Positions 1 through 64,000 of a stretch of DNA of 64,000 nt are shown in pieces; the first letter of the stretch is position 1; the number at the start of each line of letters is the position of its first letter. Position numbers and translations under genes: made by a program. The stretch is from an uncultured delta proteobacterium. GTDB taxonomy: Bacteria > Desulfobacterota > Binatia > UBA9968. The notes under the pieces were generated by a model, which had not been told where the DNA came from, made no database searches, and worked only from the letters and a program-made list of their open reading frames with translations. The stretch spans positions 288,001 to 352,000 of the forward strand of contig CAWFJP010000031.1 of NCBI GenBank assembly GCA_963816145.1, given 5' to 3'.

Positions 1-292
1 CAGTCAGCCTCAGGACTTTAAGATTACGGTTCAAACGAAGAGAAGTTTTGTCATGACTGCTCTACGCGGTTACTGACAATAAAATCCGGCCGATAGCCAC
101 GGTCGATCTATTCAAATGTCGAGAGCGCCGGCCGGGACCGGAATGGCCTAAGAAAGAGTCGCCTTGCTATCATGGCTTATATCTCCTAGGCTTGAAGGGT
201 ATCTCTACAGTCGTAGGGTTCTCCGCCGCGGTTATTTGAAATCCGTCAAATAAGCCTTCTGCTCCTCCGACCTTCACGCGAGGCTAGCGTAA

Positions 293-589
293 ATGAAGTC
301 CGACATTTCCTACAAGAACTATCGCATCCGTGGGGAATCGTTTCAGCCGACGCAAAGCAGCGGTTGGATTCCGCGCTATGTTTTACAGCGCGCCAATCCT
401 AGCGCCGGCGATTCGCCGTTTAGCCACGACCGCCTCGACAAATCCTTCGGCAGCAAATCCGAGGCCGATGACTATGCTGTGCGAGATGCCAAGAGTTGGA
501 TCGATAACTTTGGATCGGCAACCGTTGAGGTTGCATCGCCGGCAACGATAACTGGAGGTGTTTATGTCGTTAATAAACCAACTGCCTGA
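293..589 (+). CDS. Small hypothetical protein
   Basis: 98-aa ATG-initiated ORF with globular-looking composition; overlaps the start of nuoB; no family recognised with confidence. Confidence 0.45.
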
Positions 590-1064
590 GACGGTGTTTA
601 CGACCAAGGTGGATGAGCTGCTCAACTGGGGGCGCGCTTCGTCGCAGTGGTACATGCTGTTCGGTCTGGCCTGTTGCGCCATTGAGCTGATGCAGACCGG
701 CGGCCCGCGCGCCGATGTCGATCGCTTCGGCGCGGTGCCGCGAGCGACGCCGCGGCAGTCCGATCTTATGATCGTCGCGGGCACTCTGACATACAAAATG
801 GCCAAGCGGACCAAGCTCCTTTATGATCAGATGCCCGACCCGAAGTATGTGATCTCGATGGGCAGCTGCTCCAATTGCGGCGGGCTTTTTCAGCTCGCCT
901 ATTCGGTCTGTAAAGGCGTGGACAAAATTATTCCGGTTGACGTTTACGTGCCCGGCTGTCCACCCCGTCCGGAGGCCCTAACCGAGGGGCTTTTGCGAAT
1001 TCAGGACAAGATTATGCGGGAGAAATGGCTGGTCAAAGACACGCCGGTGCCAGTTCCGGTCTAG
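564..1064 (+). CDS. nuoB: NADH-quinone oxidoreductase subunit B (orphan copy)
   Basis: [14 protein letters not shown] and [13 protein letters not shown]2-cluster motifs; GGAGG RBS before ATG 564. Confidence 0.93.
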
Positions 1065-1110
1065 GGAGTAACGCCGCCAACGTCGGCGCGTCGTCGCTGC
1101 GCTCCCAACG

Positions 1111-1353
1111 ATGATCGTATTTGTGAATACCAAACCGCTAATCCATGCCGGTATCGCTTTAATCCTTCTCGGCGTCGTGGCTTTTACTTACCAAGGGAGC
1201 GATGGCCCAGTCCAAGATCCTGCACTTGCGATTGGTTCACTGCCCGCACGCTTCGCGATCAACCGGATCATGCCGTTACCGCCGCTGGTCGCGGGTCTGG
1301 TGCTGCTAAGTGGAATCTTATTGATGGTGGTCGGCATTAAAAAATCGTCGTAG
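1111..1353 (+). CDS. Two-TM small membrane protein, DUF3185-like (paralog 1 of 3)
   Basis: KPLIHAGIALILLGVVAFTY...PLPPLVAGLVLLSG...KKSS matches ORFs at 38847 and 44647; true start may be GTG 1123. Confidence 0.6.
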   Translation: MIVFVNTKPLIHAGIALILLGVVAFTYQGSDGPVQDPALAIGSLPARFAINRIMPLPPLVAGLVLLSGILLMVVGIKKSS

Positions 1354-1646
1354 TCGTGTGCGAAGGGGTACATCAAGGCGGCAAATCCTGGATTGTTTCC
1401 GAGCACAGCGCCAGCGTTTTTCTCGGGCAAATTGGTTCAAAATTGAACTGCGCGTTTTCCGAGCCGGATGTAGCCTCTCGTCAAATAAGAGAGAGCTATC
1501 ATGAGCTTGAAATTTTTAACTCCACAGACCCTGTTTCTCAACGCATTCCGGCGCCGGCTTGGTGCGCATGCTGAAAGAAAAACAATCCGCGGGTTAACCC
1601 ACCTTGGGGGCATGGTCATGCGCCATATCGTTATCAGGTTCGGTGG

Positions 1647-3770
1647 ATGACGGAGAAAGTTCTATTATCTATGAAATTATCGATTGAGAAATTCACAAGC
1701 CGAATTGTGCCAGCTCAATCCGACCGGCAATTTGCCCAAACTCCGGGCGATGCGGAGCCAGGAAAACGGATGGCGGATTTCTTCGCCGACCTTCGTGTCC
1801 GTTACCATGAGAAGAAACAGAAGGAGTCGCCGAATGATAAAAAAATCCGCTTGGCGCCGATTTGGTATTTTCTTGCCTTGATGGCAATTGTAGTGGTGAT
1901 GCAACACCTGTTTGTCGGTGCCCATATCGAGATGATCAGCTATAGCCAATTCAAATCCCTGGTCAAAAATGACTTGGTCAACGATCTGGTTATTCATGAA
2001 ACGGTCATCGAGGGAAATCTAAAGGGAGCGGCGCTCAAGGTGATTCTTACGCCGGACAAACTGAAGGAGATATCTCCCGAAGTTCTTGCCGGCAAAACCC
2101 TCGTTCCCTTTGAAACGGTAAGAGTCGCGGACCCCGGTCTGACCGCTGAACTCGAAGCGGCGAAGGTTCCTTTCAAAGGGGAAGTTACCAGTAGTTGGCT
2201 ACCGACCCTTTTGTCGTGGATTGTTCCCGCGGCACTGTTCTTTCTGATCTGGAGCTATCTCGGCAAAAAGATGGGTTCGGCGAGCGGCGGCTTGATGCAG
2301 ATCGGTAAAAGCAAGGCGAAAGTCTACATCGAAAAAAAGACCGGTGTTACCTTTGCCGACGTTGCCGGCATCGACGAAGCTGAAGAAGAAGTCGCTGAAG
2401 TTGTCGGATTTCTAAAGGACCCGACCAAATATCAAAGATTGGGTGGACATATTCCCAAGGGTGTTTTGATCGTCGGCCCGCCAGGGACGGGGAAAACTTT
2501 GCTCGCCCGCGCCGTCGCCGGCGAAGCTGGGGTGCCGTTCTTTAGTTTGACGGGTTCTGACTTTGTCGAGATGTTTGTCGGCGTTGGCGCGGCACGGGTG
2601 AGAGATCTGTTTGCTCAAGCGGTGAAGAATGCGCCGAGCATCATATTCATCGATGAGCTCGACGCCATCGGTAAAGCTCGCGGCGTGAGCATGCTCACGG
2701 GCAATGACGAGCGCGAGCAAACCCTCAATCAGCTCTTGGCCGAAATGGACGGCTTCGATCCCAATCAAGGCGTCATCATCATGGCCGCCACCAACCGGCC
2801 GGAAATCCTCGATGCCGCGCTGCTCCGTCCCGGCCGCTTCGACCGGCAAATTCTGGTGGATCGTCCCGACATCAAAGGACGGACCAAGATTCTCGAACTT
2901 CACGCTAAAAAGGTGAAGCTCTCAGCGGCTATCGATCTCGCGATCGTCGCGGCTAAGACCCCTGGTTTTGTTGGCGCCGATCTCGCCAACATCGTCAACG
3001 AGGCGGCGTTACTAGCGGCGCGCCAGGATAAACAGTCGATCGACATGACGGAGTTCGACGAGGCGATCGAACGGGTGGTTGCAGGATTACAAAAGAAGAG
3101 CCATGTCATCAATCCGAAAGAGAAGAAAATCGTCGCCTATCATGAATCCGGCCACGCCCTGATGGCCGAGCTTGTCCCAGGTGCGGACCCCCTCGGCAAG
3201 ATCTCGATTATCCCGAGAGGCATCGCCGCGCTGGGTTACACAACCCAACTGCCGACCGAAGACCGTTACTTGATGACCCGTTCCGAGTTGCTCGCGCGGA
3301 TCAATGTTCTTTTGGGCGGCAGAGTCGCCGAGGAGATCGTTTTCGGCGATGTGTCGACCGGGGCGCAGAACGACTTACAGCGCGCCACAGAAATTGCCCG
3401 CACGATGATTACCCAATTCGGCATGAATGAAAAACTTGGCCTTGCTGCTCTCGAAGGGCCGCGTCACGCAACGTTCCTTCTGGTTCCGACGCAGAGTGCC
3501 AGAGAGTATAGCGAAGAAACCGCCCGGCAGATCGATGAAGAGGTGAAGCAGATCTTAGCAGATGCCCATGGCAAAGCACGGGATATCCTGGTTGCCTACC
3601 GCCCGGCGCTGGAGGAACTGGCCAAGCTGCTGTTGGAAAAAGAAGTCGTCGACCGGCCGGCGTTGCAGGCGATACTAAAGGTGCGGAGCATTGACAGTTT
3701 GAAAGACAAGAAGCGCGCGGTGGACACCGTGGGACCTGAGGGCAACCGATTCAACACCGACTGGGAATAA
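1647..3770 (+). CDS. ftsH: ATP-dependent zinc metalloprotease FtsH
   Basis: Two N-terminal TM segments, Walker A GPPGTGKT, Walker [35 protein letters not shown] zinc motif; start uncertain (1647-1770). Confidence 0.95.
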
Positions 3771-3821
3771 CCGACGGTGCCAGCCAGGTGAACGAGGCGA
3801 GGCATCGATTAGGACTGCGAT

Positions 3822-4172
3822 ATGAAAAATGAAACCAAGCGTCCGGGCGAAAGTCCCGAGTTCGACGAGCGGGCCAATGAAGACGGTTATTTTGCCAACA
3901 AAGAACATGAACTGATCGAAGATATGCGGCTCAAGTTTCAAAAAGCCAAAGCGGCGCGGCGTGATGCGAAGATGGCGACTTGCCCGAAATGTTCGGGAAA
4001 GTTCCAAAAGTACCCGCTCCTGGGGTGCATCGTAGAGCGCTGTGAAACCTGCGAAGGCATTTGGCTTAATAAGGGCGAGCTTGACGCCATATTGCGCCAG
4101 CAGGCGCGCGGTCCACTGGCGCTTTTCCTCGATCGCTGTTTTGGCAAAAATCAAACACCGAAGACCCACTAA
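3822..4172 (+). CDS. zf-TFIIB zinc-ribbon domain protein
   Basis: CPKC...CETCEGIWLNKGEL motif; AGGA RBS. Confidence 0.8.
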   Translation: MKNETKRPGESPEFDERANEDGYFANKEHELIEDMRLKFQKAKAARRDAKMATCPKCSGKFQKYPLLGCIVERCETCEGIWLNKGELDAILRQQARGPLALFLDRCFGKNQTPKTH

Positions 4173-4265
4173 AAAGGGACGCTAACATTTCAGTAAGCGC
4201 AAGCGCGAATCCCGCTGTCTAAGTTCATGCTGGCCTCAACTCCAATTCTTCATTAAAATAACCGG

Positions 4266-5978
4266 ATGAGCGAATTTATTACTCCCTCGGCTGCGTTTCT
4301 CAATTACGCGCCAGTTCCCTTGGCCTTCGGCACCAGCGGCTTGCGCGGCCTAGTGAAGGACATCACCGATCTCGAAGCTTATATCAATGTCAAAGGCGCC
4401 CTCGGTTACTTGATGAGCGGCGGCGATATTCGCGCCAACAGCACCGTGGTCATCGCCGGCGACCTGCGGCCGAGCACCGACCGGATTATGCGGGCATGTG
4501 CGCAAGCGATCCTAGACTCGGGCTGCCGGGTGGAAAACGCCGGCAAGATTCCCACGCCGGCGTTGATCGCGCACGCGATCGCGAAACGCAGCGCCGGAGT
4601 GATGGTGACCGGCAGCCATATTCCCTTCGACCGCAACGGCATCAAGATGAATAAAAGCGTTGGCGAAGTGTTGAAATCCGACGAGGCTGGTATCTTCCGC
4701 GATGTCGAACGGGTGCGCGCCGAAGAGTACAGCCGAAGCGCCGCCATATCGCCGTTCGATGCTTGCGGCATGCTCAAGCGCGCGCCGGAGTTGCCGCCGC
4801 TCGATGGCGCCGCTGAACAAGCCTACTTGCGCCGCTACGTGGATAGCTTCGCCCGTGGCGGCCTTTCCGGCCTACGGATTCTCGTCTACCAGCATTCCGC
4901 CGTCGGCCGCGATCTACTGCCGCGTATTTTGCGCGAGATGGGCGCCGAAGTCGTCACCGCGGGACGCAGCGAGACGTTCCTTCCTATCGATACTGAAAAT
5001 ATTACTGATGAACAGTTAAAGTGCTTGGAAGAGTTGGCCGTCGCCGCCGAAACCGGCGGCCCGCCGATTTCAGCTATCGTTTCCACTGACGGCGATTCCG
5101 ACCGGCCGTTGGTGACCGCTGTGCTGCCGGCTGCCGAAGTTGCGCCGGGGGCGCGGCGCGTGCGCTTCTTGCCCGGCGATCTGCTTGGAGTTGTGGTTGC
5201 CGAGTACCTGCGCGCCGATGCGGCGGCGGTGCCGATCAGCGCCAACGATGCTGTTGAACGCCGCTTGGGTGAACGCAGGATCATGTTGGCCAAGACCCAA
5301 ATCGGTTCGCCGTACGTGGTCGCCGCGCTCGATGATTTGCGCGCCACCGCCAAGCGCCAGCGCATTGTCGGCTGGGAAGCCAACGGCGGATTTTTGACCG
5401 GCAGCGATATCGAATTGAACGGCGCCACCTTGGCGGCGCTGCCGACCCGCGACGCGCTGCTGCCGATCCTGGCAAATTTATTCGCCTCGGTGGAGCAGGG
5501 TGTGAGTTTGGCGGCGCTGTGGGAGCGTCTGCCGGCGCGCTTTGGCCGGGCCGGTTTGCTCGATGATTTCCCGGTGGCGGCTAGCCAAGCGATTCTCGCT
5601 AAATTCATTCCACCTGGTGATGCCATCGAAGTCGAGTTCGATTTTGCAGATGGAGTTTTCGATCGCAGCCGCGCCGATGGCAGTCGCACGCCGCTTGCCG
5701 GATCGGCAGCCAACGATTGGCAGCGTTGCCAAGCAACGTTATCACGCTTCTTCACGCCGGACCTTGGCTTCGACGCCATCGCCAGAGTCAACGTGCTTGA
5801 CGGTGTGCGCATCTATTTCCGCAACGGCGATATCGCGCATATCCGGCCGTCGGGAAATGCGCCGCAGCTGCGCATCTATGCGGTCAGCGCGTCGCAGGCG
5901 CGCACGGATCGCATCGTCGAGTTAGCCCTTGACGAGCCCGACGGGATCTTGCGCCGGCTCGAACGCGCCTTTACATAA
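4266..5978 (+). CDS. Phosphomannomutase-family phosphohexomutase
   Basis: FGTSGLRG, TGSHIP catalytic Ser, DGDSDR metal loop, GWEANGG, RPSGNAP. Confidence 0.88.
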   Translation: MSEFITPSAAFLNYAPVPLAFGTSGLRGLVKDITDLEAYINVKGALGYLMSGGDIRANSTVVIAGDLRPSTDRIMRACAQAILDSGCRVENAGKIPTPALIAHAIAKRSAGVMVTGSHIPFDRNGIKMNKSVGEVLKSDEAGIFRDVERVRAEEYSRSAAISPFDACGMLKRAPELPPLDGAAEQAYLRRYVDSFARGGLSGLRILVYQHSAVGRDLLPRILREMGAEVVTAGRSETFLPIDTENITDEQLKCLEELAVAAETGGPPISAIVSTDGDSDRPLVTAVLPAAEVAPGARRVRFLPGDLLGVVVAEYLRADAAAVPISANDAVERRLGERRIMLAKTQIGSPYVVAALDDLRATAKRQRIVGWEANGGFLTGSDIELNGATLAALPTRDALLPILANLFASVEQGVSLAALWERLPARFGRAGLLDDFPVAASQAILAKFIPPGDAIEVEFDFADGVFDRSRADGSRTPLAGSAANDWQRCQATLSRFFTPDLGFDAIARVNVLDGVRIYFRNGDIAHIRPSGNAPQLRIYAVSASQARTDRIVELALDEPDGILRRLERAFT

Positions 5979-6012
5979 ACAGTGGTGCGCCGCGGCAAAA
6001 ATTTTTGCGATG

Positions 6013-6055
6013 CGTCTAATATTAGACATTAATCCATCACCAGTCCGTGTAAGCT
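6013..6055 (+). promoter_or_regulatory. CRP-like dyad CGTCT-AATATT-AGACA plus -10 TAAGCT (21-bp gap)
   Basis: Member of the 10-copy motif family; class II geometry; precedes the 6162 ORF. Confidence 0.7.
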
Positions 6056-6161
6056 CATCAGTTCCAGTTAAGCCAGTATCGGCCATCGGCGTTTACCTGA
6101 AATTCTTCAAGTAAGCCTGCTTTTGTATTTTCTTTTAACCGGTCCAACCGAGGAGGTTCCA

Positions 6162-6482
6162 ATGTTTAGCCGAAACGTGAGTTACAAGCTCAAGGCCAAA
6201 AGTGCGGCGGAGTTTACCCGCATTGTCGAAGGAGAAGTCATTCCCTTGCTGCGGCGGCAAAAAGGATTCGACGATGCAATCAGTTTCATCGCGCCGGAGC
6301 GCAATGAAGCGATCACGATCAGCCTGTGGGACAAAAAAGAAGACGCGGAGGCCCATATCGCGAAGACCTATCCGGAGATATTAAGGGCTCTTTCGAGCGT
6401 AGTCGAAGGCTCTCCTAAGGTGGAGTCCTTCGAGATCAGCAACTCGACCTCGCACCAGATCGCCGCCAGCCCGGTCAATTAG
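6162..6482 (+). CDS. ABM/dimeric alpha-beta barrel-like small protein
   Basis: GAGGAGG RBS; LRRQKGF...ISLWDKKEDAEA pattern typical of ABM-fold proteins. Confidence 0.7.
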   Translation: MFSRNVSYKLKAKSAAEFTRIVEGEVIPLLRRQKGFDDAISFIAPERNEAITISLWDKKEDAEAHIAKTYPEILRALSSVVEGSPKVESFEISNSTSHQIAASPVN

Positions 6483-6488
6483 ACTGTG

Positions 6489-6531
6489 ATGGCGGTTCGG
6501 CGATGGGGCGACTCCCTTGCCGGACCGCCAT
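6489..6531 (+). terminator. GC-rich hairpin after the 6162-6482 gene
   Basis: ATGGCGGTTCGGCGA pairs with TTGCCGGACCGCCAT; only a weak U-tract follows. Confidence 0.45.
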
Positions 6532-6645
6532 GACTTTCGGTGTGGCGCGCTGCTGATCGCGCGTTGCGCTGTCCTGCAGCTCTGTTCGCGCCGATGATGT
6601 CACGCTACCTGGACTTAGCACGCACCAAGAGGTACTGTCACGACG

Positions 6646-6681
6646 CATGGGGGGGGCGCGAGTGTCTCGCGCTCCCCCATG
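6646..6681. repeat. Inverted repeat upstream of CRP-like gene 1
   Basis: CATGGGGGGGGCGCGAG-TGT-CTCGCGCTCCCCCATG. Confidence 0.55.
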
Positions 6682-6750
6682 ACTGACTGACCAAGCCCTT
6701 GGTTAAATCGACTGTTACCTTAGCATCGTGGGCTTCGAAATGGAGACACG

Positions 6751-7434
6751 ATGGCGATTCAACAAACACCCCAATCAGACCTGTTCAAGCAACAACTGCG
6801 CGAATCCTTGCATCGCGAGACGGCAAATAGTCGTGCCATCAAGATTGCCCGGCACGCCAACGTTTACACCTGCGGCGATCGCGACGAGATGGTGTATTTC
6901 GTCGAGAGCGGCCAGGTCAAACTGCTCATGTTGTCTTCCGAGGGGAGGGAGTGCCTCCTGGCGATTCATAGCGCGGGCGATATCTTCGGCGAGCTTTGTC
7001 TTTCCGGTTTAGGCGCGCGTTTGGAAACCGCTACGGCGATGAAGGCGACGACGCTCAAACAGATTCCCTGCTCGCAGTTCTTCGTGCGTCTTAGCCGCGA
7101 CTTGCTGTTCGAGGGGTTTGTGCGCTACTTGGCGGTGCGGATCGCCGACCAGCAGCAGATCATCGCCAATCTTGTGACCGTGGATAGCGAGCAGCGGCTG
7201 GGCCAGACGTTGTTGCAGTTGGCTCGCACCATGGGCAAGAAAGATCCGCGCAGCATCCGAATCGAGCTCAAGATCACCCATGAAGAACTCTCCGAGATGG
7301 TCGGCACGACGCGGCCGCGCATTAGCCTGTTCATGCAACGATTTCACAATCTGGGTCTGATCGAGACCAACAAGGACCGCTTTTTCATCATCAAAGAAAA
7401 GAAACTCACCGACTACCTGGAGCAGATTGCCTAG
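6751..7434 (+). CDS. CRP/FNR-family transcriptional regulator (paralog 1)
   Basis: cNMP-binding barrel (ESGQVKL...GDIFGELCL), C-helix, HTH THEELSEMVGTTRPRIS. Confidence 0.93.
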   Translation: MAIQQTPQSDLFKQQLRESLHRETANSRAIKIARHANVYTCGDRDEMVYFVESGQVKLLMLSSEGRECLLAIHSAGDIFGELCLSGLGARLETATAMKATTLKQIPCSQFFVRLSRDLLFEGFVRYLAVRIADQQQIIANLVTVDSEQRLGQTLLQLARTMGKKDPRSIRIELKITHEELSEMVGTTRPRISLFMQRFHNLGLIETNKDRFFIIKEKKLTDYLEQIA

Positions 7435-7582
7435 AATTTTTCGGCGGTTTGACTCGACTTGCCACCGGGCGAATAGGCGCGGATCATGCATTCGCTCGCT
7501 TTGCATTGAGTTCGTTAAAGGAAAACTTTCAGGTTAGCCAGCTACTGCATGTAGCAAGGCCCGACGCGGGATGCTGCTAGCC

Positions 7583-7756
7583 CTATGACTGTGGATCTTT
7601 TTGTCGGGTTGCCGTCACTCCATGGACGATCGCTATGCCGACCAAACAGAGAATGGCCACGCCGATCCACTGCATCGGCACGTTGAGTATATTGGCTCCG
7701 ATCGCCAGGCCGGCGATCAGTATGATGTATCCGACAAGATAGATTCCAAATGACAT
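7583..7756 (-). CDS. 57-aa two-TM membrane microprotein (not in ORF track)
   Basis: Hand translation MSFGIYLVGYIILIAGLAIGANILNVPMQWIGVAILCLVGIAIVHGVTATRQKDPQS; AAGGAG RBS; own motif-bearing promoter. Confidence 0.8.
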   Translation of the reverse strand: MSFGIYLVGYIILIAGLAIGANILNVPMQWIGVAILCLVGIAIVHGVTATRQKDPQS

Positions 7757-7818
7757 CGCAATTTCTCCTTGGTTCTTACTTCTGACTTGTCCCCGAAAAT
7801 GTGATTTTCAGGATTATG

Positions 7819-7861
7819 AGCATATAAAGGCCCGCTAAGCCTTGATGTTCACTATGAGACA
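7819..7861 (-). promoter_or_regulatory. CRP-like dyad TGTCT-CATAGT-GAACA plus -10 TATGCT (21-bp gap)
   Basis: Motif family member oriented toward the 7756 microprotein. Confidence 0.7.
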
Positions 7862-7918
7862 ATTCGAAAAGAAATAACCCGCCGCACGCGGCAGGATGCT
7901 TCGGCGGGGAAGGGGAGG

Positions 7919-8551
7919 CTAAGTTTTCCCCTGCTTCTCGAAGGTCTGCAAAGTCTCTACGATCTCGCGGCTCAGCTCCCCGACGGTTTCGCTCAAGGCC
8001 TTGACGAAGTCTTCAGTGGCTAGTGACGCGGCACGCCGATGCAGTTGCGATCTTTGGCCGACCATAATCTTTTTGTTTCTATCGATCACGGTCCAGCGCG
8101 CCGTCAGCAAAGCCTCCTGATTACTGCTGGCCTCGAATTGGAGCACCTCGATTTTCACCTGATAATCCGGCGCGTCATGACTCTGCCAGGGGAATTGGAT
8201 GACTCGCGCGGGGTTAAGAAGATGGGAAATGTTTTGCTCTAAAACGCGACTGAAGCTTTCGCTCAGCGGCGCGGCCCAACGGTCGTTCTCGGAATAGCTT
8301 AATCGATTCGTCGACGTGCGTGTGGCGATCTGTTGGCGGTCGAGATAACCGGGCAATTCAATGGGGCCAAGGCCTACGGAAAAATGAGCTTTGATGCCGA
8401 CTGTGTTCTTGTCTGCCGCCAACTCCGCCTCGGGGAGAGCCCCGAGGATATAGAAACTTGACGGATCGGCTCTCGGCGCAAAGGTGGCACAACTTTCAAA
8501 CGAAACCCAGGTGGCGACGATCGCCAGAATCTTGCTCACCCGCCCGCTCAT
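7919..8551 (-). CDS. PqiC-family ABC auxiliary lipoprotein
   Basis: Lipobox-like Cys, LPGYLDRQQI and WAAPL motifs; ATGA overlap with the MlaD gene. Confidence 0.85.
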   Translation of the reverse strand: MSGRVSKILAIVATWVSFESCATFAPRADPSSFYILGALPEAELAADKNTVGIKAHFSVGLGPIELPGYLDRQQIATRTSTNRLSYSENDRWAAPLSESFSRVLEQNISHLLNPARVIQFPWQSHDAPDYQVKIEVLQFEASSNQEALLTARWTVIDRNKKIMVGQRSQLHRRAASLATEDFVKALSETVGELSREIVETLQTFEKQGKT

Positions 8552-9555
8552 GGTTTTTTCTCGCTTTCCGGCCTACCGAACAACAGTGCCCGAGGATCTC
8601 GTTCAAGAAAATCGGCCATCAACCGGAGCGACCGCGCTGCCCCGGAAAGCTCTTTCAAAGCTTTGGTCAATTCATAAGCGGTCGGCGAGTTGGGATCGAC
8701 GAAGCCGTCCACGTTTGCCACGGTGACCTGGATCTGCTTGACCGCATCGCGAACGCCAGTCAGCGTCTCTTTCAAATCGGTCGAGAGCGTGGCCACGCTG
8801 CGATCGAGACTGCCGGCAACCTTTTGCACGCCGTCCGCGGCTTGGCTAATTCGCCGCACGGTTTCATCAAGTGATCGGACGGCCGCATGCAACTCGGGCT
8901 TATTGACCAAATGATTGACCCCGGCAATGGCTTCCCGCAGATCTTTGTTATTCGCCAGCCCCTCAAAATTCTTCACGGCGTCAGCAACGGAGGTAAGCAG
9001 CGCTTTGAAATCAATTTCATCGAGCTTGGTAATCAGCTGTCCGAGGATGTCCTGGGCTTTTTGAAGTGTTGTCGGGATGGTCGGGATTTCCTGGTACCGC
9101 GAGCCCGGCGGCTGAACGAACTTTGCCGGGCTGTCAGGAACGAGATCGAGCGCGACGAACAGCACGCCCGTAACGATACTTTCCGTCTGCAATTGAGCGC
9201 GTAGGCCTCGGTCAATTGCGGCTTTGAGCCCGGCCGCGTGTGTCAGACTACCGCCGACTCCTCTGCTGCCGCTGATCTTGGCGGCATCTAGGTCAATGAT
9301 CACGGGAATTCGGTTGACCTCCGCACCGTCATCGAGCTGCAATAGGATATTGGTAATGGTGCCGATTTCGACACCCTTGTATTTCACTGGCGCGCCTTCT
9401 CTTAGGCCGCTTACTGAGCCTTCGAAATAGAGTACGAACTCGTAGGTTTTGCGGAACAGCCGCCCCGAGCCGATGATCGTAACCGCGCCAATAAGCAAAA
9501 CGATAGCGCCGACCACGAAGGCGCCGATGAGCGTAGGATTGGCTTTTTTACTCAC
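8548..9555 (-). CDS. MlaD/MCE-domain protein
   Basis: N-terminal TM, SVSGLREGAPVKYKGVEIG MCE motif, helical C-terminus. Confidence 0.9.
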   Translation of the reverse strand: MSKKANPTLIGAFVVGAIVLLIGAVTIIGSGRLFRKTYEFVLYFEGSVSGLREGAPVKYKGVEIGTITNILLQLDDGAEVNRIPVIIDLDAAKISGSRGVGGSLTHAAGLKAAIDRGLRAQLQTESIVTGVLFVALDLVPDSPAKFVQPPGSRYQEIPTIPTTLQKAQDILGQLITKLDEIDFKALLTSVADAVKNFEGLANNKDLREAIAGVNHLVNKPELHAAVRSLDETVRRISQAADGVQKVAGSLDRSVATLSTDLKETLTGVRDAVKQIQVTVANVDGFVDPNSPTAYELTKALKELSGAARSLRLMADFLERDPRALLFGRPESEKKP

Positions 9556-10336
9556 CAGGCCGCCCTTCTCCGCGGGTGAGAAATTCTCGCACCTTGGGGT
9601 TCTGACTGTGGGCTAGGAGATCCTTGGGGTCGCCGCCGGCAATCGCCGTCTTAGTTTCAGCATCGAGAAAAATACTGTTATTACCGATGGCAAAAATACT
9701 CGGCAACTCGTGCGTGACCGCAACCACCGTCGCCCCCAAGCTATCACGCAATGCCAAGATCAGATCGTCGAGCCGGCGCGAATTGATGGGATCGAGCCCT
9801 GCCGAAGGTTCATCAATGAAAAGCACCTCCGGGTCGAGCGCGATGGCGCGCGCCAATCCCAAGCGCTTTTGCATGCCGCCGCTGATCTGCGAAGGATAAT
9901 AGTCTTCAAAGCCATTAAGGCCGACCAGCGCGAGCTTGAAAGTCGCGATCTCGCGGATCTCGGCCGGGCCGAGATCGGTGTATTCTTCGAGCGGCAGTGC
10001 GACGTTTTCAGCAAGAGTCATGGAACTCCAAAGGCCGCCGCTCTGATACAGGACGCCGAAGCGGCGAAAAAAACTCCGCCGCTCTTCGGCACTCGAGCGG
10101 GTAAAATTTGCTTTTTCGTAGAATACTTCCCCGTCGCTCGGTTCGATGAGACCGATCATGTTGCGCAGCAACGTGCTTTTGCCACAGCCACTGCCGCCCA
10201 TGATGATAAACACGTCACCGCGCTTGACCGTAAAGTTGAGATCGCGCATCAAGACGATGGAGCCGTAACCAAGAGTAAGGTTGCGCACGGTAATTTTCGC
10301 ATCGGCGGCAATCTCGTTTGAAGTTTCACTGTTCAT
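9548..10336 (-). CDS. MlaF-like ABC ATPase
   Basis: GGSGCGKST, ISGGMQKR, DEPSAGLDP, VTHE. Confidence 0.92.
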   Translation of the reverse strand: MNSETSNEIAADAKITVRNLTLGYGSIVLMRDLNFTVKRGDVFIIMGGSGCGKSTLLRNMIGLIEPSDGEVFYEKANFTRSSAEERRSFFRRFGVLYQSGGLWSSMTLAENVALPLEEYTDLGPAEIREIATFKLALVGLNGFEDYYPSQISGGMQKRLGLARAIALDPEVLFIDEPSAGLDPINSRRLDDLILALRDSLGATVVAVTHELPSIFAIGNNSIFLDAETKTAIAGGDPKDLLAHSQNPKVREFLTRGEGRPGE

Positions 10337-10342
10337 CTCACA

Positions 10343-11530
10343 TCACACTCCAATTATGTAGAAGACCACGGACAAGGCGCCGCAAGCCGTGACGATAAAC
10401 ACGATGCTTGTGACCACGGCAGAAGTCGCAGCCTCGCCAACGGCCGAGGCGCTGCTTCCACACTGCATGCCGCGCAGACATCCCGAAAGGGCGATGAGGA
10501 CACCATAAATCACGCCTTTAAAGACACCGCCGAACAGGGCGGTCAAAGTGATCGCATTGATCGTCTGGTGGTAATAAGTGGTCCAGGAAAGGTCGAGCAT
10601 CCACAAACCCACTACAGCCCCACCCAAAATGCCCATCAGGTTCGCGTACAGACACAACAAGGGCATCATCAGGCAAAGGGCGATCATGCGCGGCAGCACC
10701 AAAAATTCCAGCGGCGAGAATCCCAGCGTGCTCAATGCGTCGATTTCCTGAGTCACCTTCATCGTGCCGAGCTGTGCGGCGAATGCGGCGCCGGTCCGGC
10801 CCGCCATGATGATCCCTGTCATCATGGCGCCCATATCGCGAACGACGGCGATGGCGACGAGGTCCGCCACATAGATCTGGGCGCCGAATTGGCGGAGCTG
10901 AACCGCGCCGACAAACGCCAAAATAGTACCCATGCCAAAACTGATGAGTGTGACGATGGCCAGTGCTTGCGGACCACATTCTTCGACAATAAGAAACAGA
11001 TCGGCGGTGCGGTAGCGCGCGCGCATCTTGGCCAGCTTGAGGAAGGTCAACGTCACATCGCCGAGAAAGTGCAGCATCTCTGAAAAACTGGCAAAAAAAC
11101 CCGTCGAGGTCGTACCGACCCGTGCCAAAAAGGAGGGTGCAGCGGTCGTCGGCTTGGCTGCTTCTTGCTCCGGCACTATCTCAGCGAGTTCGAGGAGACG
11201 GCGAATCCCGTCCGGCAGTCCTTCGCGGTCCGTGACAATCTCCTGCTGGTGGCAGAGCTCGGTCACTTTCATCAAGAACATAAGGACGCTGCTGTCCCAA
11301 GAGGAGAGAGCTTTGGCATCGAAGCGAACGCAGCGAACATGGTAAGCCTCGAGCGCTTTTAGCACCGGGATGGCAGAGACAGCGTTTTTTTGTGTTCGCC
11401 AGGCACCGGAAAGTTGCACGACGAGCGTATCGGCGCCAGCAGTTTCCAATGAAACGTTTGGCTTACTGTCGCTTTCAGTCTGTCCTTCCATCACCGGAAT
11501 GATCTCGTTTGTTCCACGTACCGACGCCAA
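10343..11530 (-). CDS. MlaE-family permease with N-terminal STAS-like domain
   Basis: MAGRTGAAFAAQLGTMKVTQEIDAL motif; start may be ATG 11491. Confidence 0.9.
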   Translation of the reverse strand: MASVRGTNEIIPVMEGQTESDSKPNVSLETAGADTLVVQLSGAWRTQKNAVSAIPVLKALEAYHVRCVRFDAKALSSWDSSVLMFLMKVTELCHQQEIVTDREGLPDGIRRLLELAEIVPEQEAAKPTTAAPSFLARVGTTSTGFFASFSEMLHFLGDVTLTFLKLAKMRARYRTADLFLIVEECGPQALAIVTLISFGMGTILAFVGAVQLRQFGAQIYVADLVAIAVVRDMGAMMTGIIMAGRTGAAFAAQLGTMKVTQEIDALSTLGFSPLEFLVLPRMIALCLMMPLLCLYANLMGILGGAVVGLWMLDLSWTTYYHQTINAITLTALFGGVFKGVIYGVLIALSGCLRGMQCGSSASAVGEAATSAVVTSIVFIVTACGALSVVFYIIGV

Positions 11531-11694
11531 CTTTCGTGGCTTTTTTGCACCTGTGCGACTTCTAAGATCTGATCGGCCTCAACCACCGTCCAGAGCCCTT
11601 AACCCTTCAGTTACGACAGAATCGCGGGCGATCTAGAATATCGCAAAACACTCCATGTCACCGGACTGAAACTTATGCCGGGGATTAATTCTAA

Positions 11695-11737
11695 ATTATG
11701 CCGGTTATGCGCGGGGATTACTGTCCAATAGTAGACC
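11695..11737 (-). promoter_or_regulatory. CRP-like dyad GGTCT-ACTATT-GGACA plus -10 CATAAT (21-bp gap)
   Basis: Motif family member oriented toward the mlaE-F-D-pqiC operon. Confidence 0.7.
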
Positions 11738-11809
11738 AGCGGGCCGGAAGCGATTGCGCCGAACACGGAATCGCGACCCCGGTCTGATGGCTAGAAACGA
11801 CGACACCGC

Positions 11810-11896
11810 GGGGTAGAGAACACCTTAGGCCTCTTGCGCATTGGCCGGCTCCGGCTCCATGATCTGGCCGAGACGGTGCAGTTGAAAGCCGCTCAT
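11810..11896 (-). pseudogene. N-terminal remnant of a GH130-like glycosidase
   Basis: Hand translation MSGFQLHRLGQIMEPEPANAQEA*GVLYP resembles the MEPEPGNP.E.EGVLNP N-terminus; in-frame TAA at 11825-11827; GAGGA RBS. Confidence 0.5.
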
Positions 11897-11975
11897 CGAC
11901 GATCTTCCTCACTTACTTTGGTGCCGTCGACGCCATATCAAACAAGCGTCGATTGCATCAATCACGGCTATCGCT

Positions 11976-12635
11976 TCATTGAGATATTTGCCCGGCTAAG
12001 GACACCTTCTCATGCAGTACGGTGCCTTGGTATTTGTTTTCAGGCTTGTTACGGAAGCACACCTTGGTTCGAGCTCCGCTGTTCGCAGTCGCTGGCAGCA
12101 AGAGAATCTCTGGGTCAAATGAGCCATTACTTACGCCCCGGTGTGGCAGCACAACTTTCATTATCTCCAGACTGATCAATGGAAGAGCGCTCAGGGCAAG
12201 AAGTACGAAGCAATCGGCAAGCGGCATATAGGACGTCTTCAGGAAGTTGCCGAGAATCGCGTTGTGTTGGCTCCCCACCTGGAGGCCGAAAGAAATGGCA
12301 ACCACAATGACGAGGTTGAAGTTGGTGAATAGCGAGATGCGCCAGACCGGCTTGGTCTCACTGCGGGCACCGAAGGAGCGCAAGAGTTCGGCAAAAACCA
12401 ACACGGTGAAGGCGGAAGTGCGGGCCATTGCCAGGGTTCCCGTCTGCAAGACATAAAGGTAAACCGCGAACGCGACGCCCGCCGTCAGCAAGCCGGTGAA
12501 AAACATCGCGCGGAGAAAGCTGGCGTCAGCGATGCTCTCCGAACGCTGGCGCGGGCGGAGTTTCATCACATCGGGATCGATGGGGTCGGTGGCGAGGCAG
12601 AGTGCCGGTAGACCGTCGGTGACAAGATTAATCCA
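11976..12635 (-). pseudogene. C-terminal remnant of a cation-transporting P-type ATPase
   Basis: [24 protein letters not shown] (TM6) and later TM helices; all N-terminal domains missing; homology ends near 12150. Confidence 0.85.
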
Positions 12636-12844
12636 TGGGCATAGATGAAGTTCAGCCCCGGTGTCGTGCTCCAATGGCCGAGCAGGCGTGGTTTGATGTG
12701 TGCCAGCTTGAGCGGTTTCTTCAACAGCAGATTGTCGTAGAGATAAATCTGTCCAACGGAAAGATAGTTCGCCGCGCGCCAATAGGCGTTTGTCTTACGC
12801 AGCGATTCTGCACTGAGTGTCCTAGAGTCGAGGTTTGTTTTCAT
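12635..12844 (-). pseudogene. xfp: N-terminal remnant of phosphoketolase
   Basis: [19 protein letters not shown]...[22 protein letters not shown], then an abrupt join to the ATPase sequence. Confidence 0.88.
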
Positions 12845-12856
12845 GGCAGTTTTCGT

Positions 12857-13204
12857 TCAGGCTCGAATCATCGTCAGAATCATTTTGAAGCGCTTGAGCG
12901 CCTTGAGGGCATGGGGTTGATTCGCGGGCATGAGAATTATTTCACCGCCTCGCAACTGGTGCGGCTGGCCAGCGATGCTGATCTCCGCGTCGCCTTCGAG
13001 AACATACACCAGGGCGTCGAACTGGACCACGTGCTCACTCAGGCCTTGTCCTTCATCAAACGCGAAGAATGTCACGTTCCCAGTTGGCGCCTTGATTACT
13101 TCGCGGCTGACAATGGCGCCCTCCTGGTAGTTCACCAGCGCGGCGGCCGTCGCGACTTTGGCGCCGGGAAGGCCTTTGGTCTTGGATGGGGTTTCTGATT
13201 GCAT
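12857..13204 (-). CDS. Cupin domain protein
   Basis: FAFDEGQGLSEH...VLEGDAEI...MPANQPHAL; GAAAGGA RBS before ATG 13204. Confidence 0.88.
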   Translation of the reverse strand: MQSETPSKTKGLPGAKVATAAALVNYQEGAIVSREVIKAPTGNVTFFAFDEGQGLSEHVVQFDALVYVLEGDAEISIAGQPHQLRGGEIILMPANQPHALKALKRFKMILTMIRA

Positions 13205-13436
13205 AATTCTTCCTTTCCATAGGTTCATTAGGTGACGGTCGCCGGCTCTTTCATTCTGGAATAGTGGCTGAGCCACTCAGGTTTCCGGCGCTCACTTCGC
13301 TGCGGATTGGATTCTCAGGGATTGCATTGTGTCTAGATGTTTTCCTCTGACGCAGGACGCACCTGCCGGCTTTCTGTTAACCGCTGATGTTTATTATGAG
13401 GTGGCACACCAGGCACGGTTTTTTCCAATAAGCGCT

Positions 13437-14132
13437 TTACACAACCGTTCCAAACAGTGCTCCGATGCCTGCGGTTATTGCCATGGCCAATGCTCCCCAG
13501 AATGTAACGCGCACCGTTCCGATTAGGATGCGCGCACCGCCGGTATGAGCCGCCAGGGCACCTAGAAGTGCGAGAAATAATAGAGAATTTCCGGCAACAA
13601 GGAGCACGAGGCCGCTTGCAGGCGCGACGACAGCCACTAGTAAAGGCAGCGCGGCACCCACTGCAAACGTGACGGCGGAAGTAAGTGCTGCCTGAACCGG
13701 CCGGGCACTGATGGTTTCCGAGATGCCGAGCTCGTCGCGGGCATGTGCGGCAAGCGCGTCTTTAGCCATCAGTTGTTCTGCGACTTGGTTTGCCAGAGTC
13801 GGATCGAGCCCCCGTTTGACGTAGATCGCCGCAAGCTCTCTCCTCTCGTTGGATGCGTTGGCGGCGAGTTCCGTGCGTTCGCGTCCGATGTCCGCTTGCT
13901 CGGTATCTGACTGAGAGCTGACCGAAACATACTCACCCGCAGCCATGGACATGGCTCCCGCAACCAAGCCTGCGACACCTGCCACCAGCACCGCCGTATG
14001 TGTGGCATTTGACGCGGCCACGCCAACAACCAGACTAGCGGTCGAGACGATACCGTCGTTTGCGCCCAGAACGGCGGCGCGGAGCCAGCCTATATGCTGT
14101 GTACGGTGCCGCTCACGATGGACTATGGCCAT
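13437..14132 (-). CDS. VIT1/CCC1 family Fe/Mn transporter
   Basis: WLRAAVLGANDGIVS and AMSMAAGEYVSVSSQ. Confidence 0.93.
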   Translation of the reverse strand: MAIVHRERHRTQHIGWLRAAVLGANDGIVSTASLVVGVAASNATHTAVLVAGVAGLVAGAMSMAAGEYVSVSSQSDTEQADIGRERTELAANASNERRELAAIYVKRGLDPTLANQVAEQLMAKDALAAHARDELGISETISARPVQAALTSAVTFAVGAALPLLVAVVAPASGLVLLVAGNSLLFLALLGALAAHTGGARILIGTVRVTFWGALAMAITAGIGALFGTVV

Positions 14133-15045
14133 GCTATTTTCCTTTCCGTATATTGTTGCCGAAAAAATACGCTGCGGGCCACCTGCCGATTACTCAACTC
14201 CTAATAACAGCTTTGCTTGATGTGAGGTAGCGGAGTCATACGGCGAGATATAGCCCAGCCGATAATTTCTTCAGCAGTGCCTCGCACTGCTTTTCCGTCG
14301 GGCTTTGCGGCAGTCTCGACAAGTCACGGTGAATCAACAAGTCCAATTTCACGACGCCGCCGGAACTAAGTTCCACCGACGCGCCAAGCGGCGCAGCTAG
14401 TCGGTTCCGTCCGCCCGGCAGCGTGCCCGCGAATCACAAGGTTCTAATTTTGAATTGCAGATTGTCACGGTGGCTCATGTCGGTAGGAATCGCCACCTCC
14501 AAGTGCTTGCCTACTACTGCTGTCATAGCGTGTCCGAGCGGGTCATACCCAGGGCGATCGCAGTGATCCCAGTCCTGACAAACCAATAGCTATTCGAGAA
14601 GTACCATGTCGCAAGTGATGCATTTAAAGCTGTGCATCTACCTCACTCAAACAACATGCTCGCGATTGAAGTCGTTAGTGCTAAGTGTTCATGTCGACCG
14701 GCGATTTCCGTTGGCTTTGAAATAAGCTCCAGACTGGAGGTACTGCCAACTCAGAACCCCCGTATGCTTACCTTGTCGCCACCCTCGGCATGTTCGCATC
14801 GCCGCTCATATCCTGGGTCGGCTCCACCGATGCCTCGCGCGCCGCCAAAACTCGCAACTGCCCGACTTGCTTCACGTAGGTTTTTGCCAGCCAAACGTTG
14901 GCGGTGAAATGATTCATTTTATAAGCAGTATCGACCAGTCCATACTAGTACCGCTGCGCCGGCGGCCCAGGCCAACTTTTCTTGTACAGTCGTATCGTGC
15001 ATTTCCTAGTCGTCCTGCTTTGATTTTGATGATCGCCTGAAACCC

Positions 15046-15393
15046 TTAATACTCTTCGCGTTCTCTTCTCAGCCGTTCGAGCTCACTTTGCTGACGATCT
15101 ATTTCCTGCTGGTTTTGCTGGATCTGCGAGTTTTGCGTGGAGCTCTGGTTTTCCTGGCCCTGCATTTGGTCGCCAATTAAAGCACCCGCGCCCAAGCCCA
15201 AACCACCGCCGATCGCCGCTCCAGCGCCTGGGTGGCCAACGGCGGCGCCAATGAGCCCGCCCGCAACGGCGCCACCGACAACACCGATCCCGGCGCCCTT
15301 TTCCCGGGTCGTGAGTGGTCCTCCAGAGCAACCGGCAATCATAAGCGTGCCGGCCAGTAAAAGCATCGGCGATTTGTTCATTGAATGATCCAA
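15046..15393 (-). CDS. Glycine-zipper lipoprotein
   Basis: IAGC lipobox, GAGIGVVGGAVAGGLIG...GAAIGGGLGLGAGALIG, Gln-rich coiled tail; start ambiguous (ATG 15381). Confidence 0.82.
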   Translation of the reverse strand: MDHSMNKSPMLLLAGTLMIAGCSGGPLTTREKGAGIGVVGGAVAGGLIGAAVGHPGAGAAIGGGLGLGAGALIGDQMQGQENQSSTQNSQIQQNQQEIDRQQSELERLRREREEY

Positions 15394-15455
15394 CCATATT
15401 TGTTATCTCCTCGTTTGCTGTTTGCTGATTTTATTTCTTACGTCATTTATCTAGA

Positions 15456-15579
15456 GCACTATCGATGCCGCTCTCGAACAGGCGCGAAAGCGCCGTTTGC
15501 CGTTAGATTACTGGCGCATGATAATGAACACGGAGAGAACGCTCGACCAAATCGTCGCGCTTTTCGACCAATTAGTAAG
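15456..15579 (-). promoter_or_regulatory. Tandem enhancer (15543-15579) plus sigma54 promoter CGGCAT-CGATA-GTGC (module A)
   Basis: CTTAC-TAATTG-GTCGA-AAAGC-GCGAC-GATTTG-GTCGA, 72-bp gap, GG-N10-GC. Confidence 0.75.
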
Positions 15580-15722
15580 GATCTGACTTGGGCGAACGGC
15601 AAAATAAAGCTTGAGATGTTTTAACCCGACTGAGTCGTTCTCGGCAGGATGGATCGTCAGCTGTGATAATGGCTCAAAACTATCGCCCGACGGCAAGCTG
15701 CATTAGTGAATCGCGAAGGACA

Positions 15723-15869
15723 TCAGAGACGACGCTCTTGCAAGACATCGATCGCCAGCGTCATCAGCGCAAAAAACAGCGGAAGATGAATGAATCCGCC
15801 AAGAGCGGGTAACGTCGCCAACCCCAAAGCCCAGCTGACCATGAGAATTAAAAAGACAGTCCACAGCAT
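15723..15869 (-). CDS. lmo0937-family membrane microprotein (48 aa)
   Basis: MLWTVFLILMVSWALGL...GGFIHL; AAGGAG RBS. Confidence 0.8.
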   Translation of the reverse strand: MLWTVFLILMVSWALGLATLPALGGFIHLPLFFALMTLAIDVLQERRL

Positions 15870-15944
15870 TTTCGGCTCCTTTCCGAACAATTGCCCGCCT
15901 ATTTCTTGTCGCTCCGAGCATATTACTGAACTGTGACTGAAGTC

Positions 15945-15987
15945 AGGATACGCGTTGCCCACGGGATTTGCTGTGCAAAAGTAGACA
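15945..15987 (-). promoter_or_regulatory. CRP-like dyad TGTCT-ACTTTT-GCACA plus -10 gcgTATCCT (21-bp gap)
   Basis: Motif family member oriented toward the lmo0937-like gene. Confidence 0.7.
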
Positions 15988-16121
15988 ACGGAGCAAGTAA
16001 TGACGGCAGTATCGATTACTTGGATGAATGAGGCTTGCTAGCATCGAATCATCTCATCGCCGCGGAGGCAATTTTTCAAATTCCAGTTCTAGTCGATACC
16101 GAGCCAGTGCGGCAAGGGCGG

Positions 16122-16164
16122 TGTCTAATATTGGACGGTCTTCAGAGACTTTTTGGCGTATTCT
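16122..16164 (+). promoter_or_regulatory. CRP-like dyad TGTCT-AATATT-GGACG plus -10 gcgTATTCT (21-bp gap)
   Basis: Motif family member upstream of hsp20-lon. Confidence 0.78.
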
Positions 16165-16200
16165 GAAACATGTGAATTTGCCGGAGGAGGTTCAGATTTT

Positions 16201-16632
16201 ATGTCAGCGCAAGATTGGGATGTCATGGTCTGGCGGCGAGCTAACGAATTGCTCCAGCAGGCGGAGCGCATCCACCGGAATTTTTTACAAATCGCCGCTA
16301 CATCCCAATACCGGGCACCGCATGGCCGAGCACCGAGCTGGCAACCTCCGGTTAGTGTCGTCGAGACGGACGAAAACCTGTGGGTGATTTTAGGCCTCGC
16401 TGGGGTTGCGGTTGACGGCGTCGACGTACGGCTGGAGGGCAGCGATTTGGTGATCGCCGGCGAACGACGGCTACCCCAATGCTTCAATGAAGGGGAACTT
16501 AAGCTATGGGAGATCCCATTCGGTCGTTTTGACCGGCGACTCAGGTTGGTTGGTTGGGAGAATCCTCTCTCAGTGGGAGAGATTTCGTTTCAGGATGGGT
16601 TACTCACCATTCAGATTAGGAAGCAATCATGA
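16201..16632 (+). CDS. Hsp20/alpha-crystallin small heat-shock protein
   Basis: WQPPVSVVET, LVIAGER, EIPFGRFDR, DGLLTI; GGAGGAGG RBS. Confidence 0.9.
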   Translation: MSAQDWDVMVWRRANELLQQAERIHRNFLQIAATSQYRAPHGRAPSWQPPVSVVETDENLWVILGLAGVAVDGVDVRLEGSDLVIAGERRLPQCFNEGELKLWEIPFGRFDRRLRLVGWENPLSVGEISFQDGLLTIQIRKQS

Positions 16633-19037
16633 GCGCGGAAGAACTGCCGCTGTCAAAGTCGAAACCTCGTTTCCATATTCCCGAGGGCGCATTGATAATC
16701 ATACCGATGCGCAACCGGGTGCTTTATCCGTCCATGGTCATGCCGCTGATGGTCGACCGCCCGGCGCGGCTCCAAGCTGTCGAAGAAGCCGTGCGCCAAC
16801 AACTACCCATCGGTTTTATCGTGCAACGCGATCCACATATGGAAGCTCCTCAACCCAAAGAGCTATACGGCATCGGCACTGCCGCGGATGTCTTGCGCAT
16901 GTTTACCCTGCCGGACGGCCGGCGGCAGGTGATCGTGCAAGGCCGGCGCCGATTCGTGATCGACGAATTCATCGAAACCGATCCCGTGCTGATTGCGCGG
17001 GTCACCATGGTGGAAGAACCGGTACCACAGACCAAGGAGTTCGCGGCGCGCATCTTGCATTTGCGTCAAGAAGCCGCTCGGGCATTGTCACTATTCCCTG
17101 AACCCATGAACGAACTGCGAGCGATGATCGAAAGGATGGAAGATCCTTTGTCGGTCATCGATGTGATCGCCTCCACCCTGGACCTGCCGACCGCGGAGAA
17201 GCAAGAGGTCTTGGCGATCCTCGACCCAGAGACGCGTGCCCAAAAAGTTTCGGAAAAGTTGGCGCGTCAGATCGAATTGCTCGAGCTGAGCCGGAAGATC
17301 GGCGACGAAACCAAGGTCTCCATGGACAAGTCGCAGCGCCAATATTTTCTGCGCGAGCAATTGAAGGCTATTCAAAAAGAACTCGGTGAGGAAGACGGCA
17401 AGGGCGTCGAAGTTGAAGAGCTGCGCAAAAGATTTTTCGAGGCCAAGATGCCGCCCGATGTTGAGAAGGAAGCGTTCAAAGAACTCAATCGGTTCGAGCG
17501 TATTCCCGAGATGGCCCCTGAACATTCGTTGTTGAGAACCTATTTCGACTGGTTGGCCGATCTGCCTTGGAGCGTTGTCACCAAGGAAGAGATCGACCTG
17601 CCCAAAGCCCGTGAAATTCTCGACGCCGACCATTACGGCCTGGAAAAAGTGAAAAAGCGCATCATCGAGTTTCTCGCCGTTCGCAAACTGAAACCGGAAG
17701 GGAAAAGTCCGATCCTGTGCTTGGTCGGTCCGCCGGGCGTTGGCAAGACATCCCTGGGTCAAAGTATCGCCAGGGCGATGAATCGTAAGTTCGTGCGCCA
17801 AAGTCTCGGCGGCGTCCATGATGAGGCAGATATCCGCGGCCACCGGCGGACTTACGTCGGGGCGCTCCCTGGTAACATTATTCAGGCCATCCGCAAGGCC
17901 GGTAGTAGAAATCCCGTCTTCATGTTGGATGAGGTTGACAAGCTCGGCGCTAGTTTCCATGGCAACCCTTCCGCGGCATTGCTGGAGGTTCTCGATCCGG
18001 CTCAAAATGCTACTTTTCAAGACCATTACCTAGCGGTCCCTTTCGATTTAACTCAGGTATTGTTTATCGCCACGGCGAACCTGCTCGATAACGTGCCAGG
18101 TCCGCTCCGCGATCGTATGGAAATTTTGGAATTGCCGGGCTACATCGAAGACGAGAAGCTGGCGATTGCCAAGGGATACTTGGTTCCTCGGCAGATTAGT
18201 GAAAATGGACTCAAACCCAGGGATATTGACTTTACCGACGATGGCATTCGGGAAACAATTCGCTCATATACCCGTGAGGCCGGTGTCCGGCAACTTGAGC
18301 GGCAATTGGCCGCGATCTGCCGCAGTGTGGCAATGCGCGTTGCCGAAGGAATGACGCAAACCATAACAGTCACTGCGGAATCTCTCCATGACTACTTGGG
18401 ACCGCAAAAGTTTTTCAATGAGATCGCCCTGCGCACCAGCTTGCCGGGAGTGGCAACCGGCCTGGCCTGGACGCCGTTCGGCGGCGATATATTGTTTGTC
18501 GAAGCGACCAAGATGCCTGGAGACGGCAAGTTGATTTTAACCGGCCAGTTGGGCGAGGTCATGAAAGAAAGCGCGCAAGCGGCTTTGAGTCTGGTCAAAT
18601 CTCGCGCCGACACACTCGGCATCGATGCCGACATCTTCAAGAAAAACGACCTGCACATTCATCTTCCGGCGGGCGCTATTCCCAAGGATGGCCCCAGCGC
18701 TGGGATCACACTGTTCGTCGCGCTCGTATCGCTTTTAACCGGACGGCACATCAGCAAAGATATCGCCATGACCGGTGAGATCAGCCTGCGCGGTTTGGTG
18801 CTGCCGGTAGGCGGGATCAAAGAAAAAATGCTGGCAGCAAAACGGGCGGGGATTACTTGTGTCCTGTTACCCGAGCTAAATCGCAGAGACTTGGAAGAAA
18901 TTCCTATCACGGGCCGCAGCGGCATCCGCTTTGAGTTTTTGAAAACCGCCGACGAGGCTTTGGGGCTAGCCCTGGAACCGAAAACACCCAGTGGTTTTTT
19001 TGCCAGTGAGGGTCTCGCCGCTCGGTCTGTCTGCTGA
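16629..19037 (+). CDS. lon: ATP-dependent protease La
   Basis: LON N domain, GPPGVGKTS, PKDGPSAG catalytic Ser, GGIKEK; ATGA overlap with hsp20. Confidence 0.97.
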   Translation: MSAEELPLSKSKPRFHIPEGALIIIPMRNRVLYPSMVMPLMVDRPARLQAVEEAVRQQLPIGFIVQRDPHMEAPQPKELYGIGTAADVLRMFTLPDGRRQVIVQGRRRFVIDEFIETDPVLIARVTMVEEPVPQTKEFAARILHLRQEAARALSLFPEPMNELRAMIERMEDPLSVIDVIASTLDLPTAEKQEVLAILDPETRAQKVSEKLARQIELLELSRKIGDETKVSMDKSQRQYFLREQLKAIQKELGEEDGKGVEVEELRKRFFEAKMPPDVEKEAFKELNRFERIPEMAPEHSLLRTYFDWLADLPWSVVTKEEIDLPKAREILDADHYGLEKVKKRIIEFLAVRKLKPEGKSPILCLVGPPGVGKTSLGQSIARAMNRKFVRQSLGGVHDEADIRGHRRTYVGALPGNIIQAIRKAGSRNPVFMLDEVDKLGASFHGNPSAALLEVLDPAQNATFQDHYLAVPFDLTQVLFIATANLLDNVPGPLRDRMEILELPGYIEDEKLAIAKGYLVPRQISENGLKPRDIDFTDDGIRETIRSYTREAGVRQLERQLAAICRSVAMRVAEGMTQTITVTAESLHDYLGPQKFFNEIALRTSLPGVATGLAWTPFGGDILFVEATKMPGDGKLILTGQLGEVMKESAQAALSLVKSRADTLGIDADIFKKNDLHIHLPAGAIPKDGPSAGITLFVALVSLLTGRHISKDIAMTGEISLRGLVLPVGGIKEKMLAAKRAGITCVLLPELNRRDLEEIPITGRSGIRFEFLKTADEALGLALEPKTPSGFFASEGLAARSVC

Positions 19038-19137
19038 CAAATAAATCAGCGAATCGACCCAGCGGTTCTTCCTCACGGGGAAATGAAAATGGACAGTTGA
19101 ATCGATCGAGCTGGGATTGATCACAAGGAGGTACGTC

Positions 19138-19611
19138 ATGCTCAAACGGATTATCGGCCGGGATACTCAAGAGATTTCAGCGTCGGACCAGCATTGGTTG
19201 AACGTGGATGCTTTGGCGCAAGTGGAGGTAACCTCGGAGGACGCGGCGCATCCGATCGAGTCCGGATTGCTACCGGGGACCGCATCCGGTTGGCGCGCTG
19301 CGCACCCCGGACCGCAGACCGTGCGTCTGGTGTTTGACCAGCCGCAGCGAATCAAGCGTATCCATTTAGAGTTCCACGAAGATGAGTTGGCGCGTACTCA
19401 GCAATTTGTCCTGCGCTGGTCGTCAAACCGCGGGCAGTCCTATGGGGAAATCGTCCGTCAGCAGTACAATTTCAGCCCGCCCGCCACGACCCGCGAGTGC
19501 GAGGATTACTCCGTAGATCTCGACGGCGTGACCACACTCGAACTGAGCATCGTTCCAGAGATCAGCGGCGGGCCTGCCCGCGCATCGCTCGCCCAGTTAC
19601 GAGTTGCATGA
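19138..19611 (+). CDS. Galactose-binding-domain-like (discoidin fold) protein
   Basis: VEVTSED..HPIE, GWRAA.PGPQTVRLVFD, IVRQQYNFSP; AGGAGG RBS. Confidence 0.7.
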   Translation: MLKRIIGRDTQEISASDQHWLNVDALAQVEVTSEDAAHPIESGLLPGTASGWRAAHPGPQTVRLVFDQPQRIKRIHLEFHEDELARTQQFVLRWSSNRGQSYGEIVRQQYNFSPPATTRECEDYSVDLDGVTTLELSIVPEISGGPARASLAQLRVA

Positions 19612-19668
19612 GTGCCGAGAAACTCTGTCAAAGTGCGGTTGGCGCACAAGAGGGAAGGTTACAAACCT

Positions 19669-20019
19669 ATGTTGGTATTACTGGTTGCAGTGATTTCCGG
19701 GATCGCGATTGCTTATTTTGGCATGCAAAACATTAGCCCCGTCACGATCCGGCTTAACGAATATGTCTGGAACGATGTGCCCTTGTATCTGGTCATCGTC
19801 GGTTCGTTGTTTGTTGGCTTGTTCATCGCGTGGATTCTCTATTTTGCCAGGTCGGTGTCTTCGACCTTGACCATATTTGGAAAAGATCGCGCGATGAAAA
19901 AAGCCAAACATACGGTCGCCGGCCTAGAGCAGAGGGTTCGGGAACTTGAAGCAGAGACGGCTCGACTCAAAGCCATGGACTTGCTTCCGTCTGAAATGCC
20001 GCACCGCAAGTTGTCGTAG
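19669..20019 (+). CDS. LapA/DUF1049-family membrane protein
   Basis: AYFGMQN..PVTI, VPLYLVIVGSLFVG, coiled-coil tail. Confidence 0.78.
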   Translation: MLVLLVAVISGIAIAYFGMQNISPVTIRLNEYVWNDVPLYLVIVGSLFVGLFIAWILYFARSVSSTLTIFGKDRAMKKAKHTVAGLEQRVRELEAETARLKAMDLLPSEMPHRKLS

Positions 20020-20087
20020 TCGCGAGGCTCGCACAGACTGCGCGCCCAGCGGCGGTGGTCCATGCGCGTGGGTCGGTTGCAAGTGCC

Positions 20088-20639
20088 CTAAGGCAGTTCG
20101 AGTCGCACATCGGCGGTGCCCGAATCGATCATCTCCAAAGCTTGTGCCGCGCCCTGCGAGAGATCGATGATCCGATTTCCTGACGACGGTCCACGATCGG
20201 TAATCACTACTTCCACTGATTTTCCGTTGGCGAGATTCGTTACTTTTATCTTGCTACCGAAAGGTAAGCTTGGATGTGCGGCGGTAAATCCCGCTTGATC
20301 AAACGTGGTACCGCTGGCCGTCTGTTTTCCTTGATGGGCTGCTCCATACCATGAAGCTTGCCCAGTCTGTGGCAATTCCACCGGCGCGGTGGGAGTTGCT
20401 TTTGCGGCCGGTTGTGCAGGCACAAGCTGACTCGGCGAAGGTTGGCTGCTGGCTGAAGGTTTGGAAGTGTCAGGTCGCGCCCGCGTTTCGGCCGGTACTG
20501 CTGGTTCCGAAGGCGGTTGCAGCAGGGCACAACCTTGAAAAAGCAGCATCCCTAGACACATTTGAATGAGACGCGGGTGGCTTTGGTGAAACCCGCCGAC
20601 TAAGAATCCGGGCAACGAAACAGAAATTTTATTTGCCAT
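20088..20639 (-). CDS. rlpA: RlpA-family lytic transglycosylase lipoprotein
   Basis: FQGC lipobox, GQASWYG, TAAHPSLPFGS, VITDRGP, RIIDLS. Confidence 0.88.
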   Translation of the reverse strand: MANKISVSLPGFLVGGFHQSHPRLIQMCLGMLLFQGCALLQPPSEPAVPAETRARPDTSKPSASSQPSPSQLVPAQPAAKATPTAPVELPQTGQASWYGAAHQGKQTASGTTFDQAGFTAAHPSLPFGSKIKVTNLANGKSVEVVITDRGPSSGNRIIDLSQGAAQALEMIDSGTADVRLELP

Positions 20640-20909
20640 CAATCGAGACCCTCTCCCGCCGATTCGGATTTGCGCGAACAACGAACAGTAAACTGCCAAT
20701 TGGTAGACTTTTTCGCGGCGCTTAACAAGCGAGCCACTCCGGCGTAACGGATGATTCTTGCTTGACGGCGAACAGGTCAACTCCTGCGAGCTCGAGTAGC
20801 GCCAATTGAACGAGTTTACCCGCTAACGTGGTCGGCTTAACCTTGGCGATCCGTCAGACCTCGGAACGAATCCCGAACGAATCGGCCGGTTCTTCTACTT
20901 TGCTCGGCC

Positions 20910-21122
20910 TTACTGAAAGCGCGGCAACCCGAGTCGTGCCAGGCTCTCCAGCTTATGCACCCGCTCATCATAGCCGATCTGGCGGAAGAGATCGGCGAGG
21001 CAAGCGAACCTTCCGTAGTCCGCTCCAAACGCGCTCTCGAAGGGCACCTGTTCGAGGGCGATATTCTCCGCTACGTAGTTCATATATTCGTGCTCGGCGT
21101 GATCTTCGAAGTAGGCATTCAT
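20910..21122 (-). pseudogene. C-terminal fragment of a ferritin-like/alternative-oxidase-like di-iron protein
   Basis: FEDHAEHEY...LADLFRQIGYDERVH gives two ExxH-type motifs; no RBS and no N-terminal half. Confidence 0.5.
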
Positions 21123-21159
21123 CTGCGCCCGTGACCCGGCGCGCGAATATTATGAACAT

Positions 21160-21202
21160 CGTCCAGTATTAGACAGCAATCCCGCCCCAGGCGGCGCATG
21201 AT
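21160..21202 (+). promoter_or_regulatory. CRP-like dyad CGTCC-AGTATT-AGACA plus -10 gcgCATGAT (21-bp gap)
   Basis: Motif family member upstream of the 21235-dodecin pair. Confidence 0.75.
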
Positions 21203-21234
21203 CAACATCAAATGACTTGGTTAGGGAGGTACAG

Positions 21235-21819
21235 ATGGAAACGTTAGACACACAAACATGGATTATACTCGCAGTGGTTATAGTCTTGGCATCGGTTGCA
21301 GTTGGGGCCTGGTACTTCTACCAAAAAAAGCGCTCCCAAAAGCTCCAAGATCACTTCGGGCCAGAATACGACCGAACTGTCACCGAACTCGGTAGTCGAG
21401 CTAAAGGCGAATCCGAACTCAAGGCGCGCGAAAAGCGCGTCGAGCGGCTCGAGCTTATACCATTGGCCGCGCCTGAAGCCGTCAGATTCAGCGAGGCTTG
21501 GCAAGCACTACAGAGCCGATTCGTCGATAACCCCAAGGGCGTAGTCGTCCAAGCCGAACAGTTGGTTCGCGAATTGATGGTAAAGCGCGGTTACCCCATG
21601 GGTGATTTTGAGCAACGCGCGGGCGATATCTCGGTTGACCACCCCGATGTTGTCGCCAATTACCGGGCGGCGCAAGCCATCGCCGTGCGCGATCAGCGGG
21701 GCTCGGCGGACACCGAGGAGCTGCGTAAAGCGGTAGTGCATTACCGCGCCCTGTTCGATGAACTGCTCGAGGTAAGAGCGCCCAAGGAAGAGATCGCCGC
21801 AGAGAAGCGTGTCGCATAG
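21235..21819 (+). CDS. Conserved membrane-anchored hypothetical protein
   Basis: N-terminal TM, FGPEYDR, RFVDNP, RGYP, TEELRKAVVHYRALFDELL; GGAGG RBS. Confidence 0.82.
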   Translation: METLDTQTWIILAVVIVLASVAVGAWYFYQKKRSQKLQDHFGPEYDRTVTELGSRAKGESELKAREKRVERLELIPLAAPEAVRFSEAWQALQSRFVDNPKGVVVQAEQLVRELMVKRGYPMGDFEQRAGDISVDHPDVVANYRAAQAIAVRDQRGSADTEELRKAVVHYRALFDELLEVRAPKEEIAAEKRVA

Positions 21820-21854
21820 CGCTAATCAAACAAAGATACAAGAAGGAACTGAAT

Positions 21855-22070
21855 ATGGAACGAACATACAAGAAAATTGAAATCGTCGGCAGCTCTGAGA
21901 CCAGCTTTGGCGATGCCACGCAAAATGCCGTGGCCAAGGCCTGCCAGTCACTACGCCATGTCGATTGGTTCGAAGTGACGGAAATGCGCGGCTTAGTTGA
22001 AAACAACAAAGTGAAAGAGTTCCAGGTCACCGTCAAGATCGGCTTTCGACTCGAAGATCAGCCGGCCTGA
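21855..22070 (+). CDS. Dodecin family flavin-binding protein
   Basis: TYKKIEIVGSS...WFEVTEMRG...FQVTVKIGFRL. Confidence 0.93.
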   Translation: MERTYKKIEIVGSSETSFGDATQNAVAKACQSLRHVDWFEVTEMRGLVENNKVKEFQVTVKIGFRLEDQPA

Positions 22071-22118
22071 ACGCGATGATTATACCCGCGAGCAATCTCA
22101 CGTTCGTCAATCGTCGCA

Positions 22119-22242
22119 CCGACCTTTTGGTCGAAGTCTCCGACGCTTTCGCCGTGCCTGCTCTCGGATTCACCGCCATACAGCTCGGAATGGTTGAGTA
22201 TTATCACATTCGTCTGGCGCCAAGGGGCGGCACAACAGTTGC
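22119..22242 (+). promoter_or_regulatory. Tandem enhancer (22119-22155) plus sigma54 promoter CGGCAC-AACAG-TTGC (module B)
   Basis: CCGAC-CTTTTG-GTCGA-AGTCT-CCGAC-GCTTTC-GCCGT, 72-bp gap. Confidence 0.8.
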
Positions 22243-22289
22243 GCTAGAGGAGATGTAGATAAAAATTTTCAGTGGAGGATAAAAAAGTT

Positions 22290-23180
22290 ATGAAGAGATT
22301 ACGATCAGTTCTATCGCCGATGGTTACGACAGCGGGGATCTTGGCCTTGTCGGGTGCGGTTTTAGCTCAATCACCCAGCGAGTCCCACCGTGCTGCGAGC
22401 GCGCGGGCGCATGAAATTATGTCCAGTGCGCCTTGTCCGTTGCCCAGAGTTACCAAGGAAAAGATCACCGAAGACGAGGGGCGGGATTTAGCCCAAGCCT
22501 TTGCCGACAAAAACATGAACGGCTTTAGAGTCGTGCGGCCGTTGGGTTACGGCGGCGGTTACACGACGATGTGTTACCAGACCGCCAACGGCGCTCCGAC
22601 ACGGCCGCTGGTGTTATACTCTGTGGAGTATTCCATGGATCTAAAAAACCCAGCAGGTGAAACGCGCAATCTGTGCGTCGATCAATACGGCACGGTGAGC
22701 GAGTTCTGCAGCGATTTCGGCTTCGCGGGCGCAACCGGCCCGGCTGGTCCGATCGGCCCCATGGGCGCACAAGGTCCGGCGGGACCAATGGGCCCTCAGG
22801 CGACGGCTGCTGCTGAGGTAAGGAAATGGTCCTCGTTCAACAACATTCTGTTCGATTTCGACATGTCGGTCATTCGGTCCGACGAGACGAGCAAGGTAAC
22901 CGATATCGCGGCCTACTTGAAGCAGAATCCGACCGCCCGCGTGGGCATCGACGGCCACACCGATCCGCGCGGCACCGACGCTTACAACCAGGGCCTGAGC
23001 GAACGCCGTGTCAACGCCATTAGTGAGGCGCTGGTGACAGCCGGCGTGGCGACTGGCAAGATCCACACAGGCGCTTTCGGTGAGTCACAGCTCAAATGCC
23101 ATGAATCCACCGAGGCTTGCTGGCAGAGCGACCGTCGAGTCGAAGTGTTGATCGGCAACGCCGACATCGCCAGCCGATAA
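22290..23180 (+). CDS. Secreted OmpA-C domain protein with collagen-like G-X-Y linker
   Basis: Signal peptide; GATGPAGPIGPMGAQGPAGPMGPQ; ILFDFD, GHTDPRGTDAYNQGLSERR, DRRVE. Confidence 0.88.
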   Translation: MKRLRSVLSPMVTTAGILALSGAVLAQSPSESHRAASARAHEIMSSAPCPLPRVTKEKITEDEGRDLAQAFADKNMNGFRVVRPLGYGGGYTTMCYQTANGAPTRPLVLYSVEYSMDLKNPAGETRNLCVDQYGTVSEFCSDFGFAGATGPAGPIGPMGAQGPAGPMGPQATAAAEVRKWSSFNNILFDFDMSVIRSDETSKVTDIAAYLKQNPTARVGIDGHTDPRGTDAYNQGLSERRVNAISEALVTAGVATGKIHTGAFGESQLKCHESTEACWQSDRRVEVLIGNADIASR

Positions 23181-23302
23181 CCGCCAAGATCGATAGCTCT
23201 GGCAGAGCAGGTCTGAACTGCTGGAGCATCAAACTCACGCAACGACCCCTGGGACCAACCGGCTCTGGGGGTTGTTACGTATTAGCGAGCAATCGTGGTT
23301 TA

Positions 23303-25045
23303 ATGCTTTCCTCCATGCGCAAGTCGTTTTTACCGAGCCACTTTGTCGCTTTGGGAATGCTGGTCCTGATTTTGGTATCCCTCTACGGATTCATAGAGGC
23401 TCGCAGACTCAAGCGAGAATTCTTGCGCCAGACCGAAGACAAAGGCGTGGCATTGGCCAGCGCGATGGCGGCTGGCGTTACAAACGCTATCGTCGGCAAT
23501 GTTCCCTTGGAGAAGCAGATCGAGCAGCGCCTTTTGGCGAACGCCCGGTTAATCGACCAACTGCTCCTCACTCGCCGTGTCGATCAAGCGCTGCTCATGG
23601 AGGTCAGCACGCAAAATCGCTTACAAAAAATCGATCTCCTCGATCCGCAGGGCCAACCCAAAGAGATTTCCTCTCTGCAGGCGATGATCGCAAGGAAAGA
23701 CCAAGGCGTTGACCTCCCGCAGGAACGCGAACCGACGTTGATCTATATGTGGGGAAAGCGTTTGCGTTCGCAAGAGGCGAAACCTGCGAACCCGGTTATC
23801 AATCTACCGACCCGAATCACGGCAAATGAGTTTTGGAAAGGCAGCGCAATTGGCGTCGCTGTCGTCGCCCGCAGTTTTCCCGGGATCATCGCGGTCCACG
23901 CCAACGCTGACTATATTTTGAACTTCGACAAAGAAATCGGTTTGCAAAATCGAATCCAGGAGTTGGGCAGCGCAGCGGAGGCTGAGTTTGTCGCGCTTCT
24001 CGATAGCAACTTCAATGTCGTTGCTCATACGGACATGAGCCGGATCGGACAACGGGAAAAAGACACCCTTGTTTTGTCCGCCAACGGCGATCGTCAACTT
24101 TTGAGCCAAATCGTCGAGAGCAGCGGAGGGAAAGAGTACTTGGAAGTGGTCAAACCCGTTGCGTTGTATCAATCCAATATGGGATTCCTGAAAGTTGGGA
24201 TTTCCCTGGGGTCGATGGAGATCGCTTGGCGCAACAGCTTGCGTGCGATTCTCATTCTGGGAATAGCGATCTTCGCCGTGGGCATGCTCGGAATGGCGGC
24301 GATTTTCCATAATCAGAACTCCCATCTGCGACATGTCAAAGGTTTGGAAATCGAAGTGTTACATCGAGAACGCCTTTCAGCAATGGGCGATGTGGCTGCG
24401 GCGGTCGCTCATGAGGTGAGAAATCCGCTCAATGCCATCTCCATGGGTCTGCAGCGTCTGAAAATGGAATTTAAGCCCAGCGATGACCAGGAGGACTACT
24501 CTCGTCTCACCGGTTTAATGCTGGGTGAAGTGCACCGTCTGAACTCGATCGTCGAGCAGTTCCTCGCGCTGGCGCACCCTGTTGAGATCAAACCTGAGCC
24601 CTTGCCGTTGCCGGAAGTCCTGAAAGAGCTAGCAGCGTTACAAGACGGCACCGCGAGAGATTCGAATGTGCGCATCCAAGTAATAGCGGCGCCCAATACG
24701 CCGCCGCTCATGGCCGATCCCGCTCATCTAACCCAAGTGCTGATGAACCTCATGCTCAACGGTTTGCAAGCGATGCCCGACGGTGGAACCTTGACACTGG
24801 AGGCGAAAGCTTTGAACGGCAAATGTCGCATCGCGGTGGCGGATACCGGAGCCGGGATCGCGCCGGAAAACCAGCGGCGAATTTTTGAACCTTACTTCAC
24901 GACTAAGGTAAAGGGCACCGGGCTGGGTCTGGCGATCTCGCGCAGGATTATCGAAGCCCACGGCGGAACGCTCACTGTTACCAGTAAGGTGGGTCAAGGA
25001 TCCCGCTTCGAGATTTCATTGCCGCTCAACCGTGCGGAGGTGTAA
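23303..25045 (+). CDS. Membrane sensor histidine kinase (ZraS/AtoS-like)
   Basis: Two TMs flanking a large periplasmic domain; AHEVRNPL H-box, N, G1 DTGAGI, F FEPYFTTK and G2 GTGLGL boxes. Confidence 0.92.
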   Translation: MLSSMRKSFLPSHFVALGMLVLILVSLYGFIEARRLKREFLRQTEDKGVALASAMAAGVTNAIVGNVPLEKQIEQRLLANARLIDQLLLTRRVDQALLMEVSTQNRLQKIDLLDPQGQPKEISSLQAMIARKDQGVDLPQEREPTLIYMWGKRLRSQEAKPANPVINLPTRITANEFWKGSAIGVAVVARSFPGIIAVHANADYILNFDKEIGLQNRIQELGSAAEAEFVALLDSNFNVVAHTDMSRIGQREKDTLVLSANGDRQLLSQIVESSGGKEYLEVVKPVALYQSNMGFLKVGISLGSMEIAWRNSLRAILILGIAIFAVGMLGMAAIFHNQNSHLRHVKGLEIEVLHRERLSAMGDVAAAVAHEVRNPLNAISMGLQRLKMEFKPSDDQEDYSRLTGLMLGEVHRLNSIVEQFLALAHPVEIKPEPLPLPEVLKELAALQDGTARDSNVRIQVIAAPNTPPLMADPAHLTQVLMNLMLNGLQAMPDGGTLTLEAKALNGKCRIAVADTGAGIAPENQRRIFEPYFTTKVKGTGLGLAISRRIIEAHGGTLTVTSKVGQGSRFEISLPLNRAEV

Positions 25046-26470
25046 ATGCCAAATCGTTTTCACATTCTGGTCGTCGATGACGAACCGGCGCAGCGCGAGG
25101 TGATCTCGGGCTTTCTGCGCAAGCAAGGCTTTGAAGTGGTAACGGCCGATAGCGGGGAGCGCGCCTTGGAACTCTTTCGTCAGGACGCCTTTGATCTGAT
25201 TCTGACCGATCAAAAGATGGCTGGCATGACTGGCTTGGATCTGATGCAAGCGGTGCACACCATTAATTCGGACACGCCGGTCATCTTAATTACCGCTTTC
25301 GGCACCATCGCAGCCGCCGTGGCTGCCCTTAAAAAAGGCGCCATCGATTATCTGACCAAACCGTTAAATTTGGAAGAACTGTTGCACCGCATTCGACTAG
25401 TCAGCGACCGCTACCGAATTCTCACCGAGAACCGCGAGTTGCGGGAAGCGTTAGGGGAGCGACATCGTATCGAGGGCATCATCGGCGAGAGCGGGCCGAT
25501 GCTTGAAGTTCTTTCTATGGTGCGCCGGGTCGCGCCGAGTGAAGCGACGGTATTGATCCGGGGTGAGAGTGGCACGGGGAAAGAGCTGATTGCCCAGGCC
25601 ATTCACCATGGTAGCCCAAGAGCGCGCGGCCCCCTGATCAAGGTTAACTGCGCGGCGCTGCCTGAAGCGCTACTCGAATCGGAATTGTTCGGCCACGAGA
25701 AAGGTGCATTTACCGGGGCGACAGCGTCGCGCCAAGGACGTTTTGAGCTGGCCAACGGCGGGACGATCTTTCTCGATGAAATCGGCGACCTGCCGTTGCA
25801 TTTGCAGGCGAAGCTCCTGCGCGTGCTGCAAGAGAGGGAATACGAGAAGGTTGGCTCCAGCCGTCCAGTCAAGGTCAACGTCCGAATCCTCGCCGCCAGC
25901 CATCGGCCGCTGGAAGCGCTCATCAAAGCGGGACAATGGCGCGAGGATCTTTACTACCGGCTCAACGTTGTGACGATTCTTCTTCCGCCACTGCGCGAGC
26001 GGCGCTCCGATCTATCGCTGCTGATCGACCACTTCGTGCGCCACTTTGCCGAGAAGAACGGCAAGAAGATCGCCGGTCTGACGGACGCAGGTCGAGATAT
26101 TCTTTTGCGCTATGACTATCCGGGAAATGTCCGGGAGCTGGAAAATATTATTGAGCGCGCCGTAGTTCTCACCAGGGACGATGTGATTGGCCGCGGCGAT
26201 CTGCCGATCACGGTTCAAGAACTTGAAGCCATAGACGACGACGACGAACCCAACCTTGCCATCGCAGTTGAACGGGTGGAGCGCCGGATGATCCGGGAAG
26301 CGCTGGCGCGCTTCGAAGGGGTCCAAACCCGCGCCGCAGAGCGGCTTGGAATCAGTGAACGGGCGTTGCGCTATAAACTGATCAAATACGGCTTTCGTGA
26401 AGAAGCCTCAGATGTCGATGCCGATCCGCAAGCTAAATCTCCGCAAGAAAGTTCTGACCCGCAGGATTAA
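25046..26470 (+). CDS. NtrC/ZraR-family sigma54 enhancer-binding response regulator
   Basis: Receiver domain, GESGTGKE, ESELFGHEKGAFTGA, FLDEIG, Fis-type HTH QTRAAERLGISERALRYKL. Confidence 0.95.
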   Translation: MPNRFHILVVDDEPAQREVISGFLRKQGFEVVTADSGERALELFRQDAFDLILTDQKMAGMTGLDLMQAVHTINSDTPVILITAFGTIAAAVAALKKGAIDYLTKPLNLEELLHRIRLVSDRYRILTENRELREALGERHRIEGIIGESGPMLEVLSMVRRVAPSEATVLIRGESGTGKELIAQAIHHGSPRARGPLIKVNCAALPEALLESELFGHEKGAFTGATASRQGRFELANGGTIFLDEIGDLPLHLQAKLLRVLQEREYEKVGSSRPVKVNVRILAASHRPLEALIKAGQWREDLYYRLNVVTILLPPLRERRSDLSLLIDHFVRHFAEKNGKKIAGLTDAGRDILLRYDYPGNVRELENIIERAVVLTRDDVIGRGDLPITVQELEAIDDDDEPNLAIAVERVERRMIREALARFEGVQTRAAERLGISERALRYKLIKYGFREEASDVDADPQAKSPQESSDPQD

Positions 26471-26641
26471 CGGATTTCTTCTGAGGTCGGCACGAAGGCT
26501 TTAACAATCGCGAATTCCACCTCAACGGTCACCCCACACGCCTCTAGGAGCAGGCTCGTCACGTTCACGACTGGATTCTCGGTGGCACGTACGAGAGTAA
26601 CGTACTTCGGTTAGCAATCCAGCCATCTTTCTTGTCGAATT

Positions 26642-26657
26642 CGTCCAGTATTAGACA
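26642..26657 (+). promoter_or_regulatory. CRP-like dyad CGTCC-AGTATT-AGACA
   Basis: Identical 16-mer to the 21160 site; -10 element less clear here. Confidence 0.68.
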
Positions 26658-26749
26658 GCGATCCCTGCCGATCCCCGATTAAGTGTATAAACGAAAAAGG
26701 CAGGCTCCGACCCAATCATCACGATTGATAAGGCTTGTTCGGAGGAGAG

Positions 26750-27154
26750 TTGTTGTCAAAGAAAATACTGGTTGTTGAAGATTCTTGTGATCTACGGGAG
26801 CTGCTGGGAAGCGGTCTCGCGTCATTGGGCTGGAACCCCATTCTTGCTGAGAGCGGCCGAGAATCGCTGGCAAAACTTGAGTGTGAAACTCCGAGCGTTA
26901 TTCTCATGGACAAGGGCTTAGGTGATATGAACGGCTTCGAGCTCGCGGCGGTTCTAAAACGGCACCCTGTTTATAAAAGAATCCCGATTCTGGGAACGAC
27001 CGCGTTTCCCGGTTGTCTAGTCCGGCAGCATTGTCTTGCGGCGGGCTGCGATGATTTCATTTCCAAGCCCTTCGGCTTTGCCGCGCTTCATAGGCGACTG
27101 ACGCAGCTAGTATACGGCGAACGATCGAGCACGGCGGTGGCAGCCGGGCTATGA
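26750..27154 (+). CDS. Single-domain response regulator (receiver), paralog 1
   Basis: VVED, ILMD phospho-Asp, DDFISKP; GGAGGAG RBS before TTG. Confidence 0.85.
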   Translation: MLSKKILVVEDSCDLRELLGSGLASLGWNPILAESGRESLAKLECETPSVILMDKGLGDMNGFELAAVLKRHPVYKRIPILGTTAFPGCLVRQHCLAAGCDDFISKPFGFAALHRRLTQLVYGERSSTAVAAGL

Positions 27155-27264
27155 CATTGCCGTCGAATCGCGGACGTAGCTTCAAGGGAATCTGACCGCT
27201 GGTTAAATCGTTATTGACGAGCGTCAGGACCGCGTGGAATCCATCGGCAATTTTTTTTTAAGCT

Positions 27265-27307
27265 CGTTCAATACTAGACAGAAACCGTTTGCTACTCAGC
27301 GTACACG
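27265..27307 (+). promoter_or_regulatory. CRP-like dyad CGTTC-AATACT-AGACA plus gcgTACACG (21-bp gap)
   Basis: Motif family member upstream of receiver paralog 2. Confidence 0.65.
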
Positions 27308-27364
27308 TACCGGGCCAGACTCGATAGTCATCATCAGGATGAGTACGTCTGGTTCGGAGGAGAT

Positions 27365-27835
27365 ATGCTGACTTCGAGGAAAATACTGATTGTCGAAGAT
27401 CGCGGTGATCTTCTCGATCTTTTAGGCGAAGCGCTAGGCCTCTTGGGGTGGGAGACCATCCTTGCCGAGAGTGGCCGCGAAGCAATGAACAAACTTGAGG
27501 ACGACTTGCCCAGCGTCGTTTTTTTGGACTTGGGAACGCCTCTGATGAACGGCATCGAGTTGGCAGCCTCTCTCAAAGCGCATCCTGTCTATAAAGATAT
27601 ACCGATTCTTGCGGCGAGTGGCCGTTCCGGCGAACTGATCCGCAAGCTCTGCCTTGCGGCAGGCTGTGACGATTTCATATCTAAGCCGCTCGTGTTTGCC
27701 GAGCTGGAAATGCGTCTTAACAGTCTATGGTTCTTGGAGAGACGAAAAATAATTTGCGCAGGCGAACCGGTGAATTTGGCATCTGATGGCTGGAAACTAA
27801 ATGCGCGCGGCGGCAGTCGTCGCAAAGTCGCTTAG
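27365..27835 (+). CDS. Single-domain response regulator (receiver), paralog 2
   Basis: IVED, VFLD, DDFISKP; clearly homologous to the 26750 gene. Confidence 0.87.
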   Translation: MLTSRKILIVEDRGDLLDLLGEALGLLGWETILAESGREAMNKLEDDLPSVVFLDLGTPLMNGIELAASLKAHPVYKDIPILAASGRSGELIRKLCLAAGCDDFISKPLVFAELEMRLNSLWFLERRKIICAGEPVNLASDGWKLNARGGSRRKVA

Positions 27836-27859
27836 TTATCGGCGTCAGGCGCGGATGGT

Positions 27860-27885
27860 AACAGAAACATCATTATGTTTCTGTT
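27860..27885. repeat. Perfect 11-bp inverted repeat AACAGAAACAT-CATT-ATGTTTCTGTT
   Basis: Read directly; lies just before the RBS of the 27904 ORF. Confidence 0.6.
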
Positions 27886-27903
27886 CTGAAGGGAGAACGC
27901 GGC

Positions 27904-28098
27904 ATGAAACTCAATCATAACCGTAACCGGATCAATACCACCGTGGGCGATCTCATAGCGGCGATCACCGATGCCGCCTTGGAATGCACCGATAATACCA
28001 AGGATGCCTACCGTCTGGCCAGCGTAGTTCTGGTGGAGATTTTGAAAAACGCTCCCCTCAGCGCCGATATCGTCGATCCGCCTTTCTATTGGCATTGA
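27904..28098 (+). CDS. Small hypothetical protein (64 aa)
   Basis: AAGGGAG RBS; amphipathic helices (TTVGDLIAAITDAALE...AYRLASVVL). Confidence 0.65.
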   Translation: MKLNHNRNRINTTVGDLIAAITDAALECTDNTKDAYRLASVVLVEILKNAPLSADIVDPPFYWH

Positions 28099-28268
28099 AT
28101 ACGGCTCGAAATGACATCGGGATATCTGGCCGGATGTCGCGCGCCTGGTTGGCTCGTTCTTCTTGTTGTTGCCGTTACTAAGGCTTCGACGGCGGCTGCA
28201 CTCTGCTCTGCGGGCTAAGGTCTTTACGCGATGCGTTCTTATGTATATAGCCATTCCTAGGCCGTGCC

Positions 28269-29318
28269 ATGAGGATCGCTCAGATCACCAGTGTTTACAT
28301 CTCGGTCCCGCCGAAGACGCATGGAGGCACCGAGCGTGTCGTCTATAATCTCTGCCAGCAGCTCAGCCGGCGCGGACATCAGGTGGAACTTTTTGCTTCC
28401 GGGGACTCGAAGGTTGACTGCACCCTCCAGTCTGTTTTGCCGATCGCCTGTCAGGATGATCCCCATTCGACCTTTTATCTCGAAAAGGAGTTTGAGACAC
28501 GCCACACTTATGACCTTTATCGGCAAGCCGAACGCTTCGAATTAATTCATGCTCACTGGCCGACACTGGCTCCGTATTTTTCGGTGTTTACCAAAACCCC
28601 CACACTGGTCACCTATGGTTATATCGAAAAGGAACTGCACGAATATTATCGAACCCACTTTCCGCAATGCCTTCCGGTATGTGTAAGCCAGGCGCAGAGA
28701 AAAATGTTAGGGGACGAATCGATTCCGGTGGTTTATAACGGCATCGATATGGATGAGATCGGGTTTAACGACAAGCCGGAAGATTTCTTCATCATCGTTG
28801 GCCGCATGACGCCAGGCAAAGGTATTGCCGAGGCAATCCGAATTATTAAAAAGGCTGGAGCGAAGCTGCTCATTGTCGGCCATGTCACGACTCACCTGCC
28901 GTGGAGCGAGGAGTATTTTCTCAAGGAGGTTAAGCCTCATATTGACGGAGATAAGATCCGCTACATCGAGCGGTTGCCCTATCACGAAATCGTCCAACTG
29001 ATGAGCCAGGCCAAAGGGTTTCTTTTCCCACTGCAGTGGGATGAGCCTTTCGGCATGGTCGTCGTCGAAGCCATGGCTGCGGGAACGCCGGTAGTGGCGT
29101 ACCCGCGAGGCTCCATGCCGGAGTTGATCAAGCATGGTGAGACCGGCTATTTGCTCGACATCGAGGATGAGATGGTTGATACGCTCGATCGCATCGACAC
29201 GTTGGATCGCGCCCGCTGCCGGAACTGGGTCGAGGAGCGTTTCTCGGTGGAGCGGATGGTCGATGGCTATGAAAGACTTTATCGGATGGCCGCGAGCGAC
29301 GGTCGGGGCGCGACCTAA
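28269..29318 (+). CDS. Glycosyltransferase family 4
   Basis: VPPKTHGGTERVV, WDEPFGMVVVEAMAAGTPVV. Confidence 0.92.
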   Translation: MRIAQITSVYISVPPKTHGGTERVVYNLCQQLSRRGHQVELFASGDSKVDCTLQSVLPIACQDDPHSTFYLEKEFETRHTYDLYRQAERFELIHAHWPTLAPYFSVFTKTPTLVTYGYIEKELHEYYRTHFPQCLPVCVSQAQRKMLGDESIPVVYNGIDMDEIGFNDKPEDFFIIVGRMTPGKGIAEAIRIIKKAGAKLLIVGHVTTHLPWSEEYFLKEVKPHIDGDKIRYIERLPYHEIVQLMSQAKGFLFPLQWDEPFGMVVVEAMAAGTPVVAYPRGSMPELIKHGETGYLLDIEDEMVDTLDRIDTLDRARCRNWVEERFSVERMVDGYERLYRMAASDGRGAT

Positions 29319-29333
29319 GGTCGACGGCAATTA

Positions 29334-30329
29334 ATGGCCGGTGAAAAGTGGAACCTTGAACGACTGCAAAGCGAGAGCAGCTATTGGCGCACGTGCCTGC
29401 TGATCACTGCGGCTCATCTTGATGTGTTCGGTTGGATTGGCAAGTGTGAAAAAACTTCCAGGGCGGCGGCGCGCCATTTCGGTGGGGACTCTGGGGGCTG
29501 GGAGATGTTTCTCAACGCGCTTTGCGGCATGGGCCTGCTGAGAAAACACGGCCAACAATTTGTAAACGCGCGTTTTGCGGCGCGTTACCTTGCCGGGGCC
29601 GAAGCAACTTGCCTTCTGCCCAATTACGATGCTTGGAACAGCTGGGGCGGGCTCGCTTCGGTTCTCACAACCGGAAAAAGACCAAGGATTCAGAAACCAT
29701 TCATTTCGGACCGCGCCCAGGCAAAGCGCTTACTTTGCGCTCTGGATCTCCACGCGCGGCAGATCGCTCCTTATCTGATCGAGAAATTACCTCTGTCCGG
29801 CTGCCGGACTCTGCTGGATGTCGGCGGCGGGCTGGGAACTTTTGCCAGGGCTTTTTGTCGTCATTATCCTCAGCTTCAGGCGACCCTTGTTGAGCATCCC
29901 AATATTTTTCTTCTGGCGCGTCGGGCTATCAGGGACTCGGGTATGGCGAAAAGAGTCCGGGTCATCGGGCTGGATATCTCGCGGGGTGCCCTGCCACGAG
30001 GATTCGATGGCGTATTCGTCTCCAATATCTTACACGCCCATGGGGTCGCGGAAAATCGCGCGCTACTTACTGAACTGCGACACTGTCTAAACCCTGGAGG
30101 GCAGTTGATCCTGCGCGATGTCTTCATGCGTCGGGATCGGACCGCTCCGGAGTGGGCGGCGCTCTTTTCGGTTTCGCTGCTTTTGCACACGCCCAAAGGA
30201 CGTTGTTACACTCTGAAGGAGATTCTCGGATGGTTGAACCAAGCCGGGTTCTCACGTATCAGCAGGCCCTTCCGCAGCAGTCCGCTTCCTTTTGATCCCG
30301 ATTCGATTCTAATAGCGAAGAAGAGCTAG
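29334..30329 (+). CDS. Class I SAM-dependent O-methyltransferase with dimerisation domain
   Basis: LLDVGGGLG, VSNILH, LNPGGQLILRD. Confidence 0.88.
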   Translation: MAGEKWNLERLQSESSYWRTCLLITAAHLDVFGWIGKCEKTSRAAARHFGGDSGGWEMFLNALCGMGLLRKHGQQFVNARFAARYLAGAEATCLLPNYDAWNSWGGLASVLTTGKRPRIQKPFISDRAQAKRLLCALDLHARQIAPYLIEKLPLSGCRTLLDVGGGLGTFARAFCRHYPQLQATLVEHPNIFLLARRAIRDSGMAKRVRVIGLDISRGALPRGFDGVFVSNILHAHGVAENRALLTELRHCLNPGGQLILRDVFMRRDRTAPEWAALFSVSLLLHTPKGRCYTLKEILGWLNQAGFSRISRPFRSSPLPFDPDSILIAKKS

Positions 30330-30474
30330 AGGCCAGACCGCGGACAGCGCTTACGCGCCTGACAGCATTGCTGAAGATTTTGAACTGAGAAATTCTCAGA
30401 AGTGCAAATGTCGACTGTCACTTTTTCACGATTAAAAACCTGCCTCAAGTTGTTTCAACGCACCGTTGCCGCAT

Positions 30475-30596
30475 CTGACTATTTAGTCGAAAGTCTCGAC
30501 GCTTTCGCCGAGCGTTCTTTGATTGGTTTATCTTGACGGTTAAAAAATCTTTCCGAACATCTAGCTTTTTCCTCTGGTCTCTCGGCGGTTTATTGC
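30475..30596 (+). promoter_or_regulatory. Tandem enhancer (30475-30511) plus degenerate sigma54 promoter CGGCGG-TTTA-TTGC (module C)
   Basis: CTGAC-TATTTA-GTCGA-AAGTC-TCGAC-GCTTTC-GCCGA; 71-bp gap; GG-N9-GC is one base short. Confidence 0.62.
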
Positions 30597-30686
30597 CACG
30601 GCGGCGAGTTCCAACCACAAATTGGTTTACTATATAAACGGGAACGGCCGTAAGGGCGCCGGTCTTGAAAACAGGGGGGGTGCTTT

Positions 30687-30938
30687 TTGCCTTTGGTTCA
30701 AATCGTATTGGTCCTGATCGTGGTGGGTATTCTCCTCGGGCTGATCAATCGCTACATACCGATGGCGGGATCTATTAAGTCGATGTGGTCAAGTAGTTCC
30801 CAATCAATCGTTGCCTATGGGCAAAGGAAGCAAGTGTTACGCGGCGAAGTACAGAAAGCGTTTGAACGGCTAGGCTACTTTCAGGATCCTGAGCCGAATA
30901 CCGTCGTTGAACTTGGGATTCGAATGAGTCCGAAGTGA
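30687..30938 (+). pseudogene. Chimeric ORF: Thivi_2564-like membrane protein N-terminus fused to the C-terminus of a 31141 paralog
   Basis: MPLVQIVLVLIVVGILLGLINRYIPMAGSIKS then WSSSSQSIVAYGQRKQVLR, matching WSSNPQLIVAYEQRREMLR of the next gene. Confidence 0.65.
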
Positions 30939-30983
30939 CATTAAGACGGCCCACCGATGAGCGGCTAGTTAACACCATTGGTT

Positions 30984-31107
30984 TCGACGATTTGGTCGAA
31001 GTGTTCGACGTCGCCGACGAGCATATCGTTTCGGCCCGTTTATCATGCAAATATTGCCTTGCAATCTCCAGCATCTTCCCCGCGTCAAGCTCTGGCACGT
31101 GTTCTGC
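30984..31107 (+). promoter_or_regulatory. Tandem enhancer (30984-31020) plus sigma54 promoter TGGCAC-GTGTT-CTGC (module D)
   Basis: TCGAC-GATTTG-GTCGA-AGTGT-TCGAC-GTCGCC-GACGA, 72-bp gap. Confidence 0.8.
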
Positions 31108-31140
31108 TCTCTGAATGGATTGGATGCAAAGGAGCTTGTT

Positions 31141-31365
31141 ATGAAGAAAATCATTGAAATCCACGGTCAGCGGGTCGAACTCTACAGCCGAGACGAGGGC
31201 CGCACCTGGTCGAGCAATCCGCAATTAATTGTCGCCTATGAGCAACGCCGGGAGATGTTGCGCTTGGAGATACAACAGAAGTTCGCACGGATAGACGATA
31301 TGCAGGCATCGAAGCGCTACGGCTCCCATGGATTCGAGATGTCAAGCCGAGTGTCTTCATGGTGA
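31141..31365 (+). CDS. Small hypothetical protein (74 aa)
   Basis: AAGGAG RBS, ATG 31141, directly downstream of module D; paralogous fragment upstream. Confidence 0.72.
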   Translation: MKKIIEIHGQRVELYSRDEGRTWSSNPQLIVAYEQRREMLRLEIQQKFARIDDMQASKRYGSHGFEMSSRVSSW

Positions 31366-32207
31366 GAAAAAAACGAGAGCGCGTGCCTTCAATGTTTTAA
31401 CCATTGCTATTGTAATTTCGGCGCAACGAGGAATCGGTCACGCAAAGATAAAAGACAACATAATGATCCCTCGGCTATATCGAACGGTGAAATGAGAGTC
31501 GCGAGGTCGTGATCATGAAAATCAATTATTTCAAAATAGCAAACCGTAGTATTGAGGTTCTCGAACAGTCGAACAAGATTAGCTATTGGCAACTCATCGC
31601 TCTTCAGAGCCGAGCTAATGGTTGTTTCTATCAGTTTGATAAACTCCCCCAGATAAGATGGAAGTGGCCGACCGGCACGTGGTTTCAAGAACGGCTGGCC
31701 AAAAATCCCGGGATGCCGTCCTTCCAGCACAGTGACCGAATAGTTACATAGCGCCGAGCAGCGACCATCGTGAAGTGCCGAGCATACGGAATCCTGGAGC
31801 CGGGACTGCGGCATTCATCGACTCGTCGACCGGCGTAGCGGGCAATCGGAAAATATTTTCGCAATTGTCCGCTTTTAGACGGGAATGCCTCTCGGGCGAG
31901 GCTATTCTCTATTCGAGAGAAACGTTACAGCACCGCCCCGAGAACTCTCGGGCGAAGGCCAAAGCCATTTACTTTACTCGTAGTCACCAAAAAAGGAGGA
32001 CGCCACTTCGAAAAGAATAGGAGTTTACCTGACGTTGAAAGCGACCGAGACAACCATCGTACAGCTCTCAAAAAGCAGAAAATTGGGATGTCGCGTCAGT
32101 GGTGGTTATGCGGGACTCTATTTCAAAGTGGCGGGTAATCCGGAGGTACATTCGGCAGTAGTAACCCGATCCGTGATTGAGGATCCGAACCATAGGGGGA
32201 GACAGAT

Positions 32208-32420
32208 ATGTGGAACAAAGATGAGATCAAAGGCAAAGGCAAGCAAATTTCTGGAGCGATCAAAGATAAGACGGGGGAATTGATCAAAAGTCCCAAGCTC
32301 GAAGCCGAAGGGGAAGCGGAACAGCTAGCGGGAAAGGTTCAGGAGAAAACCGGCAAGGCGCGCCGCAAAACCGGTGAAGCGATTGTGAAGACGGCCAAAT
32401 CGATTGCGGGCAAATTATAG
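32208..32420 (+). CDS. CsbD-family stress protein
   Basis: MWNKDEIKGKGKQISGAIKDKTGEL...LEAEGEAEQLAGKVQEKTG. Confidence 0.9.
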   Translation: MWNKDEIKGKGKQISGAIKDKTGELIKSPKLEAEGEAEQLAGKVQEKTGKARRKTGEAIVKTAKSIAGKL

Positions 32421-32535
32421 TATCGACCTCAGTTGATTATAAGAAATGGCTGGCGGCAGAGAGCGGGTTTTGTCGATCAACTCTTTGCCGCCAAGTATTA
32501 ACCCATAGAAATAAAGTCCAAAAGTAGATTATAGC

Positions 32536-32958
32536 GTGATTTATTCTGCATCGCCTTTTTCTAATTTCGCCAAGTGGACGGCACGAGCGACCGGTCATCC
32601 AGCGGCATTCATGAGCGCGGCTGCGATCATCGCGGTCTGGGGCGTCACGGGGCCGATATTTGAGTATAGCGATACCTGGCAACTGGTCATCAACACTGGC
32701 ACGACGATCATCACATTCCTGATGGTATTCTTGATTCAAAATACCCAGAACCGTGACAGCCACGCGGTGCAATTGAAACTTGACGAGCTAATTCGCGCCG
32801 TGAGCGGCGCGCACAACGCGCTACTCGATCTCGAAGGCCTTGAAGAAGCGGACTTGGAACGGTTTCGCGCGCGCTACGAAGGACTTGCGCGCGCAGCGCG
32901 CGAAGCGCTGCGTCGCGGCGAGTTGGATACCGGCACCCCCGAGGTCAAAGCGGATTAA
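32536..32958 (+). CDS. Low-affinity iron permease (Fet4-like) family protein
   Basis: SDTWQLVINTGTTIITFLMVFLIQNTQNRD...KLDELI. Confidence 0.92.
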   Translation: MIYSASPFSNFAKWTARATGHPAAFMSAAAIIAVWGVTGPIFEYSDTWQLVINTGTTIITFLMVFLIQNTQNRDSHAVQLKLDELIRAVSGAHNALLDLEGLEEADLERFRARYEGLARAAREALRRGELDTGTPEVKAD

Positions 32959-32963
32959 GTGAG

Positions 32964-33644
32964 ATGGCGATGGTGAGGCACGAGTGGTTTGGGCTGGACG
33001 TCAAGCATTGGAAGGAGATTAAGCAAATGAACCAGCTTGCGGTACAGAGCGCAGCAGTGTCTATTGACCAAATGGAAATTGGCGAACCGCGACAAGTCTT
33101 TCTTTTCAGTGGACATATGGTTGATGCTCCCGATCGGTCGCCGGCGCGCTTTCCGCCTGAGATGGAACCGCACGCGGCCGCTGCGATCGCTAAACTGCTC
33201 AATGAACTAGGCGCCGGCGCCGATGATGTGGCGATCTCAAGCGGCGCTTGCGGAAGCGATCTGCTTTTCGCCGAAGCCTGTTTGAAGCGCAACGTGCGAG
33301 TAGAGATCTACTTACCATTTGTCGAGGAGGAATTTCTCAAAAATTCCATCGATTTCGCCGGCAAACAGTGGCGGGATAGGTTTTTTGCGGTCAAAAAGCA
33401 GATCCAAGGTTGGCGCATAATGCCGCAGGAGTTGGGACCTACGCCGGCACGGGAAGATCCCTTTGCCGGCGTCAACCTGTGGATGCTCCATCAAGCGCTC
33501 GCGTATGGAACAAAAAAAGTCTGTTTCATCTGCCTCTGGGATCGCCAAGCGGGTGATGGACCGGGCGGCACGAAACACTTGCACGATGCCGTCGTTCAGG
33601 GCGGAGGAAAGGCTTATGTGCTCGATACCGCAAAGCTCTGGTAA
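32964..33644 (+). CDS. Stand-alone SLOG-like Rossmannoid domain (usually C-terminal in TPR/DUF4071 proteins)
   Basis: FLFSGHMVD.P.R...RFP, SGACGSDLLFAE, LWD...GDGPGGT; start uncertain, may be a remnant. Confidence 0.6.
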   Translation: MAMVRHEWFGLDVKHWKEIKQMNQLAVQSAAVSIDQMEIGEPRQVFLFSGHMVDAPDRSPARFPPEMEPHAAAAIAKLLNELGAGADDVAISSGACGSDLLFAEACLKRNVRVEIYLPFVEEEFLKNSIDFAGKQWRDRFFAVKKQIQGWRIMPQELGPTPAREDPFAGVNLWMLHQALAYGTKKVCFICLWDRQAGDGPGGTKHLHDAVVQGGGKAYVLDTAKLW

Positions 33645-33981
33645 TGTTCCGCAATCATCGAGCTAAAACTAAGATGGATCATTAATTGTAGGCAAGAGCG
33701 TTCTTGAATGCGCGGCAGATGTTGGTCGGTTGAGTGACGTTGATGTGCGTCTACACACCCCGCCAGCCGAGTTGGAATAGTCGGTTTCCGCAGATTGGTT
33801 GATAGATGGGTTTGAGCCTGTGATCTTTTTGAATGTCGATGACGAGTAAGTCGCACGTGACCTGGAGGTAGCCGCCGGTGAAAGCCATCTCTGAAGTTAC
33901 CGACTTAGGTCTTGGGTCGGCGTCCGAGTGAACCGCCAACGCAAGCAACCTTCGATTCGATCGCTATTCACCTGATCCGTT

Positions 33982-34105
33982 CCGACCATTTGGTCGACAG
34001 TTTCGACGCTAATGGCTAGCGGTTTCTTGATTTTCCTCTGTCAGCCTTACGAAGTGATCGAAAATAAAGACTTTTCCCCGTTGGAAGGCCTGGCACCGAT
34101 CGTGC
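33982..34105 (+). promoter_or_regulatory. Tandem enhancer (33982-34018) plus sigma54 promoter TGGCAC-CGATC-GTGC (module E)
   Basis: CCGAC-CATTTG-GTCGA-CAGTT-TCGAC-GCTAAT-GGCTA, 72-bp gap. Confidence 0.8.
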
Positions 34106-34147
34106 GCTGCTAATACGTAGAATCAACGAAACGGAAAAGGAGTGACT

Positions 34148-34228
34148 ATGGATACTTTATTGATCGTTCTCATCGTGTTGTTTGTACTCGGCGGTGGCGG
34201 TTGGGGATATTCTCGCTGGCGCCGGTAG
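34148..34228 (+). CDS. 26-aa membrane microprotein, DUF3309-like (not in ORF track)
   Basis: MDTLLIVLIVLFVLGGGGWGYSRWRR; AAGGAG RBS; first gene after module E. Confidence 0.75.
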   Translation: MDTLLIVLIVLFVLGGGGWGYSRWRR

Positions 34229-34267
34229 CACCAGCGATTAACCAGATGAAAGAAAGGAAAAACAGGC

Positions 34268-34342
34268 ATGAACAACATATTTTACATTGTCGGTGTTGTT
34301 GTGGTGGTGATCTTCGTTGCCGGGTATCTCGGTCTGAGGTAG
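34268..34342 (+). CDS. 24-aa single-TM microprotein (not in ORF track)
   Basis: MNNIFYIVGVVVVVIFVAGYLGLR; GAAAGGA RBS. Confidence 0.7.
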   Translation: MNNIFYIVGVVVVVIFVAGYLGLR

Positions 34343-34401
34343 GCCGGAGGGCCGGACTTTGGCGATGAGCTTCTTGGTTATCTGTTTAATCGCCACGGTC
34401 T

Positions 34402-34473
34402 AACTCCCCGCAGCTTACTGCAATTGTTTGATAGGTTCGAACTGACACCCCGCTGCTTGCGGCGGGGTTCTTC
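34402..34473. repeat. REP/MITE-like palindromic element remnant
   Basis: Hairpin ACCCCGCTGC-TT-GCGGCGGGGT (34447-34468) and a related half-copy CTCCCCGCAGC near 34404. Confidence 0.4.
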
Positions 34474-34478
34474 ATACC

Positions 34479-34520
34479 TGTCCAGTACCGGACGGTACTC
34501 TCTAATGAGTAAGCTAAAGT
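34479..34520 (+). promoter_or_regulatory. CRP-like dyad TGTCC-AGTACC-GGACG plus -10 TAAAGT (20-bp gap)
   Basis: Motif family member upstream of the long CsbD gene. Confidence 0.65.
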
Positions 34521-34563
34521 TAACCACTCAAAAAACCCATACTGAATGACGGAGGAATGCTCG

Positions 34564-35094
34564 ATGAACCAAGACATTTTTGCAGGGCAATGGAAGCAAA
34601 TGCGCGGCGAGTTGAAATCGTGGTGGGGCAGACTCGCCGATGACGACTTGGAACGAATCGGCGGTCACAAAGACCAGCTTATCGGTTTAGTGCAGGAGAA
34701 ATACGGTTACGCCCGCGAGCATGCCGAGCAAGAGGTGGAGCGGCACCTCAAAGAGTTTAGCGACAAAACGGATGGAGCCGTCGCCAATATGACTGCCAAG
34801 GCGCAGGAGCTTGGTACGGCTGCCGCGAACAAGGCCAACGAAGCGGCCACAGTCGTCGGCGAGAAAATCGGTTCGCTGGCGCATGTGATTCGGGAAAATG
34901 CTCCGCACGACGGACCGGTGGCAACCGCGGCGACTGTGGTAGTCGATGGGCTGGAATCTACAAGCTCTTACTTGCGCGAGAAAAAATTCGACCATCTGGC
35001 AAAAGACGTCACGGCTTTGGTCCGCAGCTATCCTGTGCGAGCGTTACTGATCGCTGTCGGCCTTGGCTATTTGCTGGGTCGGCGCCCGAGATAA
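34564..35094 (+). CDS. CsbD-domain protein with ElaB/YqjD-like C-terminal anchor
   Basis: MNQDIFAGQWKQMRG...LVQEKYG; C-terminal VRSYPVRALLIAVGLGYLLGRR; GGAGG RBS. Confidence 0.88.
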   Translation: MNQDIFAGQWKQMRGELKSWWGRLADDDLERIGGHKDQLIGLVQEKYGYAREHAEQEVERHLKEFSDKTDGAVANMTAKAQELGTAAANKANEAATVVGEKIGSLAHVIRENAPHDGPVATAATVVVDGLESTSSYLREKKFDHLAKDVTALVRSYPVRALLIAVGLGYLLGRRPR

Positions 35095-35385
35095 AGCATG
35101 GACACCGGGGGTCCAAATCCTAGAGACCGACTTACTAGCCATTACTCTGTCCTGCAATAAATGGATGCATCAACTGTAATCAAAAGTTTCAATGGCCTTT
35201 TACCGAGATACACTAACGAATTTGCCTCTGGAACGGCGGTTGACCAAAAGGCACGACTTAGACCCATGTCGGATTGCCCGCAATGCGGATGGTGATTGCG
35301 AGGTGTCGTGCCACAACCTTACCCCTACGGTAGATCGTGTGAGAGATCAGAACAGAAATATTTTCTTTGGAAAGACGCTGACACT

Positions 35386-36033
35386 ATGAAATCGTGGGCC
35401 GACTTTAAAAGTATCCTGCCCTACGCGAGTGACTTATTCGGAGTTTATCAGCCGCTACGACGCTGGAAATTTCGCATTATTGGCAATCTTTTCGACAAAT
35501 TTCGCAACGCGCTCTATCCTAACCTTGCTGAGCAGGTGCGGTCGTCGCAGCTTGCGCCGTTGCAAGGGCAACTCGAACGGGAGACAGGCGCAGAATTGGC
35601 GACCGATACCGGACGTCAAGCGCCAAGTATCAGCGACCCCAAGCCGGTTGCCTTTGTCAGCGAGGTGCCGCCCCCACTGGCACCCGCTATCGACTGCGGT
35701 ATTGCTCGGTTGTTACAACGCGATATCGGCAGCAACCCGCCGCGGGATTGGGGGCGCTTGATCACAACCGAATCGATGACGACGCGGCTGGAGAAGTTGA
35801 AAACCATTGTCGCCAAACCTGCTGAATTACAAAATTTTCCCGATATCGCTGATTACGTTCAAAGCTTCACCCAGGCGATCGCTACCAGCGATCAAGCCCA
35901 GCTCATGCAATCGATGTTCGATAAGGAAGCACGTCTCTCGGGTTTTTTGCTCTTCCTCGCACGGCACAAGCCGACTCAATTGAACGAAATATTTTTCACC
36001 GCGCCACAGGCGGATAATCGTCCGGCTGCCTGA
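35386..36033 (+). CDS. Hypothetical protein, probably the truncated N-terminus of a larger protein
   Basis: Coding-like 215-aa frame (FKSILPYASDLFGVYQPL...) with no recognisable complete domain. Confidence 0.45.
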   Translation: MKSWADFKSILPYASDLFGVYQPLRRWKFRIIGNLFDKFRNALYPNLAEQVRSSQLAPLQGQLERETGAELATDTGRQAPSISDPKPVAFVSEVPPPLAPAIDCGIARLLQRDIGSNPPRDWGRLITTESMTTRLEKLKTIVAKPAELQNFPDIADYVQSFTQAIATSDQAQLMQSMFDKEARLSGFLLFLARHKPTQLNEIFFTAPQADNRPAA

Positions 36034-36241
36034 AAATCACGGCTTGGACCGCGTGGCATTTGGGGCACGTGTGTGACGAGCCAACGTGCATTTACCGAGC
36101 TACGTCCACCCCTTTGGCACTGTAGTAAGGACGCGGATTGCTTGCGGCCGGGAATTACCCGCCAGCCTCTGAACTGATGGCGGCATGCCGCACAGTCGCC
36201 GGTAATCAATCTTTTTTAACTTACTCACCGCTGGTTCTTAT

Positions 36242-36365
36242 TCGACCTTTTGGTCGAGAGTCTCGACGCTTTTAACGAGCCATCTGTTAAATGCAACCAG
36301 CCCGCCTCAATAAGCTCTCGGAAACATGGTCTTTCCCTTGCCGTAATGTTCGGCACAGATAGTGC
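36242..36365 (+). promoter_or_regulatory. Tandem enhancer (36242-36278) plus sigma54 promoter CGGCAC-AGATA-GTGC (module F)
   Basis: TCGAC-CTTTTG-GTCGA-GAGTC-TCGAC-GCTTTT-AACGA, 72-bp gap. Confidence 0.82.
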
Positions 36366-36414
36366 TCCAGATAATTGGCGTTAGAAAACTAAATCCAAAA
36401 CTAGGAGATACACT

Positions 36415-36561
36415 ATGCGGTCGATCATTTTCGCAGGAGTTATGTTGTTGCTGTTAGGCACGAACGTGGCTTGCAACACGGTTCATGGTGTCGGGCAAGA
36501 CATCGAGCGGGCGGGCGAAAAGACTCAGGACGCGGCGGACGCCGTGAAGAAAAAATTGTAG
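36415..36561 (+). CDS. Entericidin EcnA/B-family lipoprotein (48 aa, not in ORF track)
   Basis: MRSIIFAGVMLLLLGTNVACNTVHGVGQDIERAGEKTQDAADAVKKKL; ACNT..G.G.DI..G motif; AGGAG RBS. Confidence 0.88.
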   Translation: MRSIIFAGVMLLLLGTNVACNTVHGVGQDIERAGEKTQDAADAVKKKL

Positions 36562-36657
36562 TCCGATCAAAGAAATGAAATGCACGGAGTCTTTAACTCG
36601 GGCCAGCTGGAGCAGTCATTTCGTGAATACAGGCCTAACCATATTTCTTTGCAAACT

Positions 36658-36700
36658 CGTCCAAAATTAGACAGCCAATCCTGACTTGTCAGCGTAGAGA
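36658..36700 (+). promoter_or_regulatory. CRP-like dyad CGTCC-AAAATT-AGACA plus gcgTAGAGA (21-bp gap)
   Basis: Motif family member upstream of the 36727 lipoprotein-M48 cluster. Confidence 0.68.
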
Positions 36701-36726
36701 AGGGCTCCATCGCTTATTAGGCGGAT

Positions 36727-37098
36727 ATGATGAATGTTTTCAGTCGTGCGGCAGCGGGTTTAACTATGGTCTTGGCGGTGACGGTAAGCACGGGTTGCAT
36801 GGAAAACATCGCGCTAGTGGGCAGACCTACGCTTCAATTGGATCAAGATGAGGCCAGTCCAGGTGCCAGGATGCAGACGCTTGACGGGCGAGTGGAGCAG
36901 CTGGATTTTCAGCGCCGATACTTCCAAATCCGCGATCAGTCCAGAGAACTAGTCATCGTTTCCCTTTCGTCCAACGCTGAGAGATTAGATGTGGATCGTT
37001 TCCGGGCGCTTCGAGATGGCGATTACGTACGAGTCGAAGGGAGATTTCTCGATCGACAATGATTCGAGTTGGCTACTTTCCTTCGCGACAACCGATAA
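36727..37098 (+). pseudogene. Putative lipoprotein with OB-fold-like C-terminus and a probable premature TGA
   Basis: STGC lipobox; frame continues past TGA 37060-37062 as FELATFLRDNR to TAA 37098. Confidence 0.45.
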
Positions 37099-37140
37099 CG
37101 ATTTACCATCGGCGCTGTTTAAGCCGATGAGGGAGAAACG

Positions 37141-37812
37141 ATGAGATGCCTTCGGGCTATAGCCATTTTGATCCTTGTCGCACTGCCAATCGGTTGCGCG
37201 CTGGAGACTTCATCTCGCAGGCCGGCACCACAGGAAACGCGTCCCGCCGCGAGCAGCCGACCGCTGGATGCGAGGCAGACGGAGCGAGTGCAGCGAATCA
37301 TGATGCCGTTGCTCCGCGCGACGAATAACCCGCGCCGTTTAAACGAGATCCGAGTTCGCGTTCTTGACGATCCAAACATCAACGCTGCCAATGCGGGGGA
37401 CGGCGAGTTTCAAGTGACGACCGGTCTTCTGCAAAAAGCCAACGATGAGCACCTAAGAGGGGTGCTGGCTCACGAGATTGCTCACGACGATCTTGGCCAT
37501 GTGGCCAGAGCGCAGACTTTGGGTACGGGTCTCAATATTGGCGTGATTCTACTCGAACAGCTTTTTCCGGGCAGCAGTGCGGTGACCCCGATCGCGGGCG
37601 CACTGATAGCCAATAGCTACAGCCGCTCAGAGGAACTCGAAGCGGACAGTCACGGTGTCGAGATCTTACGTCGGGCTGGTTACTCTAAAGAGGTAATGAT
37701 CGACTCGCTGACATGGCTGCTGCAGATCTCAGGAGGCGACAGTGGTGGTGGTTTCTTGTCCACTCACCCGGCGACTGAGGATAGAATCGCCGCTTTGAGA
37801 AAGTTGGCATGA
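37141..37812 (+). CDS. M48-family zinc metallopeptidase lipoprotein
   Basis: PIGC lipobox, INAAN, LAHEIAH, YSRSEELEAD, LSTHP. Confidence 0.9.
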   Translation: MRCLRAIAILILVALPIGCALETSSRRPAPQETRPAASSRPLDARQTERVQRIMMPLLRATNNPRRLNEIRVRVLDDPNINAANAGDGEFQVTTGLLQKANDEHLRGVLAHEIAHDDLGHVARAQTLGTGLNIGVILLEQLFPGSSAVTPIAGALIANSYSRSEELEADSHGVEILRRAGYSKEVMIDSLTWLLQISGGDSGGGFLSTHPATEDRIAALRKLA

Positions 37813-37913
37813 AGGGCGCGTCTTTAGTGACTGCACAACTTCTGAATGAGTAAGATGAAGGAAGAACAGGTTGGAAATAATTACGTTTCAAAAACAAGCC
37901 ATTGAGGTGATTT

Positions 37914-38225
37914 ATGGTACGGACATTCAAAAGGTTAGCAGCGACGGTGGCATTTCTATTCTTGATAGCCGGCTGCCAAGCGATGACAGGCGAGACCGCG
38001 GGGCAGAACATCGATGACGGAGTTCTCACATCATCGGTCAAAACCTCACTCGCAGGCGAGCGGGTTAACACCCTGTCACGTGTGGGAGTCGAGACCAACA
38101 ACGGCATTGTGGTCCTTACCGGCGAAGTCGAGACCGCCCAGGAGAAGTCGCGTGCTGGAACGGTTGCCTCGCAGGTAAAGGGCGTCAGACAGGTCGTCAA
38201 CAACCTGCAAGTCATCAAGCGTTAG
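37914..38225 (+). CDS. BON-domain lipoprotein (OsmY-like)
   Basis: IAGC lipobox; IDDGVLTSSVK...VETNNGIVVLTG...VKGVRQVVNNL. Confidence 0.9.
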   Translation: MVRTFKRLAATVAFLFLIAGCQAMTGETAGQNIDDGVLTSSVKTSLAGERVNTLSRVGVETNNGIVVLTGEVETAQEKSRAGTVASQVKGVRQVVNNLQVIKR

Positions 38226-38269
38226 ACGTGGCTATGAAACGCGAGCGCATTCGATCGGAGGAGAAATCT

Positions 38270-38572
38270 ATGACAAGCAATAGCGAATCCAAATCTACCC
38301 ACTTACTTATCGGCCTGGCAGTGGGAGCGATCGGCGGACTCGTCGCCGCGATCCTGGCCCATAGAGAGACCCGCGAGGCGTTGCGTGAACGCAGCGAAAA
38401 AAGCTTGGACTACCTCAATCAGCAAGCGGGCAAGCTGCGCGAGACCGCCGATGTTATCGTGCAACAGGGGAAAAAGCTCATCGCTTGCAGCGGCTCCGGC
38501 TCGGTCGATCACTCTACGGAGGCCAGTAAGCAGGCCTATCAGGAAGGCAAGCGAGAAAACTTAGGCGGCTAA
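38270..38572 (+). CDS. YtxH-like protein
   Basis: LLIGLAVGAIGGLVAAILA...ETREALRE; GGAGGAG RBS. Confidence 0.75.
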   Translation: MTSNSESKSTHLLIGLAVGAIGGLVAAILAHRETREALRERSEKSLDYLNQQAGKLRETADVIVQQGKKLIACSGSGSVDHSTEASKQAYQEGKRENLGG

Positions 38573-38614
38573 AGTATCGCCAGCCAGTTTTATAGAAGGA
38601 TAAGGACCTAAAAA

Positions 38615-38788
38615 ATGCTTTGGCTTATTTTTGCACTGCTTTTAATGATGGGCGTCGTCAGCTTTTTCACTTCGTACACGATGCTTGGCGGAGGGGTTCA
38701 GATTGTACTGATTGGCGCGCTGGGGGCGCTTGGGGTCAAGCGCATTGGTGCAGTATCGAGCCGCATTCGGCGCTATCAGGTGGATTAG
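38615..38788 (+). CDS. lmo0937-like membrane microprotein (57 aa, not in ORF track)
   Basis: MLWLIFALLLMMGVVSFFTSYTMLGGGVQIVLIGALG...; AAGGA RBS. Confidence 0.62.
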   Translation: MLWLIFALLLMMGVVSFFTSYTMLGGGVQIVLIGALGALGVKRIGAVSSRIRRYQVD

Positions 38789-38846
38789 CCATTTCGTCTC
38801 AAAGACGAAGGAATAAATACGATGCGTCTTAAATCCGATAACGCTT

Positions 38847-39053
38847 GTGGGAATCGCTCTGATCGTGCTGGGCATCGTCGCGTTCGCCTACAAGGGGATC
38901 ACCTACACAAGCCGCGAGAAGGTGATCGATATTGGCCCCATCCATGCCACCGCGGATACCCAGAAAACCATCCCGTTGTCGCCTCTTTTGGGCGGATTGG
39001 CGCTGGTCGGTGGCATTGTGTTGGTGGTGGTCGGAGCGAAGAAGTCGTCGTAA
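38847..39053 (+). CDS. DUF3185-like small membrane protein (paralog 2 of 3)
   Basis: GIALIVLGIVAFAYKGITYTSREKVIDIGPI...TIPLSPLLGG...KKSS; the RBS-linked ATG at 38822 is one base out of frame. Confidence 0.75.
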   Translation: MGIALIVLGIVAFAYKGITYTSREKVIDIGPIHATADTQKTIPLSPLLGGLALVGGIVLVVVGAKKSS

Positions 39054-39213
39054 CGGCAAGGCAGCGCCGCACCGAGGAAGTAACTGCGCGGCGAAAGCGA
39101 CCGAGGGGCGAGCTGCACTACCTTGAACGGGAAGCAGGTCGACGGGGCGAGTTGGCATTGTAGGAGTCCTGTCGCGGCGATTGGGCTAGGAATACAGATG
39201 ATCTGGAGAAATC

Positions 39214-40434
39214 ATGAACCACGGTGCCATCGCTGGAACGCATCGTCGAATCGCCATGCTCGGCAATCACTTGCCGCGCCAGTGCGGTATCGCTACCTTT
39301 ACGACCGACCTCAGCGGCGCGATCGCCGCGGAGGTCTCTAACGCCGATTGTATGGTGGTTGCGATGAACGACGCCGGTAAACAGTACGCGTATCCCCCGC
39401 GGGTTCGTGTAGAGGTGGCCGAGGGCGACATCGGGTCGTATAACCGGGCAGCCGATTATTTGAACGCTAACAAGATCGACGTCGTGTCCGTGCAGCACGA
39501 GTATGGCATTTTCGGCGGCAAGGCCGGTAGCTACTTACTCACGTTTCTGCGCAAGTTGCGCATGCCGATCGTGACCACCCTTCACACCGTCCTCGGCAAG
39601 CCGGATTCCATGCAGCGTCGAGCCATGAACGAGATCACCCGACTCTCGAAGCGACTCGTTGTCATGAGCGCCCATGGCGCCGTCCTGCTTCATAATGTTC
39701 ACGGCGTGCCTGAGCACAAAATCGATACCATCCCGCACGGGATTCCGAGCGTGCCTTACGGATCAAGCACTAAGAAAGAACTCGGGTTCAAAGGTAAGTC
39801 GGTGATTTTTACCTTCGGACTGCTATCGCCGGATAAAGGCATCGAGCATGTGATCGATGCCCTGCCGGCGATTCTTGTGCGGTATCCCAACACGATTTAC
39901 GTCGTCCTCGGCGCTACCCATCCACATGTCAAAGAGCGCTATGGGGAAAGCTACCGCGAAAGCCTAGAGCTTCGGGCACAAGAACTCGGGGTGGCATCGA
40001 GCGTGATCTTTCACAACCGTTTCGTGAGCCGCGGTGAGCTCGTCAAGTTTCTCGCGGCCGCCGACATCTATGTCACGCCGTACCTCAAACCGGAACAGAG
40101 CACGTCCGGGACATTGGCCTATGCGGTAGGCTCGGGCAAGGCGGTCATTTCCACGCCTTATATTTATGCCCGGGAACTCCTCGCCGATGGGCGCGGGATA
40201 CTGGTACCGTGGCGAGATTCGCAGACCATCACCCGCGCGGTGGTGGATCTCTTGGGCGACGATGTAAAACGAGCCGCCCTCTGCGCCCGTGCCGCCGCTC
40301 ACGGCCGCAGCATGGTCTGGCCCGCGGTGGCGCGTCGCTACCTGCAGAGCTTCGACCGGGCATGCAGTCGAGAACAATCGATGCCTCGGGTTGGCCTGGA
40401 ATTAGACGATCGAGATCGCCGGGTCTTAACTTAA
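39214..40434 (+). CDS. Glycosyltransferase family 4, possibly C-terminally truncated
   Basis: GNHLPRQCGIATFT, QHEYGIFGG, TFGLLSPDKGIE, SGTLAYA.GSGKAVISTPY. Confidence 0.88.
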   Translation: MNHGAIAGTHRRIAMLGNHLPRQCGIATFTTDLSGAIAAEVSNADCMVVAMNDAGKQYAYPPRVRVEVAEGDIGSYNRAADYLNANKIDVVSVQHEYGIFGGKAGSYLLTFLRKLRMPIVTTLHTVLGKPDSMQRRAMNEITRLSKRLVVMSAHGAVLLHNVHGVPEHKIDTIPHGIPSVPYGSSTKKELGFKGKSVIFTFGLLSPDKGIEHVIDALPAILVRYPNTIYVVLGATHPHVKERYGESYRESLELRAQELGVASSVIFHNRFVSRGELVKFLAAADIYVTPYLKPEQSTSGTLAYAVGSGKAVISTPYIYARELLADGRGILVPWRDSQTITRAVVDLLGDDVKRAALCARAAAHGRSMVWPAVARRYLQSFDRACSREQSMPRVGLELDDRDRRVLT

Positions 40435-40475
40435 GAAACTGGCGAGACGCAAAAACTCAATTGGAGGTTTACTCA

Positions 40476-41129
40476 ATGAACAGTCTCTCTGTATATCAAA
40501 CCGCACACATGAAATATCCGTATACCCTGCCTACGATCGAGTATGCGTATGACGCACTCGAGCCGTACATTGACGAGCCAACGATGCATTTGCACCATGA
40601 CAAGCATCATCAGGCTTATATCGATCACGCCAATGAAGCGGTCGGCAAATATCCTGAGCTGCAGAAAACCGATCTAGTGACCCTATTGGCTAACCTTAGC
40701 GATTTGCCTGCCGATATCAGGACGCCGCTGCAAAGCAATGGCGGCGGCCACCTCAACCATGCGTTATTCTGGGAATACATGACGCCACGGGGTGGCGGCG
40801 AGCCTCAGGGCAAGCTACTCCAGGCGATTATAAAGACATTTGGCGGATTCGCTCATTTTAAAGAAGAATTTGATGCCGCTGCTAGAAATCGCTTGGGCAG
40901 CGGATGGGCTTGGCTTACCGTGACGCCTACGGGGGACTTGGAGACTAGTTCAACGCCAAACCAAGATACTCCGTTATCAAACGGTCAACTGCCGATTTTA
41001 GCTCTCGATGTCTGGGAACACGCGTATTATCTCAAGTATCACAACCGGCGGCCCGAATACATTACGAACTGGTGGCACGTGGTGAACTGGAAAAAGGTCC
41101 AGGAACAGTTCGACAAAATTACCGGTTAG
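40476..41129 (+). CDS. sodA: Superoxide dismutase, Mn-type signature
   Basis: HHDKHH, NGGGHLNH, GSGWAWL, PNQD, DVWEHAYY; GGAGG RBS. Confidence 0.92.
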   Translation: MNSLSVYQTAHMKYPYTLPTIEYAYDALEPYIDEPTMHLHHDKHHQAYIDHANEAVGKYPELQKTDLVTLLANLSDLPADIRTPLQSNGGGHLNHALFWEYMTPRGGGEPQGKLLQAIIKTFGGFAHFKEEFDAAARNRLGSGWAWLTVTPTGDLETSSTPNQDTPLSNGQLPILALDVWEHAYYLKYHNRRPEYITNWWHVVNWKKVQEQFDKITG

Positions 41130-41600
41130 CCGGGCCGCAAAACACCCGACGCTTAACTGCGGTTTTAGAGTGAAAGGAACATCGACGTCAATACCAGCCG
41201 CAGCGATAATCAGATCGAAACTTCATTGGGAGGCCTTAGATAGCTGCCGTCAGCGAATGCACCTTTGAATATGCCGCCGATACCAGGAAAGCCTATGGTC
41301 TCGCCCATCTGGTTTTGGTTGAGTTGCTGAAAAAGGTTAGTTTCGGAAGCAAAAGCCGCGAACGGTACGTTCCCGGAACCCTGCTGCAGCATTGAGTAGG
41401 TGTCACTGCGCAATAATGCCCGATAGGGATAATCTAATATAAGTCCTTCTTTTCGCAGATTGATGACTTAACGAACGATTACAACGTCTAAGAGGGTGTG
41501 GCCCAGCAAAAGTAACGGCACCGAGGATAGCGACTCGTGGCAGTGTTCACGATCGCGCATTATCTCAAACTTACGCACCCGAGTCTGCAGGAGGAGAACC

Positions 41601-42647
41601 ATGAAAAGTAATATCGTAAATCGGATGGTGATGGCACTTGTCATCAGCACTCTGGCGATGCCGGGGATCGGCCTTGCGGCCGAAGGGCAGCAAAACGTGC
41701 AGGAAGAGCAAAAACGCGCAAAGGATGAAAAGCAGCAACAGCGAAAGGAAAATCAGCAGCAGGATCAGGTTCAAAGAAAAGCTGAACAAGATCAGAAGCA
41801 ACAGCAACAACGCGCTCAGCAACAGGAAAAGCAGCAAGCGCAAAAGCAGCAAGCGCAAAAGCAGCAGCAAGTCCAGCAGCAGCGCGAGCGCGCGCAGCAA
41901 CAATCAGAACAAGACCAGAAAGAAATACGCGCGTGGCAGGAGCAGCAGCGCGAGCGGATTGAGCGCCAGTCGGAACAAATCGAGCAGCAGCGCGCGCAGC
42001 AACAGAAGCAATACCAAATTCAGGAACAGAGACAACAACAGCGTCTGTCCCAGCAGCAGCAACAACAGCGGATCAAAGAGCAGCAACAAAGTGTCGCGCA
42101 GTACCGCCAACATCTGGAACAGGAGGAGCGTCTCGCACGAGAGCATGCAGCGCAACTACAGCAACAAAGGCGCATGGCCCAGTATCGCTTTCAAGAAGAG
42201 TATCTAGAGCGCCTACGGCAGCAGAATAACTACCTGCGGGACCATCGGTTCGACTACGATAATGACCCGTATTTCTACACCCCGCCGATCTATCGTTACA
42301 ATCGTGGCGGCAAGTACTATCAAATCAACGAATATGGTGCGAAGTGGTTACGCCAGGCGGTCAGATATGGTTATGAAGAAGGTTTCCGCGCCGGCAAGGC
42401 AGACCGCGAAGACCGTTGGCGTGGCGGCAGTTACAAAGACTCATATGCTTATAGGGACGCAAACTATGGTTATAACGGCTATTACGTAAACCGGAGCGAT
42501 TACAACTACTACTTCCGTGAGGGTTTCCGACGCGGTTATGAGGATGGTTACAATAGCCGCTATCAATATGGCCGCTTTGATAACGGAAACTATTCGATCT
42601 TGGATAACATTTTGTCACAAATCCTCGGTTTCCAGAATCTTCGCTAA
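41601..42647 (+). CDS. Secreted Gln-rich coiled-coil protein with Tyr/Gly/Arg/Asn-rich C-terminus
   Basis: AGGAGGAG RBS, signal peptide (GLA-AE), long Q/E/R/K tract, repeated GY..GF..G motifs. Confidence 0.82.
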   Translation: MKSNIVNRMVMALVISTLAMPGIGLAAEGQQNVQEEQKRAKDEKQQQRKENQQQDQVQRKAEQDQKQQQQRAQQQEKQQAQKQQAQKQQQVQQQRERAQQQSEQDQKEIRAWQEQQRERIERQSEQIEQQRAQQQKQYQIQEQRQQQRLSQQQQQQRIKEQQQSVAQYRQHLEQEERLAREHAAQLQQQRRMAQYRFQEEYLERLRQQNNYLRDHRFDYDNDPYFYTPPIYRYNRGGKYYQINEYGAKWLRQAVRYGYEEGFRAGKADREDRWRGGSYKDSYAYRDANYGYNGYYVNRSDYNYYFREGFRRGYEDGYNSRYQYGRFDNGNYSILDNILSQILGFQNLR

Positions 42648-42658
42648 CCAATGGTCAT

Positions 42659-42692
42659 CTATGCCTCGGGGTTGCGCAACCCCGAGGCATAG
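42659..42692. repeat. Perfect 34-bp palindrome CTATGCCTCGGGGTTGCGCAACCCCGAGGCATAG (terminator-like)
   Basis: Self-complementary along its whole length; 11 bp after the stop of the Gln-rich gene; no U-tract. Confidence 0.7.
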
Positions 42693-42709
42693 CTCGCCAA
42701 CCCAGAGCG

Positions 42710-43023
42710 GCGCGCATTTTGGACTGCTGTCAATGAACGCGATGGAATCGCCAGCGACCTGTGCTGCTTTCGATACTCGGCGATGGTTATGGATGGCGTC
42801 TGGGCAACCGTGGGAAGCACGAACCTTTATTACCGTTCCCTCGCCATCAATGAAGAAACTCAATCTTGCCGTCAACGACGCAGGTGTCGCTGCGCAACTC
42901 GAGAAAACTTTTCAGGAAGATCTGCAGCATGCTAAAAAGTTGACTTACGAAGCTTGGGAGTCGTGTCCCTTGAACGGTAAGATCCCGGAATTGTTTTCCA
43001 TCCCGATCAAAGAGCAGTTGTAG
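42710..43023 (+). pseudogene. C-terminal remnant of cardiolipin synthase (PLD family)
   Basis: MVMDGVWATVGSTNLYYRSLAINEE, then a frameshift near 42857 into LNLAVND...FQEDL...KEQL; HKD motif degenerate. Confidence 0.75.
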
Positions 43024-43236
43024 GCAGCGCCGCCTTTATCGTACGGCATTCTTCTCGGTAGCGCTGCTTTTGCTCAACTCAGGCTTGCGCAGGATCGTTG
43101 GTTACAGCGCATCCAGCACCGGCTTCGGACGTCGGCTCGACCGCGACCGCCGGCGTTTTCCGACTCGCTGCTGCAACCGGCCTGGCGCAACATGTGGACT
43201 GCGCCTGGACTCATGCCTCACATAACTCGCTGTGAC

Positions 43237-43361
43237 TCGACCTTCTGGTCGATCGTTTCGACTCTTTCACCGACCTCGACCTCATTCCGCTTCTGGCCCT
43301 ATCGATAATCCCTAACGAAATCGAGTTCCTCCAGCTTTCCGAAGCGTGGCACGTAAGTTGC
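43237..43361 (+). promoter_or_regulatory. Tandem enhancer (43237-43273) plus consensus sigma54 promoter TGGCAC-GTAAG-TTGC (module G)
   Basis: TCGAC-CTTCTG-GTCGA-TCGTT-TCGAC-TCTTTC-ACCGA, 73-bp gap. Confidence 0.85.
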
Positions 43362-43407
43362 CCTATATCGTTATTGAGAAAAGCGAATGGAAAGAAGGTA
43401 ACTGACT

Positions 43408-43557
43408 ATGAGCCTGATTCTGTTGATCGTATTAGTTGTGTTGTTGGTGGGTGGTCTGCCTAACTGGGGTTATCACTCGTTTGGTTTTGCGCCGTCGGGC
43501 CTAGCCGGCGTGGTGCTGCTGGTGCTGATTGTGATGCTCTTGACGGGCCGGCTCTAA
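43408..43557 (+). CDS. DUF3309-family membrane microprotein (49 aa, not in ORF track)
   Basis: MSLILLIVLVVLLVGGLPNWGYHSFGFAPSGLAGVVLLVLIVMLLTGRL. Confidence 0.88.
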   Translation: MSLILLIVLVVLLVGGLPNWGYHSFGFAPSGLAGVVLLVLIVMLLTGRL

Positions 43558-43629
43558 ACGCCTTGCTACCAAGTGCTCAAGAGCAGCCGAGATTGGGCTC
43601 AGAGCCGGAATGATTGAGAAAAGCGACCG

Positions 43630-44310
43630 ATGATTCAGCAGACCCCGGAAGCGGAACGATTCAAAGAACAAATGCGCGAGTCGCTGCAGCACGAGACCAT
43701 GAACTCTCGCGCGGTGACGATCCCGCGGCACTCAAATATTTACACGTGCGGCGACCAGGACGAGATGGTTTATTTTATTGAGAGCGGCCAGGTCAAACTA
43801 CTCATGCTCTCGCCCGAAGGCAAAGAGTGTCTCTTGGCCATCCACAGCAGAGGCGATATTTTTGGTGAGTTATGTTTGTCCGGGTTAGGCGAGCGCCACG
43901 AAACTGCGGTGGCAATGAAAGAAACGAAAATAAAGCAAATCGCCTGCGATCAATTTTTTGCGCGTTTAAACCGCGACTCGCTGTCAGAGGGGTTCGTGCG
44001 CTACCTTGCCGTGCGTATAGCCGACCAGCAGCAGGTCATTGCCAACCTTGTGACCGTGGACAGCGAGCAGCGGCTGGGCCAGACGTTGTTGCAGTTGGCG
44101 CGCACCATGGGCAAGAAGGATCCGCGCAGCATCCGCATCGAGCTCAAGATTTCCCATGAAGAATTGTCTGAAATGGTCGGCACGACGCGGCCGAGGATCA
44201 GTTTGTTTATGCAGAGATTTCGCAATCTTGGGCTGATCGAAACGAATGCAGACCATTTTCTCGTCATCAAGGAACACAAACTCACCGATTACTTGGCGCA
44301 GATCGCCTAG
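43630..44310 (+). CDS. CRP/FNR-family transcriptional regulator (paralog 2)
   Basis: Same architecture as the 6751 gene, about 82% identical by hand count, identical HTH core. Confidence 0.93.
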   Translation: MIQQTPEAERFKEQMRESLQHETMNSRAVTIPRHSNIYTCGDQDEMVYFIESGQVKLLMLSPEGKECLLAIHSRGDIFGELCLSGLGERHETAVAMKETKIKQIACDQFFARLNRDSLSEGFVRYLAVRIADQQQVIANLVTVDSEQRLGQTLLQLARTMGKKDPRSIRIELKISHEELSEMVGTTRPRISLFMQRFRNLGLIETNADHFLVIKEHKLTDYLAQIA

Positions 44311-44646
44311 ATCGGGTGACCTTGCAGCGCCAGGAGTGGCGATTCGGTCAAGGCCGCTAGTGAAGTCGATAGACATAATTATTGGCGTGAACGACGGAAG
44401 ATTCTGGGTAGATACGAGCCCCTCAGCCGCGCCGATCGAGTCAGGAAACGACCCATGCAATGCTTTGGATAGTTTTTGTGCTATTGTTAGGAATAGCACT
44501 GGTCGGCATACTTGCGACCTGCACGTTAATCGGTGGGGTGGTGCAAATCAAATTGATTTGTGCGCACGCCACTTTCGGCATCCATCGCATATGGCGCATG
44601 AGAGCCGGTTGACCGTTTAGACGCGGGTGAGAGGAGTGAGGATTTT

Positions 44647-44874
44647 GTGGAAGCTAAACCGCTAATACAGGTCGGGATCGCCTTCATCTTTCTCGGCATC
44701 GTCGCTTTCACTTATCGTGGCGGCGACACTCGCCGTGAACAGACCGTGCAAATCTGGCCGGTTCAAGCCGGTGTCGACGCGATGAAAACTCTTTCGCGTT
44801 CGCCGCTCATGATTGGCTTGGTGCTTGCCGGCGGGGTTGGGCTGGTTACTCTCGGGGTCAGAAAATCTTCTTAA
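44647..44874 (+). CDS. DUF3185-like small membrane protein (paralog 3 of 3)
   Basis: KPLIQVGIAFIFLGIVAFTY...SPLMIGLVLAGG...RKSS; GAGGA RBS. Confidence 0.7.
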   Translation: MEAKPLIQVGIAFIFLGIVAFTYRGGDTRREQTVQIWPVQAGVDAMKTLSRSPLMIGLVLAGGVGLVTLGVRKSS

Positions 44875-44953
44875 GCGCCGCGTAGCGGCGAGCTCGATCG
44901 AACCGCGGCGCTATAACACTGGCGGCTGCGAAAGCAACATGACTTATCGACTC

Positions 44954-45631
44954 TCACTGTTCGTGCCAAGCTAGGCGCAGTTGTTGCATTGCCGCGGGAT
45001 GGCGGCGGATCAAGAACGCAAACATGGCGATGGCCGCGAACAGATTGCCGCAGGCGACCGCCACGGTGCCGATGGTGCCGATGAGGTTGGGAAAGATCGC
45101 TGCCGCGGCGGAAAATAGAATCGATTCGAACAAAAGAAACAACAGCAATATCACGATGCCGAACTGCGGGTTGTGCTCGAACATGGCAAACATGCGGGCG
45201 ATAACGAATCCGGCGATGAGAAATAGCACCCCGTGCAAGCCGGTATAGGCGAAGATAATATAGGGATTGATCGATATTATCCGATCGGGGCTCTGGCCGA
45301 GAAAGATCACGCTGCCGAGAAGCGAAGGGGTGAAGAAAATTTGGCCGCGCGCGGTGTCGAGGATCAAGAACCAGATGGCGACGACGGCGGCGCCGGTCAT
45401 GCCGGTGAGAATGCCGTCTTCAAAAAGACTTGGCTGGGCGCTGCTGATTCTCGCTGGGCGAAGACGCTTGGGCAGCGGATGACGTGGCACTTTCCATGAA
45501 CCCTCCGTAGGCACCGAGTTTTGGCCGGTGCGGTTTTGCTGTGGCGCCGGTGCGCTAGCGCCGCTTTCAAGCACCGCTTCGACATCTAACAAGCGCTCGC
45601 AGGCGGCTCGATCCGCGAACACTCGGTACAC
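44954..45631 (-). CDS. Multi-pass membrane hypothetical protein
   Basis: Four to five hydrophobic segments after a polar N-terminus; start uncertain. Confidence 0.68.
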   Translation of the reverse strand: MYRVFADRAACERLLDVEAVLESGASAPAPQQNRTGQNSVPTEGSWKVPRHPLPKRLRPARISSAQPSLFEDGILTGMTGAAVVAIWFLILDTARGQIFFTPSLLGSVIFLGQSPDRIISINPYIIFAYTGLHGVLFLIAGFVIARMFAMFEHNPQFGIVILLLFLLFESILFSAAAAIFPNLIGTIGTVAVACGNLFAAIAMFAFLIRRHPAAMQQLRLAWHEQ

Positions 45632-45741
45632 TCTCAGCGGAGAGATAACTCAGTGCGGGCGACAGTGTCAACCTAATCTGGGCTGGCTTAATCCATCATT
45701 GCCGCCCGTCTCAAGCGGGAATCCAGGTAGCTCGCGCATCG

Positions 45742-46245
45742 TTACCGGCGAGCGGCCGACGACGCGCGCGTCACGCACCAAGAAAGCATCTCCATCTGCG
45801 GCATGGTTTCCACCATTGATCCCGCACGTGACACGAGGCTTTCTGCTTCAGTGATGGGTTTGCCCATGGCGAGCAGCACGGAGACGGCCAGCAGCGCGGT
45901 GCGGCCAACGCCGCCCGCGCAGTGAACCAGGACGGCTTCACCGGATTGCAAGCGGTTGGCGACGTCGTTGGCCAAAGCCCAGAAGGCATCCTTGTTCTCC
46001 GGAACGCCGCCTTCGCGGATTTCAAACGGCACCACAGAACAAGGGACGGACCCTGTATCCAGGGCCTCGGCGTACTTCAGAGATTTTTGCCGGATCTCGA
46101 AATCTTCGGTTAAACAGACGATGGCGTCCACTGCTTCGGTTTTCACCTGATGCCACACTTTGTCGATTGTTTCAAAGCGACCGGGCATGCTGTGCAGCAG
46201 CAACCGGCCAGGAACCGAGTCGGGCAGTTCGACATTACGAAACAT
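45742..46245 (-). CDS. Cys-based protein-tyrosine/dual-specificity phosphatase
   Basis: VHCAGGVGRT P-loop; MPGR N-terminal motif. Confidence 0.88.
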   Translation of the reverse strand: MFRNVELPDSVPGRLLLHSMPGRFETIDKVWHQVKTEAVDAIVCLTEDFEIRQKSLKYAEALDTGSVPCSVVPFEIREGGVPENKDAFWALANDVANRLQSGEAVLVHCAGGVGRTALLAVSVLLAMGKPITEAESLVSRAGSMVETMPQMEMLSWCVTRASSAARR

Positions 46246-46521
46246 TTTGCTTTCTCCAGTTAGAGATTCGCTTCACCATCCAGTTTAGAAATATGCAATC
46301 GACACCGAATACACAAGCCAGACTCCGACCCCCAAAAGCATGGACCGAACCACGTGATATGCGCAGCAATTCTTTATAGCGCGGCAATTGTCGGAAGCAC
46401 GACTGAATAGGCAAACCAATCAGGCAGCCGAAGGGCTCTGTCCCGCGTAGCAATTCGACTTTCGCAAGTTTATATTGTCAGAGCGCTGAAACGACAGTCA
46501 AAATAAAGGGGTAGACAAGAG

Positions 46522-48174
46522 ATGGCGATTCATCCACTGGCCGGCAAGCCGGCGCCGGCTGAGATTCTCATTGATGTTGCCGCGCTTGAGAAGGCGTATT
46601 ACGAGCGCAATCCGAATGTCGACGACCCGGCCGAGCTGGTCAGCTTCGGCACCAGCGGTCATCGCGGTAGTCCGTTCAGCGCAAGTTTGAACGAGGCGCA
46701 TATCCTGGCGATCACCCAGGCGATTTGTGAATACCGGGCGAGCAAGCAAATCACCGGGCCGTTGTATATGGGCAAAGACACCCACGCGGCCTCCGGCCCG
46801 GCCCAGCGCACGGCGCTCGAAGTACTGGCCGGAAATTCCGTCGAGACAATCATCCAGCGCAAAGACGGCTTTACGCCGACTCCGGCGATCTCGCGAGCGA
46901 TCCTGGCGCATAACCGCGGCAAGAAAGACAGGGTCGCCGACGGCATCGTGGTGACGCCGTCGCATAACCCGCCGGCCGATGGCGGCTTCAAGTACAATCC
47001 GCCGGACGGCGGGCCGGCTGATACCGATGTCACCGATTGGATTCAAGCACGGGCAAATCTTTTACTGCGCGACGGCAATCGCGGGGTGAAACGAATTAGC
47101 TACGACTCGGCGTTAAAAGCTGCGACGACGCATCAAGAAGATTTGCTCAGCCCCTATGTCGACGATCTGCCGGCAGTCATCGACATGGAAGCGATTCGCG
47201 CGCAACAGGTGAAGATCGGTGTCGATCCGCTCGGCGGCGCGGCGCTGGGCTACTGGCAAAAAATCGCCGAGCGCTACCGGCTCGATCTCACGGTGGTGAA
47301 CGCGCAAGTCGATCCGACGTTTGCTTTCATGACATTGGATCACGACGGCAAGATTCGCATGGATTGTTCGAGCCCGTACGCGATGGCGAGCCTCGTGCAG
47401 TTGAAAGACCGATTTCAGGTCGCGTTCGGTAACGACGCCGACGCGGACCGTCACGGCATCGTCACGCCGGCTCTCGGGCTGATGAATCCCAATCACTACC
47501 TGGCGGTAGCGATTCACTATCTTCTGTCGCACCGGCCCGCGTGGAATAGGTCCGCTGCGGTCGGCAAGACTTTGGTCAGCAGTTGTCTGATCGACCGCGT
47601 CGTCGAGAGTCTCGACCGCAAACTGTTCGAAGTGCCGGTGGGCTTCAAGTGGTTTTCGCCGGGATTATACGACGGCTCGGTGTGTTTCGGCGGCGAAGAG
47701 AGCGCCGGCGCGAGTTTTCTGTGTCAAGACGGCACCGTCTGGACCACCGACAAAGACGGCATCATTCTCTGTTTGCTCGCCGCCGAAATGATTGCGACCA
47801 CGGGACGCGACGCGGCGAGTTGGTACGACGAATTGACCCGCGCCATGGGCAAGCCTTATTACACGCGCGTCGATCTAGCGGCGACCGCGGCGCAGAAGAA
47901 TGCTTTGAAAGCGTTAAAGCCGGATGCGCTCACGGCCAACGAACTCGCCGGCGAGCCGATCTTGGCGAAGCTCACCCATGCACCGGGCAACGGCGCGGCC
48001 ATCGGCGGTCTCAAAGTCGCAGCCAAAAGCGGCTGGTTTGCCGTGCGTCCTTCGGGCACCGAGGATTTGTGTAAGATCTACGCCGAGAGTTTGCGCTCGG
48101 AGGAACATTTATTGGCGATCAAAGACCAGGCGGCGGCGATTATGCAGGATGTTTTCGCCGCGGCAAATGCGTAA
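46522..48174 (+). CDS. pgm: Phosphoglucomutase (alpha-D-glucose phosphate-specific)
   Basis: [37 protein letters not shown]. Confidence 0.96.
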
Positions 48175-48186
48175 CCCGAGCCGATT

Positions 48187-49074
48187 ATGGAACTAAAGAT
48201 CAATGCAACGATCGAACTCAATGACGGCCAGGCGATTCCGCGGTTCGGCTTGGGTGTTTGGCAGATCAGCTCGGGCAAGAGCTGCGAGTCGGCGGTGTGC
48301 GCGGCGCTCGACGCCGGCTATCGCCATATCGACACGGCGGCGTTTTACGGCAATGAAGAGAGCGTCGGCAACGCGATCCGCGACAGCGGCATCGCCCGCG
48401 AAGAGATCTACGTCACCACCAAGCTGTGGAACAGCGCCCACGGCGATCCCGGGCAAGCGCTGGAACGCAGTCTCAACAAGCTCAAAATGGATTACGTCGA
48501 TCTGTACTTGATCCATTACCCGGTGCCGGAGCGGCTGCGCAGTTGGCGTGTGTTGGAAGGCTTGCGCGCCAGTGGCAAGACCCGTTCCATTGGTGTGAGC
48601 AATTTCACCATACGGCACTTAACTGAATTGCTCGCCAAGGGCGAGACGGCGCCAGCCGTCAATCAGGTGGAGTTCCATCCGTATTTGTATCAGCGCGACT
48701 TGTTGGAGTTTTGCCGCAAGAACCATATCGTCATCGAGGCTTACAGTCCGTTGACCCATGGTGAGCGGCTCGCCGACCCTAAGCTGGTAGCGATCGCGCG
48801 CAAGTATTCAAACAAGGCAGCGATGGCCGATGCTGCGTCGTCCGGTTTTCTCAACAAGTTGAATCGAAACGCCGGCGCTAAATCAACGGCGCAGATCCTG
48901 ATCCGCTGGGCCTTGCAGCACGATGTGGTGGTGATTCCGAAATCGGCGAACCGTCAACGGATCGTTGAAGATGCCGATGTCTTCGACTTCGCGATCAGCG
49001 CGGACGACATGCGGACGCTCGATGGCTTCGATGAAAATTTGCGGACTTGCTGGGATCCGACCCATGCGCCGTAA
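48187..49074 (+). CDS. Aldo/keto reductase (AKR5/DkgA-like)
   Basis: GYRHIDTA..YGNE, TTKLWN, LYLIHYP, IGVSNF, VIPKS. Confidence 0.93.
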   Translation: MELKINATIELNDGQAIPRFGLGVWQISSGKSCESAVCAALDAGYRHIDTAAFYGNEESVGNAIRDSGIAREEIYVTTKLWNSAHGDPGQALERSLNKLKMDYVDLYLIHYPVPERLRSWRVLEGLRASGKTRSIGVSNFTIRHLTELLAKGETAPAVNQVEFHPYLYQRDLLEFCRKNHIVIEAYSPLTHGERLADPKLVAIARKYSNKAAMADAASSGFLNKLNRNAGAKSTAQILIRWALQHDVVVIPKSANRQRIVEDADVFDFAISADDMRTLDGFDENLRTCWDPTHAP

Positions 49075-49327
49075 GCATGCGATGTACGGGGGCTTAAACT
49101 GCAATATTCGATTCGCACCGGTTAGTTCTTGTTGACGCGCTCGATGACACCGTTCTTTAGCAACGGACGGTGCCGTTGTCGGCGATGTGTTCGGCTCGAC
49201 GGCTGTTTGGTGGCGTAAGGGCTAGGTTCAGCGTGGTGCTCGCGCGTGGACGGGTAAATAGATTCCCGAATGGTCGCGAACCTTTAATGATCGATCATCC
49301 TCGCAGTAACGCGTCGACGCTCTGGGA

Positions 49328-49489
49328 TTATCTCTCCCAGTTCTTGCGCATCCACAGTCCGGCGCTGAATACCGTGATGCCGATGGCGGCGAGAAAGTAT
49401 TCAATCCCGTAGCGCGGCAGAAAATAGGCTTCCAGCAGGCCGATGCCGTAGAGCGTTAAGATGATGAAACTATGTCGGAGTAATCTCAT
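49328..49489 (-). CDS. 53-aa two-TM microprotein (not in ORF track)
   Basis: MRLLRHSFIILTLYGIGLLEAYFLPRYGIEYFLAAIGITVFSAGLWMRKNWER. Confidence 0.6.
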   Translation of the reverse strand: MRLLRHSFIILTLYGIGLLEAYFLPRYGIEYFLAAIGITVFSAGLWMRKNWER

Positions 49490-49502
49490 GACCCTCATCA
49501 GC

Positions 49503-49517
49503 GCAGGATTTGTACCA
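49503..49517 (-). promoter_or_regulatory. Candidate sigma54 promoter TGGTAC-AAATC-CTGC
   Basis: GG-N10-GC ending 13 bp before ATG 49489; lacks the TCGAC enhancer. Confidence 0.45.
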
Positions 49518-49786
49518 ACTCTACTCTTTGGGAAATCTTGTCACGATTCGGCGTTTTTTACAATAAAAGATGACGACCGCGGCGACGCATTCTGCCCGAT
49601 ATGTCGAATGTGACAGTGATTGCCTACGATTGAGACAGAATAGGCGAAGGCATTTCCCGGCGCAAGGTTAAGCAAGCGACGAAATTGACTTTATCGGTAC
49701 TGAAACGAATGTTTCAGACCTTCCAATCGCAAACTCGTTCATCTCCGACGCCATAGTCTTGCCCAACACGCTGCGCGACAGATCTT

Positions 49787-50317
49787 TTAAGGTGCGATCG
49801 ACCCGTCGCCGAAGGTATCGCCAAGCCCGCGGCTCGGTGCAACCTTGCCGCCGAATAGTTTCTTAGCACCTTTACCTTGATTTCCTAAGTCGGTGCGGAA
49901 ATCGTAGAGATCGAATGGGTAACCGCCGGGGGAAGTGTTGAACTTGGAAAGTCCTTGGTTAATCGGTTGAAAACTTTCGGTCTCGGCGCGGATCGTCGCG
50001 AGCGCCATCAGGACCATTGTTTTGTCGCCCAATGCGCGCTCGACCAATCCCTGCAGCACAAATGGCAGATTATCGCGAATGTTATCCACCGGCGTGACTG
50101 GAAATATCTTCGACATCATGGTCACCGTGAGGCCGGGAATCACCGAGGGTAAGTTATCGTTGGCGGCCAGCCCGAAATCGCCATCGATGCGGCCAGGGTT
50201 AAAGCCGACTTTCTTCAGATTGGATTGCAGCTTGGCAACGGCCCGGCCGGTGGACCCTTCCTTGAGAACGAAAGGATTACTGCGCGCACCCTTCAAACGT
50301 AAATTGGATTTTGCCAT
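49787..50317 (-). pseudogene. Decayed peptidoglycan-binding domain plus GH19-like glycosidase
   Basis: LKEGSTGRAVAKLQSNL...GRIDGDFG (half PG-binding domain), MALATIRAETESF, YDFRTDLGNQG, then homology is lost. Confidence 0.65.
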
Positions 50318-50437
50318 TTATTCTCCTTGCCGAGTCGATACCAATAAATCGATGCTTCCGGCATCAACACAGCCGGAAAAATCGCTGCCGGTTCCGGGGT
50401 AATCATTGATACCGATACAGAGCGCATATTCTGCCAT
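50318..50437 (-). pseudogene. N-terminal remnant of a caspase-like (peptidase C14) protein
   Basis: Hand translation MAEYALCIGINDYPGTGSDFSGCVDA...; lacks the His-Cys dyad region. Confidence 0.72.
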
Positions 50438-50771
50438 GTGAAATACCTTCATAGTTCATGTGATTATTTGTTCCTATTTCGGATCTGCTGACTTGTTGAG
50501 GTTGATTCAGCAACTGCGATGTCAGGCTTCTTAATGTTAGCGAGCTTATCGCAACGGCGCCGATCTCGCCGGAATCTCACTCGATTATACCGACTCGAGA
50601 CATCCCATGCGGCGCCGCGCGGTAACTTTTGTTACGCGCTAGTGAATCCGTTTATTGCGTTGGTGCCTCGCCCACTACTTATCGCCCGGGTTTTATGACG
50701 CTACAACTTTAACTGAACTATGTTAGGCTGATTCGGTCTAGTATTTTATCTCAAATCTTGAGGAATCGGGC

Positions 50772-50984
50772 ATGAAAATTTCCATCAAGAAAGTCGTCCT
50801 TCCCCGCGAAGCGATGGCGATCCCCATCGGTGGCGGTGACCCGGAAGCGATCAAAGTTACGACCAAGCTAGTGCGCGACACCGGTTTCGATCCGGTGCTG
50901 GGCGGCAACCTCGAACGGTCGCGGCCGTATGCCCATGGTGGACCGTTGTACAGCCAGGAGATCACCGCCAAAGAGATGCAATAA
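50772..50984 (+). pseudogene. C-terminal fragment of an NADPH-dependent F420-reductase-like protein
   Basis: AIPIGGGDPEA...LVRDTGFDPV.GGNL; Rossmann N-terminus absent. Confidence 0.55.
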
Positions 50985-51838
50985 CGGCTCAATACCTTCA
51001 AGTGAAAAAATCATTGGGTCGACGGGGCCGCAGCATGTGGACAGGCTGCAACCTCGAATAACGGTGGACCAACATTTGAAGTTATATAAAATCGTCCTCG
51101 CAACGTTGCTATTTTTTAGTTTGATACTGCACGCGCGGATGCTCTGGTTCCAATGGTCCCATGTCTCGTCTGGTTCAGGAGATTTTATTGCTTATTATAC
51201 CGCGGGAAAGATCCTGAACTCAGGCAACACTCGCGATCTGTCCAGTTTCGAGATCCAAGAAAAAATTCAACAGCAATTGGCCTTGCCTGGCCAAAAGATA
51301 TTTGTCCCATTCTATCATGCTCCATATCAAGCGCTTCTGGTCGCGCCGATAGCGCGATTACCCTATCCTACGGCACGTTTGGTGTGGGCCGCGCTGAATC
51401 TAGCGTTATTGTTCATAGTTTTTGTCCTTTTGGTAAATATCCTGGGCTCTACGCACAAGTTACTTGACGGACTTATCCTAACGGCCACCTATCCAACCTG
51501 GATTAATTCAATACAGGGACATGATGCGATAATGTCTACATTAATCCTGGTAGCAGTGTTTGACTGCCTAAAAAATCATAGAGAAGGCCTCGCCGGGTGC
51601 ATGCTCGCGCTAGGTTTGTACAAGCCGCAACTTGTTTTGCCACTCGGTGCCATGGTGTTGTACAGCCGACAGTGGGGAATCGCACGCACTTTCGTAATTG
51701 CCGGTTTCTTCCTTGCGTGTGTTTCAGTTTTAATGTTGAGTTGGCAAGGAGCGATTGACCTTTTCCGCATTGTGATTTCCGGTGAGATCCGCGGCACTTT
51801 GACACAAGCCAGCCATATGCCAAACATAAAGGGGCTAG

Positions 51839-53420
51839 GAGTTTGCGCTGCAGAAACGATCGTTTTTAGCAGGCCGGATGTGATGGCAGCAACAGCAGAG
51901 CAAGATTTTACCTCTCGGTTAACCGCTTGGTGCAGCGCGAACCACAACCAACTCAAAAATGGCGTCGCGCATGCCTATGACACCTCAGCAAGCCGTGGAT
52001 ATTTAGAATTGGAGCGCCCACATGCGGCGCAGGTTGAGCGCCAGACACACCAAGCCCCACTCGCCCGCGACTTTGTCGATCCCTCGTAAACTGAATTGAC
52101 GAAACCCCATCGCATGCTTGATCCAACCAAATACCGGCTCCACGATCGCTTTGCGCCGCCGATAGTGCGCTTGACCTTCTTTGCTGGCCAGCCGCTCGGC
52201 CATGCGCACCGTAGCGGGATACAGCTTGGGATCAATCGCCGCTTGATCTTTTCCCTCCCGCCCCAACGCCACCAACACTTCCATCCCCTCATAATTTTGC
52301 GTTGCCAGTTTCGCAAAGCCATCTTCGGAGCGAAAACCCGCATCGCCCAACACTCGTTTGGGCAGAAGGCCGAGATTCTCCTTAACCGCTTCCACCATCG
52401 GCACCAATTGCTCGTTGTCCGCCGCGTTGTTGCCCAGCCCAATCGCCACGATCAGCTGACTGTCACCATCGACCACCGCCTGCGCGTTGTAGCACTGTTC
52501 AAAACTCCCGCCCATCTTCATGATGCGCGACTGGGGATCGGTGAAGTTATCCTGCGCTTTGTCCTGGGGTACCCCGAAGGGCCGCTTGAACGGCCGCCCG
52601 GCTCCATCCCCTCGGCGCTGCTCATCATCGGGATGGCGCCCCCGCTCCCGATCGGCTTGAGCTTGGCGCTCTTCCAAGCGTTGCTTGGCCGCTTCAATCT
52701 TGGCCAAACGATCTTGCCGTCTTTTGAGCTCCTGGGGCAGCGGCTCTTCGCTCTGATCCGCTCCCCATTGTGCGTCCTCTTGAACGTCGGTCTGTTGCGC
52801 TCGCTCCAACAGCGCTTCGATCTCCGCTTTAAGCTTTTGTTCTTGTTCCTTCATCCGCCCGTAGCTCATCGCTTTGTGCTTGCTCGCCTGCGCTTTGACT
52901 TTGGTCCCATCCAACGCCACCGTCCCAAGCTTGACCAATCCCATCTCTTTGGCCAGCCGCGCCACCGCGACAAACAACTCTTTAAGCTCTGGCAAATGCC
53001 TCATCCGAAATTCACAGATCGTTCGGTGCGATGGAAAATTGCCTGCTCCCAAGACCCGAAACCCTACGTCCTCGTAAAGCTTTCGCGCCAGCTGGCGCGA
53101 AGAGAAGACTCGGGTGGCATACCCGTACACCAACACCTTGACCAACAGCGCTGGATCGTACGGCTGGTTTCGCCGCCCGTCTCCTTCGTAGCGGGCATAA
53201 AACTTCCCCAACTCCAACCGATCGATGATCTCGCTGACGAAATACACCAGATGATCTTCGGCCAACCACTCCGACGGCGAGGGCGGTAGCAAAAATGTCT
53301 GATTCGGCTCGTAGGGAAGAAAAGATGTCGACATCTCCACCTCACACTCAGCGCAACATTTCTTTTCCTTATACGCCCTTGCGAATCAGAGACAAGAATA
53401 TTTTTCTGCGGCGCAAACTC
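51839..53420 (-). mobile_element. IS1182-family insertion sequence, 1582 bp, CTAG target duplication
   Basis: Terminal IRs GAGTTTGCGCTGCAGAAA / GAGTTTGCGCCGCAGAAA (17/18); CTAG at 51835-51838 and 53421-53424. Confidence 0.92.
52003..53340 (-). CDS. IS1182-family DDE transposase
   Basis: DUF772-like N-terminus (YGYATRVFSSR), ALDGTKVKA, NFTDPQSRIM, YNAQ, GDAGF, YRRRKAIVEPVFGWIK. Confidence 0.93.
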   Translation of the reverse strand: MEMSTSFLPYEPNQTFLLPPSPSEWLAEDHLVYFVSEIIDRLELGKFYARYEGDGRRNQPYDPALLVKVLVYGYATRVFSSRQLARKLYEDVGFRVLGAGNFPSHRTICEFRMRHLPELKELFVAVARLAKEMGLVKLGTVALDGTKVKAQASKHKAMSYGRMKEQEQKLKAEIEALLERAQQTDVQEDAQWGADQSEEPLPQELKRRQDRLAKIEAAKQRLEERQAQADRERGRHPDDEQRRGDGAGRPFKRPFGVPQDKAQDNFTDPQSRIMKMGGSFEQCYNAQAVVDGDSQLIVAIGLGNNAADNEQLVPMVEAVKENLGLLPKRVLGDAGFRSEDGFAKLATQNYEGMEVLVALGREGKDQAAIDPKLYPATVRMAERLASKEGQAHYRRRKAIVEPVFGWIKHAMGFRQFSLRGIDKVAGEWGLVCLALNLRRMWALQF

Positions 53421-53866
53421 CTAGCAAACGTTATTACCGCGATGATTTCGGTGGTTCTTTTGTGCGGCTGTGCTCGTCTGTGCAAAGACGGTTTCGGTCC
53501 CGCCGATCCCACACTTGAACTTAAATATTCCTTCGCTTTGGTGACCACGCTGCTAATCAATTTTCATTCCCATGCTTACGAGTTCATCGTCCTGTTGGCT
53601 GCTCTAATCATCCTGTTTGACTATGTTTTAAAGGTGAAACCCAAGCTGCGCTACTTTCGCCAAAGCATTCTAGTTGTCTTATTCATAATCTGCATACCGA
53701 TAATTCCTAACGTCCTCCAGAGCTACGAACTGATCAGTATCTACGTGTTACCCGTGCTGGCTTTGTATTGTTTCATTGGATTGGAAATCCGTAAGTGGCA
53801 GTGGTGCCAAGCGGGTTGACGGTTCCCAAGGACCCAAAAACTCAATTGGCACGAGTAATTTGGCAA

Positions 53867-54601
53867 ATGCGCCACGTAAGTCCAAGGAAGAATCCTACAC
53901 GTAAGCCGAGTGAAAATTGGTTTGAGAGTGCCGACGGGGTGAATCTCTTCTATCGCCATTGGCCGGCTCGGACGGATGGGGGTGAGCGGGCGATAATCTT
54001 GTTTCACCGCGGCCACGAGCAATCGGGGCGTTTACAGCACCTCGTCGACCAGCTGGGTTTCGAAGATTTCGCCGTTTTTGCCTGGGATGCCCGCGGCCGT
54101 GGCCGCTCGCCCGGCGCCCGCGGCTACGCCGAGAGTTTCGGCCAATTGGAAAAGGACGTGGACTGTTTCGTTAAACAGGTCTGTCTCTATTATCGGATTC
54201 CGGCGGAGATCCTGACGATCCTGGCGCAGAGTGTCGGCAGTGTGATCGTTGCCGCTGGCGTGCGTGATTAAGCGCCGAAGATCCGTTGCATGGTGCTGGT
54301 GTCGCCGGCGTTCAAAGTGAAACTTTACGTGCCGCCGGCGCGCCTGGGCTTACGGGTGTTGTTGCTGCTGAAAAATCACGCCTTTGTGAAAACCTATGTC
54401 AAGGTGAAGTTGCTAACCCGTGACCCGGCGCAGGTCGCCTCCTATGAAAACGATCCGCTTTTTTTCCGACGCATCGCCGTCAACGTTCTGTTGGACCTGG
54501 ACGATGCCGGCAGCCGTCTGATCGCCGATGCCGCGGCGATTCACACGCAAACCCAGTTGTTGATCTCCGGCGCCGACTGGGTGGTGCATCGCCGGCCGTG
54601 A
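53867..54601 (+). pseudogene. YnbC-like alpha/beta-hydrolase remnant
   Basis: LFYRHWP, FHRGHEQSGR, AWDARG.G.SPGARG, AQSVG; nonsense TAA at 54269-54271 in RD*APKIR; truncated before the methyltransferase domain. Confidence 0.8.
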
Positions 54602-55143
54602 GTCATCGTGAAATCGATGGTGACTCCTCGTGGCTGGCGGCGTCGTTGTGGATGCTGTGTCTCGGCTGGCTATTTTTTCTCGTCTACGGCTTGTGTAACT
54701 TGTTCGCCTCGCGGCTCGCCGATGTGCCGTCCTACTATTATGCTTGGGAGCGGCAGATTCCGTTTGATTCAGCGTTGATCGTGCCGTATTTCACCATCGA
54801 TCTCTTCTACGCCGGCTCGGTGTTTCTTTGCCGTGACCGGCGTGAACTCAATACCCATGCCACTCGCACCGTCACCGCGATTGTGATTTCCGCCGCGGGG
54901 TTTCTTCTCTTTCCTCTGAAGTTTGTTTTCGAGCGTCCGGCGGTGGCCGGGGTTCACGGGTTTTTCTTCGCGCTCTTGGAGGGAATCGATAAGCCGTCTA
55001 ACCGAGTGCCGTTGCTGCGTGTCAGTTGGTTGATGATTGTGAGGATACGCTACGCCGACCGTCCCGCCGGGCTGTGGCGGCGAGCGCTGCATGTCTGGTT
55101 TGCGCTGATCAAGCCGGTTTGTCGCGCTGCGCAAATCGCATAA
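54598..55143 (+). pseudogene. YnbD-like PAP2/dual-specificity phosphatase N-terminal remnant
   Basis: FFLVYG.CN, WERQIPF, IVPY.TIDLFY, FLLFPLKF.FERP, DKPSN..P; runs into the convergent gene. Confidence 0.72.
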
Positions 55144-55720
55144 TTAGAAACATCAAAACCAAGCCAGCGCCGAATGCGCCCACGCCGATGTACCAAAGCA
55201 TTTCTTTGTACTCGTCCAACAGGGGATTGTTGAAGACGTTGGTCGATAGATGCAGCGATAGCAATTTCCATTGGCCGTCGACCCTGGCCATGATGCCCGA
55301 CCAGTTGGAGTTGAACTTGAAGACGCCGCGCTTCCACGGAAAAAATTCATCGGCAGTGGTGCCGTCGGCGACGGCGATATCGCCGTAAAATTTCGCCGGT
55401 GCGCCGAGCCTGGCCTTGGTGAGATACTTTTTGAGAATCGCGCCCTCGCCGCCGACCATGCGTTGGTAGTAGGCTTTAATGTCGGCCTTGCCGCGGGACA
55501 CTTCGGCGTTGAGCCAGGTCACGGTGGCATTATCGTCCATCTGTGCCAGCATGCGGTCGATGTTCTGGTCATTGATCCCGTTCTCGACTTCGGTCATTAG
55601 ATGCAGCAACTGCTTGCGGTCTTCGGCGTACGGGTCGGCATCCGCGGCGAAAGCGCTTCGTTCCGCTATTGCTGCGATTGCCGCCAAAAAGAACAACGTC
55701 CGGCACATCGGAACTTTCAT
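55109..55720 (-). CDS. Exported SnoaL/NTF2-like protein with C-terminal TM
   Basis: Signal peptide (AFA-AD), GQWKLLSLHLS, C-terminal hydrophobic anchor. Confidence 0.78.
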   Translation of the reverse strand: MKVPMCRTLFFLAAIAAIAERSAFAADADPYAEDRKQLLHLMTEVENGINDQNIDRMLAQMDDNATVTWLNAEVSRGKADIKAYYQRMVGGEGAILKKYLTKARLGAPAKFYGDIAVADGTTADEFFPWKRGVFKFNSNWSGIMARVDGQWKLLSLHLSTNVFNNPLLDEYKEMLWYIGVGAFGAGLVLMFLIMRFAQRDKPA

Positions 55721-55941
55721 CGATCCTCCACTGAAATAATTCATCTCGCATTACATTCAAAGAATCGTTACGGTTCAGGCCTTGGTTACTCAAGCGGTGG
55801 CGACAATTCAACTCATATCACAAAGCTCAAAGGCTTCTCCCAGTTTCTTCCGCAGCGCGAAGTCAACGGCGATCTCGGCGCTCACCGTCATTCTTCTCCG
55901 GCCGCCAAAGTTCGGCTAAAGTAAACTCTGGACGGGTTTGC

Positions 55942-56523
55942 ATGAGGGAATTCCTAGTCATCGGCGCCCTGCTTATTGGCGCATATTTCTGGAGCGGTCG
56001 CGAGATTAGCCGGCCCGCCGGGGTGCTCGTGGCGGAGGAGCCCGTTCAGCGGCAGGTTTACACCTCGTTGTTTCACGAGAAGCATGGCTACCAGATCACG
56101 TTCCTGGCCAGCTTCGATATCCGAGCGCGAGTGATCGCTGCCAAAAGATATCGGTTCGATCGCGGCGCGGCGCTATCGCCGGTGGATCTTGCTTTGGGTT
56201 GGGGAGCGATGTCGGACAGCGCGGTCTTGAAGCAGATCAGCATCTCCCAAGGCGGGCGCTTTTATAGCTGGTGGGCCAAGAGTTACCCGGTGCCGAAAGA
56301 TATCATCGAGACTCACAGCGCCAACATGCACATGATTCCCGCCAACGGTGACATAGAGCGCACCCTGAAATCGGTCCGTGCCGGCAATTTGGTTCATATT
56401 AAAGGATACCTGGCTGAGGCCAGCAACAAGGACGGCTTCCGCTGGAAAAGCTCGCTGACGCGCAGCGACACCGGTGCGGGCTCTTGCGAGTTGATCTGGG
56501 TCGAGTCGCTGGAGACTTGGTGA
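55942..56523 (+). CDS. Conserved hypothetical protein
   Basis: LSPVDLALGWG.MSD, HSANMHMIPA, WKSSLTRSDTGAGSCE. Confidence 0.75.
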   Translation: MREFLVIGALLIGAYFWSGREISRPAGVLVAEEPVQRQVYTSLFHEKHGYQITFLASFDIRARVIAAKRYRFDRGAALSPVDLALGWGAMSDSAVLKQISISQGGRFYSWWAKSYPVPKDIIETHSANMHMIPANGDIERTLKSVRAGNLVHIKGYLAEASNKDGFRWKSSLTRSDTGAGSCELIWVESLETW

Positions 56524-56605
56524 GGGTCACCGGTGGCAGAACTTCTAGACATTGCACTGCGCTTGGAGTAAACCGCGCTTAACCATTTCGCGCGTGGGAG
56601 CCAAC

Positions 56606-57610
56606 ATGCGAGCAATCACTCAGTGGATGTCAGGTGTCGTTCTAATCATCGGTTTACTGATGCCGCCGACTGGGACTTTTGCCGCGGAGTCGGCGCTTAA
56701 AGTCGTCAACGTCTCGGTGCCGTCGGTGTCGCTGTTGCAGTCGCCGCTGTTTGTCGCCATCGACAGCGGCGCCTTCAAGAAATACGGCATGGAGGTCCGC
56801 TACATTGTTGCGGGCGCGCGCAGCATTCAAACGTTGATTAGCGGATCGGTGAATTTCTCCCAGGGGGTCTCCAGTCGCACCGTTCCCTCTGCGGTGCTGG
56901 CCGGATTCGGTGCGGTATTGATCGCCAATTTCAGCGACAAGTTTCTGTTCACCCTGCACAGCGCACCGGAAATCAATTCGCTGCAGGATTTGAAAGGCAA
57001 AATCATCGGAGTGTCCGGTCTCGGCGGCAGCACGGACTTCGCCACCCGCGTGGCGCTGCGTGAAGCCGGGTTGATTCCCGACAAAGATGTCATGATCCGC
57101 GGCGTCGGCGGTGTGCCCGAGACTGTGGCTGCGCTGCGCGCTAAATTAGTCCAGGCCGGCACACTGTCGCCGCCGTCGTCGTTCGTGGCGCAGAAGGCGG
57201 GTTTCAAGATGCTCTTCGACATGACCAGCTTGGGTGTTGACTACATATCCTCCGGTCTCGGCGTCAAAAAGACCTGGCTCGCCGCCAATCGGTTGGAGGC
57301 GAAGCAGTTCGTCATGGCGATGATCGAAGGAGCGAAAATCCTCACCACCGATGAAGAGTTTGCCATGCGGGTGTTGGCCAAGCACACGCGGATTTCCGAC
57401 CGCGAGGTTTTGAAGCAGAGTTACAACTATATGAAACCGTATTTTCTCAAGGCGCCCTATCCCTCGACGCGGGCGATCAAAGATACCCTGGATGCTCTGG
57501 CCAAGGATCTGCCCAAGGCCAAGGATGCCGACCCGCGCGACTTCGTCGATCTATCGATCGTCAAGGAAATCGAAGCGAGCGGTTTCATCAATAGCATGTA
57601 TGGCAAGTGA
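56606..57610 (+). CDS. SsuA/NMT1-type ABC substrate-binding protein
   Basis: Signal peptide, GAFKKYGMEV, DLKGKIIGVS..GGSTD. Confidence 0.88.
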   Translation: MRAITQWMSGVVLIIGLLMPPTGTFAAESALKVVNVSVPSVSLLQSPLFVAIDSGAFKKYGMEVRYIVAGARSIQTLISGSVNFSQGVSSRTVPSAVLAGFGAVLIANFSDKFLFTLHSAPEINSLQDLKGKIIGVSGLGGSTDFATRVALREAGLIPDKDVMIRGVGGVPETVAALRAKLVQAGTLSPPSSFVAQKAGFKMLFDMTSLGVDYISSGLGVKKTWLAANRLEAKQFVMAMIEGAKILTTDEEFAMRVLAKHTRISDREVLKQSYNYMKPYFLKAPYPSTRAIKDTLDALAKDLPKAKDADPRDFVDLSIVKEIEASGFINSMYGK

Positions 57611-57611
57611 C

Positions 57612-58762
57612 ATGATGCCCCGGTTCATTTCGGCCGACGATCACATCGATCTCCGCTGGCTGCCCAAGGATCTGTGGAGTGAACGATTGCCGGCGCGCCT
57701 GCGCGATCGCGGGCCGCGGGTGATTGAAAATGACAACGGCGCTTATTGGAGTTGGGAAGGTCGGACTTTTAGTCCCCATGGTTACTACACTGCGGCGCAA
57801 GGAAGCGGCGCTATGTGGGCGATCGAGCGCGGCGGTGTCATGCGTCCCGGCGAACTGCGTCCGACCACGGCGGAACTGCGCTTGAGTGATATGGACCGCG
57901 ACGGCGCCGAGGTCTCGATCATGTACGGCCCCACCGATCCGATGGCGATCGCCGACCCGGAACTGCGCCGGTTGTGCTCCAAGCCTACAACGATTGGTTG
58001 AGCGAGTTCTGCGCGGCGCGGCCGGCGCGGTTGATCGGCGTGCCGCAGTTGTCGATGGAAGATCCGTTGGCGGCGCGCGACGAGCTGGCGCGTCTGGCCA
58101 AACGCGGCGGCCTGCCCCATGTCAACATTCTTGCGTCGCGCGCCCAGCCGCCGGTGTACGATGACGCTTGGGAGCCATTCTGGGCGCTGGCCGAAGAGAT
58201 CGGCATTCCCATCGGCTTTCATCTGGCGGTGGTGGTCAAGAAAACCCGGCTCGATGAAGCCCAACGCAGCGCGGCGAATTTGGTTGTCACGATTGCGTCA
58301 CAATACGCTCAAGAGCCGCCCGGCATCCAATTGCTCGAATCGATGACCGGAGTGATTTTTAACGGCGTCCTCGACCGCCACCCGAAGGTGAAAATCGTCA
58401 TGGCCGAAGCCGGGCTCGCCTGGGTGCCGAGCATGATCCAGGGTCTCGATATCTGGTACCAACGCAGCCGCGACGGCCGCCGGTTAACAGGCGAAAAGCC
58501 GCCTGCACTGCCGAAAAAATTGCCGAGTGAATATTTTCACCGGCAGATATGGATCAGCTTTGTCGACGATCCGCTGGGCGTGAAAATGGTCGGCAACGTG
58601 CTCGACGCCGACAAGGTGATGTTCGGTTCCGACTATCCCCATCCGGCCAGCACCTGGCCCAACTCGCAAGCGGCGATCGCCGCGCAGATTGAATGTTTGC
58701 CCGCCGCGACCGTGCAAAAAATTACCCGCGACAACGCGCGGTCGTTGTTTGGAATTCCTTGA
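57612..58762 (+). pseudogene. Amidohydrolase_2 family protein split by a single-base frameshift near 57978
   Basis: ISADDHI in one frame; AYNDWL, FH, MAEAG and FGSDYPH in the next; may be a sequencing error. Confidence 0.8.
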
Positions 58763-59008
58763 ACAGCGCGCCCGCTGTCTCGACGCGAGAATTCGTCAGT
58801 CTGGTTATTTTGAATCGCGCCCGAAAAAGTCGACGATAGAGCAATTGAAGACTTGGATCCATAAATTGCCGGAATCACATGCCGCAATTGTCGCAATCGC
58901 TAGGTCAAGTGCCGTGAAGTTCGGCGCGACTTTCCGTTGCTGCCTGCTGTTCTGGAATCGGAGTGGGTGCCGGCGGATCATTCATTCTATTTCTCATTTA
59001 TCCAGCCG

Positions 59009-60181
59009 TCAGCCCGCTCGCGCTGCCGCGAATGAATAGGCGTCGTAGCCGTCTTCGTGAATCAACTTAATGACTTCGTCCTTGGCCGGATCGAAGTTGA
59101 CGCCGATGGGGTCGGCGCCGTTTTGCACGGCCTGGATCTGTTCCCGCAATAATTTGCGATACATGACGACGCCGCGGTCGCCTTCGGCGAGATGTTCCTT
59201 GGAGCGGTCAGCCAGGGGGCCTTGGGTCTCCCAGGCCATGTGGTCCTGGCTGGTGAAATTGTCCATGTGGAATTCACCAGCTTGGTCGGTAGTTCCGATA
59301 TACTCTATCGGGGTGTTTTCCGGCTGCGCGACCGCACTGCCATCTTTGCTTGGGCTGAAGCGGAATTGGTAGACCTGTGTATTGGTGTCATCGATGGGTC
59401 TGCGGAAATGCATGGCGTAACCGATGCGTACGGGAACGAATAAAATATTGGGGAATATCAACGGATGCGGCGTTTCGACGGGGGCGTCGTCGCCTTCGAA
59501 GATGCGTTGCTTCTGGATGCCCGCCCATGTTGGATAATTGACGAATTCAAAGTCAAACTTATTGAGCATGCGATAGTGATAGGGCACATGATCGGGGTCG
59601 CCCTTGAGCTTGAGGGTGTGCGAGTGCAGGTAATAAGTGTGCGTTGGGTCGACCGAGTTTTCCATCGCTTGCAGCCAATTGCAGCGCAGCGTTTCGCAGA
59701 TGTCGACTTGCTTGTTACCGTCGTTGCGCACCAACAGATCCCACTTGGGTAGGAGCGGCTTCTTTTCTGGCGGCCCCATATAGGCGAACAGCAGCCCGGC
59801 GAGTTTTTCCACCGGGTAGGCCAGGTGTTGGATCTTGGCCTTAAAACCGGCTTCGGGATTTTCAAATGGCTGATCGACGCAGCGGCCGCAGGCGTCGTAC
59901 TTCCAACCATGGTAAGGACAGCGGATGCCGTCCTTTTCGACGAAGCCGTAGTAGAGTGACACGCCGCGATGGGAGCATTTCTCGGCGACCAGACCGTAAC
60001 CGCCGGAGCGGTCTTTGTACAACACTAGGTCTTCGCCGAGCACGCGTACGCGCTTCTTCGGTTTGGCATCGTCGAGTTCCGCAGCGGCGCCGATTACCTG
60101 CCAGTAGCGCCGCAAGAGTTGTCCAGCGGGAGTGCCGGGACCGATCCGGCAGAAAAAATCGTTGTCATCGGAAGTGAGCAT
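59009..60181 (-). CDS. Rieske non-heme iron oxygenase alpha subunit (phthalate dioxygenase-like)
   Basis: CSHRG...CPYHGW Rieske motif; ENSVDPTH...H; QDH. Confidence 0.93.
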   Translation of the reverse strand: MLTSDDNDFFCRIGPGTPAGQLLRRYWQVIGAAAELDDAKPKKRVRVLGEDLVLYKDRSGGYGLVAEKCSHRGVSLYYGFVEKDGIRCPYHGWKYDACGRCVDQPFENPEAGFKAKIQHLAYPVEKLAGLLFAYMGPPEKKPLLPKWDLLVRNDGNKQVDICETLRCNWLQAMENSVDPTHTYYLHSHTLKLKGDPDHVPYHYRMLNKFDFEFVNYPTWAGIQKQRIFEGDDAPVETPHPLIFPNILFVPVRIGYAMHFRRPIDDTNTQVYQFRFSPSKDGSAVAQPENTPIEYIGTTDQAGEFHMDNFTSQDHMAWETQGPLADRSKEHLAEGDRGVVMYRKLLREQIQAVQNGADPIGVNFDPAKDEVIKLIHEDGYDAYSFAAARAG

Positions 60182-60483
60182 GGCGGTAAACTCCTTATCG
60201 CGATTGAAGCTGTGCCAAGTCGAGCAGCAACAAGATTGTTTCTGACAGTATTAGAAATTTTGCCAAGGTGTCAACTTCGGGGAAGGCGGCGCAGGCAAAC
60301 GGCATTGGGCAATAGCCGAGCGACTCAGAGTCCTCCCCGCCGCATGATTTAGGTTCTGCAGATTGGGCAATGTCTACGTTTTGGGGCAGTGATTTGAATT
60401 CGGAGATTTGCTGCCGAGCCGGAACGGTGGCATCAGCCTTGGAGAAATCACCCGGCGACGGGAACGAGATCCGCGTGCGAGAT

Positions 60484-61593
60484 CTAGCGACGGTTCAGTG
60501 CAATGGTCGTTGCTGGTTTGTCGTTGCCGGTGACATAGGCGTCATGGAAGCCTTCCTTGGCTATCAATGCCGCGCGCAGATTCTCGGCATCCTGGCGCGT
60601 ATCAAAAGTGCCGATACGCAGGCGATGCCAGGTATTTCCATTGATTTCGGCGTCGATGACGAAGGCTTCGTAACCTTTGGCTTTGAGTTTTTGAAGCCAA
60701 TCGTGAGCCAGCGGTTTGTCTGTCGTCGCCATAGCCTGGACGGACCAAGCGTTAGCTGGGGCTTCGCGCTTCGCAGGATGCTCGCTTGCCAAAGTCTGAG
60801 GCTTTGGTGATGCGACGGCCGCAGCAGCGGTCGCTTGTGCTGCGGCGGTATGCGAACCTGTCGGCGAGCTTGTGGTCGCTTCGGTGTTGAGATTGACTGA
60901 GGCTGCCGGTGCGGCGGCGCTGGGCTCAGCGGCAATAACGGTATTATCTGTACTTTCTGTGGCGGTGGGGCTTTCCGCTTGGGCGAGTTGGATCTTTCCG
61001 CTGTCGATTTGCCGTCTCGGCTCGGCGATTGTCGTCGCGTTGCGCATGACGCTGTGGAACCTGTATTTGAGATGAGGCGCTAGCCCGATCAAACCGACGG
61101 CGACGAATATCATCCCGCACAAGGCCCCCGCGAGGCCGAGTCGCTCCGCGTTCAAATGTAATGGCGCTTTTGCTTTGGCCGGCTTGGCCGGGAGCGCCAC
61201 GACTTTATTGCGAGTGGGCTTCTTCTCGCTGGTCACTTCGGCTTTGAAGGCACGCGCTTCGGGAGTGCGCCAGGAGCGATATAGCATGGCGATGCCGATG
61301 GAAGTTTGCGGCGAGCTGATCGGGTTATATTCTTTGATTAGTTCCTGGGTTCTGTTCTCTCGCCGTTCCGGCGGGCAAATCTCGAATGTGAACCCGGTCG
61401 GTTCGAAGCGGCTGAAGCGAAATTTTGTGTGCCGCCGATGATGCAGCAGGGCATCGCGAACATTTGCCGCGTTGCCGATCACGATCTGGTGGCGAAAATT
61501 AAATAGCCCGTAGACGCCCGACACGGTCGGTGCATGCTGGACAATCGAATCTGGTTTGAAGCTGTAGTAGTCGCCGTTATTTCGCCAGGGCAT
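60484..61593 (-). CDS. GIY-YIG-like N-domain, TM, low-complexity linker, SPOR domain
   Basis: APTVSGVYGL...IVIG.AANVR...LIKEYNP; TM LAGALCGMIFVAVGLIGL; WSVQAMA...WHRLRIGTF..RQDAE. Confidence 0.75.
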   Translation of the reverse strand: MPWRNNGDYYSFKPDSIVQHAPTVSGVYGLFNFRHQIVIGNAANVRDALLHHRRHTKFRFSRFEPTGFTFEICPPERRENRTQELIKEYNPISSPQTSIGIAMLYRSWRTPEARAFKAEVTSEKKPTRNKVVALPAKPAKAKAPLHLNAERLGLAGALCGMIFVAVGLIGLAPHLKYRFHSVMRNATTIAEPRRQIDSGKIQLAQAESPTATESTDNTVIAAEPSAAAPAASVNLNTEATTSSPTGSHTAAAQATAAAAVASPKPQTLASEHPAKREAPANAWSVQAMATTDKPLAHDWLQKLKAKGYEAFVIDAEINGNTWHRLRIGTFDTRQDAENLRAALIAKEGFHDAYVTGNDKPATTIALNRR

Positions 61594-61911
61594 GATAAAA
61601 CTCCGTTCTTGTACTCCGCGATCGGCAAAAAAGTTTTCTTCGCGCGGCGCCTGCTGCCATGCGCCGGGACGGATACATCCGAAGATCGCCACAAGATTAT
61701 TAGTATTCAGTGTAATAAAGCAGTTATTGCGATGGCACGCAAGAAAAACGGCTAATTTAGTACACTGCGCACGGCGCAAGTCGTCATAAATTTCTTCGGA
61801 ATGTTGCGTTGACGCACATTGACATACTCTTTTCGGCGGTGTTATGGCTGCATCGAGCTGTTTCGTCGCTGAAAATCGTTGTCGTGAGCGGCACGAAAGG
61901 AGTTAACTGAT

Positions 61912-62931
61912 ATGGCGAACTATAAGATAATCGATGCCGACGGTCATGTGCGCGAGTCGAACGCCGGTATGCGCGAGTTTCTAGAGCCGCGCTGGCAACG
62001 GCGCAATCTTTTCCCCAACGACGAGTGGGATCGCGACTTGCGCGGTAAGCTCGGTCAGAAGCCGGAGGGCCCGAAAGATCAGCTCGCGGCTATGGACGAA
62101 GACGGTATCGACGTCATGGTGATGTATCCAACGGCGGGGCTGCATGTCTCGGCGCTGCACGAAAAGGATTACGCCACCGCTGTGACCCGGGCTTACAACG
62201 ATTGGCTCTACCACTTTTGCAAAGCCGATACGGCACGCTTGAAGTTCGTCGCGCTGCTGGCGCCGCAGGACCCCAAAGCGGCCGGCGAAGAGTTGGCCCG
62301 CGCCGTCAAAGAGCGTGGCGCGGTGGCCGGCGTGTTGCCGACCTATTTGCCGCAGATGCCGGACTTCGGTGACAGCTTTTACGATCCGATTTACGCCGCC
62401 GCCGAGAGTCTCGGCATCGGTCTGGGATTTCACACCGGTACCTCCGCCGATTCGCTGGGCGGACAGCGCTTTCGCAAGTTTCTTTCGGCCCATACCATCG
62501 ATCATCCGGCCGAGCAGATGATGGCGATGATCGCGACGACTGTCGGCGGTGTGTTCGAGCGTTTTCCCAAGCTCAGCATCGCCTATCTCGAGTCGGGCAT
62601 TGGCTGGGTGCCATATATGATGGACCGGCTCGACGAAGAGGTGGAAAAACGCGGCGGCGACGAAGCGCCGTACCTGACAAAGTTGCCGAGCCAGTACGTC
62701 AAGAGCGGCCGCATCTATTTCGGTGTGGAGTGCGAAGAGAAGACGATTCCCGACGCCATGCGCTGGGGCTTGGAAGACACGATCCTCTATTCGTCCGACT
62801 ACCCGCACTGGGACGGCGACTGGCCGCATACCGTGAAAGGCATCCGCAAGCGTACCGATCTGTCTGACGATGTCAAAAAGAAAATGTTGCATGACAACGT
62901 CGCGCGGTTTTACGGCTTGGAAGAGGCGTAG
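61912..62931 (+). CDS. Amidohydrolase_2 family protein
   Basis: IDADGHV, AYNDWL, LESGIGW, YSSDYPHWD; AAGGAG RBS. Confidence 0.92.
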   Translation: MANYKIIDADGHVRESNAGMREFLEPRWQRRNLFPNDEWDRDLRGKLGQKPEGPKDQLAAMDEDGIDVMVMYPTAGLHVSALHEKDYATAVTRAYNDWLYHFCKADTARLKFVALLAPQDPKAAGEELARAVKERGAVAGVLPTYLPQMPDFGDSFYDPIYAAAESLGIGLGFHTGTSADSLGGQRFRKFLSAHTIDHPAEQMMAMIATTVGGVFERFPKLSIAYLESGIGWVPYMMDRLDEEVEKRGGDEAPYLTKLPSQYVKSGRIYFGVECEEKTIPDAMRWGLEDTILYSSDYPHWDGDWPHTVKGIRKRTDLSDDVKKKMLHDNVARFYGLEEA

Positions 62932-62948
62932 TGATACGGGGAGTGGCT

Positions 62949-63024
62949 CACCACGAAGACGCGAAGAGCACGAAGGCCGGAAATTATACGCCCAAGCCTT
63001 CGAGGTCTTCGTGTCTTCGCGGTG
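62949..63024. repeat. REP-like imperfect inverted repeat with 9-bp internal periodicity
   Basis: CACCACGAAGACGCGAAGAGCACGAAGG versus CCTTCGAGGTCTTCGTGTCTTCGCGGTG (24/28 complementary). Confidence 0.7.
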
Positions 63025-63097
63025 TGATAGGATTGGTATAATCGGTAGTAAACCACGCCGGAATTAACAGTTTCCAGCAAATCTAGGAATCCATCTC

Positions 63098-63865
63098 ATG
63101 GCTAGGCTCAGACATATTGCGTTCATCTCTCCCGACCCGAAGCTGCTCAGCGACTTTTACCAGAAACATTTCGGCTTCGAAGAGATCAAAGTTTTTCCCA
63201 GCACCTCGCGCATGGTGATCGACGGGCTGTTCAATTTAGCGTTCCTCAAGCGGCGCGACAAAGATTCCGAAGTCGTCGGCACGCACCGCACCGACGGCGC
63301 CGAGCTTGAGCGCGAGCCGGGCCTGCATCACTACGGATTTTTGGTCGACGACTTGCAGCGGGCGGTTGCCAAGCTGCCGGCGGCGTTGACGCGGTGCGTG
63401 AGCCCGCAAGTATCCGACGGCGTCGGCGGCCCGGAGGGCGCGCGACCGGCGGAGATGCGCTTCGTCGATCCTTGGGGCAACAATGTCGATCTGTCGTCGC
63501 GCGGCTTTCTCGGCAGGGAAGAGAAGAAACTTCCCGCGGTTCGGCTGGCGGTTGTGTCGGTGCCGGACCCTGATGCTGCGATGGATTTCTATCAATCGCA
63601 GTTCGAGCTTGAATTGCTTGGGCGCGGCAGCGACGGCTCGATTCGCTTGAGCGACGGCACCGTCACTATATTGCTAACCAAGGATCAGTTCCGCGCCAAG
63701 CGCGGCCTTCAATGCTTCGGCATCGAAACGGCCGACCTCACGGCGTTGAAAGAGTCGCTGCATGGCGCCGGCGTGCCGACGATTGAGTCTTCCTTGGGCC
63801 AGCTCCAATTCAAAGACCCCGAAGGTAATCTCGTAATCGTTTCCGAGCGCGGCTGGGCGAACTAG
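63098..63865 (+). CDS. Two-domain VOC/glyoxalase-family protein
   Basis: LRHIAF, GLHHYGFLVDD, FVDPWGN, FKDPEGN. Confidence 0.88.
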   Translation: MARLRHIAFISPDPKLLSDFYQKHFGFEEIKVFPSTSRMVIDGLFNLAFLKRRDKDSEVVGTHRTDGAELEREPGLHHYGFLVDDLQRAVAKLPAALTRCVSPQVSDGVGGPEGARPAEMRFVDPWGNNVDLSSRGFLGREEKKLPAVRLAVVSVPDPDAAMDFYQSQFELELLGRGSDGSIRLSDGTVTILLTKDQFRAKRGLQCFGIETADLTALKESLHGAGVPTIESSLGQLQFKDPEGNLVIVSERGWAN

Positions 63866-63886
63866 GGCGTCAAAAAGGGAGGCCTT

Positions 63887-64000
63887 GTGATCGTCGTCTC
63901 GAACCGAATCCAAGTGGCCAAGGGGCACGAAGCTGATTTTGAAAAGCGTTTCGAAGGACGCGCTCGGCTGGTCGAGAACATGCCGGGGTTCATCCGCCTG
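63887..64000 (+). CDS. ABM/IsdG-like monooxygenase (partial, runs off the window)
   Basis: GTG start with GGAGG RBS; MIVVSNRIQVAKGHEADFEKRF...MPGF. Confidence 0.75.
   Translation, partial: MIVVSNRIQVAKGHEADFEKRFEGRARLVENMPGFIRL

Follow-up and report, generated by a model that had tools for sequence, protein, structure and literature searches.

The window analysed here, a 64,000-nucleotide stretch from the 7.8-Mb genome of an uncultured soil bacterium, carries small stress-protection genes clustered over ~40 kb (the island; Table 1). Pfam searches confirm that the island encodes the histidine kinase (HK)/enhancer-binding protein (bEBP) pair and the two CRP paralogues noticed in an earlier, sequence-only reading. 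Besides these CRP proteins and the bEBP, the Pfam searches recognise no DNA-binding domain in the island, and a number of island proteins match nothing in Pfam or NCBIfam. The kinase has an extracytoplasmic part of ~285 aa between two membrane helices, followed by the HisKA and HATPase_c domains. The bEBP carries a receiver domain (residues 7–117) and GAFTGA at residue 220, and is thus not naturally receiver-less. The OmpA-like gene starts at ATG 22290 with GGAGG upstream, and its synteny with the HK/bEBP genes is retained in seven genomes. The genome encodes rpoN and has 34 bEBP genes, only one of them in the island; a paralogue of the island bEBP, 66% identical, lies on contig C4. No RpoS equivalog in the genome passes its cut-off.

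Table 1. Genes, sigma-54 modules and CRP-type dyads of the island (coordinates in the window).
Feature	Coordinates	Strand	Remarks
crp1	6751..7434	+	CRP paralogue (Pfam); recognition helix as crp2; without sigma-54 module
OmpA-family protein with signal peptide	22290..23180	+	Pfam OmpA; first gene past module B
Sensor histidine kinase	23315..25045	+	Pfam HisKA, HATPase_c; hydropathy, H-box
NtrC-type bEBP	25046..26470	+	receiver, AAA+ with GAFTGA, Fis-type HTH (Pfam)
DUF3309 small membrane protein	43408..43557	+	Pfam
crp2	43630..44310	+	CRP/FNR-family regulator; recognition helix TTRPRISLF
Module A	15455..15577	-	leads to glycine-zipper lipoprotein gene 15381-15046 (Pfam Gly-zipper)
Module B	22121..22243	+	enhancer and promoter CGGCACAACAGTTGC; precedes OmpA-like/HK/bEBP operon
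Module C	30477..30596	+	top enhancer score; promoter GG-N9-GC; downstream gene uncertain
Module D	30986..31107	+	leads to 74-aa protein 31141-31365
Module E	33984..34105	+	leads to 26-aa hydrophobic peptide 34148-34228
Module F	36244..36366	+	leads to entericidin-family lipoprotein 36415-36561 (Pfam Entericidin)
Module G	43239..43361	+	promoter TGGCACGTAAGTTGC; leads to DUF3309, then crp2
Dyad	6011..6030		precedes ABM-like gene 6162-6482, then crp1; kept in G019, G003
Dyad	11720..11739		precedes Mla-like ABC operon 11530-7919 (minus strand)
Two dyads (15970, 16120)	15970..16139		between divergent DUF5670 gene (minus) and Hsp20-Lon (plus)
Dyad	21158..21177		between divergent 70-aa gene and 194-aa/dodecin genes; kept in G019, G014, G022
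Dyad	26640..26659		precedes single-domain receiver REC1 (26750-27154)
Dyad	27263..27282		precedes single-domain receiver REC2 (27365-27835), then glycosyltransferase and O-methyltransferase genes
Weaker dyad	31864..31883		334 nt ahead of CsbD 32208-32420
Dyad	34477..34496		precedes CsbD-domain protein 34564-35094
Dyad	36656..36675		precedes h98, M48 peptidase, BON, YtxH, DUF308, GT4, Fe/Mn SOD run (36766-41129)

Repeat search and ungapped alignment define seven sigma-54 modules. The module pairs an enhancer, cGACnnTTTGGTCGA-N5-tCGACGcTTT..CGAG, in which two 14-bp palindromes stand 21 bp apart, with a GG/GC-type promoter, GGCAC-N5-xTGC, 106–108 nt (~107 nt) downstream. In a position weight matrix (PWM) scan of both strands of the genome (7.82 Mb), the seven island copies score 42–54 bits and the next best site 23. 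The modules are confined to the island and lie within 28 kb, around its only bEBP gene. With leave-one-out scoring, five of the seven left-out enhancers score above every site outside the island, and the remaining two fall below genomic background (27.6 versus 28.8 and 21.1 versus 25.7). The promoter of module C is one base short, and with this faulty −24/−12 spacing the module may be decayed or inactive.

The enhancer is almost certainly the site of the activator encoded by the local HK/bEBP operon, because it travels with that operon and precedes it in seven genomes within the genus and in a further two from another family. Specifically, the module lies ahead of the orthologous OmpA-like/HK/bEBP operon in the present genome (G000) and six congeners (G019, G004, G018, G017, G014 and G022). 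In the two genomes of another family (G029 and G027), the sole exact enhancer match is upstream of the HK/bEBP genes, 2.5–4 kb from a bEBP homologue of 68–70% identity, with a TTGGCAC..TGCA promoter spaced from it as in the island. The co-occurrence of enhancer and bEBP clade anticipated in the sequence-only reading is borne out: exact GACNNTTTRGTCGANNNNNNCGAC is present in seven of the eight congeners having a bEBP orthologue (at least 79% identity) and in one of the 14 without (one of 13 leaving out the unpublished G005). The exception, G003, carries a portion of the island where a contig ends. The OmpA-like/HK/bEBP operon is probably autoregulated via module B.

The second motif is a dyad with the core GTCYA-N4-TRGAC (16-bp form, yGTCYA-ATAT-TRGACr) and the two-fold geometry of CRP-family sites. 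The PWM scan detects 15 genomic sites of at least 15 bits, ten in the window, all intergenic, and five elsewhere; a weak eleventh dyad is at 7844 (12.6 bits). The seven modules and ten dyads first counted from the letters alone are recovered by repeat search, alignment and genome-wide PWM scans. Base composition predicts about 28 genome-wide occurrences of exact GTCYANNNNTRGAC; there are 18, six of them in the island, indicating that the motif is concentrated there and not over-represented overall. Both motifs are kept beside orthologous genes in congeneric genomes.

The products of crp1, crp2 and crp3 (contig C1) have one common atypical recognition helix, and two further genomic dyads lie 4–5 kb from crp3. 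The dyad half-site departs at position 7, where the recognition helix is missing the Glu found in E. coli CRP. About 30 residues precede the barrel, and the cNMP-type sensory domain is kept. Around 79 CRP homologues (0.99 Mb) there are 154 dyads above 18 bits, against 11 in the whole 7.8-Mb genome. At least one such dyad is present at 69 of the 79 loci, in agreement with the proposed co-occurrence of dyad and CRP clade, and about 40 of the CRP genes covered by the scan of these loci have the dyad 34–72 nt (mostly 44–63 nt) past their stop codon. We infer from this co-occurrence that the CRP proteins bind the dyad.

The two tiers meet at module G. As previously read, crp2 is the second gene after this module, 72 nt past DUF3309. 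It lies 17 kb from the bEBP gene, and no terminator-like or sigma-70-like site is predicted in 42600–44500. The order enhancer, DUF3309, crp2 is also found in G017, G018 and L053. In L050, L051, L057, L061 and L072, genes for a 75-aa and a 131-aa lipoprotein stand between DUF3309 and crp2, the last two junctions have gaps of 8–20 nt, and crp2 ends a packed operon; in L055, the enhancer is 204 nt ahead of crp2 with no intervening gene. In the CRP tree, the clade with crp2 of G000 (SH-aLRT 95) has a same-strand enhancer at most 2.6 kb upstream in nine of its ten members, and L056 has none within that distance. With the 16 rows whose upstream DNA was too short removed beforehand, the enhancer label changes five times on the tree, compared with a shuffle mean of 12.3, and 0 of 500 shuffles are as low. 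A soil RNA-library contig of 183 nt covers 43518–43700, across the DUF3309–crp2 gap, with one mismatch, and a second, X2, starts inside the gap at 43598; both are assemblies from RNA libraries and cannot prove a single transcript. About 45 nt ahead of crp2 are kept in all arrangements and could hold a promoter of its own. Taken together, crp2 and DUF3309 are probably co-transcribed from module G.

The motifs, their conservation and their co-occurrence with two regulator clades are directly visible in the DNA. The reading we favour, and consider probable though well short of certain, is a self-contained two-tier stress regulon running from kinase to bEBP to CRP to stress genes, in which we infer the pairing of each protein with its sites. 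Specifically, the membrane histidine kinase would phosphorylate the adjacent NtrC-type bEBP, which would bind the tandem-palindrome enhancer and activate six intact sigma-54 promoters, perhaps seven. The module B promoter, ahead of the bEBP's own operon, would provide positive feedback. The other promoters would drive very small envelope proteins (the glycine-zipper lipoprotein, entericidin, DUF3309, the 26-aa peptide and the 74-aa protein), and one of them also crp2. The CRP paralogues would bind, as activators or repressors, the dyad ahead of about 11 transcription units, including Hsp20-Lon, two CsbD genes, the BON/YtxH/DUF308/SOD run, the Mla-like ABC system and dodecin. Two single-domain receiver proteins are also among these units and could feed back on the phosphorelay. 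The label "general stress" rests on gene content, from which the inducing stress would probably be envelope, osmotic or desiccation stress, or starvation.

A rather unlikely alternative is that the island houses two parallel regulons answering to separate signals, with crp2 transcribed from its own promoter and CRP activity governed by a ligand or a modification and not by how much crp2 transcript is made. The conserved ~45 nt, the RNA contig that begins within the gap, and the retained sensory domain with its altered phosphate-binding motif are consistent with this. Moreover, neither crp1 nor crp3, both of which encode the same helix as crp2, has a sigma-54 module, and the long contigs labelled Acidobacteriota have the CRP gene and dyads and no enhancer modules, so the dyad regulon need not depend on the bEBP. 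Parallel regulons are harder to reconcile with the enhancer upstream of nearly the whole crp2 clade, with crp2 at the end of a packed operon in five loci and directly behind a sigma-54 promoter in one, with the empty promoter and terminator predictions around crp2, and with the RNA contig bridging its junction with DUF3309. The cascade as originally proposed gains comparative support at each link, and the earlier interpretation is partly borne out.

It is very unlikely that another, unrecognised island protein binds the dyad and that CRP genes simply tend to lie near its targets. The proteins without a domain match leave candidates for such a role, but the dyad follows CRP homologues across differently labelled lineages while other neighbours change, has the 16-bp geometry of the CRP family, and fits the site published for the CRP-family protein MrpC; nor do the island's Pfam results offer another DNA-binding domain apart from the bEBP. 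Least probable, and scarcely likely, is that one of the 33 remaining bEBPs, such as the paralogue on C4, serves the enhancer while the local pair controls something else. The restriction of the enhancer to the island, its position ahead of the local bEBP operon in nine genomes, two of them from another family, and its tracking of the orthologue among congeners all argue for the local bEBP.

The RpoS and SigB regulons resemble the island in content: CsbD, entericidin, BON/OsmY-like proteins, YtxH, Hsp20, SOD and small membrane proteins. These regulons and that of EcfG are run by a dedicated alternative sigma-70-family factor, whereas none is present in the island. Among solved structures, Corynebacterium GlxR (4cyd, 4byy, 3r6s), M. 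tuberculosis Crp (3h3u and others) and E. coli CRP have the same fold family and order of domains (E-values between 2e-23 and 7e-15 for the solved CRP-family proteins matched), and they likewise use a two-fold symmetric 16-bp DNA site. However, the recognition helix here is RPRISL instead of RETV(G/N)(R/K), and GTCYA replaces GTGA as the half-site. The phosphate-binding motif is R-H/L-E-T-A instead of R-(S/T)-(A/S), which makes cAMP binding by the CRP proteins here doubtful.

The remaining comparisons are with excerpts of the cited papers. The EcfG regulon is similar in gene content, and in Sphingopyxis csbD and ecnAB are direct general-stress genes (PMC7083833). Desulfovibrio vulgaris DVU3303–DVU3305, a "three-component system for general stress responses" (PMC3333781; table row in PMC4641369), is similar in that a two-component bEBP controls both its own operon and nearby membrane or stress genes that several stresses induce, through a binding site conserved with the orthologue across species. 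Its partners, a Lon-protease response regulator and UspA proteins, are unlike those here, and the excerpts describe no CRP tier. In the Rrp2-RpoN-RpoS pathway of Borrelia burgdorferi, a bEBP and sigma-54 activate expression of a second, global regulator, and this in turn governs a large adaptive regulon (PMC2940757, PMC3037356); there, the second tier is a sigma factor instead of a CRP-family protein, and the single sigma-54 target contrasts with six or seven in the island.

The closest counterpart, of the same architecture, is the Myxococcus xanthus cascade from MrpA/MrpB through sigma-54 PmrpC to MrpC (PMC10701913, PMC4320627, bioRxiv 10.1101/737593), a kinase/bEBP/CRP-family cascade (PMC10701913), so the architecture has a described precedent. 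There too, a histidine kinase gene adjoins an NtrC-like bEBP gene, the bEBP acts through two upstream activating sites on the sigma-54 promoter of a CRP/Fnr-family regulator gene, and that regulator goes on to bind numerous promoters in a programme induced by starvation. The MrpC site, TGTYN8RAC (PMC4320627), fits and is near-identical to the dyad, and the ~30 residues before the barrel are a further likeness to MrpC. In contrast to the Mrp system, the targets here are small stress and envelope proteins instead of developmental genes, crp2 is distant from the bEBP gene and stands behind DUF3309, the bEBP would directly drive several other promoters, and three CRP paralogues have one helix. The dyad scan of this genome places no dyad over the module G enhancer, and MrpC-style negative autoregulation is therefore not seen in it. 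In our comparison, the wiring is best known from Myxococcus development and is not unprecedented.

The genome carrying the window (G000) is a 7.82-Mb draft of 31 contigs with ~55% G+C. Genes were called with a codon-usage model trained on long ORFs of the same genome, and 50 window genes were annotated with Pfam. From ~6.0 to 44.9 kb of the window, the genes are mostly small and stress-related, and this stretch is called the island below. Specifically, Pfam identifies an ABM-like protein, an Mla-like ABC system, VIT1, a cupin, a glycine-zipper lipoprotein, DUF5670, Hsp20-Lon, a LapA-domain protein, dodecin, an OmpA-family protein, two CsbD proteins, a low-affinity iron permease, entericidin, an M48 peptidase fragment, BON, YtxH, DUF308, two GT4 glycosyltransferases, an O-methyltransferase, an Fe/Mn superoxide dismutase (SOD) and DUF3309. 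Near-identical regulator genes among named public records come from metagenome-assembled genomes, labelled uncultured delta proteobacterium, Candidatus Binatia, Deltaproteobacteria, Thermodesulfobacteriota or Syntrophobacteraceae.

The histidine kinase and the NtrC-type activator (bEBP) that a sequence-only reading of this DNA had placed in the island, together with two CRP/FNR paralogues (crp1 and crp2), are all recognised by Pfam. The bEBP, which that reading called receiver-less, does have a receiver domain, in addition to an AAA+ domain (PF00158, 1.5e-72) with GAFTGA at residue 220 and a Fis-type HTH. The kinase has two membrane helices flanking a ~285-aa extracytoplasmic part with a weak Cache-like match. 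The genome contains 34 bEBP genes, only one of which lies within the island, and a single rpoN (one Sigma54_DBD gene, contig C11).

The middle of a 348-aa protein without a family match is long, rich in glutamine and internally repetitive, and the direct repeat families D3, D5 and D6 fall within it; the protein is 58-80% identical in congeners. Two apparent gene fragments match, respectively, only the C-terminal domain of cation-transporting P-type ATPases and a 174-aa piece of an M48 peptidase; the latter has the same length in congeners and is 90-92% conserved.

Regulators, candidate regulatory sites and other features of the window, with the transcription units behind each site
Feature	Position	Transcription unit or description
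Histidine kinase	23315-25045	recognisable regulator (Pfam)
NtrC-type bEBP	25046-26470	recognisable regulator (Pfam)
Single-domain receivers REC1, REC2	26750-27154, 27365-27835	recognisable regulators (Pfam)
CRP/FNR paralogues crp1, crp2	6751-7434, 43630-44310	recognisable regulators
Module A	15577 (-)	glycine-zipper lipoprotein gene
Module B	22121 (+)	OmpA-like/HK/bEBP operon
Module C	30477 (+)	
Module D	30986 (+)	74-aa protein gene
Module E	33984 (+)	26-aa hydrophobic peptide gene
Module F	36244 (+)	entericidin gene
Module G	43239 (+)	DUF3309, then crp2
Dyad		ABM-like gene, upstream of crp1
Dyad (weak site)		57-aa gene
Dyad		Mla-like operon
Dyads		DUF5670 / divergent Hsp20-Lon
Dyad		70-aa gene / divergent 194-aa + dodecin pair
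Dyad		REC1
Dyad		REC2 + glycosyltransferase + methyltransferase
Dyad (distant site)		CsbD
Dyad		second CsbD protein
Dyad		run from h98 (first gene of the BON/YtxH/SOD run) to SOD
348-aa protein	41601-42647	glutamine-rich middle
Apparent gene fragment	11976-12674 (-)	P-type ATPase, C-terminal domain
Apparent gene fragment	37288-37812 (+)	M48 peptidase piece
60-aa ORF	22076-22258	overlaps module B

A search of the window for repeats found a 42-nt family of seven copies, six direct and one inverted. Ungapped alignment of the seven copies gives the common core cGACnnTTTGGTCGA-N5-tCGACGcTTT..CGAG. The core consists of two 14-bp palindromes, CGACS-N4-SGTCG, whose starts are 21 bp apart in all seven copies. 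A GGCAC-N5-xTGC element lies 106-108 nt downstream, and an RBS and start codon follow after another 40-60 nt. Six of the seven modules have the canonical sigma-54 spacing GG-N10-GC (TGGCAC/CGGCAC-N5-xTGC). In module C the spacing is GG-N9-GC and the DNA downstream holds no convincing gene, so that this module may be decayed. The dyad-symmetric sites ~107 nt before the -24 element, together with rpoN and the GAFTGA-bearing AAA+ domain of the bEBP, fit an NtrC-type system. The spacer between enhancer and promoter is unconserved; the modules are hence not copies of a repeat that spread recently.

Scanning both strands of the whole genome with a PWM of the 37-nt enhancer gave 42-54 bits for the seven copies and 23 for the best other site. 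With leave-one-out PWMs, five of the seven enhancers outscore all sites outside the island, and the remaining two score 27.6 versus 28.8 and 21.1 versus 25.7. All seven lie within one 28-kb stretch. The repeat search, the alignment and the genome scan thus agree on the seven sigma-54 enhancer modules of the sequence-only reading. The modules stand out from background only when the enhancer is included in the search: the sigma-54 consensus was rejected as a detector on its own, since TGGC-N8-TGC has 20 matches versus 12.3 expected and a 3-mismatch search 169 versus 180 expected. Also rejected was a CGACCATTTGGTCG site near a 66% identical paralogous bEBP (contig C4) as a sign of shared specificity, the bare 14-bp palindrome having 376 exact copies in the genome.

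The second motif is a dyad with the consensus yGTCYA-ATAT-TRGACr. Exact matches to GTCYANNNNTRGAC number 18 genome-wide, versus ~28 expected from composition, and 6 of the 18 are in the island. A genome scan with a symmetrised PWM found 15 sites of at least 15 bits. Ten of these, all intergenic, are in the window, in accord with the ten CRP-geometry dyads claimed earlier, and a weak eleventh lies at 7844. Of the five outside, one is 6.6 kb upstream of the window start and one is 4-5 kb from a third paralogue, crp3 (contig C1), with an extra 14.0-bit site 450 nt from the latter dyad. Dyads left out of the PWM still reach 17-25.5 bits; outside the island, 0-4 positions score as high. The geometry is that of a CRP-type site (5-N6-5), with GTC-N8-GAC within a 16-bp dyad, intergenic and 46-334 nt from start codons. 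Dyad centres lie 46-141 nt before start codons at 10 of 11 sites, a spacing compatible with activation from about -41. By count, the two motifs precede ~18 of ~30 transcription units, so that the earlier "large share" was a fair description.

The dyad upstream of the window (C31:281342, 23.7 bits) precedes the genes of a 116-aa membrane protein, a 761-aa glycosyltransferase-like protein and a possible glycoside phosphorylase. From this site, the regulon, and perhaps the island too, reaches past the window. A second, smaller stress cluster surrounds crp3 (110343-111131) at C1:109500-116100. It contains a YtxH-like gene, a DUF5670-like gene, crp3, DUF3309 directly after crp3, CsbD and a repeat lipoprotein, with dyads at 115459 and 115910, before and inside a 175-aa stress-protein-like gene. 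The cluster contains no sigma-54 module.

Orthologues of the bEBP with 79-90% identity are present in 8 of 24 congeneric genomes. Homologues of 64-71% are found in other families of the order, and G000 itself has the 66% paralogue. We took up to 80 kb of DNA around five orthologues and the whole short contigs of G022, which has an orthologue, and G006, which has a 67% form, scanned all of it with both PWMs and mapped the window proteins. Between species the island is rearranged, but each motif keeps its place beside its genes. Above 25 bits, there are 11 enhancer modules in G019, 5 in G018, 5 in G017, 2 in G004, 2 in G014 and 1 in G022. In most modules of these six genomes, GGCAC..TGC is recognisable at the usual distance, and in all six a module lies directly before the OmpA-like/HK/bEBP operon. 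Among 55 distinct modules of relatives, the promoter element is 106-111 nt from the enhancer start in 50. A called 60-aa ORF overlaps module B in the window, and its apparent conservation in relatives is probably that of regulatory DNA, not of a gene.

In whole genomes, the exact enhancer pattern and the bEBP clade co-occur: the pattern is present in 7 of 8 congeners with a bEBP orthologue versus 1 of 14 without (1 of 13 leaving out G005). In the exception, G003, crp1, crp2 and other island genes lie at the very start of a contig, so that the bEBP is probably missing from the assembly. In each of two genomes from another family (G029 and G027), the only exact match lies 2.5-4 kb from a 68-70% bEBP homologue, upstream of the HK/bEBP genes, with the promoter TTGGCAC-N5-ATGCA at the same distance as in G000. 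No exact enhancer match was found in genome G025. Judged by comparison of genomes, this pattern is the usual signature of an autoregulated regulator and its site.

In crp1, PF00027 is followed by PF13545 (barrel, then C-terminal HTH_Crp_2). In crp2, PF13545 matches at C31:332068-332289, and the NCBIfam CRP, NtcA and Fnr matches are all below equivalog cut-offs. One helix, HEELSEMVGTTRPRISLFMQRF, is common to crp1, crp2 and crp3. Hallmarks of E. coli CRP-type proteins are R-E-x-x-x-R in the recognition helix and an RS/RT phosphate-binding motif. The helix TTRPRISLF and the cassette FGELCLSGLGERHETAV are not those of E. coli CRP-type specificity (cAMP, TGTGA). The nearest solved relative is GlxR (E 2e-23), with RETVNK where RPRISL stands here and R-T-S-S-A where the phosphate-binding cassette here has R-H-E-T-A. 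The recognition-helix Glu of E. coli CRP reads half-site position 7, which is exactly where the dyad (GTC) departs from TGTGA.

Database relatives of crp2 number 4682 at E <= 0.001, and the best 120 are all at least 79% identical. We sampled 79 loci from named genomes, 0.99 Mb in total. These contain 154 dyads above 18 bits, with at least one in 69 of the 79 loci, versus 11 in the whole 7.8-Mb G000; the dyad thus accompanies the CRP clade. A dyad lies 34-72 nt (mostly 44-63) past the stop codon in ~40 of the CRP genes scanned. The consensus from 141 distinct sites is yGTCcAaTATTrGACag.

The CRP clade is highly conserved, at 78-95% identity between contigs that are labelled Binatia, "Deltaproteobacteria", Thermodesulfobacteriota or Acidobacteriota. 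On long Acidobacteriota-labelled contigs, there are CRP genes of 80-83% identity together with dyads, and CsbD and BON lie close by, but enhancer modules are absent. For genes of different phyla, identity this high points to transfer or else to very strong constraint. Seven Acidobacteriota-labelled loci (L074, L080, L082, L090, L098, L110 and L126) come from genomes with several CRP copies, 80-83% identical to those of G000; L090 holds a tandem array of three, with dyads in between.

The probable link between the two tiers is module G. As the sequence-only reading had noted, crp2 is the second gene after this module, starting 72 nt past DUF3309 with no obvious terminator; no terminator-like or sigma-70-like site was predicted in 42600-44500. 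The order enhancer-DUF3309-crp2 is repeated in G017, G018 and L053. In five other loci (L050, L051, L057, L061 and L072), DUF3309 and crp2 are separated by two lipoprotein genes (75 and 131 aa), and the last two junctions measure only 8-20 nt; L055 has the enhancer 204 nt upstream of crp2 and no gene in between. Compared with L050, L057, L061 and L072, the 72-nt gap (43558-43629) aligns as a leftover of the 3' end of the second lipoprotein gene, and G017, G018 and L053 retain longer remnants. The alignment thus reads as deletion of a pair of lipoprotein genes, kept in other genomes, that left the gap in G000. All arrangements retain the last ~45 nt before crp2. The start codons of DUF3309 and crp2 are each closely preceded by an exact 14-nt repeat, ATTGAGAAAAGCGA (43373-43386 and 43613-43626); it has no third copy in the window with 2 mismatches allowed and is not conserved before crp2 in relatives.

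A quick maximum-likelihood tree was built from 78 CRP proteins, and the 16 rows with <1.3 kb of upstream DNA were left out. The clade of G000 crp2 (SH-aLRT 95) has an upstream enhancer in 9 of 10 members, and four more enhancer-linked CRP genes are scattered elsewhere. The enhancer label changes 5 times on the tree versus a shuffle mean of 12.3; since kin share labels, this measures clustering and does not count independent events. Many island genes are covered by contigs from four RNA libraries, which belong to three soil or environmental studies. A 183-nt contig, with one mismatch, spans 43518-43700 across the DUF3309-crp2 gap, and another begins inside the gap, at 43598. The bridging contig is a weak hint of cotranscription, because a contig does not prove one continuous transcript and DNA may be present in RNA libraries.

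Comparative sequence analysis lends good support to the proposed cascade from kinase to bEBP to CRP to stress genes. An envelope, osmotic, desiccation or starvation signal would activate the kinase/bEBP pair, which would amplify itself through module B, switch on a set of tiny envelope proteins and, through module G, increase the amount of crp2. Next, the CRP paralogues would act at dyads before chaperone, protease, CsbD, BON/YtxH, SOD and lipid-transport genes, and also before the genes of the two stand-alone receivers; by draining or relaying phosphate, these receivers could feed back on the first tier. Without sigma-54 control, crp1 and crp3 are probably a basal or separately regulated input to the dyad regulon.

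General stress responses are textbook cases of control by alternative sigma-70-family factors. The island is a sequence-level case in which CsbD, entericidin, BON, YtxH, Hsp20 and SOD genes are instead wired to sigma-54 and a CRP-family regulator. The hosts are uncultured soil lineages whose physiology is known from little else, and the island genes are present in soil RNA libraries of three studies. Both motifs are sharp enough for regulon prediction in hundreds of metagenome-assembled genomes, and the CRP clade, with its 4682 database proteins, is very abundant. A design this self-contained, with all seven enhancers in 28 kb, lends itself readily to reconstruction in a laboratory host.

The gene content of classical general stress regulons is similar (csbD and ecnAB are among the general stress genes of Sphingopyxis, in the accessible part of PMC7083833), but their master regulator belongs to the sigma-70 family. 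Pfam found no alternative regulator of that family in the island. The best match to the RpoS equivalog TIGR02394 in G000 has 293 bits versus a cut-off of 378.7, which is weak evidence, the model being proteobacterial. In the open-access papers searched, we found no described CsbD/entericidin stress regulon wired through sigma-54 and CRP, nor one in Binatia. In the portions of the papers available, Borrelia Rrp2-RpoN-RpoS has the same two-tier logic, with a sigma factor as the second tier (PMC2940757; PMC3037356), and Desulfovibrio DVU3303-3305 is a bEBP system tied to general stress without a CRP tier (PMC3333781; PMC4641369).

The nearest described system, likened by wiring and site, is the Mrp module of Myxococcus xanthus. 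According to the accessible parts of the sources, MrpB, a bEBP encoded beside the kinase MrpA, binds two upstream sites and drives the sigma-54 promoter of mrpC, and MrpC, which belongs to the CRP/Fnr family, binds TGTYN8RAC sites at hundreds of promoters of the starvation programme (PMC10701913; PMC4320627; bioRxiv 10.1101/737593). Similarly, a CRP-family gene here lies behind a predicted sigma-54 promoter with tandem bEBP sites, and the consensus yGTCcAaTATTrGACag fits the MrpC site, as given in the available part of PMC4320627. The two-tier cascade of the sequence-only reading therefore stands in its motifs and, with good comparative support, in its interpretation, while its novelty is lower than claimed: an architecture said to resemble no described system has, so far as those sources go, a precedent with the same wiring and site. 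A search of protein clusters returned generic CRP/Fnr clusters only, with no lead to MrpC. Unlike in the Mrp module, no regulator site overlies the bEBP sites of the crp2 promoter, with no dyad above 9 bits in 43200-43630; in G018, one dyad lies immediately before the enhancer. Other differences of the island are its targets, its gene order, the several direct targets predicted for the bEBP and the presence of three CRP paralogues.

We raise, as a possibility that we consider rather unlikely in all its parts together, that the CRP clade and its dyad are the master regulator of a general stress/desiccation response in abundant uncultured soil bacteria, replacing RpoS, SigB or EcfG; that in one lineage the regulator was set under a sigma-54 two-component switch; and that MrpB-MrpC would then either descend from this older stress cascade as a specialised form or be its convergent twin. 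The likeness to MrpB/MrpC offers a testable idea on the origin of the Myxococcus developmental switch.

What the first reader, a model, noticed from the sequence alone, without database searches (positions are those of the whole stretch)
6013..36700. Ten copies of a CRP-geometry operator YGTCY-N6-RGACA at the class II (-41.5) position
Seen: dyads at 6013(+), 7846(-), 11722(-), 15972(-), 16122(+), 21160(+), 26642(+), 27265(+), 34479(+) and 36658(+), mostly with AT-rich spacers. Exactly 21 bp downstream, toward the adjacent gene, lie TAAGCT, TATGCT, CATAAT, TATCCT, TATTCT, CATGAT, TACACG and TAGAGA. At 34479 TAAAGT is at 20 bp; 26642 is unclear. The hexamer is often preceded by GCG. Established: a 16-bp 5-6-5 core ending 21 bp before the -10 is the class II CRP/FNR activation geometry. 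The half-site TGTCY differs from CRP (TGTGA) and FNR (TTGAT).
Basis: partly seen in the sequence, partly recalled or inferred. Interest (0 to 1): 0.85.

Follow-up and report, generated by a model that had tools for sequence, protein, structure and literature searches.

The report
CRP-type activator sites on stress promoters
A 16-base palindrome sits at one fixed place in about a dozen look-alike promoters of stress-protection genes, most likely the docking site of neighbouring CRP-family activator proteins, which makes it a new member of a well-known kind of gene switch.

Summary
All ten dyads and the listed hexamers are at the stated places, and there is an eleventh dyad at 31866. The exact pattern occurs 7 times against 0.69 expected.

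Genome-wide, a matrix built from the window sites finds only three more strong sites. The regulon therefore sits almost wholly in about 43 kb.

In 144 non-identical sites from this genome and 63 related loci, TANNNT starts exactly 21 bp after the dyad in 71 of 288 orientations. Other offsets give about 3.

Each site is part of a stereotyped module of about 65 bp:
- an A/T tract like an UP element
- the dyad TGTCYAATATTRGACA
- G-AA
- GCG-TAnnnT

Three paralogous CRP/FNR proteins with identical recognition helices (GTTRPRIS) are the best candidates for the binding protein. They carry Pro where CRP has Glu181, as does Cmr, which prefers TGTC...GACA. They also co-occur and co-localise with the dyad in two distant lineages.

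Target genes are stress genes: Hsp20-Lon, CsbD, YflT, Mla and receiver proteins.

Binding, activation and transcript starts are not shown. One related genome has the dyads without the close regulator.

Verdict: real, and a new member of the known class II CRP/FNR kind.

The parts
6013..6028 (+). Dyad CGTCTAATATTAGACA. TAAGCT lies 21 bp downstream. Drives the ABM-like ORF 6123-6482 and probably the CRP-family gene 6751-7434.
   Evidence: PWM 23.5; the same position is conserved in relative L002
6751..7434 (+). CRP/FNR-family regulator of 227 aa (cNMP_binding + HTH_Crp_2) with recognition helix GTTRPRIS. Candidate binder of the dyad.
7846..7861 (-). Weaker dyad (read on the - strand: TGTCTCATAGTGAACA). 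TATGCT lies 21 bp downstream. Drives the 57-aa membrane ORF 7583-7756(-).
   Evidence: PWM 14.4
11722..11737 (-). Dyad (- strand: GGTCTACTATTGGACA). CATAAT lies 21 bp downstream. Drives the Mla/Mce-type ABC operon from 11530 down to 7919 (MlaE, ATPase, MlaD, auxiliary lipoprotein).
   Evidence: PWM 22.6
15972..15987 (-). Dyad (- strand: TGTCTACTTTTGCACA). TATCCT lies 21 bp downstream. A small membrane ORF lies downstream on the - strand. Divergent partner of 16122.
   Evidence: PWM 19.7
16122..16137 (+). Dyad TGTCTAATATTGGACG. TATTCT lies 21 bp downstream, followed by GGAGGAGG and an ATG at 16201. Drives Hsp20 (to 16632) and Lon (16629-19037).
   Evidence: PWM 23.8
21160..21175 (+). Dyad CGTCCAGTATTAGACA. 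CATGAT lies 21 bp downstream. Drives the unknown 200-aa membrane-anchored protein 21217-21819. OmpA-like, histidine kinase and sigma-54 activator genes follow.
   Evidence: PWM 27.3
26642..26657 (+). Dyad CGTCCAGTATTAGACA. The -10 is unclear (TTAAGT at 21 bp). Drives the single-domain response regulator 26735-27154.
   Evidence: PWM 25.8
27265..27280 (+). Dyad CGTTCAATACTAGACA. TACACG lies 21 bp downstream. Drives the single-domain response regulator 27365-27835.
   Evidence: PWM 22.5
31866..31881 (+). An A/T tract lies upstream and TATTCT lies 21 bp downstream. The target is unclear (82-aa ORF 32035-32280; iron permease 32536-32958).
   Evidence: PWM 20.2
34479..34494 (+). Dyad TGTCCAGTACCGGACG. 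TAAAGT lies 20 bp downstream. Drives the CsbD-like protein 34546-35094.
   Evidence: PWM 21.4
36658..36673 (+). Dyad CGTCCAAAATTAGACA. TAGAGA lies 21 bp downstream. Drives the 111-aa putative lipoprotein 36727-37062 and the M48 peptidase 37141-37812.
   Evidence: PWM 25.4
43630..44310 (+). Second CRP/FNR-family paralog (226 aa), 82% identical to 6751-7434 and with the same helix-turn-helix. No dyad was found next to it.
   Evidence: no PWM hit of 12 or more nearby

Best explanation
Each dyad is the binding site of a dimeric CRP/FNR-family activator. It sits inside a stereotyped promoter module of about 65 bp.

Layout of the module, taking the TAnnnT hexamer as -12 to -7:
- The dyad TGTCYAATATTRGACA spans -49 to -34, with its centre at -41.5.
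- Where a -35 hexamer should be there is only CAGnAA.
- An A/T tract (AATTTyTTTTCAAAA) lies at about -65 to -51. Its T-run is centred about 18 to 19 bp from the dyad centre.
- GCG precedes the -10.

Proposed binder. The three near-identical paralogs are window 6751-7434, window 43630-44310 and C1:110346-111011. They share one recognition helix (GTTRPRIS) but differ in the sensor domain.

Proposed mechanism. A bound dimer recruits RNA polymerase as CRP and FNR do at class II promoters. One alpha C-terminal domain docks on the upstream A/T tract.

Proposed output. The regulon is protective: Hsp20-Lon, CsbD, YflT-like, Mla/Mce lipid transport, LapA, OmpA-like, small membrane proteins, receiver proteins and further regulators. 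One of the CRP genes itself probably belongs to it.

Shown:
- the sites
- their fixed geometry and orientation
- their conservation
- their linkage to the CRP genes

Inferred:
- which protein binds
- activation rather than repression
- alpha-CTD use
- the transcript starts
- the (unknown) signal
For: Reality of the sites.
- 7 exact matches against 0.69 expected.
- a 24-nt matrix built from the 10 best window sites gives 13 sites scoring 19 or more in 7.82 Mb. Ten are its own training sites. Only three are new: C31:281344 (6.7 kb left of the window), C29:156997 and C1:115461.

Fixed geometry.
- TANNNT starts at offset 21 in 71 of 288 orientations of 144 non-identical sites, at offset 22 in 13, and at other offsets in 0 to 7.
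- with one site per downstream-protein cluster (67 clusters) the counts are 29 at 21, 7 at 22 and 4 at 20. Other offsets average 1.14, with a maximum of 4.

Oriented module.
- (71 sites): T-run at positions -9 to -6 before the dyad (56 to 62 of 71). AAAA at -4 to -1. G at +17 (67 of 71). A at +19 and +20 (65 and 60 of 71). G at +35 (57 of 71).
- of the other 73 sites, almost all show the same asymmetry, with a one-mismatch -10.
- The best match of the -35 position to TTGACA is 2 of 6 (read).
- Alpha-CTD sites next to CRP are centred 18 to 19 bp from the CRP site centre, and class II sites are usually centred at -41.5 (PMC2859248, introduction and section 9, passages read).

Which protein.
- both window proteins have cNMP_binding and HTH_Crp_2.
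- in the alignment to a solved CRP-family protein (4cyd), its R-E-T-V-N-K aligns with R-P-R-I-S-L here.
- Cmr also has Pro at that Glu position and binds TGTCA-N6-YGACA. Positions 4C and 13G discriminate Cmr sites from CRP sites (PMC4705688 sections 19 and 28; PMC5758884 sections 15 and 27, passages read).
- the three paralogs share an identical helix-turn-helix.
- among 60 family sequences of 61 to 92% identity, all 50 that my pattern caught read GTTRPR[IV]S.

Linkage.
- 134 sites scoring 17 or more lie in 842,426 bp flanking 63 orthologs (L044-L106). None lies in the 33,933 bp of the three distant control loci (L107-L109).
- only 2 such sites lie in G000 outside C31:281344-324673.
- C1:115461 lies 4.4 kb from the C1 paralog.

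Co-occurrence.
- 18 genus genomes with a close ortholog hold 84 strict dyads. Seven genus genomes without one hold 10. Sixteen genomes of two other families hold 3.
- The reversed-pattern control gives 17 in the 24 genus genomes other than G000 and 0 in G000.
-, in a second and distant lineage: 9 of 12 genomes with the protein have at least one strict dyad, against 3 of 19 without it.

Direction; an ORF of 100 aa or more starts within 260 nt in the predicted direction at 92 of 130 sites, against 47 of 130 in the opposite direction.

Regulon..
Against: - No binding, expression or transcript-start data exist. The RNA runs found are assembled contigs, which cannot show starts.
- G004 (same genus, 92% complete, 10 contigs) has 5 strict dyads in full promoter context but no close ortholog. 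Its best hit is 26% identical. tblastn with the three paralogs found nothing at E of 1e-3 or better in the nine fetched regions of G004, G024, G011 and G008.
- G024, G011, G008 and G001 also have 1 or 2 dyads without a detected ortholog.
- Three genomes with an ortholog (G013, G016, G021) have no strict dyad.
- In the second lineage the strict pattern is not above its reversed control in absolute number: 19 against 27 in genomes with the protein.
- The matrix was trained on the window's own sites, so the genome-wide concentration is partly built in.
- Related genomes are not independent samples.
- The spacer between dyad and -10 is more conserved (ccGAGTCaGCG) than a plain class II model needs.
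- The phosphate-binding cassette reads R-L-E rather than the usual R-S/T-A (my reading, motif recalled), so the effector is unknown.
Confidence: 0.65

Rival explanations
1. The dyad is a real operator in these promoters, but a different protein binds it. One candidate is the second CRP-family type found in the genus (helix-turn-helix GASRQQVTE). Another is an unrelated dimeric regulator encoded in the same gene cluster. On this view the RPR-type paralogs are only neighbours.
For: G004 has 5 strict dyads, and 7 sites scoring 15 or more in five fetched regions. It has no close ortholog. The 26%-identical CRP-family gene lies among three sites in L114. That second type also occurs in several genus genomes.
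Against: G000 shows no copy of that second type. Its only hits are the three paralogs and a 940-aa cNMP-domain protein. Yet it has 14 modules.

The dyads track the RPR-type gene in two distant lineages. The Pro at the Glu181 position fits a 4C/13G preference, as in Cmr (PMC4705688, PMC5758884).

The only other DNA-binding regulator seen in the window cluster is a sigma-54 activator with a Fis-type HTH.
Confidence: 0.15
2. The CRP-family paralogs do bind the dyad, but as repressors. They would block the -35 region of promoters that are otherwise driven by the upstream A/T tract and the -10. Stress would release them.
For: The site overlaps the -35 position. CRP/FNR proteins can repress: Cmr autorepresses (PMC4705688 section 28), and HcpR is predicted to do both (PMC545781 section 24). 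The UP-like tract could give basal strength.
Against: The position is invariant to the base pair in 144 sites, which is typical of activators. Repressor sites are usually more variably placed (general knowledge).

The -35 position matches TTGACA in at most 2 of 6 bases and there is no TGn extended -10. The promoters therefore look activator-dependent.

The A/T tract sits one helical turn too far upstream for a classical UP element (-59 to -38, recalled). It does sit where alpha-CTD lies beside a class II activator (PMC2859248 section 9).
Confidence: 0.12
3. The conserved module is the promoter of an alternative sigma factor for general stress. The right half of the dyad plus G-AAtCCC would serve as a -35-like element and GCGTA as a -10. 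No separate activator would be needed.
For: General stress regulons are usually sigma-controlled (SigB, RpoS, EcfG; general knowledge). The spacer and flanks are unusually conserved. G-AAyC and CGTA faintly resemble ECF -35 and -10 elements (recalled consensus).
Against: The upstream half-site, which a sigma factor would not read, is conserved as strongly as the downstream half. The two halves are symmetric, which points to a dimer.

The gap between AAt and CGT is 14 nt, against 16 to 17 in ECF promoters (recalled). TAnnnT is the housekeeping-type -10 signature.
Confidence: 0.05

Closest known systems
Class II CRP- and FNR-dependent promoters of E. coli (site centred at -41.5)
   Same: - A dimer site of 5-6-5 geometry overlaps the -35 region, with its centre 29.5 bp before the -10 hexamer.
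- The -35 is poor.
- An A/T tract lies where alpha-CTD sits upstream of the activator, 18 to 19 bp from the site centre (PMC2859248, passages).
   Different: - The half-site is TGTCY, not TGTGA or TTGAT.
- The recognition helix is R-P-R-I-S-L, not R-E-T-V-G-R (the E. coli residues are recalled).
- All known sites of the regulon use this one geometry. No class I or repressor-type positions were seen.
- The proteins fall far below the NCBIfam cut-offs for CRP, FNR, NtcA, FixK and YeiL.
Cmr (Rv1675c) of the M. tuberculosis complex
   Same: - CRP/FNR family.
- 16-bp palindrome TGTCA-N6-YGACA with 4C/13G as discriminator bases.
- Pro at the CRP Glu position of the recognition helix.
- Stress- and dormancy-linked regulon (PMC4705688, PMC5758884, passages).
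   Different: - Cmr sites are hundreds, scattered and degenerate, with no conserved flanks reported, and Cmr autorepresses.
- Here there are few sites, all in one rigid promoter module with an AT-rich centre (AATATT).
- Orthology was not tested.
- I did not examine whether the Lys193 position or Cmr's Arg-loop are conserved here.
CooA (Rhodospirillum, Desulfovibrio) and MrpC (Myxococcus xanthus)
   Same: The operator core is TGTY-N8-RACA. CooA: TGTCGGCnnGCCGACA (PMC545781 section 23 and tables). MrpC: TGTYN8RAC from ChIP-seq (PMC4320627 section 10). Both are CRP-family dimers that activate.
   Different: - CooA controls CO-oxidation operons and senses CO through haem.
- MrpC controls starvation-induced development, with more than 1600 putative sites.
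- Neither is reported with a fixed 65-bp module.
- No coo genes were seen among the targets here.
- Sequence relationship to MrpC was not tested. CooA-1 structures are only distant hits (E 1.9e-17).
SdrP of Thermus thermophilus and DdrI of Deinococcus (stress-linked CRP-family regulators)
   Same: CRP-family regulators tied to stress or stationary phase. They are reported to act without cAMP (DdrI: abstract seen in the listing; SdrP: recalled). SdrP's structure 2zcw is a distant hit (E 9.7e-8).
   Different: Their operators are different. I saw only a search listing for these papers, so no detailed comparison was made.

Membership tests
CRP/FNR transcription factor family (the proteins at 6751-7434 and 43630-44310) | N-terminal cyclic-nucleotide-binding-type beta-barrel domain | tested here: met
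   PF00027 with E 1.4e-12 and 3.5e-14, both above the gathering score
CRP/FNR transcription factor family (the proteins at 6751-7434 and 43630-44310) | C-terminal Crp-type helix-turn-helix | tested here: met
   PF13545 with E 3e-14 and 1.9e-13. Full-length alignments to solved CRP-family proteins, best E 4.9e-20.
CRP/FNR transcription factor family (the proteins at 6751-7434 and 43630-44310) | Membership in a named, characterised subfamily (CRP, FNR, NtcA, FixK, YeiL, PtrA, LdrP, FtrB) | tested here: not met
   All NCBIfam equivalog and subfamily scores are far below the cut-offs, for example CRP 61.6 against 266 and FNR 48.9 against 228
Class II activator-dependent promoter | Inverted-repeat activator site overlapping the -35 region and centred near -41.5 from the transcript start | tested here: inconclusive
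   The distance to a -10-like TAnnnT is fixed at 21 bp after the 16-mer, which gives -41.5 if the start is about 7 nt after the hexamer. No transcript start was mapped (one search gave contigs only).
Class II activator-dependent promoter | Weak or absent -35 hexamer | tested here: met
   The consensus at the -35 position is CAGnAA, at most 2 of 6 matches to TTGACA
Class II activator-dependent promoter | Transcription depends on the activator and on its contacts with RNA polymerase | not testable with these tools
   Needs in vitro transcription or genetics. The A/T tract 18 to 19 bp from the dyad centre is only consistent with alpha-CTD docking (PMC2859248).
TGTC-type operator specificity within CRP/FNR (Cmr, CooA, MrpC) | C at position 4 and G at position 13 of the 16-mer | tested here: met
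   Position 4 is C in 58 and T in 12 of 71 sites. Position 13 is G in 56 and A in 12 of 71.
TGTC-type operator specificity within CRP/FNR (Cmr, CooA, MrpC) | Non-Glu residue at the CRP Glu181 position of the recognition helix (Pro in Cmr) | tested here: met
   R-P-R aligns with R-E-T of a solved CRP-family protein. This is conserved in 50 of the 50 family sequences that my pattern caught; 10 of 60 were not caught and not inspected.
TGTC-type operator specificity within CRP/FNR (Cmr, CooA, MrpC) | Orthology to Cmr, CooA or MrpC | not tested
   No Cmr or MrpC sequence was available from a tool. CooA structures are only distant hits.

The most novel reading that the evidence does not exclude
The system may be a self-contained general stress response that needs no dedicated sigma factor. 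It would consist of several paralogous CRP-type sensors with one shared recognition helix and different sensor domains. All of them would feed into one stereotyped, portable 65-bp promoter cassette.

Both regulators and cassettes would have moved between bacterial phyla in soil. The regulators are 72 to 81% identical between genomes whose RpoB is only 56 to 65% identical. The module, dyad included, recurs around them in both lineages.

If so, the cassette works because it relies only on universally conserved RNA polymerase surfaces. The paralog set would integrate several stress signals at a single operator type.
Probability: 0.3. Interest if true: 0.7.

Novelty: new member of a known kind. 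Interest (0 to 1): 0.5.

Why it matters
The regulator family is very common in environmental data. A protein search gave 4435 clusters at E of 1e-10 or better. The best 120 are 72 to 100% identical and carry only generic names. The lineages concerned are uncultured.

The finding gives these lineages three things:
- a concrete and testable regulon for stress protection
- a precise operator and promoter grammar
- candidate sensors

The grammar is unusually clean, with one geometry in 144 sites. That makes it a good natural test bed for class II activation outside the model organisms. It is also a ready-made inducible promoter and regulator pair.

The apparent transfer of regulator and cis-module between phyla bears on how whole regulons spread.

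None of this changes the known principles of CRP/FNR action.

Tried and rejected
Checks that led nowhere or ruled something out:
- Embedded sigma-70 promoters. I looked by eye for a -35-like hexamer in the upstream tract or the right half-site (TTCAAA, TAGACA, TTRGAC) paired with a -10. The spacers would be 9, 21 or 22 bp. Rejected.
- Sigma-54 and RpoH consensus (recalled). No GG/GC pair at the -24/-12 spacing and no CCCCAT. Rejected.
- ECF-type reading. See the rival explanations; the spacing is wrong.
- Transcript starts from RNA runs. Seven soil RNA runs hold 6 to 11% of the sampled words of 15001-25000. I laid four runs on 15001-35000. They gave only short assembled contigs at 93 to 99% likeness, with no starts or ends (tables 6 and 8). 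They say nothing on -41.5. Uncovered parts are no evidence.
- Rfam. No family at gathering score in 5900-37200.
- tRNAs. None in the window, so there is no obvious integration hallmark. I did not search for integrases.
- G004. Its distant CRP-type protein was compared with solved structures. It gave only generic family hits, and the CooA helix could not be read from that output.
- Island transfer. ORFs flanking the acidobacterial copies (L078, L094, L084) mostly have no close match in this genome's cluster. What is shared is mainly the regulators, not a whole island.
- Literature. The exact dyad strings and 'TGTCC-N6-GGACA' occur in 0 papers of the held library. 'MrpC + GTGTC + binding site' gave 0, so the older GTGTC-N8-GACAC form is recall only.
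- Supplementary files of papers were closed and not consulted. The Cmr and MrpC site lists there might refine the comparison.
- I did not use structure prediction, fold search, complex prediction, the search of protein representatives or the protein-atlas search.

Unpublished genome. G005 is flagged as unpublished. It contributes one ortholog and 5 strict dyads to the tallies, and loci L005 and L035. No conclusion depends on G005.

Full report
**1. What was checked**

The pattern YGTCY-N6-RGACA occurs 7 times in the window. Dinucleotide-preserving shuffles give 0.69 on average, and 0 of 100 reach 7.

The seventh, at 31866, is new.

Eight lie exactly 21 bp after the 16-mer, TAAAGT lies at 20 bp for 34479, and 26642 is unclear. 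The new site at 31866 has TATTCT at 21 bp.

**2. Distribution in the genome**

The window is C31:288001-352000 of a 7.82-Mb assembly in 31 contigs, about 56% G+C.

I built a palindromised 24-nt matrix from the ten best window sites. It finds 13 sites scoring 19 or more in the whole genome. Ten are its own training sites. Only three are new: C31:281344 (6.7 kb left of the window), C29:156997 and C1:115461.

Because the matrix was trained on the window, this concentration is partly built in. Even so, the rest of 7.8 Mb offers almost nothing similar. The regulon is small and sits mostly in about 43 kb.

**3. Genes behind the sites**

By Pfam, the genes behind the sites are as follows:
- an ABM-like protein followed by a CRP-family gene
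- a 57-aa membrane protein
- an Mla/Mce-type ABC operon
- a small membrane protein
- Hsp20 followed by Lon
- an unknown 200-aa membrane-anchored protein followed by OmpA-like, histidine kinase and sigma-54 activator genes
- two single-domain response regulators
- a CsbD-like protein
- a small lipoprotein followed by an M48 peptidase

The site on C1 precedes a YflT-like protein.

FtsH, VIT1, a LapA-domain protein, YtxH and superoxide dismutase lie in the same cluster without a site of their own.

Taken together this is a stress-protection set.

**4. The module**

I pooled the G000 sites with all sites scoring 17 or more in loci around orthologous regulators. That gave 145 sites, 144 of them non-identical.

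Counted in both orientations without any prior choice, TANNNT starts exactly 21 bp after the 16-mer in 71 of 288 cases and at 22 bp in 13. At any other offset from 0 to 79 it starts in 0 to 7 cases.

To reduce the weight of orthologous promoters I kept one site per cluster of downstream proteins (67 clusters). The peak stays: 29 at 21, 7 at 22 and 4 at 20 of 134 orientations. Elsewhere the mean is 1.14 and the maximum 4.

Orienting the 71 clear cases shows a strongly asymmetric consensus:

AATTTyTTTTCAAAAt | TGTCCAATATTRGACA | GcAAtCCC...ccGAGTCaGCG | TAnnnT

The other 73 sites nearly all show the same flanks, with a -10 that is one base off.

An ORF of at least 100 aa begins within 260 nt in the predicted direction at 92 of 130 sites. 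In the opposite direction the figure is 47 of 130.

**5. Geometry**

Take the hexamer as -12 to -7. Then:
- The dyad spans -49 to -34, with its centre at -41.5.
- The -35 position reads CAGnAA, at most 2 of 6 matches to TTGACA.
- The T-run lies at -59 to -56 and the A-run at -54 to -51.
- The centre of the T-rich stretch is 18 to 19 bp from the dyad centre.

Published work places class II CRP sites at -41.5. It places the alpha-CTD contact beside CRP in a 6-bp stretch centred 18 to 19 bp from the CRP site centre. At class II promoters, AR1 of the upstream subunit contacts alpha-CTD (PMC2859248, introduction and section 9, passages read).

The match is by sequence only. No transcript start has been mapped.

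**6. Which protein**

The window encodes two proteins with cNMP_binding plus HTH_Crp_2. A third copy lies at C1:110346-111011. The copies are 76 to 82% identical, and their helix-turn-helix is identical.

In the alignment to a solved CRP-family regulator, its R-E-T-V-N-K pairs with R-P-R-I-S-L here. The Glu that reads G4/C13 in CRP-type sites is therefore a Pro.

The same replacement is reported for Cmr. Cmr binds TGTCA-N6-YGACA, and 4C and 13G are its discriminator bases against CRP sites (PMC4705688 sections 19 and 28; PMC5758884 sections 15 and 27, passages read).

CooA sites (TGTCGGCnnGCCGACA, PMC545781) and the MrpC ChIP-seq motif (TGTYN8RAC, PMC4320627 section 10) share the same core. 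So the half-site is new in detail, with its AATATT centre, but not in kind.

The proteins score far below every named NCBIfam subfamily. Databases name their relatives only generically.

**7. Linkage and co-occurrence**

A scan of one genome per species found 66 loci. Of these, 63 are relatives of at least 51% identity (L044-L106) and three are distant hits that I used as controls.

The 842,426 bp of the 63 loci hold 134 sites scoring 17 or more. The three controls hold none. A recurrent layout is a site 45 to 60 bp after the regulator's stop codon. Some sites directly precede a paralog (protein 10).

Within the genus:

| Group | Genomes | Strict dyads |
|---|---|---|
| Genus, with a close ortholog | 18 | 84 |
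| Genus, without a close ortholog | 7 | 10 |
| Two other families of the order | 16 | 3 |

The reversed-pattern control totals 17 in the 24 genus genomes other than G000.

In a second lineage, around the genome that holds L078:
- 9 of 12 genomes with the protein have at least one strict dyad, against 3 of 19 without it.
- The absolute count there is not above the reversed control: 19 against 27 in genomes with the protein, and 5 against 28 in those without.
- In that genome itself, 5 of 6 dyads lie within 12 kb of a regulator copy.

Kin are not independent, so I give no probability.

**8. Results against the reading**

- G004 has five strict dyads in full module context but no close ortholog in a 92%-complete assembly of 10 contigs. 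A CRP-family gene of another type (26% identical, helix GASRQQVTE) lies among three of its sites.
- G024, G011, G008 and G001 show one or two dyads without an ortholog.
- G013, G016 and G021 have the ortholog but no strict dyad. The strict pattern catches only about half of the true sites: 7 of 14 in G000.
- The conserved spacer is not explained by a plain class II model.
- The RNA data gave no starts.

**9. Spread**

Record titles name the close relatives variously: delta proteobacterium, Syntrophobacter sp., Candidatus Binatia or Thermodesulfobacteriota MAGs. Some loci come from MAGs titled Acidobacteriota or Blastocatellia, among them a 9.5-Mb chromosome.

RpoB identity to G000, against regulator identity:

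| Genome group | RpoB identity | Regulator identity |
|---|---|---|
| Two genomes of the first group | 98% and 93% | not compared here |
| Three of the second group | 56 to 65% | 72 to 81% |

Flanking genes are mostly not shared between the two groups.

This points to transfer of the regulators between distant lineages, and presumably of their cis-modules. No tree was built.

**10. Verdict**

The most likely explanation is class II-type activation of a compact stress regulon by a new subfamily of CRP/FNR regulators with Cmr/CooA/MrpC-like TGTY-N8-RACA specificity (confidence 0.65).

It is a new member of a known kind. The clean promoter grammar, the paralog set and the apparent cross-phylum spread make it moderately interesting.

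Noticed in passing
L078, L083, L084, L094, L101 (genomes G041-G043) compared with window 6751-7434: The regulator is 72 to 81% identical between genomes whose RpoB is only 56 to 65% identical to G000's. One such genome has three copies in tandem (L078: 8897-9577, 9998-10678, 10830-11513). This suggests transfer between phyla. Flanking genes are mostly not shared.
   Followed up: partly
L114 (G004:C9:1504788-1520803), L019: A second CRP-family type (243-aa open frame, helix GASRQQVTE, 26% identical to the window protein) lies among three dyads in a genome that lacks the close ortholog. It might read the same operator.
   Followed up: partly
window 15972-16137: Two modules face away from each other, 150 bp apart. 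One drives a small membrane protein on the - strand and the other drives Hsp20-Lon on the + strand.
   Followed up: partly
window 31866-32536: This complete module has no clear gene for about 650 bp. There is only an 82-aa ORF at 32035-32280 with no family. A soil RNA contig covers 32023-32403. It could be a small protein or a non-coding RNA. No Rfam family matches.
   Followed up: partly
window 11976-12782 (-): This ORF matches only the C-terminal domain of cation-transporting P-type ATPases. It is possibly a truncated or broken ATPase gene.
   Followed up: no
window 41496-42647 (+), directly upstream of the second CRP paralog: This 383-aa protein has no Pfam family. Its C-terminal part is about 71% identical to ORFs that lie beside regulator copies in L094. 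It is possibly a co-travelling partner gene.
   Followed up: no
window about 43380-43560 and C1 about 111140-111260: Similar small hydrophobic ORFs (beginning MSLILLIVL... and MGLILLIVL...) lie next to two of the three regulator paralogs.
   Followed up: no
window 22300-23700: Soil metatranscriptome contigs from three studies cover the OmpA-like and histidine kinase region at 93 to 99% likeness. This was the highest summed contig depth in the 20 kb laid. Contig depth cannot rank genes.
   Followed up: no
G060:C17:4786-4821: Two strict dyads lie 20 bp apart in mirror arrangement, in a genome where the regulator was not found at E of 1e-40 or better.
   Followed up: no

Follow-up and report, generated by a model that had tools for sequence, protein, structure and literature searches.

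A tandem-dyad enhancer about seven DNA turns upstream is common to six predicted sigma54 promoters in a 28-kb gene island of Ca. Binatia

Within the 64,000-nucleotide stretch of DNA from an uncultured Ca. Binatia bacterium that we analysed in silico (the window), six predicted sigma54 promoters in one 28-kb gene island have in common an enhancer located about seven DNA turns upstream. The genes concerned encode mainly small envelope proteins, and the data suggest that a neighbouring activator turns on stress-protection genes via sigma54 rather than via a classic stress sigma factor.

Results

A first-pass annotation of the window had described seven sigma54 promoter modules, each consisting of a 37-bp element with two TCGAC-N6-GTCGA dyads and a -24/-12 element at a nearly invariant distance. 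All seven 37-bp elements were recovered where they had been placed (Table 1), with a pitch of 21 bp and with the 3' half of the second dyad mostly degenerate. The -24/-12 element (GG-N10-GC) is present in six of the copies, for which the gaps of 72 bp (five copies) and 73 bp (module 7) were also correct. The copy at 30475, however, carries CGGCGGTTTATTGC at a gap of 71 bp, which is GG-N9-GC without GGCAC (best sigma54 score -2.1) and therefore fails the annotation's own promoter pattern. What stands are six intact modules, which are predicted sigma54 promoters, and a strong UAS at 30475 whose broken promoter is probably non-functional. The ORF behind this promoter has a Thivi_2564-family N-terminus fused to a stretch that resembles the 3' portion of the gene for the 74-aa protein.

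Table 1. Coordinates of the modules and their genes in the window
Feature	Position	Strand	Gap (bp)	Predicted TSS	Basis or remark
UAS, module 1 (tandem-dyad enhancer)	15543..15579	-			sequence pattern and PWM
-24/-12 element, module 1	15456..15470	-	72	~15444	CGGCATCGATAGTGC
Glycine-zipper protein, lipoprotein-like N-terminus; module 1 target	15046..15393	-			PF13488; lipoprotein signal judged from sequence
UAS, module 2 (activator's own operon)	22119..22155	+
-24/-12 element, module 2	22228..22242	+	72	~22254
Exported accessory protein: PepSY-like domain, collagen linker, OmpA-like C-terminal domain	22290..23180	+			PF00691, PF01391, alignment
Membrane sensor kinase, sCache-like domain	23117..25045	+			ZraS/AtoS-like, below cut-offs
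REC-AAA+(GAFTGA)-HTH enhancer-binding protein; likely cognate activator	25046..26470	+			helix SERALRYKL
Strong UAS, module 3 (broken promoter)	30475..30511	+
Degenerate GG-N9-GC element, module 3	30583..30596	+	71		probably non-functional
Chimeric ORF behind module 3	30690..30938	+			NF041949 residues 2-32; DNA alignment
UAS, module 4	30984..31020	+
-24/-12 element, module 4	31093..31107	+	72	~31119
74-aa protein, conserved in related islands	31141..31365	+			no significant family match
UAS, module 5	33982..34018	+
-24/-12 element, module 5	34091..34105	+	72	~34117
26-aa membrane microprotein (GGGGWG), DUF3309-related	34148..34228	+			PF11752, 22.4 bits vs cut-off 22.3
CsbD gene, downstream of 26-aa microprotein	34546..35094
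UAS, module 6	36242..36278	+
-24/-12 element, module 6	36351..36365	+	72	~36377
Entericidin-family lipoprotein	36415..36561	+
UAS, module 7	43237..43273	+
-24/-12 element, module 7	43347..43361	+	73	~43373
DUF3309 membrane protein	43408..43557	+
Crp/Fnr-family regulator	43630..44310	+			starts 72 bp past DUF3309

The 37-bp elements do not occur at these positions by chance. With leave-one-out PWMs, six of the seven UAS copies were equalled or outscored at only 5-7 genome positions, which are the window copies themselves, and the 15543 copy ranked with 16 genome positions. Matches to the sigma54 PWM (score >= 8) have a genome frequency of 0.0005 per position; the chance of five more such matches within one 2-bp window is ~1e-15 assuming independence, a figure that is too extreme because the modules have common descent. 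When two-dyad-plus-promoter modules were ranked across the 7.8-Mb genome, the best seven comprised the six intact window modules plus one on C4, which precedes a paralogous activator (gap 74, pitch 20) and has the top score in the genome (39.8). A tandem match at 47591, which lies inside a phosphoglucomutase ORF and has no promoter at the right gap, was rejected as a chance occurrence. Sigma54 itself is encoded in the genome (rpoN; PF04552, 212.6 bits, on C11). Profile matches also bore out the target labels given earlier, namely glycine zipper, OmpA plus collagen, DUF3309 (twice), and entericidin.

Genes of the island were found on soil metatranscriptome contigs, mostly those of relatives, which give neither transcript starts nor levels. 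Loose ends near 34147-34188 would correspond to contig starts at ~34090-34140, around the predicted TSS of module 5, and we do not treat them as evidence.

The presumptive activator has the REC, AAA+ (with GAFTGA), and Fis-type HTH domains of an NtrC-type enhancer-binding protein. Its [ST]ERxLRYK helix recurs in only one other of the 28 listed activators of the genome, the C4 paralog, which is 66% identical and carries TERALRYKL. Since the motif pair tracks one enhancer-binding protein clade (see below), the island's own kinase/activator is the likely reader of the enhancer pair. The earlier proposal of one activator's regulon can thus be kept as likely, though not as certain, because the genome encodes a further activator whose recognition helix is almost identical. 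The true start of the kinase is probably downstream of 23180. For the accessory protein, a model of a homologous domain matches the YpeB C-terminal domain, YpmB, and UipA at Z 6.2-7.2, which is not decisive. Its profile matches include no ZraP-like family, and its fold matches are of the PepSY type at Z < 8; Foldseek returned no match at E <= 0.001, and the protein atlas search gave no usable match. No activator with more than 60% identity was present among the best 5000 records of a plasmid search.

The TCGAC-N6-GTCGA pair accompanies a clade of enhancer-binding proteins with the [ST]ERxLRYK helix in Ca. Binatia and in several other phyla. In a genus sample, 10 of the 11 genomes that encode a clade activator have a module, compared with 2 of the 14 that lack one (Fisher p 0.0002, with kin that are not independent). 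Metagenome loci selected by HTH alone yielded 29 modules in 25 of 80 loci and none in three shuffles. In other phyla, a strong module was found at 13 of 24 helix-matching loci versus 0 of 21 non-matching loci, the latter from one locus set; the other 11 helix-matching loci are without a strong module within the DNA fetched. The strict pattern has at least 121 matching stretches across GTDB genomes, mostly high-GC chance matches over all gaps, which served as a source of leads only, and none of 299 genomes drawn from the phylum outside the family, irrespective of activator content, contained it. In the tree, the island activators form one clade (support 100/100). Although gene order is shuffled between islands, a module mostly precedes the genes for DUF3309, entericidin, and GGGGWG and the activator's own operon; exceptions are some DUF3309-like copies in G014 (L197, L198). 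Modules and target genes have stayed together as genomes rearranged. In searches of the openly accessible literature, we found no description of the motif or of a Binatia sigma54 regulon.

Gap length is 70-74 bp in 53 of 56 related modules. Sister lineages have gaps of 63-65 and 52 bp, other phyla have gaps of ~76-78, 85-89, and 96-100 bp, and overall the motif and its activator clade are found with gaps of 52-130 bp. The activator's own single-operon promoter has a gap of 71-74 bp in paralog and sister families, and these comparisons indicate that the 72-bp gap is the inherited ancestral value of that promoter; it is probably also a helical-phase constraint. Within Binatia the gap has shifted by 8-9, 20, and 41 bp, and the gaps of the sister activators L350 and L353 differ by 22 bp; at L213 a single UAS pair is flanked on both sides by divergent sigma54 elements 74 bp away. 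Two Binatia-type modules with a gap of 78 bp are out of phase. Outside Binatia, the phase is ~4 bp off the Binatia phase, and tests of gap periodicity gave p ~0.004 (Rayleigh), 0.05 (jitter null), and 0.22 with four dropped doubtful pairings restored. Periodicity across the clade is accordingly only suggestive. The phased DNA loop proposed in the first-pass annotation remains plausible, with the qualification that 72 bp is the ancestral value and that other gaps occur with the same motif and clade.

The spacers had been called poorly conserved, which agrees with their pairwise identity of 24-53% in the window but overlooks their conserved phased A/T tracts, located 17-19, 27-29, and 39-40 bp upstream of the -24 element. 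The AA/TT periodicity power of 10.95 at 10.5 bp (shuffle maximum 1.44) and the identity between target groups of 0.37 (0.28 shuffled) are both confounded by common descent. The E. coli IHF consensus WATCAA-N4-TTR is not enriched in count (20/53 versus 19.1 shuffled). A degenerate IHF-like register lies at about -48, where the positional peak reaches 24 versus a null maximum of 14, with near-equal rival registers at 19-20, as from plain A/T tracts. Both IHF alpha and IHF beta (ihfA, ihfB) are encoded in the genome.

Discussion

We consider it probable that the island makes up a sigma54 regulon complete in itself, whose kinase and activator read the dyads and act through a DNA loop, and whose promoter was copied with its phase kept. 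On sensing a cue of envelope stress or general stress, the membrane kinase would phosphorylate the activator. The kinase would probably be tuned by the product of the operon's first gene, the exported PepSY-like/OmpA protein. In keeping with the established behaviour of bacterial enhancer-binding proteins, two activator dimers could occupy the two dyads, which are two turns apart on one helix face, and oligomerise. A bend centred near -48, to which the observed phased A/T tracts and probably IHF contribute, would loop the activators onto sigma54-RNA polymerase at -24/-12. The output would comprise the activator's own operon (positive feedback) and five small-envelope-protein units. Tree and synteny suggest that the autoregulatory promoter, with its 71-74-bp gap, was copied before stress genes in one Binatia lineage, and that selection later preserved helical phase as the spacer sequence drifted.

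Different explanations can be offered for the activator and for the constant gap. The C4 paralog could be the main or an equal activator of the island promoters, with two sensors feeding one regulon, given that its nearly identical helix could read the island sites and that its own module is the highest scoring in the genome. We judge this quite unlikely, since G006 (99% complete) and G015, whose best clade match is at the paralog level (67-68%), have one module each, before the accessory gene, and island modules co-locate with the island activator clade. It is also rather unlikely, in our estimation, that the regulon is real but its constant gap was simply handed down when the promoter duplicated, neither length nor phase being under selection. 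Such inheritance would fit the ancestral gap, the residual spacer identity above the shuffled value, the clade's tolerance of gaps of 52-130 bp elsewhere, and the marginal periodicity tests; it fits less well with spacers that have drifted so far in sequence and are still within 2 bp of 72 in length, with the sizes of the shifts in Binatia and between L350 and L353, or with the recurrence of 74 bp in the divergent L213 promoter.

That the modules are MITEs or other promoter-carrying mobile repeats is very improbable, even though several copies of near-equal length occur in one region. End-to-end alignment had been set beforehand as the mark of such a repeat, and blastn of each module against the genome gave matches to the UAS or to the -24/-12 part alone, all of them in the island and none spanning a whole module. 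Read by eye, the 30-bp module flanks showed no shared ends, terminal inverted repeats, or target-site duplications. Every copy lies upstream of a gene in the sense direction and moves with orthologous genes, and in different phyla the motif goes with one regulator clade.

Regulation by a sigma54 two-component operon has a close precedent in ZraP-ZraS-ZraR of E. coli and Salmonella, an autoregulated envelope-stress system in which a periplasmic accessory protein is co-regulated and for which 3-4 direct ZraR targets are described (PMC4987338, PMC7657598). The island resembles it in its predicted sigma54 two-component operon, exported accessory gene, and own-operon module; ZraS is the top NCBIfam match of the kinase, and ZraR is among the top three of the activator. 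Unlike in ZraPSR, there are six predicted promoters, the accessory domain models as PepSY-like alpha+beta, and the ZraR and ZraS equivalog scores are under cut-off (433.8 < 760 and 235.1 < 479).

Enhancer-binding protein regulons described for D. vulgaris Hildenborough likewise have tandem palindromic sites ~20 bp apart, a co-localised regulator, and in some cases near-constant site-to-promoter offsets (DVU0539/0946 78, 80, 80; DVU1949 78, 78; DVU2106 77, 78), the rigid ones having 2-3 promoters and others varying widely (DVUA0057 57-472) (PMC4641369). Because near-constant spacing occurs in these published regulons, the geometry of the island, although rigid, is less unusual than had been claimed. 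The listed D. vulgaris sites do not include TCGAC-N6-GTCGA, and none of the 36 listed HTHs carries [ST]ERxLRYK (PMC4641369). The putative IHF-like register of the island also recalls orp2, an IHF-dependent sigma54 promoter of D. vulgaris that has a degenerate IHF site (~-43) in the interval from UAS to promoter (PMC3897727); unlike in orp2, a putative IHF role is indistinguishable from intrinsic A/T-tract bending.

Sigma54 thus appears to control small genes of the general-stress type in a genome without RpoS, SigB, or NepR above cut-off. The profiles used, those for RpoS, SigB/F/G, and NepR, gave no match above cut-off in this 99.5% complete genome (TIGR02394 best 292.9 < 378.7; TIGR02980 best 135.7 < 234.35; PF18557 no match). 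The RpoS and SigB general stress regulons have target types in common with the island. In S. granuli (EcfG/PhyR/NepR), csbD and ecnAB are described as direct targets of the general stress response (PMC7083833); both families occur in the island, entericidin directly behind a module. Unlike in the EcfG/PhyR/NepR, RpoS, and SigB regulons, control in the island would be exerted by sigma54 and an activator. We can offer only tentatively, as a possibility, that in this Ca. Binatia lineage the general stress response depends on sigma54 together with a single two-component enhancer-binding protein. Such a design would add a fourth architecture to those of RpoS, SigB, and EcfG, and it would have been built by copying the phase-locked promoter cassette of an ancestral envelope-stress operon before classic stress microprotein genes and extended by a Crp/Fnr second tier. 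If this stress reading is true, it illustrates how a general stress regulon could be rebuilt under sigma54, through duplication of a promoter, in a lineage that has none of the classic stress sigma factors.

In their mechanics, the promoters follow the textbook. The analysis would assign a precise enhancer motif to an activator clade spread over mostly uncultured lineages, among them Ca. Binatia, Acidobacteriota, and Myxococcales, and the natural series of gaps from 52 to 130 bp within one activator family offers a test set for the helical-phase rules of bacterial enhancer looping. The Crp/Fnr-family regulator is a possible second tier; a CRP/FNR consensus scan of the island gave loose matches only. 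Behind the entericidin gene, the same strand carries a 111-aa lipoprotein-like ORF followed by M48 peptidase, BON, and YtxH genes (to 38572).

Tandem dyad modules in the window

We recovered all seven of the 37-bp tandem TCGAC-N6-GTCGA enhancers (UAS) that the first-pass annotation had listed. The near-invariant 72-bp gap to the promoter that it had also described held for the six copies followed by a GG-N10-GC element (gap 72 bp in five, 73 bp in one). The copy at 30475 has the top window position weight matrix (PWM) score of the seven but is followed after 71 bp by a GG-N9-GC promoter reading CGGCGGTTTATTGC. Because the -24/-12 spacing of sigma54 promoters is strict, the 30475 module is probably dead. 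The chimeric ORF downstream of it looks like the scar of a local duplication or deletion.

With a PWM built from the same seven copies, which inflates their margin, the UAS copies score 39.8 to 51.8 and the next match in the genome 25.4. Leave-one-out matrices placed six of the seven in the top 5-7 genome positions and the 15543 copy in the top 16. The promoter modules are real, and both the motif and the geometry of the module are evident in this DNA.

Features of the window discussed in the text
Feature	Coordinates	Description
UAS copies	15543(-), 22119, 30475, 30984, 33982, 36242, 43237	22119 serves the activator's own operon
Accessory exported protein	22290-23180	
Kinase	23117-25045	
Island activator	25046-26470	REC-AAA+-HTH
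Receiver-domain genes	26735-27835	two stand-alone genes immediately 3' of activator
Chimeric ORF	30690-30938	downstream of broken 30475 module; Thivi_2564-family start, 3' part like the next module's 74-aa gene
Gln-rich protein	41601-42647	secreted-looking, Tyr/Gly repeats; kept in related islands; no match in family search
Crp/Fnr-family genes	6751-7434 and 43630-44310	
Hydrolase_4 ORF pair	53795-54601	neighbouring ORFs matching first and second halves; probably a single split gene

The modules are associated with one activator clade

The genome (7.8 Mb, 99.5% complete, 6.7% contaminated) has one copy of rpoN and encodes 34 strong Sigma54_activat matches. A helix of the form [ST]ERxLRYK occurs in two of the 28 activator ORFs extracted (34 by HMM), namely the island activator and a paralog on another contig (C4) that is 66% identical to it. 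Orthologs of the island activator (P0038, P0099) carry a Candidatus Binatia label in their source records. The top seven modules of a genome-wide scan for symmetric dyads all have gaps of 72 to 74 bp and score 26.5 to 39.8, versus 22.6 for the best unrelated pairing; six lie in the window and one precedes the operon of the C4 paralog.

Among 25 genus-level genomes, which as kin are not independent, 10 have both activator and module, one (65% complete) the activator only, two (88% and 60% complete) the module only, and 12 neither. The 80 metagenome loci picked by HTH alone, many on contigs that end short of the promoter, yielded 29 modules in 25 loci versus 0 in three base shuffles. For 45 loci of three other groups, the helix matched in 24, and 11 of these 24 have a strong module within 1.5 kb; DNA extension of the matching loci added two strong modules and one weak match. 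The 21 non-matching loci gave no module in the first scan. When these were extended, L364, whose helix is a near match, revealed a module, and six others with an ISFRxLRYRL-type helix, which we take to be PilR-like, gave one weak match. In a tree of 49 of 51 activators (the other two were not extracted), island activators form one clade (100/100) and paralogs another (100/99). By helix, co-occurrence, and tree, the modules are associated with a single activator clade, in line with the earlier proposal of one activator's regulon, and the island activator would bind the UAS.

Gap length and helical phase

Promoters scoring at least 7 accompany 56 of 61 UAS matches in 40 sources, and 53 of these 56 pairs have gaps of 70 to 74 bp; the remaining three comprise a gap of 31 bp, a gap of 78 bp, and a shifted re-read of one site. 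The spacer had been called poorly conserved, which is apt between target groups (identity 0.37), but this value exceeds that of shuffles (0.28) and identity reaches 0.53 within target groups. From these values, the module copies share ancestry, with spacer length held while sequence drifted. The gap of 71 to 74 bp is ancestral, because it also occurs at the C4 paralog and in sister lineages.

In related Binatia families, gaps are about one and two turns shorter (63 to 65 and 52 bp in f3; 64 bp in one f2 copy). Outside the clade, 17 modules gave gaps of 71, 74, 76, 76, 77, 78, 85, 87, 88, 89, 89, 96, 96, 97, 98, 100, and 130 bp, with periodicity at 10.5 bp (Rayleigh R 0.57, p ~0.004; jitter-null p 0.05) that weakens to p 0.22 when four dropped doubtful pairings (80, 155, 170, and 185) are restored. 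The phase of these modules differs by ~4 bp from that in Binatia, where two modules of the Binatia type, with a gap of 78 bp, are themselves out of phase. The phased loop proposed from the rigid gap is thus plausible, with helical phasing of UAS and promoter likely but not proven. The DNA between the two would form a loop.

The rigidity is also less unusual than had been claimed. We computed offsets between each promoter and its nearest site from the positions tabulated in PMC4641369, using all of supplementary file 5 and, from file 3, 120 of the 128 D. vulgaris rows. They are 78/80/80, 78/78, and 77/78 in three D. vulgaris regulons and 66/65/65 in a set of three flagellar genes, with variable offsets in other regulons (DVUA0057, 57-472). 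According to the text of that paper, the largest share of promoters has a site no more than 100 nt away. Clostridiales activators serve a single operon in 65% of cases and two to six in the rest (PMC6615313). Compared with published regulons, the six island promoters at one gap rank high in degree but do not differ in kind.

The spacers, 53 after de-replication, have recurrent A tracts at 39-40 and 27-29 bp and a recurrent T tract at 17-19 bp ahead of the -24 element, and they show a strong period of 10.5-11 bp. IHF matches in these spacers do not exceed the expected number; an IHF-like register near -48 is enriched by position, reaching 24 in 52 spacers versus a null maximum of 14, but rival registers reach 19-20. 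Genes for IHF alpha, IHF beta, and an HU-like protein are present in the genome, and an IHF site known at -43 in D. vulgaris orp2 is functional though degenerate (PMC3897727). At one locus (L053:13880), a strong UAS faces a promoter-like element at 31 bp, approximately four turns shorter than usual, with the proximal T tract kept.

Alternative readings and the island setting

We rejected the possibility that the modules are a mobile repeat. Gene order varies between related islands, and the modules mostly stay with DUF3309, entericidin, and GGGGWG microprotein genes and the activator's operon; their links to target genes are conserved, and additional DUF3309-like copies without a module occur in one genome (G014). 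Mutual similarity is confined to the UAS or -24/-12 part, and only inside the island, which agrees with promoter modules as first described and not with an end-to-end MITE.

A general stress response run by sigma54 in this genome is the boldest reading considered, and one that we would sooner doubt than accept. In an alphaproteobacterium, the general stress response directly targets csbD and ecnAB (PMC7083833), and the island encodes Hsp20, Lon, two CsbD proteins, BON, YtxH, SOD, an lmo0937-like protein, an iron permease, and glycosyltransferases. Only part of this gene set lies directly downstream of a module, and the other genes may be co-transcribed or otherwise controlled. Searches for RpoS, SigB, and NepR gave no match above cut-off in the genome. 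We infer that the system senses a signal and that its regulon has a stress role. Its mode of action resembles that of ZraPSR, to which it does not belong. The site table for D. vulgaris (PMC4641369) does not contain the motif, and none of the HTHs listed there matches that of the island activator; a literature survey, mostly at listing level, found no published description of the tandem enhancer.

A Crp/Fnr gene follows DUF3309 in the window, G014, G017, and G018, and is a possible second regulatory tier. The receiver-domain genes beside the activator could be phosphate sinks or relays.

The ancestral unit and its accessory protein

A single module is the usual state outside the island lineage. 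Sister families and the paralog have it ahead of a gene for a Gly/Met-rich exported protein, then kinase, then activator; in family f3 the first gene encodes a DegP/HtrA protease (TIGR02037 above cut-off), and in Acidobacteriota, Myxococcales, and others its product is secreted and in many cases has DxDGDG-type motifs. Targets of this sort suggest that the ancestral unit originated in envelope sensing. Such DxDGDG-type proteins, unnamed at L301, L310, L312, L337, L350, and L353 (all outside Binatia), possibly bind metal.

The island protein at 22290 retains the accessory domain (alignment A2), which is joined there to collagen and OmpA parts. When this domain was modeled from locus L064 (pLDDT 77.7), the top structural match was CD1622 (Z 7.7), with further matches at Z 6.0-7.2 to the C-terminal domain of YpeB and to YpmB, UipA, and Rv0603, of which the last two are presumably PepSY proteins. 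One of 15 members matches the YpeB PepSY family. These fold and family matches lead us to suggest that the modeled domain is PepSY-like. At another locus (L213:1515-1701), a single UAS pair is flanked by two sigma54 elements, each exactly 74 bp away, with the accessory-kinase operon one way and a methyltransferase gene the other.
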